A stretch of DNA of 33,660 nt from Catajapyx aquilonaris (GCA_000934665.2 JYFJ02004252.1:1-33660), one strand, 5' to 3'. Positions 1-33,660 are shown, numbered from the stretch's first letter. A program made the numbers and translations. The notes: a model not told the origin generated them from the sequence alone.

Positions 1-18
1 TTTTTTGTGAAATGGCCT
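1..18. mobile_element. Probable right terminus of a PIF/Harbinger element extending out of the window
   Basis: TGTGAAATGGCCT followed by TAA (19-21) closely mirrors the right end of the Harbinger at 23885 (TGTGAAGCGGCCT+TAA). Only one end is visible. Confidence 0.45.
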
Positions 19-63
19 TAAATCTACACTGTGCTCCTCTGACACCAGAGCAACATGCATATT

Positions 64-356
64 AATAATAATAATAATAATAATTCATACCCCGTTATCA
101 GCCATCGGCTCTTTAGGGGGGAAGTTTGTTTTGCCTGGAACTCTTTGCTTTCATTTTACTGTGCTCTTTGGGATAGGATAGGGACGGAAGGAAGCGGCTG
201 TGGCCTATTAATTACGGAAGCAACTCCGGAATTTCCCTGGAAGGACCGTGGGAAACCACAGAAAACCACGGTCAGGGTTGCCGGCCCCGGGATTCGAACC
301 CAGGACCTCCCGATTAGCAGTCGGACGCCTTATCCACTATGCCAACCTGCTTCGGT
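64..356 (-). mobile_element. Full-length tRNA-derived SINE with 14-bp target site duplication
   Basis: The minus strand starts ACCGAAGCAGG, then A box TGGCATAGTGG and B box GGTTCGAATCC, a body with GGCCACAGCCGCTTCCTTCC, and an (ATT)n tail. GCAACATGCATATT flanks it at 50-63 and 357-370. Confidence 0.92.
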
Positions 357-719
357 GCAACATGCATATTGTAGTATGTCACTTGCTTGGGGATGTCTGG
401 TCCACAAGATGTCCCATAGACAGGAAGCCTACTTCTGGCTTCGTTCATCTTCACCATGACTTCTTGTATAGCCTCGCACTGCACCTTGTTGATCACTTTG
501 ATCATTAAGTTTTCCATAGCATCGTGGACTGCCTTAACATCTTCACTAAGGGCTTCTGCTTCCTGCATCTCTACCAGTGAAGATGTCACGCCTGGCATGT
601 CACGTGGCAGCTGCCCTGGGTCCTGGGGCGCCTCAGTCCAGAGGTCTGATGCTGGATACAGTTCATCCATCTGCCGCCCTCCCGAGAAGGTTGGCAAAGT
701 ATGGGAGGGCATCCGGCGG

Positions 720-1680
720 CATAATGTTGGTTAGTAAGCGATGGGTGCTGTCAGAGGTGCTCATAACGGACCTGTTTGTCAAGGCTACTATTTCACGAAC
801 CCCCCCACAAATTAGAAGTGTTCGCAGTATATAGCCACCCCTTGTCTAAACCTGAGGACGATTGGTTGAGTATGGAGAAATGTTTAGTGACCCGATACGA
901 ACAGATGGTGCTACTAATGGGGGACTTCAACTCGAGAATAGGGGATGAAGTGTCATGTGCGGTAAATAACAACTTTGACCTTGACCTCCAAAGTGCCAGG
1001 GCGTCGAAAGACAAGGTTTGTAATTCTCGAGGCCAGAAGTTCCTTGAATTTACTGCAAACAATTCGCTAAGCGTGTTAAATGGAACTACTATTTCGGATG
1101 TAAAGGGTGAATTTACTTTTTCATCACATCTTATGTGTGAGCCCACCCCTATTGTCATTAGTGGAGGACTTTGAAGTGTTGAATTTACTTGGTTCTGATC
1201 ACTTTCCTATTAAGGGAAGTTTCTCTTTTCAATTTGCGAATGGACCGATGCCCAGCTCAGATGGTCGTAGGGAAATGTTGATTAGAAAACCTGCTGATTT
1301 ATCACATTGGAAGGACGAGGTCGAGGCAATTCTACTGCCGGACGGTGTGGCAGAGGGATACGTGCAGCGTACGCTGGACGAGGAAGCCACTTTTTAAAGT
1401 GATGAGATGAGGTCTCTTCTTAGGGGTGACGGTCTTTTGCAACAAATTAGTGTGAGTAAAAGTAGGCCTCCTTCAAAAAAAGCCGGCGTGGCTAGATGAC
1501 GAGTTGATCAGGTTGAAAAAGCGGGTGATGGCAAAATTGCAAAAGTGGAGGAGAACCAACACGGAGTCTACGCGCAATGATTACAAAGCATTGAACCGAA
1601 CATATATTAAAATGCGCCAGGCCAAGGAGACACGCCCTTGATCGCCTCCAGGGAGAAATATTATTTGCCCTACAGCCATG
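720..1680 (+). pseudogene. Non-LTR retrotransposon ORF2 fragment: AP endonuclease and linker, frameshifted
   Basis: Motifs AVY, LLMGDFNSRIG, SKDKVCNSRG, LNG...GEFTF, GSDHFPI and WLDDEL are spread over several frames. Confidence 0.85.
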
Positions 1681-1689
1681 CTCGTGGCA

Positions 1690-2760
1690 TTTTTTCTGAT
1701 GTATCTGCATTGTGGCAGGAAAGTCAAATACAATCTCGCGAAAATGTTCAGAGCATTTTAGCTAATCACAATGTTAATGGTGACATTAAGAGGGAGGTAA
1801 ATGCATCATTATTGGGACAGGGGATAGAAATTCCATCAGACTACATAATGGAGAAGAGTTTCAAAGAAAAGGGCTCGTACGTTCCTGCTACTGAATACAT
1901 ATTGGGCACAAAATCTCCAACTTTTCAATTGTGTCAATAACAAAATCTTTGCCGAGTCTGTTGACCAATAAAACATTTCTCTCTTATGCTCTTAATTCCC
2001 ACACTAATTACCCACAACTTAGAGACTATTGTGATGGAGATAAGAAACGCTCGGAAATGCAAGGTGACTGTAAAATCCTAGATGTCATTTTGTATTATGA
2101 TGATTTCCAAATCCCCAACCCACTGAAGTCCAGGGTGAGGAATTATAAGATTGGTGGTTTGTATTAGCCTACACTTTGGGAAACATTCCACCAAACATTA
2201 TATCACTTGTTGACACCATTCAGCTTCTGACTCTGTGCCGCACTCTAGACATTTAAAAGTTTGGATTTGGGGAGATTTTAGGTGTTTTCATCAATGGAAT
2301 GAACTATTTGAGTGCTAATGGCTTGAATATTTGCATTCAGGGTGTAAATTATAATTTTATGTTCGGTTGGCAATGTTAGTAGCAGACAATTTGGGTGCTC
2401 ATTCTCTGGGGGGGATTTTTGGAGTCATTTACTTGCCAAAGTTCTTGCAGATTTTGCTCAACAAAAAAAAAGAAATTATGGTAACACATTCACATCAGAT
2501 CAATGTCTTGCGCGAACAATTTCCAGTTATGATCGGCAAGTTCATTAAGTTGCAGGAGATGAGACTTTGGCTACTCAATATGGAATTAAACGTGATTGTC
2601 CCTTGAACAACGTGTGTGGGTTTCATATTGTGACAAGTTCGGCACCTGACATAGCACATGATCTATTTGAGGGAATTGGCCCACGTGTGTTGGGGAATTA
2701 TTTTACTAATCTCATAAGGTCCAAATTATTGCACAATAGAATATGTCAATTATTGTATCA
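1690..2760 (+). pseudogene. CACTA/EnSpm (animal type) transposase fragment, degraded
   Basis: Motifs LYYDDFQIPNPL, TLGNIPP, VADNLGAHSLGG, CRFC and YGIK...PDIAHDLFEG, with stops and frameshifts. Confidence 0.85.
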
Positions 2761-2774
2761 CTAAATTCCCCCCC

Positions 2775-3720
2775 TCCCCCCACGTGGAATATTGTGCTCC
2801 TGTCCTGATGACGATGGGGACGAGCCTCCGACAGACGTTGGAAAGGGTACAACGAGCCGCCCTACGATCCTGCCTAGGAGCAACACTACGGACGCCAAGC
2901 AATGCACTATACGTGGAAGCTTATGAACCCCCCTTGTTACACAGGTGGACATATCTCGCTCGGTGCTACGGAGGCAGGCTGAAGCACACAACGGAGGCCG
3001 ACCATCCCGCCTGGGAAGCGATTGTATCAGCCAAACCTCCACGGCGAGGAAAGAAAGAATCCCCGGCATGGCTCATGCACAAAGCTCTGAACGGGCTGAG
3101 CAACCACGGACCCGACCCAAGCCCCCTCACAAGCTCACCACAACACGCCGGCCTCACAGCCTCTCTAGCCCCACCGTGGCACACACCCACACGAGACTGC
3201 TTCCCGGCCCTCATCCAAAAGGTTCCCAAGACCCGCACCCACCCCCACACACTCCTCACGGCCACCCTGAAAACGTTGGACGACCGACACCGAGGCAGGT
3301 TGAGAATATGGACGGACGGATCCAAAAACACGACACAGGGGAGAACGGCGGCCGCTTTCGTGGTCCCGTCAGAAGCCATCCAGGAACGGGTGCGCATCCC
3401 CGACGACTGCTCCATCCTCACCGCCGAACTCGTAGCCATACTGGGGGCGCTACAATGGGGAGCAAACTTTGCATCCCAACCCCTTGTAGTGCTCACGGAC
3501 TCACGGGCGGCGGTGCAGTCAATACAGGCGGTGCCGGAGAGAACATCCAACCCGGCACTGTGCTGGAAGATCAGACTAGCATGCGAGCGACTGGGGAAAA
3601 CTGGCTCCGGTGCCACGATACAGTGGGTCCCAGGACACTGCGGACTGACGGGGAACGAAACGGCAGACCGAGCGGCCAAAGCAGCGCTGGGCGGAAACCA
3701 GATAGATGAGAACCTCCCTA
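2775..3720 (+). pseudogene. Non-LTR retrotransposon (I-group-like) RT thumb plus RNase H fragment
   Basis: EYCAPV...LERVQRAALR...GA..TP..AL..EA, then RNase H motifs WTDGSK, AELVAI, LTDSRAA and WVPGHCGLTGNETADRAAK. GC-rich block with abrupt edges. Confidence 0.92.
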
Positions 3721-3839
3721 TTCACCAATCTTCATGTGCAATGACTGTAAAACATGCATAAGGTGTTGTTGAGCAAATGTGCAGTATGCTTTCTAGGAAT
3801 AAAATGTAGGTTTGTGCAAGAGAATGGACGGCGATAAAA

Positions 3840-3932
3840 AAATTCTGGCTTCATTTTTAAAATTAGCGCCTGTTATGAATCGATAAGGAACAGCTAAAGT
3901 AGTTCATGTAACAAAATTATTGTTGACCAGTG
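3840..3932. mobile_element. Possible DNA-transposon terminus (CACTG-type, Chapaev-like)
   Basis: Ends in AAAATTATTGTTGACCAGTG (reverse complement CACTGGTCAACA). Partner end not found. Confidence 0.35.
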
Positions 3933-4594
3933 CAATTTATAGAATTACAGCAATAATGATGTCATACGCATGTTATGTCTGCTATGAGAGAGTAGCCAGC
4001 AGGAAGGGTCAAAATAAGGTTTTGTCAATGTTGTTTCATTATTTGTCACTGCAACTTCCTGCTGACCTTCGAACTTTTATACTGATCAATGACGGATGAA
4101 ATCATAGGAAAAGTGGTGGATCTGTAGGTGCATAGGTGCATCCTCGGGTAATAAATTAATATCATGAACTTTGTATGAATGCCAACAATTGACAGGTTTG
4201 TGACACACGTGTGTAAATCTTGGTAACCACGTCGTATATAAATTTTCTGCTATTATAGTTTTTTTGTTTCACAAGTATAACTTTTGTTAAGTAATGTCTA
4301 AAGGTACCACCTATGAAGGAAACATGTAACTTAATGTATATATTTTCTAGCTACTGTGAAGTTATGAGTAAAACTTGCTCTCTTTACACATTGTTGCTAA
4401 TAATCCGCTTTACAGCTTGATATTGGCCTACTGTACTGTTTTAGCTGCCTTGAACCGGGTGGCTACAGCAGTATGACTTGGTCATAACAAAAGTCTATTG
4501 TGACTTTTGCTGTGGCTGTTAATAAGTACAGGGAATTGCCTTCATAATTATATGCATAAATGCTTGCAGTGTAGGGTGAGTGGTCAAAGGTCGT

Positions 4595-4743
4595 CGGGTG
4601 ACTCCCCTGGCGAGTCAGCAATAAGCGGTTGCAGTGTCAGCTGAGTGGGAAAAAGAGTCGCCCGACTCTCATGACGGGTCAAATCTGTCATAGGCAATTG
4701 ACTCCCCTGAACGAGTCATTGGACGCGGGGATTTTTCTGTGTG
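4595..4743. mobile_element. Possible CACTA/EnSpm terminus with subterminal repeats
   Basis: Two copies of TGACTCCCCTG..CGAGTCA plus GAGTCG/CGACTC. Ends in ATTTTTCTGTGTG (reverse complement CACACAGAAAAAT). Confidence 0.45.
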
Positions 4744-5039
4744 TAATAATGGTAATAAATATTTGGAGGTAATAGTTCCTGGAAAATAAACAGCAGCATC
4801 AAATGTTAAGTTTTTCAACCATTTGCCAAACAACAATAGGGTGATTTATTTCCAGCTTCTACATGCCACAGTGGGAAACAGGTCTTCTAAACCAGCCATC
4901 CCGACACGAAATTGGAGTCCTGACGTGGAAGTGTCGCCCAGGAAAGCGTTCTGGCCTTAAAAAGAGCATTTCGGGCTCTGGCCGTTTCATTAAACCGTCC
5001 ATTCCGGTTTAAAACATCCATTCTGCAGAATGCTCCATG

Positions 5040-5139
5040 TCAAACCGTCCATTTCTAATGACAGATTTGGAATCAGCGGCGAAGATACTTATTGAAACAC
5101 ATATCATAACCTCAGAAAATATACCCTTGTCGAACAGTG
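5040..5139. mobile_element. Second possible CACTG-type DNA-transposon terminus
   Basis: GATTTGGAATCAGCG subterminal motif and end TTGTCGAACAGTG, resembling the end at 3932. Confidence 0.35.
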
Positions 5140-5419
5140 ATAATTTAATTTTATGCCAAACTTTTCATGGGAAAAGCAGAAAGAAATTAAAGCTCTGTTA
5201 ATTTTTAAAATTGCTTGTATTAAATCTCCAAATGAAATGTATTAATAAGACATTCATGTGGTCTTCATTAGGGTCGCAGTTAAAGTACAATATTTCAACT
5301 TTGGATAGTCCTGCGTAATATTGGGTTCTTGGCTCCAGTGTCCTGTTGCATAGAACTTTTACCATCACTCACCTCTTTCAGTGACTGCAGCAGTGTCCTG
5401 TTGCACAGAACGGAAAAAT

Positions 5420-5655
5420 ATGGAGAGAATCGAAGGAAGGCAAAAGGGACATATTGTGTTCGTCTGGCGTAACTTTCTGTACAGAAAAAGCAGAACGGCC
5501 GGAGCATCGGAGTACTTCCGATGCGTCCAGGATAGTTGCCCTGCCCGTCTCGTGGTGAAGAATGGAATGTTCAACGAAACAAGGCAACACAATCATCGGG
5601 CGAGTGAAGAGGAGGTGGCTCGTCGTCGGTTGCAGGCGAGTTGCAAGCGTTTTTA
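5420..5655 (+). pseudogene. FLYWCH zinc finger, N-terminus of a MULE-type transposase
   Basis: NFLYRK...YFRC...CPARL...HNH pattern. Confidence 0.8.
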
Positions 5656-6329
5656 CAGGACAGCCAATGACTGATGGGGACAGCATCCGTGAGAGGATGC
5701 TGGCCCTCAGAGAAGAGGAGATCAGGCTCCTAAGGGTACAGCTTAAAACGCAGCAAGAACTAACGGAGGCGACCAAGAAAATTCAAGCCCTAAAAGAGGC
5801 AAAGGCTCGGGCTAGCCAGGTAATGTATGTGTAATGTACAATAAATTTGTGTTTAAGCCAATCTGAGTTTTTTGGGGGGATACAGCTTGGAGCGGACCGT
5901 CTCAAACTCCATGTTAGTATGGGTATTACTTTTCAGTACAAGGTAAGCCACATATTATGTCAGCTGAAAAGTTAAAGCAATCCTATAGGAACATAAATAG
6001 TTAACATTTAATGTTAACTAGTATTAGAGGTTACACTGATTAGTCTTCTTGATGATCTAGAAATTTTCATATGGGCGCTCTTATCCCCCCTGCCCCCCTT
6101 CCCGTCTTCCCCAGCCTTCCCCAACTGATGACTCGCATTCCTTCCCATCCCTGACCTCCACTCCTCTCCTCCTACGATTCGTGTGCCCGGCAGAAAATTT
6201 GTTCGCGCGAACTGGGCTCACTTCGCGAGGGCATAAACAGGCCTTGAGGTACACATGGAAGAGACTTATCGTATCTAGGCTCAGTGATGGTGGTCCATGT
6301 AGAAATGGCAATTTGCAGAGTTAAGTATT

Positions 6330-7064
6330 TTCACATTTTGTCAAAAGAAAGTGTTGAGAATTATCCCCATATACGAGATAAGTTAGTAAGATGCTGGTGT
6401 GCATTTGCCAATGCCACGGGACCCTTGAATCGCTGAAACGTTAGTGTAATGCTCATGATATTGCTCATGTTGAAGGTTTATTTCGGCTTCCAACAAAACT
6501 TTCCCACAACACACCTGCCTTGATTGAGTGCTACAGCATGGCAATATTGGGCAAAATCGCACTCTGATCTGTTCTGTTGCTGTTTCTGAGCAAAGTAACC
6601 ATTGAACCATGACACTGACTAATACCGTCTGTCATTCTGTAGGCCTAACTTCCGCCGACTATCCTGTCGGGCTGGTGGAAGCGCTTACGTACCACTCCCA
6701 CTAGACACACATGCAATACATACACCATGACCATACCACACACATACAACAATGCACCGGCGGCGCTAACAAGCGGGAGCTGGCCAGGACCTAGAGGTCC
6801 GGCTGCGCTCACCCACTGGAGCTGGCCAGGTATAGAGACTACACACACCATGTACCGGCGGCGCTCAAATGAAGTGGCTTAGCCAAGTCTATGATGTCAC
6901 AATTTCATTATTTTCATGTACGACAGTGAACTCTAATGTCAAAGTATTTTTGTACAAGTTTCTTATAATATTTATCTGCAGCCATCTGCTTAGCTGTACA
7001 TTTCCACTTCCCAACACTGATAATTTTTACCTCTTTTCAGATCATGAAGGTTCTGAGAACCTGC
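6330..7064 (+). repeat. Copy 1 of a dispersed repeat (mostly intron of an EnSpm-associated accessory gene)
   Basis: 6374-7064 aligns by eye with few differences to 22810-22825 plus 23889-24338. Candidate donor GTAAG at about 6386 and acceptor TTTTCAG at 7040. Confidence 0.85.
6649..6867. other. About 220-bp insertion present only in repeat copy 1
   Basis: Copy 2 reads AGGCCTAATGAAGTGG uninterrupted. The insert holds three CCGGC.GCGCT motifs and two GGAGCTGGCCAGG motifs, with no TIR and only AA at the junctions. Confidence 0.85.
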
Positions 7065-7715
7065 GCCCATTGTTAACGCATTGGAGGTCATGTTTTTAGA
7101 GCATGGTTATCCGAAGACGCTGTTAGCAGATAATGGAACGCAATTTCAGGTCAAGGCTTTGACCCAGTATTGTAAAGCCGCAGGTGTGAAGCTGATATTT
7201 AGCCCCGTATATCACCCCCAAGCGAACTATACGGAAAGGGCTAATCAGGAGGTCAAAAAATACTTAAGAGCTTTTACTGAAGCTCATAAGGATTGGGATG
7301 TGCTTTTGCCGCAGATGGTCCATGCTCTGAATAATTCGGAGCTGGAAACCACGAAAACTACATCCAATGCCTTGCATTTTGGCCGCCCTGTAGCCTCCCC
7401 TGGAGAATGGGCTTATTTTCCAGAGGAAGAATTGCCCACGACTCAAGCTGCTTATCTTGAGAAGATAAGCAACCGACTCAAAATAGTGCTCGAGTTTGTC
7501 ACCCGCAGCTTAAAGAAAGCCCGGGACAAGCACATGGAGCGCTTTAACAAAGGCAGAAGACATGTGCAATTCGCAGTGGGCACGCTGGTTCTTCGAAAGA
7601 ATCTCAAGCTGTCTGGTGCTGGAAATGGGGTAGTACAATCTCTATTGGGAAAGTACGAAGGACCTTTCAAAGTCCACGAGCAGGTATCGCCCGTAACTTA
7701 TCGCCTGTCATCTAC
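7065..7715 (+). pseudogene. Ty3/gypsy integrase C-terminal half with GPY/F motif
   Basis: GYPKTLLADNGTQF, YHPQANYTERAN, FGR, FAVGTLVL and YEGPFKV. Confidence 0.93.
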
Positions 7716-8372
7716 AGAGGGGGCGATCAACCCGGAAGCTCCGGCGCCTGGTCCTGCTGCGGACGATGGGCCTCAGATGGCGGCGATGGCAGCCCGCGTA
7801 GCAGCTTTGGAAACGGAGGTCCAGCTGCTCCGGGGTAACAATGTTGCAGAAGGCAAGATGGAGGAGGACCTCCTTGCGGAGTGAGTTCTGTCGCCGAACT
7901 TTCTTGTTGCGGCCTGGCTCCCTCCCCTTTGGGGCCAGGTCGCCCTTTGTTTCATGAACCCCCCCCCCCCTCCTCCCCCCAAGTGATCCGTGCAATCATG
8001 GGAAAAGATTTCCATGCTGAAGTGGAGTGAAAAGTGGTGCGTCATGTTGTCAACGAACAGTTTTNCCCCCCCCTTTATGGGACCTCTCTATCCCCCCTGT
8101 ATTTTTCAAGTTTTTCACACCCCCCCTCCCTAGTTATGGCGCTAGTTTTGCACCAACAATTATGGTGAAGTGAACTGCAAAAAAAAAGCATAGAAGAAAG
8201 AACACTATGAAAGCTGGAATGAGAGTTTGTTCATTTTACGGACGGAGATTTTTCTTTTCTTTTTACCTGTTAGTAGCGAGACCGTTTTTTTTTCTTCCTG
8301 TTTGGGTAGTGATTGTGGGGGTTCATGGGATGTGTGTTTCCCCTTGGTCACACAAGTTTGCGTCCGGGGTTA

Positions 8373-8705
8373 TGTCGCCTAGTGGGCGATGGGCTTAGTG
8401 CCAGTTTTTGTACCTCCCGCTCCTGGCTCCCCTGGGGGCCGCAGTTCGGCTACCCTTCTCGGCGTGGCGGGTGGCTGGGAAGGGGAGTGGGGGTGCCAGG
8501 GGAGTGGGAGGTGGGAGGGAGAGAGAGAGAAGGGAGCAGGCGACCAGCGAGGGTGGACGTGTTCTCGGAAGCTGGAGCCCTGTAAGTTGTCTTGTACGGT
8601 TTACGCCATGTACCTTATCCAGAGTAACCATTAAAGTGGTGGAATAGGTTCCCTGTGTTGTGCTTTAGAGTATGACCCTTGTCCCCTTAGTGAAGAAAGG
8701 CGACA
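8373..8705 (+). mobile_element. LTR (333 bp), probably a 3' LTR of a gypsy-like element
   Basis: Termini TGTCGCCT...AGGCGACA, ATTAAA about 70 bp before the end, and a G-run just upstream. No 4-6 bp TSD. Confidence 0.7.
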
Positions 8706-9334
8706 TAGTCTATGCTGCACATACATAAATCCTAAAGAATAATGTTGATGGGAGTTCAAGTTTCCAATTAACTTCTAGTGGCTTTCAACCTTTTGTTGAT
8801 TGAAATATGCACTATGCTTATGAAGTTAGGAAATTCACAATTATTTCCTCTGTTTGAGTATAATATGCACTGAAATATACTTTAAAGATGCTGCAAAAAT
8901 TTACTGTGCTGAGTACAAATGAGGCACTGTGCCATTTCAAGTAATTGAATATTGTGCAAAATTAATCCAAAATATTCGGAAATACCAAACTAAAAATATG
9001 GCACGTTTCATGGGTAGAAATGAACAGAAAGTAAACTAACTGCATCACTGTTAAGCCCCCCTATTATTTATGAATTTTTGTGACTCACATTTGTCACTGT
9101 CAAACATTGAACATTATTTCAGTACAACAGGGCTTTCACCTATGCTGTAATACGTATCGCTTCTTGCTGTAAGCATTGAGTTAATAATTATGTGGAGAAA
9201 ATACTATGATTAAAAGGAGACTCCCCAGACAGAGTTCGAAGGGAAAGGACGTGTGCATTGGAGCGGTCGAGTGGTGCCTAGCATTCCTTCAGTGAGCAAT
9301 AGGTGCATCGAACTTTACATTCACGGGGGGTGCT

Positions 9335-10232
9335 ATGGCCACCAAGGCTGAGATCAAGGCCCTGTTGGACGATTTGAAGACCGACATAACTAGTCAGCTG
9401 GATAAATCGGTGCAGCGGCTGGAGAACAAGTGGTCCACAATCCTGGAAGACATTCAAAGTGGGCACCAAGACTTGGTGGGACAGCTGGGTGTGGCCAATA
9501 GCCGTATCCTGGAGATGCAGACTTCGCAGTCGGCTCTACTGAGGAAAATGGACGATCTGGAAAACAGGGCACGCAGAAACAACCTCATTTTCCATGGCAT
9601 CCAGACGGAGGGGGGGGCTGGAAACATGGGAACAAGTTGAGGGTCAGCTGCGCAATTTTATTACCAAGTATAAATTGCATGACCGCCATTGAATTTCAAA
9701 GGGCGCATGTTCTGGGGCGACCGGGGAAGGGGGCGCCACTGATAGCCGCGTTCCTGCGGACAAGGAAACTATTCAAAGTCGAGCGAGTAACCTTAAAGGA
9801 ACTCCGATGTCAATCAATCAAGATTACTCAATTAACGTCCGCAAGATCCGGAGCAGGCTAATGCCGTACTTGAAGAAGGCACGAGAGGAAGGGAAGAAGG
9901 CAACCCTTAATTTAGACCAACTAGTGATAAATGGGACAAGGTACAGGTTGGCTGAAGATGATGGAAGCCTGGTTCGGGTTTCCAGTGGTGCCTCCAATTC
10001 AGGAGCATCGAACCAGAAACGTCTGCGTAACTCACCGGGGGACATTCGGGATGCGAAGAAGATGCTCAAGGATCATTATAAGGAACCGAAGGGACATGAG
10101 CAAGGTGATAGGGCTGCGTGGGTGGCCCGAATCGAAGAGGAACAGCAGTCAGAGGATGAAGAATCTGACGAACAGGGTCAGACCCAATGGAAGCAGATGG
10201 CCCAGCGGACGAAGAAGAAGCCCACTTCATGA
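9335..10232 (+). pseudogene. LINE ORF1 (coiled-coil/RRM, CR1/L2-like), frameshifted
   Basis: Coiled coil followed by DDLENRARRNNLIFHGI, RAHVLG, INQDYS..VRKIR..L.P.LKKAR..GKKA and LVING. Confidence 0.85.
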
Positions 10233-10234
10233 AC

Positions 10235-10790
10235 CAGCTGTTCTTTACAGCATTATGTAGAAAACTACATTGATGACAGCATTCAAACCTTGGACATTTT
10301 TTTACGGACAACTGCGGTGCCCAAAATAAAATTTTTACTGTTTGCCATTTCCTCCTCAATTTGGTTTCATCCGGAAAATTTCGCCAGATCACACATCATT
10401 TCCCTGAGCCTGGGCATTCCTATCTACCATGCGACCAGGACTTGGCTGTTATCGAGAAGGAAAGAGTTGGTATATACCACACTGGAGTATATCGAAACAA
10501 TATGCAATGCTTCATCTGCTTTTCAAGTAGTGCATAATGCAGAAGGCTGACTTCAGGGATCATCGTGAACACCTTTTCAATAGTTACAAGAAAACTACAA
10601 AGTCAGTGGTTGGGAAGTCATGCTTTACAATCTCCAAGTACAAGATGCTTCTTTATTCCGCTGATTCTCCAGGCATCGTAGCAGTGTCACCAAACATGAA
10701 TGTGTACCCACAGATCTCTTTGTGAAATTCAATTTCTTGAAGAAGAATGTTAATAATGGTGCAGCGGATCTCAAAGAGTCTCCCCAGTTG
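10235..10790 (+). pseudogene. Sola1-type transposase fragment
   Basis: Reading across a frameshift gives TDNCGAQNK and HHFPEPGHSYLPCDQD.AVIEK. Confidence 0.75.
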
Positions 10791-10799
10791 TATCCAGCA

Positions 10800-11130
10800 A
10801 GCCGGAGTGCCCCTGCTGCTGGCCTCGTCTCTTTTGCTACACTGGAGACATCGATGTACAAAAGGAGGAGATGCGTCAGGCCAGACGTCCCATCAAACAC
10901 CGACCACTTCACCCAGCAGCTGGTGCTGGACCAGAATCTCAGTCATGCGTCGCATGGCCAGCCCTTTTACACCGACACGTTAACTGGGACCGAGGTGGAG
11001 GGAACATTAGTCATTTTCCTGTCGGAAGAACTATGTAACGGGCTCTTTAGAAACTCCGCGGAGTTGCACATGGATGGTACTTTTAAGACTATCCCACAAA
11101 CGTTCAAACAGCTCTTCACGGTGCACCAAG
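10800..11130 (+). pseudogene. MULE (MuDR) transposase fragment with first catalytic Asp
   Basis: SMYKRRR..RP..P and LHMDGTFKTIPQTFKQLFTVH. Confidence 0.88.
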
Positions 11131-11134
11131 ATTT

Positions 11135-11810
11135 CGCTTATTCTTCATGTACACCTGAGACAAGCAGCCGTAATCCAGTATCATGTATGCCTGAGACTGA
11201 TGAAACAATAGCTGACAAAGAACAAAATTTTAAAATTTAAAAAAAATCACAGGGAAAGTGTAACCAAATACTGCTAAAAGCGATTGCTTATGAAGCTCCT
11301 GCAAAGTGGCCGTAAAACAATTATTGATTTAGACACATTCCTATTTCCAACCTCAAGTGATGGAAGACATCTGGATGCGAAGTGGTTTTTCAAGATTATA
11401 AAAAACGGGGAACATGTGAAAAGGCAGTGGATGATAATTATATAGCCCATCTAAAGATGCTATTTTTTGTTTCCCATTTTTACGTTTTTGCAAATACCAA
11501 AAAAGCACACAATTTTCTGACTTTTTCAAAAGGTTTTCAAGACTGGAACCATTTGAATCCCACTGTCCAAATTCATGAAAATTCATCTCACCACAGAGAA
11601 TGCTGCATGATGTGGAAAGACGATTACGAATGGGTAAAACTCTGGATGGTGCAGTACAAAATAGCCTTAAAAAAGACTGAGAAATGGCGAATCATTCTGA
11701 AGGTTGTAGTCGATGTTATAATTTTTTGTGCAAAAAAAAACAACAACTTGGCACTGAAAGTCTGAATAGTGTTGGAAAATATTGCATAGAGCTGCGAATA
11801 TACCACAATT
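11135..11810 (+). pseudogene. hAT transposase N-terminal fragment (TTF-type zinc finger, ZMYM1-like)
   Basis: LYSPSKDAIFCF, GFQDWNHL...IHENSSHH..C...W and WRIILKVVVDVIIFCAK.NLAL. Confidence 0.8.
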
Positions 11811-11829
11811 ATTTTCATGCAAAGTGTTA

Positions 11830-12150
11830 TAAAAGAATCACCCTCTTTTCAGAATCCTGACAGTGTCGGTATAGTGTCCGACCTTCTAGTCCAGTCCCAT
11901 AAGAACGGCTCAGACGGCTTGAAGGAGGTCTGTCAGAAAATCTTGTCTGACGCAATCACAGCGGGGAGCATCATAAGAATCCTTGTCGCTGCGCATGAAA
12001 CCAATTCACTGGAGGTGGTTAAGGAGAAGGCCTTCAAATATTCGGTAGCCAATCAAGACCAGGTGCTTCGTACTCCAGATTTTGAAATTTTGCTGGGCGC
12101 TGAACACCCTTCTCGGATTATACAAATATCCTGGAGAAATCTGACAGGGA
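11830..12150 (+). pseudogene. Fragment of a SPOP/roadkill-like gene (end of BTB plus BACK domain)
   Basis: DLLV.SHK...GLKEVCQKIL...ITAGSIIRILVAAHE....VKEKAFKY...N.DQVL.T.DF..L...HP follows the SPOP C-terminal pattern. No MATH domain or BTB start. Confidence 0.7.
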
Positions 12151-12610
12151 ATAGGTTACCATAAAGGACTCACACACGGCATATCTCTAAATCTATATAC
12201 AGTAAGTAGCGAACATACAGTCTTCCGTGGATCGCCGTAGTAGTTGTGTGGAGAGATCATCACTGGTTGTGTTGCTCTCCTGAAGGTCTTGACAACGGCA
12301 TGATTCTCCTTCCTACTCCTGCAAAACTGGAAAGCTGCAAGATCCTCAGTCGATGACACCACGGTCTGGCCATCTGCATGCAAACGATGATGGGACACTG
12401 GCTCTAAAACGCGACAGAAAACTGGACTCTATTTGGTCCGCAAGACCTGAGGGTGAAATTCCCAACCATTCTCACGTACCATTATGGTGGCGACCAGGCC
12501 GTGGTCTGCCTGCTCGAGTAGCGTACCATGGGCAAACAGCCCCACTGCCTAGTGCAAGCAGACTCTGAAGAGGCTGAACCAGGAGGAGTGGGCGAGAAGG
12601 CAGGTGGCTT

Positions 12611-12744
12611 ACCAGGGGCACCACCACGATGGTCCGTGATCTGTTGACCCGCCTCAGCCGGACCACCGACACCCTGGGTGAGCCCCTCCTGAGGCAAGAG
12701 GTACTGCATGGGACATCTGGAGGGAGCAACAGCGCCATATCGCC
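12611..12744 (+). pseudogene. Probable Dada-like transposase fragment, part left of the P insertion
   Basis: TRG...LL..LS..TDTLGEPLL, then a frameshift, then DIWREQQRHIA, which continues in frame after the P element is removed. Confidence 0.55.
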
Positions 12745-12776
12745 TAAGGTGACTAAATAGAAAAGGTGGCGTCAAC
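12745..12776 (+). repeat. P element left TIR
   Basis: Exact reverse complement of 16741-16772. Confidence 0.97.
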
Positions 12777-12947
12777 CTTTGAAGTGAGCTGTGCCGCCAA
12801 CGGGGCTCTCTGATTGGTCCAGCCCGTTTCCTTTCCCGCCACCGGCCATTTTGGGTCGAAACTCCTTCGCCCTCTTCGCGGGAAAGCATGTCGGAAGCAG
12901 TGCGCTGGTGTGGTCAGTGAGCTCCCAGGCAAGAATAATAATTCATT

Positions 12948-15900
12948 ATGCCCGGGTGTTGCGCAGTGGGCTGCACTAACAGTACCGAAAAGGGCTTCAG
13001 ACTGTTCCGGTTCCCAAAGGAGCCGGGAAGACGAGCCAGCTGGGAAGCGAAGCTCAGGCGGGACAAGTGGAATCCGACTGACAACAGCAGGTTGTGCGAG
13101 GTATGGAAACCATTGGGTACTTGCATGATAAAAGCAGTTTCGGAGGCCATGTCGCGGCACACGTGACTACATTGCCATTTCTCATTGTTTTTTGTGCTTT
13201 TTATGTCTATATGTAGCCTACTATTTATGTTCAGTATATGGTACGTAATTATGTACTACCCGGTACTACCCCTTCCCTTGCAAATATATGGAAGGCTGCA
13301 AGTGCGGTTTGCAGAAAGTGACCAGAGGGAAGCTTGTACTCCATTTACTCGTGCTTGCAGTTGTGAACACCGTATAAGAATCAGTGTTTAGTTTTCAAGA
13401 AGCATTTTCATTGAAGGCCTATGCCCTATGCCGTTAATTATTGTCCTAAAATGTAATCTCTTGGGAAGAAGTGGTAGGCTATAGTCAGTAACGAACATGT
13501 GGCATAACATGTAACATACAAACATATCGCAACACTAAATAAGACAGGCGCTGTTCAGAATAAAACAATCGTTAATATCCCATTGCAGGCACACTTTGAA
13601 CCAACACAATTTGAACTGCAACGACTGGATGAGCGTAAGCTGCTACGTCAGGATGCCATCCCCACCATTTTTGTCCACAGGCCGATACCCAAGCATCGAA
13701 AGAAACCAACAAGACGACATTTGGATCCATTCGAAGCTGGATCAGCCTCTGCTGAAGATCATACCTGTGCAACCTGTAACATCCATGACCACTCATATGG
13801 AAAGAAACCAAGGGAAGATGGTAGGTAGTGGGGGAAACTGATAAATGTTATGCATATTTCTAACGTGTTATGTTACATTTCAGACCCAGCCACGACAACT
13901 GACTTGTCACATGCTGGCGATTTCACCCACCATCACATGTGTGATACCCCAGAAGCAGCACTAGGCATAGAAGATGAATGTCCAGCTCAAGCTTCAGCTG
14001 ATGAGCCACCAGTCCTACCTGAACCAAATGAAGATGTGGATAAGAGGGATTTGAAAGCATTGAGGTTCAGTCGGGACAGATTGCTTAAAAAGGTTATACA
14101 CTTGCAAAAGCAATTACGCCAAGCAAAAGCAGCCAACTTAATGCTACATAGTAAGTTAAATGGCTTCCTAAACACAGATCAACTTGAGTCTTTAAAGAGG
14201 AAATGTAATCGAGGTCACAAGTGGGGTAGTAAAACTATCAAAACTGCTCTTCAGATAAGAGCATCATGTGGTTCCAAAGGGTACGAAACTTTGAGGGCAC
14301 TTCATTATCCTCTACCGAGCACTAGCACTCTTCAAAGAACACTGCGAACAGTGACCTTTGAACCTGGCATTCTACATGATGTATTCAGTATGTTGCAGAC
14401 AAAAGTTGAGAACATGAATGAACATGAAAGACAATGTGTCCTGTTGATGGACGAGATGAATATTGCACCAACTTTTCAGTTCAACAAAGGGAGTAAATTG
14501 ATGATTGGAACGTGCATGTTGGCAAAAGTTGGAGCAGAAGATGTCTTAGCTAACCATGCCCTCGTGTTCATGTTAGGCGGCATTTCATCTAGGTGGAAGC
14601 AAGCAATAGCATACTACTTCACTGGGAGCAGTTTTGATCCACTGAAAGTTAAGGAAGTCATTATTGAACTGCTGAAGAAATGCCATGAAATTGGATTAAG
14701 GGTTTCGTGCATTACAAGTGATATGGGGTCGGGCAACAGGGCTGTTTGGCGCCTATTTGGAGTTGTGTGTGGGAAGTACTCAGTAACTGTTAACTCTGTC
14801 ACACATCCCTGTGATGACAAGGATAAGCTGTACTTTTTAGCAGATGTTCCCCATATACTGAAAAATGTTAGAAATTCTTTGCTGCCCAAGGAGGATGAGA
14901 ACAGGGGAACCAGTCAGTTTCCAATTATTACATTGCCTTCTGATGTTGTGGAAAAGCATGGTTTGCCAAGTCGTGACGTTAGCATGGAAGCAGTCCAAAT
15001 GGTCTTGGACTATCAGGATAGGAAAGACTTTAAGTTAGCTCATAAGTTGACAGAAGCACATGTATATCCTCAACAATTTGAACGAATGAAGGTGAGCTTG
15101 GCTACACAGTTATTCAGCAAGGATGTGGCTGCAGCTATTAGATTTGGCGTCACTGAGTTAGGGTTCGAGAAGAAGTATCTAACGACAGCTTGGTTTCTTG
15201 ATTTCATGGGTCAGTGGTTTACTCTAATGTCTTCACGGAGCCTCCAACTAGCCCTGTCCCATAAGGTCCCTGAAAAGCATGGTGAGGCTTTGAACACTTT
15301 AAAAACCGCTGTTCATGTGTTCGAGCATATCCACATTGGTCAAGGATGGAAGCCTGTGCAAACTGGTGTCATGTTGTCCACAAAAACGATTATTGACCTG
15401 CAAGATAAATTCTTGAACAGCACAGGGTATCATTACCTGTTGACATCCAGGTTCAGCCAAGATGCTTTAGAAAACCTATTTTCTTGCATCAGAATGTCTC
15501 AGCCAGTGCCTTCACCCGTACAATTCATACACGCATTGAAAATTGTAACCATCTGTCAGCAATACTTCCACATCCCAAAGCATAGCAGTTATAGTATCAG
15601 TGAAGATCAATTTCTGTGTGACTTTGTGGAAACTTGCAAAGATTCTGTACTTCCTGTAGCTGAACCAGAAGGTCATTGTGAAAGTTCTGATATTAATGCA
15701 GATGACCTTGACATAAGTGACACAATTGGCAATGTAGCAGATGCAAACATATTGTACTATCTTGGCGGATACGTAGTGAGAAAGGTATGTCGCAGTATCA
15801 ATTGTGACTCATGTTCATCTGTATTGAAAGCATCAAGCGCGGAAGCCCCTGCAACCTCAGCAGAAATGCCTTGTGCTTCAGGTATGAATAAAATTCACAA

Positions 15901-16252
15901 AGTAGGTACATTACAAACATTCAAAGCCATTAAGCCAGAAGCACTATGTCAATGCAGTGAGCAGGCATTCACTTTACTGAAGAAGGGAGAGAGTATATTT
16001 TGTGCATTGAAAGGAAGCAGATTAGCCAGTGTCAAGTCACCTTTGCCTGAATATCTCCTAGGTACGTACAAAAAGATACATGCAAGCACCTTCACAGAAA
16101 TGTGCCATGATTTGGATGTACTTGTGCTAAAGGCCTACTTTCTATTGAGGTTGCAAATTTGGGGTAAGCAAAGGACCAGGGAATATATCAAAAAAACAGC
16201 AGTAACTGGACATGGAAGTAGGAGCACAAGGATGCGAGTTGTTGTCAAGTAA
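12948..16252 (+). CDS. P-element (THAP9-like) transposase; exons 12948-13100, 13589-13820, 13884-16252; predicted 917 aa
   Basis: The THAP domain (MPGCCAVGC...FPK...W...LCE|AHF...DAIPTIF) is split by a phase-0 GT-AG intron. A second 63-nt phase-1 intron keeps the frame. Core motifs: LMDEM, TSDMG, ADVPHILKNVRN, RMKVSLATQLFS, QDALENLFSCIR, YLGGY and CxxC. Confidence 0.93.
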
Positions 16253-16740
16253 TCTGATGAGTTCATAATCGTTCTGTGAAAATGTGAGTGTCATATTGCC
16301 AAATCTAATTTATTCTTATCCTGATCCTAGCAGCATTGTGAAATAGGTTTTACCTTTTGTTATGTTTTTTTTTTTTTTTTCGATGTGCATGTTGTGCACA
16401 AGGATGCCAGATATTGTGGAGTGGTTCATAAGCATTATGCGAAAATAAAGTGAGTGACATATTGCAAAATGTAATTTATCCTGATCCTGATCCGAGCAGC
16501 AGTGTGAAATAGTTGTGTTATGGGCGCGTATTTTCGATGTGCATGTTGTCTTCAAAGTTGGTCCACCTGGATTCTGAAAATTCCAGAATAGTAACATGAA
16601 ATATCTAGATCAATTTTCAGAATGTCTAACAGCTACCAGAAGGGTTGGGTGGCACCTGAGGCCGAAGTAAAAGCAGTGGTGCATAAAGGGTCCATAGTGG
16701 CGGGCAGCCGATTTCGACCCAAGATGGCGTCAAAAGCGAA

Positions 16741-16772
16741 GTTGACGCCACCTTTTCTATTTAGTCACCTTA
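16741..16772 (-). repeat. P element right TIR
   Basis: GTTGACGCCACCTTTTCTATTTAGTCACCTTA. Confidence 0.97.
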
Positions 16773-16780
16773 ATATCGCC

Positions 16781-16940
16781 TGCCTCCAGGACCCGGCGGG
16801 GGTCCGCCTCTTCACACAACTCGGGACGGAGAGGAGGGGCAGTGCCAGGAGGCCAGTCTCCTTTCATGTATTCCAATGTGCCAGGGGCACTACGTCCCGA
16901 GAATCACTCCACGCCCATTTGGTGCGGTTTGTAGAACCTA
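16781..16940 (+). pseudogene. Probable Dada-like transposase fragment, part right of the P insertion
   Basis: CLQDPAGVRLFT...FQCARGTTSRESLHAHLVRFV. Confidence 0.55.
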
Positions 16941-17959
16941 TCTTGCCTGCATGGATCGCAATGCATAATGATATTGAAGTAAATTACACAAATCTCCCGT
17001 GTGGTTGCTAAGGAGGAAATGATTATCATAAGCTAATAAAAAAATCCACGTGTAAATGTGAATAAATTATATGCATTTAACTTTACTTGTACTAACATGG
17101 AAAAAATAGATATTCAATATTGTACCCACCAAGGGCGAAACATGTTGGGAACTGGTGCGTAATCTGTACTCATTGAGAAACATTAAATCGAGTGCCTAAG
17201 GAGACCACCTCTGACTCCTTACTCATTTCCCCAAATGCTCTGATATCCCACTTGCGTAAACGACGTGATACAAACCAAGGTAACCGCCAAACCCAAAAAC
17301 TGCAATGAAGAAACCAAGGACCGCGAAGAAAAGCAGGCGTCCTCCTCGGCAGTGGGCGAGACAAGACCTACCAAACCACATTACTCCAGAAGAGAAACTG
17401 TACTTCTTGGACCACTTCCCAGCTGCAGCTCGAATCGAGAGGACGTGCTTCACGGACTCTCACTCACAGTTCAAGGACGACTCAGACAGCGTCAAACCGG
17501 GCAAGCAGGGCGCTTGGGATAAAGTCCTATATAACGTTTGTAATGAACGCCCAAGCGCCAGACCACTGATTAAGGTGATTTAAATCAGTCTCGCCATATA
17601 ATTCTGAAGTGACCTAGTATTGTAATAGCCAGTGTTAACTCATTGTTACTTATTTGCTGTACTTGCAAAATTCCCAGCCGTTTTGGAGATCGCCAAATTA
17701 AATGTAGACGCAAACCCGAGATCACCAAATTAATGTATCCGCAAACTCCCCCGGTTCCCCGAGCGGCCGACAGACGAGAGCCACCATCGCCTCCGCCACC
17801 CACTCCCTCCCACGGGGGGCCCTAGGGGAGCATCACAGCTCCCCCCTCACACCCTCCCCCTGCCCCACTCCCCACCTCCCACCTACGCATCTCTCGGCCA
17901 ATCATCAGCCGATCCAACCTTCCAAAGGTACCTTCATTTCTCGCATGGTGGTTGTCGGA

Positions 17960-18210
17960 GAGAGCTGTGCTTTTTGCAAGGGTTTTCGTCCATTTCACCA
18001 CCACAGTACTCATTGTTGGTGGTTGATTGTTGGCTGATTGTTGCAGGTGCTTTTTGTCCATTTCATCACGACCGCACTCATTGTTGTTGGTTGATTCGTT
18101 GGTGAGTTGATTGGTGGGTGGGTGGGTTGGTTGGTTCATTGTTGCAGGTGCTTGCAGTTGCTTTTTGTCAATCACGACCGCACTCACATTGTTGTTGGTT
18201 GTAGTGCTGG
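17960..18210. repeat. Three degenerate tandem units of about 80-110 bp
   Basis: Recurring TGCTTTTTG(TC), CACGACCGCACTCA and ATTGTTG(T)TGG, separated by TTGG-rich tracts. Confidence 0.75.
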
Positions 18211-18404
18211 TCCTGGTAGTTGTCATTCATCATTGGTCACTCCGTTGACGACTTACTCCAGGTAATTGTTGCCAGCTCTCTAGCGGTGGTGGGTAGGACC
18301 TGGCGGGACGCGGAGCGCCGAAGGCGCGCCAATTGGGGCGCAGCCCCAAGGGGGGGGGCGCGGAGCCCCCCCCCCCCCCCNCCCCCCCCCCCCCGGCCTC
18401 GCAA

Positions 18405-19255
18405 AGCGAGTCAACTGATATAGGTGCAGTGAAGAACTTGTGCGTTTGTGTAAGGTTTGCTGATGGACGCCACGTCGTCCCAAAGTTATGGAGATTAGTT
18501 CAAGTCTTCAGTTCTCGCACTCCTGAAAATGCTGCTGAGGGTGCAACAGCTAGTCGCCTGTTTACGGAATTACAAAAAACATTTGACGAAGTTAATATTC
18601 CAAAGGAGAATCTGATTGGGTTCGCCAGTGACGGGTGTAATACTATGTTTGGATGCAATAATTCAGTTGCACAACGAATGACTGTGGATTACCCGGGAGT
18701 GGCGCTCACCAAATGTATATGTCACTCTTTACATTTGTGTGCAAGTGAAGCGTGCAAGAAACTGCCCCGTGCCGTAGAAGATTTAGCCCGCAACATATAC
18801 GGCATGTTCAAGAACAGCAACAAGCGACAAGCAGAGTTCGCAGATTTTTTAAAAAAAATGATGTGGACGTCCACAAGATGGCTGTCCTTGCAACAAGTGG
18901 TCGACCGAATTCTCAACAATGGATTCCACTGAAGGCCATCGAATTAAAGCTGGTGGCAGCGCAACATATCATTACGACTGTGGAAGACCCAACAACTAAG
19001 CTATATTATTTGTTTCTTCAATGGATCCTGCCGACGTTCGCGGAATTGAACAAGCTGTTTCAAGGAGATGGTGTCCTCGTTGCAACAGTCCACGAACAGA
19101 TGACCCAAACGTACAGATATATTCTCTCACATTACCTGGAGCAGCGGTATGTTCATCAAACAGATATGAGGAAAATTGATCAAAAACAATCCGCAAAATT
19201 TTTTGCCGCTGCCCCAACTGTACCTCGGGGTGTCACTCGCGAACATGGATAATGA
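18405..19255 (+). pseudogene. hAT transposase core fragment (ZNF862-like)
   Basis: ESTD, GFASDGCNTMFG, CICHSLHLCAS, SNKRQ and TRWLSL, with frameshifts. Confidence 0.92.
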
Positions 19256-20339
19256 GCCGGAGATCAGATGCAGGTCTCCCGTCCATTGGTAAAACCGTCT
19301 ATCTGCACTTTCGCGCCGAAATGAGTTAACACTGCCTCGGAAACCATCTGTGCTGTATCCACCGGAAAACCGAACAGAGAAGCGTCTATCTGCACCCTAT
19401 ACGGAAATATAAGCGTGTCACAATCATCTATCTGCAAGATTATTGCTGTAATGCCAAGGCAGAACCGTCTAGCTGCTAGCCAATCAGGGACGGAGGTTCT
19501 GGTCACATCCAAGATGGTTGATTGATTGATTAATGGTTTAATGGCGCAACAGCAGCAATGGCTATACTGCGCCAAGCACCTGTGACGTTGTAGGGGAGGG
19601 CAGGCAAGGCCACCCCACCCCCAACGTTGTCTCCAGCGGCGTCCAACGGCGTCTCCAGCAGAAGTGGATAGGGAATGTGGGACTTCCATTTGAGGCCCCA
19701 TTGTACCGGATCCTTTCAGTGGATTTGTTTGAACCGTGCCAGGTAAGTAATTGAACTAGTCGTAAATCGTAAGCGCAAGTAGTCTCGTGCGAAAAGAAAA
19801 CAAGTGCTTGGATAAGGCGGGTTCAAAAATTTCCATTATTCTGAGCAGATAGACGGTTTCGCCTATGGAATTAGGCGGACACATGGAAGAGGAGGGAAAT
19901 GCAGCCTGCCAGCTAGGTGCAGATGAAGCAGCCCCTAACTTGCGTTTACAAGTGGCTGCAGCTCCAGATGCACCAGGTAATTCATCCAAAGTATAGTACG
20001 TTTAAAAATACAGAGGTTAAAATCAATTTTGGTACCGGTACGCATAAGGGATAATAACTAGGCATACAATTGTATTTGAAATTGTAGATCAAAATGTCGA
20101 CGAAGGTAATGTTGCTGGACCCAGCACACAGATCCACCCGCAACCCCATGATGCAGACATTGAGCTGACAGATAGCTCACCATCAAGCGATTGGAAGCCA
20201 TCTGATGAAGGTGAAAGCGATTCATCATTTGATGAGGGGTTAAAAAAGTTATGTAAAGAAGCTGGGGTGGTTTCCACACGACGGATCCAAGCAGGAAGGC
20301 AGACACACACACAAAAAAGGAAAAGAGCTCTGGATGCAT

Positions 20340-20780
20340 TCGACCACTACGCGGTGCATCGTAGCCAGCCTTGAATCATGCCGAGATCAGCACTATTCCT
20401 TCCGGACAGTTTCCTTATAAATAGGGGCGTTTTGCCTTAAGAGAGAGGACCAGAGACGACAGAAGAGCGGACACCACGGGCGAGGCTACAGAAGACCAGA
20501 AACCCAACCGATCCGCTCAGTACACCCCAGGGCCAGGAGAAGACATCCTCTTCTCCTCCGAACCAACTCAGACGTTGATTCCCGCACACATAACCAGTAA
20601 GAGTACCTGTGTATTAAATTGTGTATTTATTCTTGAGACTGCAACCCCCAGAACCTGTAGCGTTGAGCCAAAGGGTGTAAAATTCTCACTCTTCTTCTTA
20701 GCAGTTAAAATAAACTCTTTCTCATTTACTGTTGAGTAAGTGTACTTATTTCTCTCATCCTGCGTTCACACAGAAAACTT
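20340..20780 (+). mobile_element. Partial LTR-like segment
   Basis: TATAAATAGGGG at about 20416, a purine-rich stretch after it, and AATAAA at about 20709. No clear TG...CA pair or TSD. Confidence 0.45.
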
Positions 20781-20819
20781 ATAGTCGACTGATCCTGCAC
20801 TCAAATAAATAAATGTCGA

Positions 20820-21961
20820 TGACACAGGAGCCATGGAAGCAGATGTTTATTGATAAATTTAAGAATGAGCGGAAGCGATCCTATCCAGGCAAGGAGGTCA
20901 CCCTAACCCCTAAGAAGAAGATATCAGCTTCGTGTTCCGGCCATTCTGGCAAGCAGAAGATATGCCAGAGGGGGAAAACGAAGACTCGTTGAAAAGACAC
21001 ATAATGTATATGAAATTACCTTTGTACTGCTTGTTATGAAAGATGTACTATTGAAATCACATGCCATGTTTCTTTTAGATGGATGAAAAATGACTACAAG
21101 AAAAAGGAAGGGGATGCAGCTCGAGTGGCAGAGCTAATGGATTTGACCTTTTCCAGCAAATGCCTAATAAACCGGCCCATAAGGGAGTGTCTGTCACAAT
21201 TTCCCTACTTAGCAGAACCACAACAGGTTGGCTAAGTTATATACTAGCATTGCATTTCTGCCTTAAAGACAAAATATGATACTTCCTATTAGCAACTGTT
21301 TCCTTTCTTTTTGTCTTTCTAGCTCATTCGAGAGGTGACCAGACTCCAAGGCATTGACATGACGAGTGAGCTCCACAGGAATTTAGGTCGTCTTCCTGCA
21401 GCACTTGTCAGTATGCTACCACCTCGAGAGAGCTCAGGTATTTATTTACATGGTCCATATTTAGAGTGTATTATGTTAGTGTTTATCATAAAGTTGTTGC
21501 TTTCAGAATTTTCATGCCAGCTACTGGTCCAGCTTCCAGAATATTTGGGAGATCGACTTGATCATCTCTTTTTGGTAAATATAGTTTACAACTTGTGTGA
21601 GGCGGAGTGTATGGCTTAGAATATTTTTTTCCCTGATTTCTTTTCTGACATTTTCAGAAACCAACAGACGATGTGATTTGCAGCACCTCAGGCCCTTCTT
21701 CTGCTTGTCCATGAAGGGGATCAAGAAAACATGGATTGCCACACAATACTGAAATTAGCAGCGGAAGGAGAGACTGTCTTTAAAGACTGTGAACCCGTAC
21801 TTGGAATAGCTGGCTTCCTTGCTCTCCATGTAGTATTTGGCCTCAAATACTACAAGCAAGATAGTACCATTGGACCTTGGGAGCAAGCATTTGGGTTAAC
21901 ATGCACTGTTAAATCAAAAAAGAGGAAGTTGGTGGCACTTCTGAAGGAATTGAGGCAATGA
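20820..21961 (+). pseudogene. Multi-exon fragment of an EnSpm/CACTA-associated accessory protein gene
   Basis: PWKQMFIDKFKNERKR, PEGENEDSLKRH, VAELMDLTF, SQFPYL and FLALHVVFGLKY, separated by short GT-AG introns. Confidence 0.65.
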
Positions 21962-22074
21962 GTCCACAAATTCCACAAATACGGGCAATTTTGTAGGGGG
22001 CATCCCAGGCTCTGCCAGTGCTACCCCCAGAAAAGATCTTGGAGGGGGGGGAAGTGGTAGATGTCGATGTGGAC

Positions 22075-22485
22075 CCCAGGTCTTGTCCGTCCACGGCGAA
22101 GAACGGAGGACCAACAACAATGTGGAGAGTTTTCACGCGAAATTGCTCCGCAAAATAGGGTACCACCCAAATGTGTGGCACTACCTAGGTAATTTAGCAA
22201 CTCGGAAGCACTTCATTGTTATAACAGGGTTATGTAATTTTGCATGGCAGACTTCACAGACGCTTCCAAAATATTTCAGAGAAACTTCGCGGGATTGAAT
22301 TCGCCGCACAGCAAGACTTGGCACACTCCTTGCAAGGCCTCCCGATCTCTCGGCCTAAGAAGCACAAGTATCTATTGCAAGATAGGCAAATTGTGATGGC
22401 CAACGACAAGTTGAGCAGAAACTTGTACACAGTAAGGCAATTTCTCCGGAAAACTGCCCACACCCTAACGGATGGGATTTCCTAG
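22075..22485 (+). pseudogene. MULE transposase C-terminus with catalytic Glu and retained intron (22189-22279)
   Basis: RTNNNVESFHAKL...HPNVWHYL|EKLR..E, spliced in frame. Confidence 0.85.
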
Positions 22486-22549
22486 GCAATGTGACACCCT
22501 AAAAGATTTCATTGTTATTTCCAAGTTATAATTTTGTAGTCAATACTTC

Positions 22550-22809
22550 AAATGACGCTTCCAATATTTCCATTCAGGAAAACTGCGTGAGACGGAGCTG
22601 GCAGCCAGGCGTACTCACCGGGGGCGTGCCATTGCGAGGGCGAAAAAACACAAATATGTGGTCCAAGACAGACGCATTGTGGTAGCCAGCAACAAGCTGG
22701 CTTCAAATGAATACAACATACGGCAGGTTGTGGCCAATACTGCGTATGCTACTCCTTACACCGCCATCGAACCCGAGGTCAATGGCGACGACGACCAGCA
22801 GGGGGGAGG
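22550..22809 (+). pseudogene. Second, diverged MULE last-exon fragment
   Basis: KLRETE...KKHKYVVQDRRIVVASNKL parallels KLRGIE...KKHKYLLQDRQIVMANDKL. The intron-end motif GACGCTTCCAA is shared. Confidence 0.75.
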
Positions 22810-22992
22810 CGAGATAAGTTAGTAAAGGCCGCTTCACAAACTCGACGTTGCGAAAGCGGGGCGTGTGGAGCGCGAAAAACTTGCGAGGGGCAATTCCCAA
22901 ATGCTGCGTGCGACGGCCGAGCGAAAGCGTGGCGCTAGCGTCCAACCGGGTGGACTTTCTGCGTGTGAGGAGCGAGCGCAGAGGAGGGGAAG

Positions 22993-23167
22993 ATGGCGGC
23001 CGCCATGGCTAAAAAGCGTAAGCTCCTCAAGGTGGAGGAAAACGACCGCATTATTGCCCTGGTCTGCTCCAAGGAGGCACTATGGAACGTCAAACTGAGC
23101 GTCTATAAGGGCGTCCGGCTCCAAAACTCCCTGTGGGAGGCTATATCTGAGGAAACACTGATCCCAG
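22993..23167 (+). pseudogene. Harbinger MADF/Myb-like protein, first exon
   Basis: IIALV....ALWN.....YK.......LWEAI, ending at a G|GT donor. Confidence 0.8.
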
Positions 23168-23172
23168 GTTAC

Positions 23173-23716
23173 CGAATTGTGGCTGCCAGTATCTCGGCAG
23201 CGGTTATTGCCTTCCTGCCAAACCTGTGGGACTGGTCCTGATTTCGTTCTACGAGAGCAAGCAGGGCGTCAAATCTATTGGGAGTCATTCTGTAAAATTT
23301 CTTAAAATACTGTGTATCATACTTCCAAAGATGTTGCATCTGTAAAAGTATAATTCTGTGAGTGAAAATGAAAAATCTTTTTTTTTCCCATTGACAATGT
23401 TGCGAATGGCCAAGGAACTATTTTGAAATTCGACGGAAACTTAACCTTGCCATTGTCGCAAACTCGCTTTCTGTAGGTCTTGTTCGCCACAACGGGTGGT
23501 TGCCCCATGTTCTGGGCCGTTGCTCCTCAAAAAGCAGCGACTCCAGAAGCAACCGCCTTTTTATTGTTTTGTTTTTTTGAGCAGCCACTTCCGACTTCGT
23601 CCTTGCAACTCTTGCCGACTTGGTACAAACCCACCGCCACCGTGCTTCTCTAACGCATCTAGTAACAAAGACTTCTTCTGGAGGAGAAGCTGCCTTCTGT
23701 CAGGGTCAGCCATATT
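23173..23716 (-). pseudogene. Harbinger transposase N-terminal fragment
   Basis: The minus strand at about 23173-23315 reads YFKKFYRMTPNRFDALLALV...RKAITAAEILAATIR and ends at a GTAA donor. Confidence 0.8.
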
Positions 23717-23888
23717 GCACAAAAGACGACAGCCGTTCGCTCGCTGTTGCATCGCAGTGTGTGTGAAACAGCCTCGTAAATATTCGCTCGCCAGGACGAT
23801 TTTGGCGCTAGTGATCCCTACTCGTTTTTACGCAAGCGCCCCGCTTTCGCAGCGCCTAGTTTACGTCGAGTTTGTGAAGCGGCCTTAA

Positions 23889-24700
23889 GATGCTGGTGTG
23901 CATTTGCCAATGCCACGGGACCCTTGAATCGCTGAAACGTTAGTGTAATGCTCATGATATTGCTCATGTTGAAGGTTTATTTCGGCTTCCAACAAAACTT
24001 TCCCACAACACACCTGCCTTGATTGAGTGCTACAGCATGGCAATATTGGGCAAAATCACACTCTGATCTGTTCTGTTGCTGAGCAAAGTAACCATTGAAC
24101 CATGACACTGACTAATACAGTCTGTCATTCTGTAGGCCTAATGAAGTGGTTTAGCCAAGTCTATGATGTCACAATTTCATTCTTTTCATGTACGACAGCG
24201 AACTCTAATGTCAAAGTATTTTTGTACAAGTTTCTTATAATATTTATCTGCAGCCTTCTGCTTAGCTGCACATATCCACTTCCCAACACTGATAATTCTT
24301 CCTCTTTTCAGATCATGAAGGTTCTGATGAGAACCTGCTCCTGTTTCTTTTGTTGGTGAAGGTTGCTCTGAAAGAAGACACAGCAATTTTCAGCAGCAGC
24401 AAGAAGGCTGCAGGATTTCACCCCAGCATTGTAGGAACTGATGAAAATGTCTTCGAGGAGAACACCAAATTCTGCCTCTACGTCGACAAGAAGAACGTAT
24501 TAACCTGTGTCGATGGGCTCACAGCCATCACCCTTTGGTTTGCAAGCTATTGGCTATTTGACATCAAATATTCGCGCAAGTCACACAAGACCCTGTGGCT
24601 ACTTCACAATTTTGTGTACAAGAAATGTTCTGGGAGAGCCCCACGTAGTGTAGTCAGTGTTTTCAATATTCATCTTCAAGTTCAGTATTGCGTTACTGTC
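23889..24700 (+). pseudogene. Copy 2 of the dispersed repeat, continuing into the last exon of an EnSpm-associated accessory gene
   Basis: Matches 6390-7064. The exon after 24311 encodes LYVD...AITLWFASYWLFDIKY....KTLWLL. Confidence 0.75.
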
Positions 24701-24729
24701 ATAAAATATTTGTTGATCATGGTGTATTG

Positions 24730-25335
24730 ATGCCTCGACGAGCTGCGTTACGATGTGGCAGCGTTGACCGCGGTGGTTCGGAAGCTGGCAGCCGGACACC
24801 GTCGGCCTACCAGAATCCGCCCTGCGGCACGTCCGAAGCCTTCGCCTGCCCCAGTCCGTGCTGCCGCCCAACAAGCAGCTGGTGACCAGACCATGTGCTG
24901 GTACCACGCAGAATTTGCGGAGAACGCCCGCAACTGCCGGCAGCCCTGCTCGTTCATGATGGGAAACGACAACTAGAGTTGGCGTCGGCGGCATCCAACT
25001 CATCACCCAGCCCTTGCAGCCGCCTCTTCATCCGCGACCCGCGTACCAAATACCACCTCCTCATCGACACGGGCGCTGCCCTGAGCATCCTTCCTGCTTC
25101 CTCTTCCGACCTGCCTAACCTTCAGCCCCTGGCGTTAGAAGCAGCGAACCAGAGCACAATTCAGACCTATGGGCAACCTGTTCCCTCGGACTACCCCGTA
25201 CCTTCCAATGACTTTTTACAATTGACAGCATACCCCTGCCCATCATCGGTGCCGACTTCCTGCAGCATTTCAACCAGGCTGTTGATCTCCGAGCCAGGAA
25301 GCTCGTCGACCTCAGCAAGCATGCATCTGTCATCG
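24730..25335 (+). pseudogene. Ty3/gypsy gag end plus protease fragment
   Basis: CWYHAEFAENARNCRQPCSF knuckle, GGGAAAC at 24961-24967, then LLIDTGAALSILP, AAN.S.I.TYG and PIIGADFL. Confidence 0.9.
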
Positions 25336-25961
25336 GCTGTCTCCGCCGGACCTCCGCCATCAACTTGATGCAAAAGATGGACTCGCCTGACCACGAGTCC
25401 CACCATCCCGAACCAGCCAGCCACGCCGAAGTGAGAGAGATCCCCAGAAGAAGAGTTCCAGAGCTCTCCGCCGCAAGCCAGCTCTATACCTCAAGAACCT
25501 GGTTGATAGCGTTCGGGCTCCCAAATGGAAAAGTCCCAAGAAAGAATGGCCCTCTCTTCAACGTGCGTGATCTGTCGCTGGTCTGTGCTCAACCTGGTCG
25601 TGTCAGTTCTGGACACAAACCGTCGCATCCCCCCAAATCGAAATCTCGCTCACCAACGCAGCCGACAGACCGGGTCTCCGGGAGCTCTGGGAATAAAGAG
25701 GGTATCTCGAGGAACTCCTGTTTCGAGTAGGCGCCGATGACCTGATGAGTCGACAATATCGGATAGGATTCTCCATGATGCACTTCATCGCTAATCACAT
25801 CGTCATTGTCGACATGAGATCAGATCGATGCTACCTGGCCCCGTACTCCACATTTCTATCACTAATAGACCTCATCCGAGGAAGGACGTCTGTGTGGCTC
25901 TACTCAACATTTGCCCGTGAGGTGAATCCGGCAGGGGATGGCGTGCCTGCCGGCTCACCAT

Positions 25962-27180
25962 AGTAGTAACGAGGTGAAGAGAACGGTTTGAGCAATGGTC
26001 GCGCGATTCGAACTCTGAACATCACTTCCGACCATGGCTGGCATTTCCTCAAAGGACGGCAATTCCACAGACTCCTACCACGCGTCGCATTCCCAGGACT
26101 ATTATGTCACCAACTGAACGTCACTTCCGCCCGTGGGTGGCATCTCCTCGGCGGTCGGAAACGGCAAACTCCACAGCCGACAGACGGCACCCTCACGTCT
26201 GCAGACCAGCAACCTCAACTGTTTTCTTTAGATAGAACGTCACCTTCAGCAAGAACAGGAAGGTGGAGGCGGGCAGCGCCGGTCAATTAACACCGCCACC
26301 CCGTAACCAACCACTCAAGAAAAGGAGACACGTGGCTACTATCCCGTCGTGAACAACTGTTTCGTCCAACTAACCGCGGGCGAGAAAGACCGACTACTAA
26401 TTCGGAGTCTTCCCCTTCCCTCTACTCCCACGAGACCCTCTCAAATGCCTGCACCTCCTTCTCCACATCCATCCACGTCACCCCGTTTCCTCAGCTTCAG
26501 CAGAATGAATGGGACTGTCACTTCTGCATGAGAAGACGGCGTACATGAGACGTCTAATGACCGAGGCCTGTGAAATATCCCTCAGAGTTGATCCTGCTCC
26601 AACTGGAGTCAACATGCTAGAGCGGGTGAGATCGGGGGTGGAGCGTATGTTAGCCTTCATTCGATCACGAATGGATATGGATGAGAGGGACTTGATTCAA
26701 TTGGAGTCCACTCGTGGAGGTGTGGGTACGGCAGAGACTGTTTTTATCGCGCCTCGGCGAGTCTCACGACTAGACGTTAATGCCATTATGCTCCAAATTG
26801 AGAATGCAGTGCAGTCTGATCGTGAAGCAAACATCATTTTTCCCGATGGAGGCATTATATCATATAAATGTGATCCATATCAATTCTGTGAGTGGTGCTG
26901 GACGTCGTAACTACGAAGCCTTCCGACAGATGTCTTTTGAGAGACGTTGTATAGAGCGAAGATCGGTAATTACCATGGATAATAAAAATGACAACTTATG
27001 ACTTCCGCGAGCCCTGGTTGTGGCGAAGGCTAAACAGGAAAAGAAAATGTCTGATAAGGAATTTACGAACTTCACAAGACCTTCCATCCATAAAGATGCC
27101 GCTCTGAGGCTTATGCTTGAAGCACACGTGAAGGAAGCAGAGGGAGGGTGTGGTGAAACAGTTTCAAAACCATTGTAATA
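25962..27180 (+). mobile_element. Polinton/Maverick terminal fragment with N-terminal region of protein-primed DNA polymerase B (pseudogene)
   Basis: Starts with AGTAGT, then about 500 bp non-coding, then IENAVQS, G.G, RSVITMDNKNDNL*LPRALVVAKA and GGCG. One frameshift and one stop. Confidence 0.7.
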
Positions 27181-27384
27181 TGTACAGGCTGTGTATTTTT
27201 TGTCATGAGACCCGCCAGGGGGTGTACAGGGGGACCCAGTCGACACCGTCCGAGCCTCGCATTTCCTTGTACCTCTACTGGTCGCACTAAGACCGACACT
27301 TTTGTCCTTGTTTTTCTCCCGCCTCCCTTTTCCTAGCTCATCATTATTGTTCAATTTGCATGCGGGGAACCCAGTCTAACCACA

Positions 27385-27570
27385 AATGTGCTGGATGGTG
27401 TAAAGGGCCTCTCCTCCATGCCCTGCAGCATCACCAGCAGGAGTATGCAGGTCTTGGCAAGTTTCTTTTTCAATCCTGCATATGTTCGTGAAACTGCAGC
27501 CCAGGACATCAACCCCCGAAACAGCAATCAGCACTTACTCTTCCATCAGCTCCATCTGGGAAGTGCTTAG
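27385..27570 (+). pseudogene. Short hAT-like transposase fragment
   Basis: FFNPAYV.....DINP.....L..HQLHLG resembles the segment at 19130-19230. Confidence 0.45.
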
Positions 27571-27619
27571 TATAAAAAACTAAGGACAAGCAAAGTCTGC
27601 AAGATTTTTTTTTTTTTTT

Positions 27620-28520
27620 TCAGGTGCCAGCAATTCTAAATTGAAGTTTACGAACAAATACAAAACAGGATGCCAATGAGAGAGGAGTTCCTGGAGAACC
27701 CTGCAGAAGTACTGGCAGCCCTGGAGAGGGACAACCACCATCTCATCCAGCACCAAAAACATGGCCACTACAAATTCATCTGCCACCAAGTAGGGCGGAT
27801 GTCCATAAATATCTGGACGAAATCAAATCAGCTGGATCCAGCAGCAGGATCATTTACAGTGCCTCCAGCCATACGGAAGGAAATTATTCACAGCCTCTAT
27901 GCGACGATGTTGAACTACACTTCGTAAGTGAATTTATGTTTGGAATGAGGGAATCTTTTGAAGTAAGCATACTAGTGGTAAAACACATAATGGTTTGTGT
28001 TTCTTTTGCAGTGTACCAAATCCTTTTCGATACGCTCAAGTAGCAACGGGCCTTGTGACAAATTATCCTGCGTTGCAGGATATTCGTTAATCTCAATCAA
28101 CCAGATGTAAGCCATATGTAAGCATTTACATGTTGTGTAATGGAAACACAGTGCACTCATTCGTTACTAGAATTAAGGTTTCATATCGTTTTGGGTTCAT
28201 ATTTGTCGATTTTCTATTTGGAACCGATATTGTTAAGAGCCGTGAAGTTTCTCTGCGGAATATTATTTACTGATGAAATGCAACCATTCAAACACATGCC
28301 ATGCATCTTGGAGCCGTTCACGTAGTATAAAATACAGATACGACCGGAGTCGCATACGGCATACCCCATTTCAAGAAGGAAACTGATCGGCAAAGAGAGT
28401 TCAAATGCAAGTCCCAGGACGAGTACTGCCTGCACCGTAATGCTGGAGGGGGAAGACGAAATTTCAATGCAGAGGCACAAAAAAAGAATTCCTAATGAGG
28501 AGCTAACCAATGAAATCAAC
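27620..28520 (+). pseudogene. Further EnSpm-associated accessory gene fragments
   Basis: RKEIIHSLY|...P....YAQVATGLVTNYPALQD across an intron, and LEGEDEISMQRH, similar to EGENEDSLKRH at about 20970. Confidence 0.55.
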
Positions 28521-29039
28521 GCATTAAGAAGTAATGTGCTGTATTTTTATGAGTTGTGATAATAATTCATCAAAATACCTTTGCAGGAAAGGTATACAGT
28601 AGCTCATCAGTGCATATTCAACAATAGCAGTTTCCCCAGTCTATCAGAACAATTGAATTTGAATTTTTTATTGACCATATGCAATTTCAAATGGTGTGTT
28701 CTTGATCAAGAGGATAGCTCATAAAATCTAGCAGGAATTCCTCTCATAACTATATTCATTCTGAGTGTGTGGGAAAAGGGTGGAGAAAACATATTGTCAA
28801 TCATTTCTATATATTATCCTCGGGATTGATCACAGGAACCTGAACAAATAGTTTTTCATTTTATAGCCGTCACACCATAATTGTATATAACGATGTTTCC
28901 AGAAGCCTCGCATATTGAATGCTGCCATAAAATTTAAATCTCGAGGTAGAAAAGTGTCCGACAACTGCTGCAAAAAAGGGTGATATTTGCAAGTGGTCTG
29001 CGAAGGGAATTTTATTTACAGAGGATATGACTAAACCTA

Positions 29040-29190
29040 TGTTACTTGTCCGTCAGCACTAACCTGAATGCAGAAAAGAAATTTGGAAATGCACAAAAAG
29101 ACCAAAGAAGGTATGCTCTTGCAAAGTTTGTCACAAAGGGTTTAACAGGTGGGGGAGATTTGTGACCCATTTTGAATACTCATAAGAGGG
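29040..29190 (+). mobile_element. Possible piggyBac 3' end
   Basis: Degenerate Cys-rich stretch, then TGACCC...AGAGGG followed by TTTAA (imperfect TTAA). Confidence 0.3.
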
Positions 29191-29410
29191 TTTAATTTTA
29201 TAGCAAGACCCTTGAAAGACGGGCGGAATAAAACACTTGAAAAAAAGCAACAACAATATTTTGCTTGTGGCCTGGGGTAGGCTTCCTATTCGGGGCACCA
29301 TATCGCTGGGGAGGGGAAGGTGTAGCCTGTAACGTTAGCCCATGATCCCAGTGTCAAATCTGAGGCCTTATCCCTGGCCAATAATTAGTATTTGACTTGC
29401 AGCACGACAA

Positions 29411-29950
29411 GTGTTAGAGACCCCTTCACTGACGGCCAACGTTTCTTTCTACAAATGTCTCCTGTCAACATACAACTTGACTATTCGGGACTGCTCCCCA
29501 GACGCAGAGAGCACTGGCTGCTACATATGGCACGAAGCAATCGGAAAAAGAGGGTCGGAAGAGATTGCTTCCAGCGTTTTAAAGAAACTTGAAAGCCTGC
29601 CCGAGTGTGTGACCCACGTCGTAACCTACTCCGATACATGCGGGGGTCAAAATAGTAACATCAACATGGCCTGCATGTTTTCGTTGTTTGTCAGCAAGAG
29701 CAGCCACGTTGATTGTGTAGATCAGACGTTTCTGTTGCCGGGACACACGCACCTCGAATGTGACGTAGATCATGCTCGTATTGAAAGGGCAAAAAAGACT
29801 TCTGAAATACCCATCATGGTGCCGCGGGACTGGTTCCAATTCGTCCGAACTGTAAGGGGCAAAAAGCCATTTCAGGTTCATGAAATGAGTCAGGAGGAGT
29901 TCATGTCATTTTCAAAAATTGCCCAGGAACAATTGACTCGGAGGACACAT
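29411..29950 (+). pseudogene. Sola1-type transposase catalytic fragment
   Basis: FYK..L..YNLTI, YIWHE..GKRGSEEIAS, YSDTCGGQN and FLLPGHTHLECDVDHARIE. Confidence 0.85.
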
Positions 29951-30159
29951 TCCATATTTTACACGGGTACTATGCGAAATTTCTTCACTTTTTCCCATAT
30001 TCAACTTAAGAAAGGCCACATTTGGCAAACTGATTGTGTCAGAAAGGGGGGGGGGGGATTGGTTCAAATAAATAATCAATAGTAGGCTGCAGTATTTTCG
30101 GCCCCGTAACAATGGCGCCCCAAGTAACAAAAAAGTCAATTGATCTGGACTAGGCCTAC

Positions 30160-30395
30160 ACATACCACTGGAGCAACTGATTCTCACTCCCCACAAAAGC
30201 CTCACATTATTACATTTTACAATAAGAGAAAAGGGTTGGCGTGGTTATTGTTAATCAAATACAAGCAAGCCCAAAGGACCAGTCGATGGCCGATGCCTCT
30301 ATTTCATCACCTGCTGAATGTCGTCGGAGTAAATTCTTGCATATAGTGTATAGCTTTTCACACAAATGGCGCATGAGAAGACGACTTTTCCTGGG
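30160..30395 (+). pseudogene. piggyBac transposase C-terminal fragment
   Basis: KPHIITFYNK.KG, RTSRWPMPLF..LLNV.GVNS.I and RRLFL. Confidence 0.8.
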
Positions 30396-30469
30396 GGGGG
30401 GGGGGAGGGACAATAATTATGATGACAATAGCCTACTCCAAAATAAAAGCTGTCAGCCCTCCTTCAAGT

Positions 30470-31050
30470 AGAAGAGACAACAATGCGTGTGCAAAGGGAA
30501 GAACTCACACTGACATCAAAGTATGGCTTCAATCAAAACAATAGACCACCTAGGCGAAACTGTCGCGTATCTAGATGAAAATCTGTGGTCTTGAAGAAAA
30601 TTAAAATTCATCGAACCAAGTGCACCGGTCTCATAAGGGAGTTCATAGCACCAGAACTCCACAAGGAACTAGTTGAGGACGTAGGAAATCAGCATTTCAA
30701 CTTGATCCTAGATTAATCGAACGACAATTCAGATGTCAAGTGTCTAGCGATAATGATAAAGTATTACTCGATCAAGAAAAGGACTACCGGCTAATTCCAT
30801 TGCCGGATGGATGTGGCACGGTAGGCATTGACGTCAGTCATCTTACAGGCTCTAGAAGAAAATAATCTCCATGTGGACGCTTCTGGGGATTGGTGTGGAC
30901 GGGGCTAGCGCAGTGGTCAGGAGTCATCATTCAGTAGCCACACTACTGCAGCAGCGAGTTCCTCACCTAGTTGCTATACGACGTATCTGCCACTCTCTTC
31001 ACCTGGCTGCAGGAAAAGCCTTCGATGAGCTACCGAAGCATCTTGAGTGA
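30470..31050 (+). pseudogene. Another hAT (ZNF862-like) transposase fragment, heavily degraded
   Basis: HRTKCTGLI...IAP, FNLILD*SND, GIGVDGASA and ICHSLHLAA.KA..ELP. Confidence 0.8.
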
Positions 31051-31793
31051 AAAGCAGAGTAATACTTGGGCCACAAGGAACAGGGCAAATTTTTCCACTG
31101 GCATTAAAATTGACGTATCGGGATCCAGTGAAACAGGCAGTAACAAGATATCAAACGTAAACTGCCGAATTTATGTGCGCACGAAAAGTTATGCAATTCA
31201 TCAAGAAATAAACACACAATTTGCAAATTCGACCAGTAATTAATTACGACCTCTAGCAACGATTAAGTTACTGCGCACATTTTTTTCCAGACGCTTACAG
31301 TTATACTGTATATTACGATGGACGTTTCATAATGTTATTAGCAGTCGATAAAATATGGGTTACACTGAAGGCACTATGAGTCACTACCATCAAGTCGCGC
31401 TCATCTGTTCCCTGATACTGTAGTTCTTGTAATTAAAGAGAAAGTGGCTGCTTGGAACTGCTTTCTATGCCTAATGCAATAAGTTACCATTTCCCTAATG
31501 TGCAGCAGCAGGCTCGGCTAAGTGGAAGTTCCAAAGGAGTTTCAAAGACAACCTCGCTCATTGCAGGAACGGAGTTACTGGAAAGCCACATGGTGGCTTC
31601 ATTGGCTTTTTGTACTACTCGGTACCTTGCCTTTCGGGTGTTCTGGCGGATCTTTGATAATGCAGTATAGTGGAAGCGGTAGCTGGAAAAACCTGGCATT
31701 TGATGATGAAAGTGTGCCACTTGGCATGATGCTTCCTAGGACCATAAGGAATGATTCCGGAAGTGGAACCGGAAATTTCGTCCATTAGGATTC

Positions 31794-32120
31794 AAGATGG
31801 CGGCCAATAATGAAAATGGCCTCCATTGTTACAAAATCGGTATTGTTCGCAGGAAATTGACGATTGAGGTGTCAATTCCTACCAATACGAAGTCGCTGAA
31901 CACGATTCTAATGTCAGAATACAGTTTGAACATGTTTGAAACCAATATGGCGGCCAATAATGGAAATAACCTCCATTGTTACAAGATAGGTATTTTTCGC
32001 AGGAAATTGACGATTAAGGAGTCGATTCCTAGCAATACGAAGTCGCTGAACTCGAATCTTATGTCAGAATACAGTTTGAACACGTTTGAAACCAATATGG
32101 CGGCCAATAATGGAAATAAT
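31794..32120. repeat. 150-bp tandem repeat, about 2.2 copies
   Basis: ATGGCGGCCAATAATG recurs at 31797, 31947 and 32097. Confidence 0.95.
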
Positions 32121-32124
32121 GGAA

Positions 32125-33486
32125 ATGGGGTCGTATGAAACAGACATACCAAGACTGTGAAGTGTATCGATCATTTTTCTGCTACGTACTTCACCGTAGA
32201 TTGAGAGTCCTACGTAAACAGGCAGGGGAGGTTCAAACGACCTGTCATGTCGCGCTGAATCAGATTCGGGGGCTTTTTCTTTCTTATGGAAATTAAACAT
32301 CATAAGTTGACTGAGAGTGAGTCCAGGCTTCGTTGGCTGTGCTCCTGTCCAAGATGAAGTTCCGTGCAGAATGCAATTTACGACTGCCAATAGTGCGGGA
32401 GGAATGCTTTGAAGTTGACAGTCCTCATCGAATTGTCCCTGGAAAGTTGCCTGTGTCCTGGACATTTGTTTCCTTAGATTTCTGATGAACCGGAGAAAAG
32501 CCACAGCATCACCGTCATAGTCCTCTGCATACACTTCCTTGTGAATGTATGCTGATTTCCTGACTAATACAAATTCTCTTCCGGACTTGATCTCCTGCAA
32601 ATCTTCAACATATGCAAGGATTTTCCCACGGAATCGTGAAGTTTGAGGAGGTGTGAGATTCTCCACCCTCTCACCAAGAAGTTCCGCCAATCTATCAAGG
32701 TACATGCGAATCAGTTCTGGCATTTTGAACATGTATTCAGTCGACTCACTCTCCAATTTTGCACTAATGTAACCAAGAAGATCGGCGACAGCGAGACCTT
32801 CACACATCGATCTCCCTGAATCAGGCACTGCATCTGATCCTCTACATCTGTTATAGAGACGTGTTAGACACTCTTTATGATACTTCGCTTCTTGGCTGAC
32901 AAGATCCCCCAGCACTGAGTGTTGCAAGAAGTTTAGAATCCTGCAAGATATTGGCGCAGGACTGCACATGGTGATAAATGTTGTCGGTGGAAGCATTATG
33001 AAGTGGTTTGTTCCACTGCTCTGTTTTGGAGCATAGGAAGCATATGCTATCCACAGTACGAGGCAAGGGCATTGACGACCGTGTCACACGGGCTGCCTGA
33101 GAAGAGGAGCCACCCGGACTTTCAGCTTCGTCCGTTACAGAGGCTTTCTTGAGGCGATCGAGCTTTTCCCCTTGGTACTTCACAATGCAGTACTTGTGGT
33201 ACTTTGCCTCATTGTTACAGAGGTTAGTGAAAAGGCAGCCCTCCTCTCCGAGACTCTCTATCATCTTATCAGAGGGAAGAGTGTGCCCGTACTTTCGCAA
33301 ATCCTCCAGGGCTCCAGACAAACTTCTGTATCCGGCACTCTGGGCCGTAGGATTGCGATTTTTGGCCGGACACATCAGGTTGTCCACTTCCATTGACTGA
33401 CACAGACAGCATTTCGACCAATCCACAGACCTGTTTGCAAGATTTTCAGGTACCGCCAACCGCAGCTTTTTTGGCGGGTTTGACAT
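32125..33486 (-). pseudogene. Academ-type transposase protein, N-terminal part, one frameshift near 32905
   Basis: DWSKCCLCQ, AKYHKYC, CFLC, GDL.SQEAKYHKECL, SQLMMFN, RH....EPPLPVYVGL and RSRKMIDTLHSLGMSVSYD, after which it is truncated. Confidence 0.7.
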
Positions 33487-33660
33487 TATGGATTATCCCT
33501 TCTCCACGATTTCTAAATACAAGAACAGAGACATTCGCCATCACAAGACATGCTCAGCAAGATATCTAATACATATTTCAAGACCTATATCTGTCTGTCT
33601 GTCTTTCTTTTGTGACCTAAACAGATCCATACGGAGGCCTCCACATATGCCCCAGGGGTA

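Follow-up and report, generated by a model that had tools for sequence, protein, structure and literature searches.

The window, a stretch of 33,660 nucleotides from Catajapyx aquilonaris (GCA_000934665.2 JYFJ02004252.1:1-33660) that was analysed at its full length, contains a dense mosaic of transposon remnants. Between about 0.7 and 31 kb, Pfam and tblastn searches recovered at least 15 pieces from at least 8 superfamilies within 30 kb. The Pfam search was run on 466 stop-to-stop ORFs of at least 40 aa from both strands, an ORF-based detection that is biased towards intact pieces. Its matches on the remnants are partial domains, and reference proteins place the hAT, LINE and Ty3/Gypsy pieces on parts of full-length proteins. 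With the P element left out, the verified pieces measure 216-981 bp and adjoining pieces are 0-240 bp apart, which bears out a preliminary description of this DNA as short coding pieces of unrelated families lying side by side. DNA transposons (MULE, hAT, P, Harbinger, DUF7869 and possibly piggyBac) and LINEs dominate the content; the piece at 7069-7881 is the sole representative of Ty3/Gypsy among at least 10 pieces. About 9 kb, at 19.9-22.0 and 24.3-29.4 kb, carries no annotation, and the strand figures given below concern coding pieces.

The array is flanked on the left by a tRNA-derived SINE-like repeat on the - strand (176-356; Rfam tRNA, 39.7 bits; ARAGORN) with a tRNA-like head at 279-350 and a very high copy number (summed depth about 2e5, loose ends at 175/176 and 338/356). 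On the right, two overlapping frames of 205 and 339 aa, also on the - strand (32067-33492), correspond to an unnamed arthropod-type protein (Atlas score 0.95) that found no match in Pfam or PDB. A 150-bp tandem repeat (31793-32119) adjoins these frames.

Families and pieces within the array

All pieces described in this section lie on the + strand. At the left end, a LINE endonuclease piece (767-1171) was recognised by Pfam Exo_endo_phos_2 at E 7.3e-4, under the curated cut-off, over profile positions 2-73 of 117; the linker behind it, up to about 1480, looks LINE ORF2-like by eye. A 347-codon frame at 2778-3758 holds the 3' part of a LINE ORF2, comprising the post-RT region and RNase H (Pfam RNase_H, E 6.6e-15). 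It aligns to amino acids 746-1048 of 1199 in P0121 at 30% identity, and a paralogous contig aligns with it from 2777 onward. The LINE pieces were also considered as one split element, which was rejected: the collinear-split test failed and their GC contents are 0.44 and 0.58. Between them lies a degraded coding piece (1611-2700, within the single-copy contig 331-2814) whose motifs may be those of EnSpm/CMC, the label it had been given before; its ORFs yielded zero Pfam matches at E up to 1. The piece at 9335-9950, possibly LINE ORF1 by its motifs and so labelled before, gave weak coiled-coil Pfam matches alone.

Three or four pieces derive from a FLYWCH-MULE transposase. The N-terminal FLYWCH piece (5372-5650; Pfam FLYWCH, E 1.2e-7) aligns with amino acids 89-178 of P0135 at E 4.6e-13. 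A middle piece (10731-11153), identified by phmmer and reference proteins, covers the pre-MULE region and the first 20 or so residues of the MULE domain; phmmer gave 103 relatives, and a MULE domain was present in 14 of the 14 scanned. The C-terminal part (22074-22479), placed by reference protein alignment, consists of two exons, the second of which is followed by a tandem duplicate of its unit (22556-22819; 46% identical to 22225-22482 across 69 aa). Twelve of 12 reference proteins align at the middle piece, 11 of 12 at the C-terminal part and 4 of 12, at E <0.01, at the FLYWCH piece. The pieces, at 5.4, 10.8 and 22.1 kb, are collinear on the same strand over 17 kb for all 12 reference proteins (an order that three independent fragments would show by chance in about 1 of 6 cases), are alike in GC content (0.47-0.50 in all three) and are separated by about 5 and about 11 kb of other material. 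Transposase loss at the first split is slight, and the catalytic core is absent between 11153 and 22074. The intron of the C-terminal part (22189-22279; 91 nt, GT..AG, frame-preserving, as judged from splice sites and phase) is the one confirmed case of the several introns that had been proposed. Intron retention says little on the source of the pieces, since this case belongs to a DNA transposon, which is mobile as DNA anyway.

Two Harbinger copies, each consisting of the transposase end and the 3' region, are found at 6248-7068 (copy A; Pfam DDE_Tnp_4 117-158 of 158, E 1.4e-3; depth 5-9x single copy) and 23780-24341 (copy B; blastp to copy A, E 1e-9). Copy A and 23886-24341 of copy B are 94-97% identical in DNA and form a near-identical 3' repeat with start and end limits in common, apart from a 221-bp segment that is present in copy A and absent from copy B. 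A MADF-like frame (22969-23238; Pfam MADF, E 3.3e-3) may be part of copy B. The end of copy A at 7068 is directly adjoined, at 7069, by the 3' end of a Ty3/Gypsy pol (7069-7881), namely the C-terminal half of the integrase (Pfam rve 53-102 of 102); in tblastn, 7069-7734 aligns with amino acids 1238-1447 of 1478 in P0235, and P0236 also aligns (E 8e-21).

An internal hAT transposase piece (18312-19244), placed by tblastn on amino acids 198-475 of 735, has 153 relatives (best E 2e-65) and one frameshift, at 18914. A second and different hAT family is present at 30582-31047 (tblastn to P0031, E 1.6e-17), with 36% identity to 18297-18929, and it overlaps the transposase region of the 18.3-kb piece; the hAT pieces, too, failed the collinear-split test as one split element. 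A weak match to a hAT transposase C-terminal region (27280-27732) involves 9 reference proteins at tblastn E 1e-4 to 1e-3, and a possible piggyBac transposase C-terminal end (30128-30343) gave a weak match to Pfam DDE_Tnp_1_7 297-348 of 349 (E 6e-3). Two copies of a DUF7869 piece, 37.5% identical, lie at 10277-10534 (Pfam DUF7869 65-115 of 192, E 1.8e-5) and, in a 228-codon frame, at 29396-30079 (62-123 of 192, E 6.9e-4; Atlas score 0.96 to DUF7869 clusters). These had been called Sola, a name whose sole support is DUF7869. Pfam at E up to 1 gave no backing for the names EnSpm, ORF1, hAT at 11.4 kb and SPOP, and for SPOP the PDB sequences were likewise silent. The characterisation of the pieces as internal segments holds for the hAT piece at 18312-19244 and the MULE piece at 10731-11153; 3'-terminal parts are present instead in both Harbinger pieces and probably in those of LINE and Gypsy.

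The one complete element is of P type (12745-16772). It has 32-nt inverted ends that are 100% complementary and lies between the two copies of an 8-bp target duplication (12737-12744; 16773-16780). It contains a THAP exon (12942-13163; Pfam THAP, E 4.2e-9) and an intact transposase frame of 807 codons (13829-16249; Pfam TNP-like RNaseH_N, E 2.2e-33, and GBD, E 1.1e-10). Its inverted repeats, 8-bp duplication, THAP domain and RNase H-like transposase, into which a GTP-binding domain is inserted, are those of the P superfamily. As these ends show, the preliminary statement that terminal inverted repeats and target site duplications are lacking does not hold throughout. Contig depth is at single-copy level in the interior of the element and about 10-20x that at its ends, and no second full-length copy is detectable at >=85% likeness. 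Other P copies carry 11-16 nt of filler DNA at their deletion joints, the sole filler seen. The arrangement is that of a nested cluster, with a complete younger element and its target duplication within older sequence, and the P element would be the youngest insertion, remaining complete.

Strand bias and soundness of the assembly

The tool-supported insertions lie on the + strand in 10 of 10 cases when the split MULE is counted once (two-sided binomial about 0.002), and with weak matches added 13 of 13 pieces share one orientation. Transposon-domain Pfam matches at E up to 0.01 were obtained for 11 of 216 ORFs on the + strand and 0 of 250 on the - strand, and tblastn matches at E <1e-3 to hAT, LINE, MULE and Gypsy reference proteins fall on the + strand without exception. 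DNA repeats inside the window are direct, the inverted ends of the P element being the sole exception. The strand bias had not been stressed in the preliminary description.

The junctions might be chimeric joins of repeats made during assembly, an artefact with which two Ns in a poly-C run (18363-18395) and the breaking of contigs at several places by high-copy repeats would be in keeping. Contigs from an independent assembly of reads were compared with the first 20 kb of the window; they come from three runs of one sample, probably the assembly's own source, and their support is independent of the assembler, not of the data. Seven contigs found in these three runs agree with the window without a difference (331-2814, 5054-5700, 8539-9287, 10200-12774, 13378-15332, 16743-17366 and 18382-19305), which speaks against chimeric joins. 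Single-copy depth was recorded for 331-2814, for 10200-12774 and for the contig over the hAT piece (18351/18382-19305). Misassembly had been named as a possible undoing of the mosaic; the junctions at two of the three examples cited for it are bridged without differences at single-copy depth, and an artefact is scarcely credible.

Insertion, deletion and other possible routes to the mosaic

The anatomy favours full insertions later compacted by deletion, since a young P element, intact and flanked by its target duplication, stands among the fragments, the FLYWCH-MULE pieces are collinear on the same strand over 17 kb and the Harbinger 3' parts have the same repeat limits. Whole elements would have landed here, frequently inside earlier ones; deletions spanning element borders would afterwards have taken away the element ends, with sub-kilobase internal or 3'-terminal pieces abutting as the outcome. 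Such an origin by insertion, nesting and deletion, taken together with a candidate one-strand piRNA cluster, is the reading to which we give slightly better than even chances.

The second of the two origins that had been proposed is fragment-sized acquisition, which no finding here demonstrates. Breaks would have been patched with short internal transposon DNA copied from elsewhere, by synthesis-dependent repair with template switching or by capture of free fragments, and the element ends would never have been present here. Filler-DNA capture at breaks has been described in other organisms (PMC2671141, PMC1976456). Pieces that are short, 0-240 bp apart and without ends of their own would suit this route, as would the loss of the MULE core at the place now occupied by 11 kb of foreign sequence; the missing core, also explicable by a repair patch, counts against a split by insertion. 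Several pieces have long open frames, with one frameshift in a total of about 5 kb of verified coding sequence, and yet hardly any copy of them exists at >=85% likeness. Pieces that are in frame and yet single copy count against slow decay of old insertions and in favour of patches; the ORF-based detection is, though, biased towards intact pieces, and in the GC-rich LINE piece several frames are open. However, filler is limited to the 11-16 nt at P-element deletion joints, a whole P element with target duplication indicates normal insertion at work here, the almost lossless first MULE split fits insertion over gap filling, and random patching predicts no strand bias, all of which makes break repair quite improbable as the source.

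Alternatively, the mosaic might be the cargo of one fragment-capturing transposon in the style of a Pack-MULE, a Helitron or the CACTA element Tgm-Express. Such carriers pick up gene fragments as DNA with introns kept, and here MULE pieces stand at both sides of much of the mosaic, the fragments are all oriented alike and an intron is kept in one of them. The inverted-repeat search, however, found no inverted ends around the mosaic (those of the P element are the sole inverted repeat), Pfam found no Rep/helicase domain in the 466 ORFs and the composite is single copy (contigs 331-2814 and 10200-12774), not a repeated mobile unit. With more than 17 kb the mosaic is also far above the usual size of such carriers. 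A carrier is highly improbable.

A candidate piRNA cluster and known systems

The locus is most likely a putative one-strand piRNA cluster transcribed from the - strand. Because the recognisable pieces all have the + strand as their coding strand, transcription of the - strand would give antisense piRNAs: one long precursor would be processed into them, and selection or loss would remove insertions that face the other way. Two structural features of such clusters are present, dense remnants and a strong one-orientation bias. The spacer-like memory of mobile elements suggested earlier would correspond to an established idea, that of the piRNA cluster, and it fits the complete one-strand bias. 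The elements that flank the array on each side lie on the - strand, and this counts against a one-strand cluster.

An ordinary transposon graveyard or nest without a small-RNA role would share the same history of insertion, nesting and deletion, and its anatomy would be the same as that of a cluster. The orientation might then stem from a long intron or transcription unit that counter-selects sense insertions, or from a local insertion bias; moreover, most pieces lack a genome copy at >=85% likeness and so would have few present-day targets as piRNA guides. Introns show a modest antisense transposon bias, which the 10 of 10 (13 of 13 with weak matches) observed here exceeds, and Pfam on the 466 ORFs found no host exon within the window. 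We regard a graveyard as unlikely, though by no means negligible. The locus resembles such nests in the younger element that sits in older sequence with its target duplication and may resemble them in an older element split into collinear pieces (the MULE, with a chance order of about 1 in 6). It is unlike them in its complete one-strand bias, which is not a known feature of ordinary nests.

Break filler capture and the fragment-capturing Pack-MULE, Helitron and CACTA elements offer a likeness in short internal fragments without ends of their own and with introns kept. Carriers of this kind have been reported from plants, from fungi and from bats (PMC5861414, PMC3288121, PMC1947982, PMC4778049); unlike them, the mosaic has no inverted carrier ends and no extra composite copies.

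In Drosophila melanogaster, regulatory P-element insertions lie in telomeric piRNA clusters (X-TAS). The locus shares with them a P-type element within a candidate piRNA source locus, but the host is not a fly and the element is the sole detectable full-length copy at >=85%. Emerging P-insertion clusters have been outlined (PMC13171184). In Drosophila, piRNA clusters turn over as young elements insert, adding large stretches, while old ones lose smaller stretches by deletion (10.1101/2021.08.20.457083); the one complete young P element among short old pieces and the 221-bp indel between Harbinger copies A and B are alike.

Flamenco-like clusters are described as 227-1085 kb long, with transposon fragments mostly in one orientation, a content in which Gypsy/ERV elements prevail and a strand bias driven by Gypsy-type elements (PMC10643416). 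By comparison, the array spans about 30 kb, as seen within a window ending at 33.7 kb, and DNA transposons and LINEs dominate over one Gypsy piece, which counts against strict flamenco-like membership. With flamenco and the flamenco-like clusters of Drosophila it has in common dense truncated pieces in one prevailing orientation. What the preliminary description had put as a spacer-like memory would be the notion that elements are captured and antisense piRNAs then made from them.

Truncated pieces and their identification

The array between about 0.7 and 31 kb is a patchwork of transposon pieces, and its content was deduced from a Pfam scan of 466 stop-to-stop reading frames of at least 40 residues (216 on the + and 250 on the - strand), a search by open frames that overlooks badly decayed pieces. 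Transposon domains at E <=0.01 were detected in 11 of the 466 frames. The + strand carries all 11 and likewise every match to a reference protein below E 1e-3. The 11 domains comprise a LINE endonuclease (767-1171), RNase H (2718-3758), FLYWCH (5354-5671), the Harbinger domain DDE_Tnp_4 (6248-6433), an integrase (rve, 7057-7881; profile 53-102 of 102), two DUF7869 pieces (10277-10534 and 29396-30079, the latter covering profile 62-123 of 192), THAP (12942-13163), a P-type transposase (13829-16249), MADF (22969-23238) and the piggyBac domain DDE_Tnp_1_7 (30128-30343; profile 297-348 of 349). The curated cut-off is reached by RNase H, FLYWCH, THAP and the P-type transposase (4 of 11), and most of the remaining matches cover part of the profile, as expected from truncated pieces. 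Seven more matches at E <=0.01, three on the + and four on the - strand, belong to unrelated families and all stay below the cut-off.

Alignment to reference proteins placed several pieces within their parent proteins. A hAT piece at 18312-19244 corresponds to residues 198-475 of a 735-residue transposase (62% identity, one frameshift), a LINE piece at 2778-3758 to residues 746-1048 of 1199 (30% identity) and the integrase piece at 7069-7734 to the final ~210 residues of a Ty3/Gypsy pol protein; at 30582-31047 there is a second hAT piece that differs from the first. The verified pieces, the P element aside, range from 216 to 981 bp with gaps of 0-240 bp between neighbours, and the first base of the integrase piece directly follows the last base of the Harbinger repeat. 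The closest protein relatives of the window pieces are arthropod, and the GC content of the window is 0.38-0.55.

Partial profiles, placement within reference proteins, sub-kb lengths and tight spacing bear out the patchwork of truncated pieces reported in the preliminary description, whose observation is largely right. Some of its labels did not survive: EnSpm, ORF1, hAT at 11.4 kb and SPOP match no Pfam family at E <=1 and rest on motif resemblance. None of 120 hAT proteins matches the 11.3-11.8 kb stretch at E up to 0.1, and no SPOP chain was found among the PDB matches. 'Sola', the name given there to the DUF7869 pieces, is a putative label, DUF7869 not being mentioned in the literature searched. 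The 124-codon frame at 11790-12161 (+) may resemble SPOP-type proteins at their C-terminal, BACK-like end; if the resemblance is real, a host-gene fragment lies inside the array. Weak Pfam matches to viral replicases at 25697-25960 and 27645-28040 (+), within the unannotated 24.3-29.4 kb (Mononeg_RNA_pol, E 0.006; Vmethyltransf, E 0.027), were not accepted as virus-derived fragments, as neither PDB sequences nor two viral-contig scans supported them.

Junctions, copy number and a complete P-type element

Over the first 20 kb, contigs that an independent assembler produced from X1, X2 and X3, three runs of one sample that is probably the assembly's own, match without differences, at single-copy depths of about 37, 32 and 20, respectively. 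Misassembly had been named as a possible undoing of the mosaic; over the 20 kb compared, contigs 331-2814 and 10200-12774 bridge the first two of the three regions originally cited as examples (720-3720 and 9335-12150). In X5, a run from another sample, cover is confined to high-copy repeats and yielded no second haplotype.

Even at 85% likeness the mosaic stays mostly at 1-3x single-copy depth, so that close relatives of its pieces are scarce or absent elsewhere in the genome. Higher copy numbers are seen for repeats in three intervals (4.7-5.3 kb, 17.3-18.7 kb and 19.3-20.0 kb), for the 3' region of Harbinger, for both ends of the P element and for a tRNA-derived, SINE-like repeat at 176-356 (-), whose contig depths sum to about 200,000 and place it among the genome's most abundant repeats. 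The very high-copy repeat at 17343-18676 (depth about 20,000) contains short units in tandem, and one or both of the window's two Ns fall in its poly-C run (18363-18395), around which the assembly is therefore uncertain.

The description of most pieces as lacking inverted ends and target duplications does not hold at 12745-16772, where a P-type element is complete: its 32-nt ends are perfectly complementary, the same 8-bp duplication flanks it on either side, and it contains a THAP exon along with a transposase frame that runs unbroken for 807 codons. Its interior (13378-15332) lies at single-copy depth, its ends are about 10-20x higher, and one contig joins 13424 to 15866 through 16 other (filler) letters. 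It follows that this seems to be the only full-length P copy detectable in the genome and that internally deleted derivatives are present elsewhere. A candidate empty-site allele, a joint of 12733 to 16781 that skips the element, was discarded as too weak, with 11 unlike letters and a shorter side of 26 nt.

Putative split and trimmed elements and the likely origin of the mosaic

FLYWCH-MULE references align in order on the + strand to three pieces: a FLYWCH piece (5372-5650), a middle piece that extends ~20 residues into the MULE domain (10731-11153) and a post-domain piece (22074-22196 plus 22306-22479). The middle piece is matched by 12 and the last by 11 of the 12 MULE references, and the first by 4 of them at E below 0.01. 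The frame at 10665-11237 has 103 relatives, and all 14 of the longer ones scanned carry a MULE domain; the FLYWCH piece is matched by 6 of 103 relatives (E below 0.01). Only about 10-25 reference residues are unaccounted for at the first split, the catalytic core is absent at the second, and the pieces are alike in GC content. From these alignments the three pieces can be read as one old MULE copy into which later material, about 5 kb and 11 kb of it, has been inserted at two points; chance by itself would produce the collinear order about one time in six. The last part contains a 91-nt GT..AG intron with the frame kept (22189-22279), so that among the several pieces said to keep introns one case is verified, and retention is expected for a DNA transposon. 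The second exon unit occurs as two tandem copies (22225-22482 and 22556-22819; 46% protein identity).

Two further joinings failed when tested in this way. Three hAT pieces do not form one split element, since those at 30.6 kb and 18.3 kb overlap in the same transposase region with 36% identity. The pieces at 767-1171 and 2778-3758 are not supported as one LINE enclosing the piece between them: at a threshold of E 0.05, eight of the nine references that match the RNase H piece show no match to the endonuclease piece, the ninth covers 1137-1211 only (E 0.011), and GC content is 0.44 in the endonuclease piece versus 0.58 in the RNase H piece.

The two Harbinger copies (6248-7068 and 23780-24341) are 3'-terminal parts with identical repeat limits, 94-97% identity and a 221-bp indel between them. 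Just upstream of 6387/23886 (6290-6387 and 23819-23886) they are ~50% identical as protein, and from there to the common end the DNA identity is 94-97% (97-99% in upstream blocks), an abrupt switch that might have arisen through gene conversion or point to a recombinant element. Inverted-repeat pairs were also observed at 19282/19845, where no clear target duplication was seen, and at 22838/23837.

The preliminary description had left the origin as a choice between full insertions compacted by deletion and fragments patched in during break repair. A history of insertion, nesting and deletion is favoured by the P element, which is young and intact, by the trimmed state of the Harbinger copies and by what has been published on Drosophila clusters; according to one study, young elements enter Drosophila piRNA clusters as large insertions and old ones undergo smaller deletions (10.1101/2021.08.20.457083). 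The balance thus leans to deletion of full insertions, and break-repair capture of fragments, the more unusual claim, is without positive support. Capture of the whole mosaic by a carrier transposon is unlikely, as no inverted ends flank the mosaic, a Rep/helicase domain is lacking and the composite is single copy. Frame-breaking lesions are very few in the verified pieces, though these are nearly unique in the genome. Rapid, repair-based entry would explain such open frames in single-copy pieces; the scarcity of lesions is partly a matter of ascertainment, because open frames were searched, and partly of composition, the GC-rich LINE piece being open in three frames. Fast, repair-based trimming or acquisition is still kept as a minority reading beside the favoured insertion, nesting and deletion.

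One-way orientation and comparison with piRNA clusters

With the split MULE counted once, the interval from 0.7 to 31 kb holds 10 tool-supported insertions, and all 10 share the same orientation (two-sided binomial about 0.002), and the internal DNA repeats are all direct, the P element ends excepted. Features just outside the array lie on the - strand, namely the SINE-like repeat on the left and a pair of frames at 32067-33492 (339 and 205 aa) with a repeated 'AKYHK.C' motif, which resemble unnamed arthropod proteins and received no name from Pfam or PDB sequences. A 150-bp tandem repeat (2.2 copies) adjoins these two frames, and the stretch at 31793-33492 may form the right border of the one-way array.

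One-strand piRNA clusters, flamenco among them, have this same one-way layout, and a role of this known kind is probable for the locus. If confirmed by small RNAs, it would provide a non-Drosophila one-strand source of piRNAs that is compact and well resolved, built mainly from DNA transposons and LINEs and enclosing the genome's only detectable full-length P-type element, and a convenient locus for studying how archives gain and trim entries. It is a long shot that it represents a working, DNA-transposon-dominated one-strand archive in a non-fly arthropod whose entries were rapidly laid down or cut to sub-kb internal pieces by a repair-based process rather than by slow decay; were this true, the growth of piRNA clusters would resemble spacer acquisition more than passive trapping. 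At present the locus is a clear example of an already known layout. In flamenco, most fragments are oriented against the direction of transcription, and in flamenco-like clusters Gypsy elements carry the bias (PMC10643416), whereas the array described here holds one Gypsy piece, the rest being DNA transposons and LINEs.
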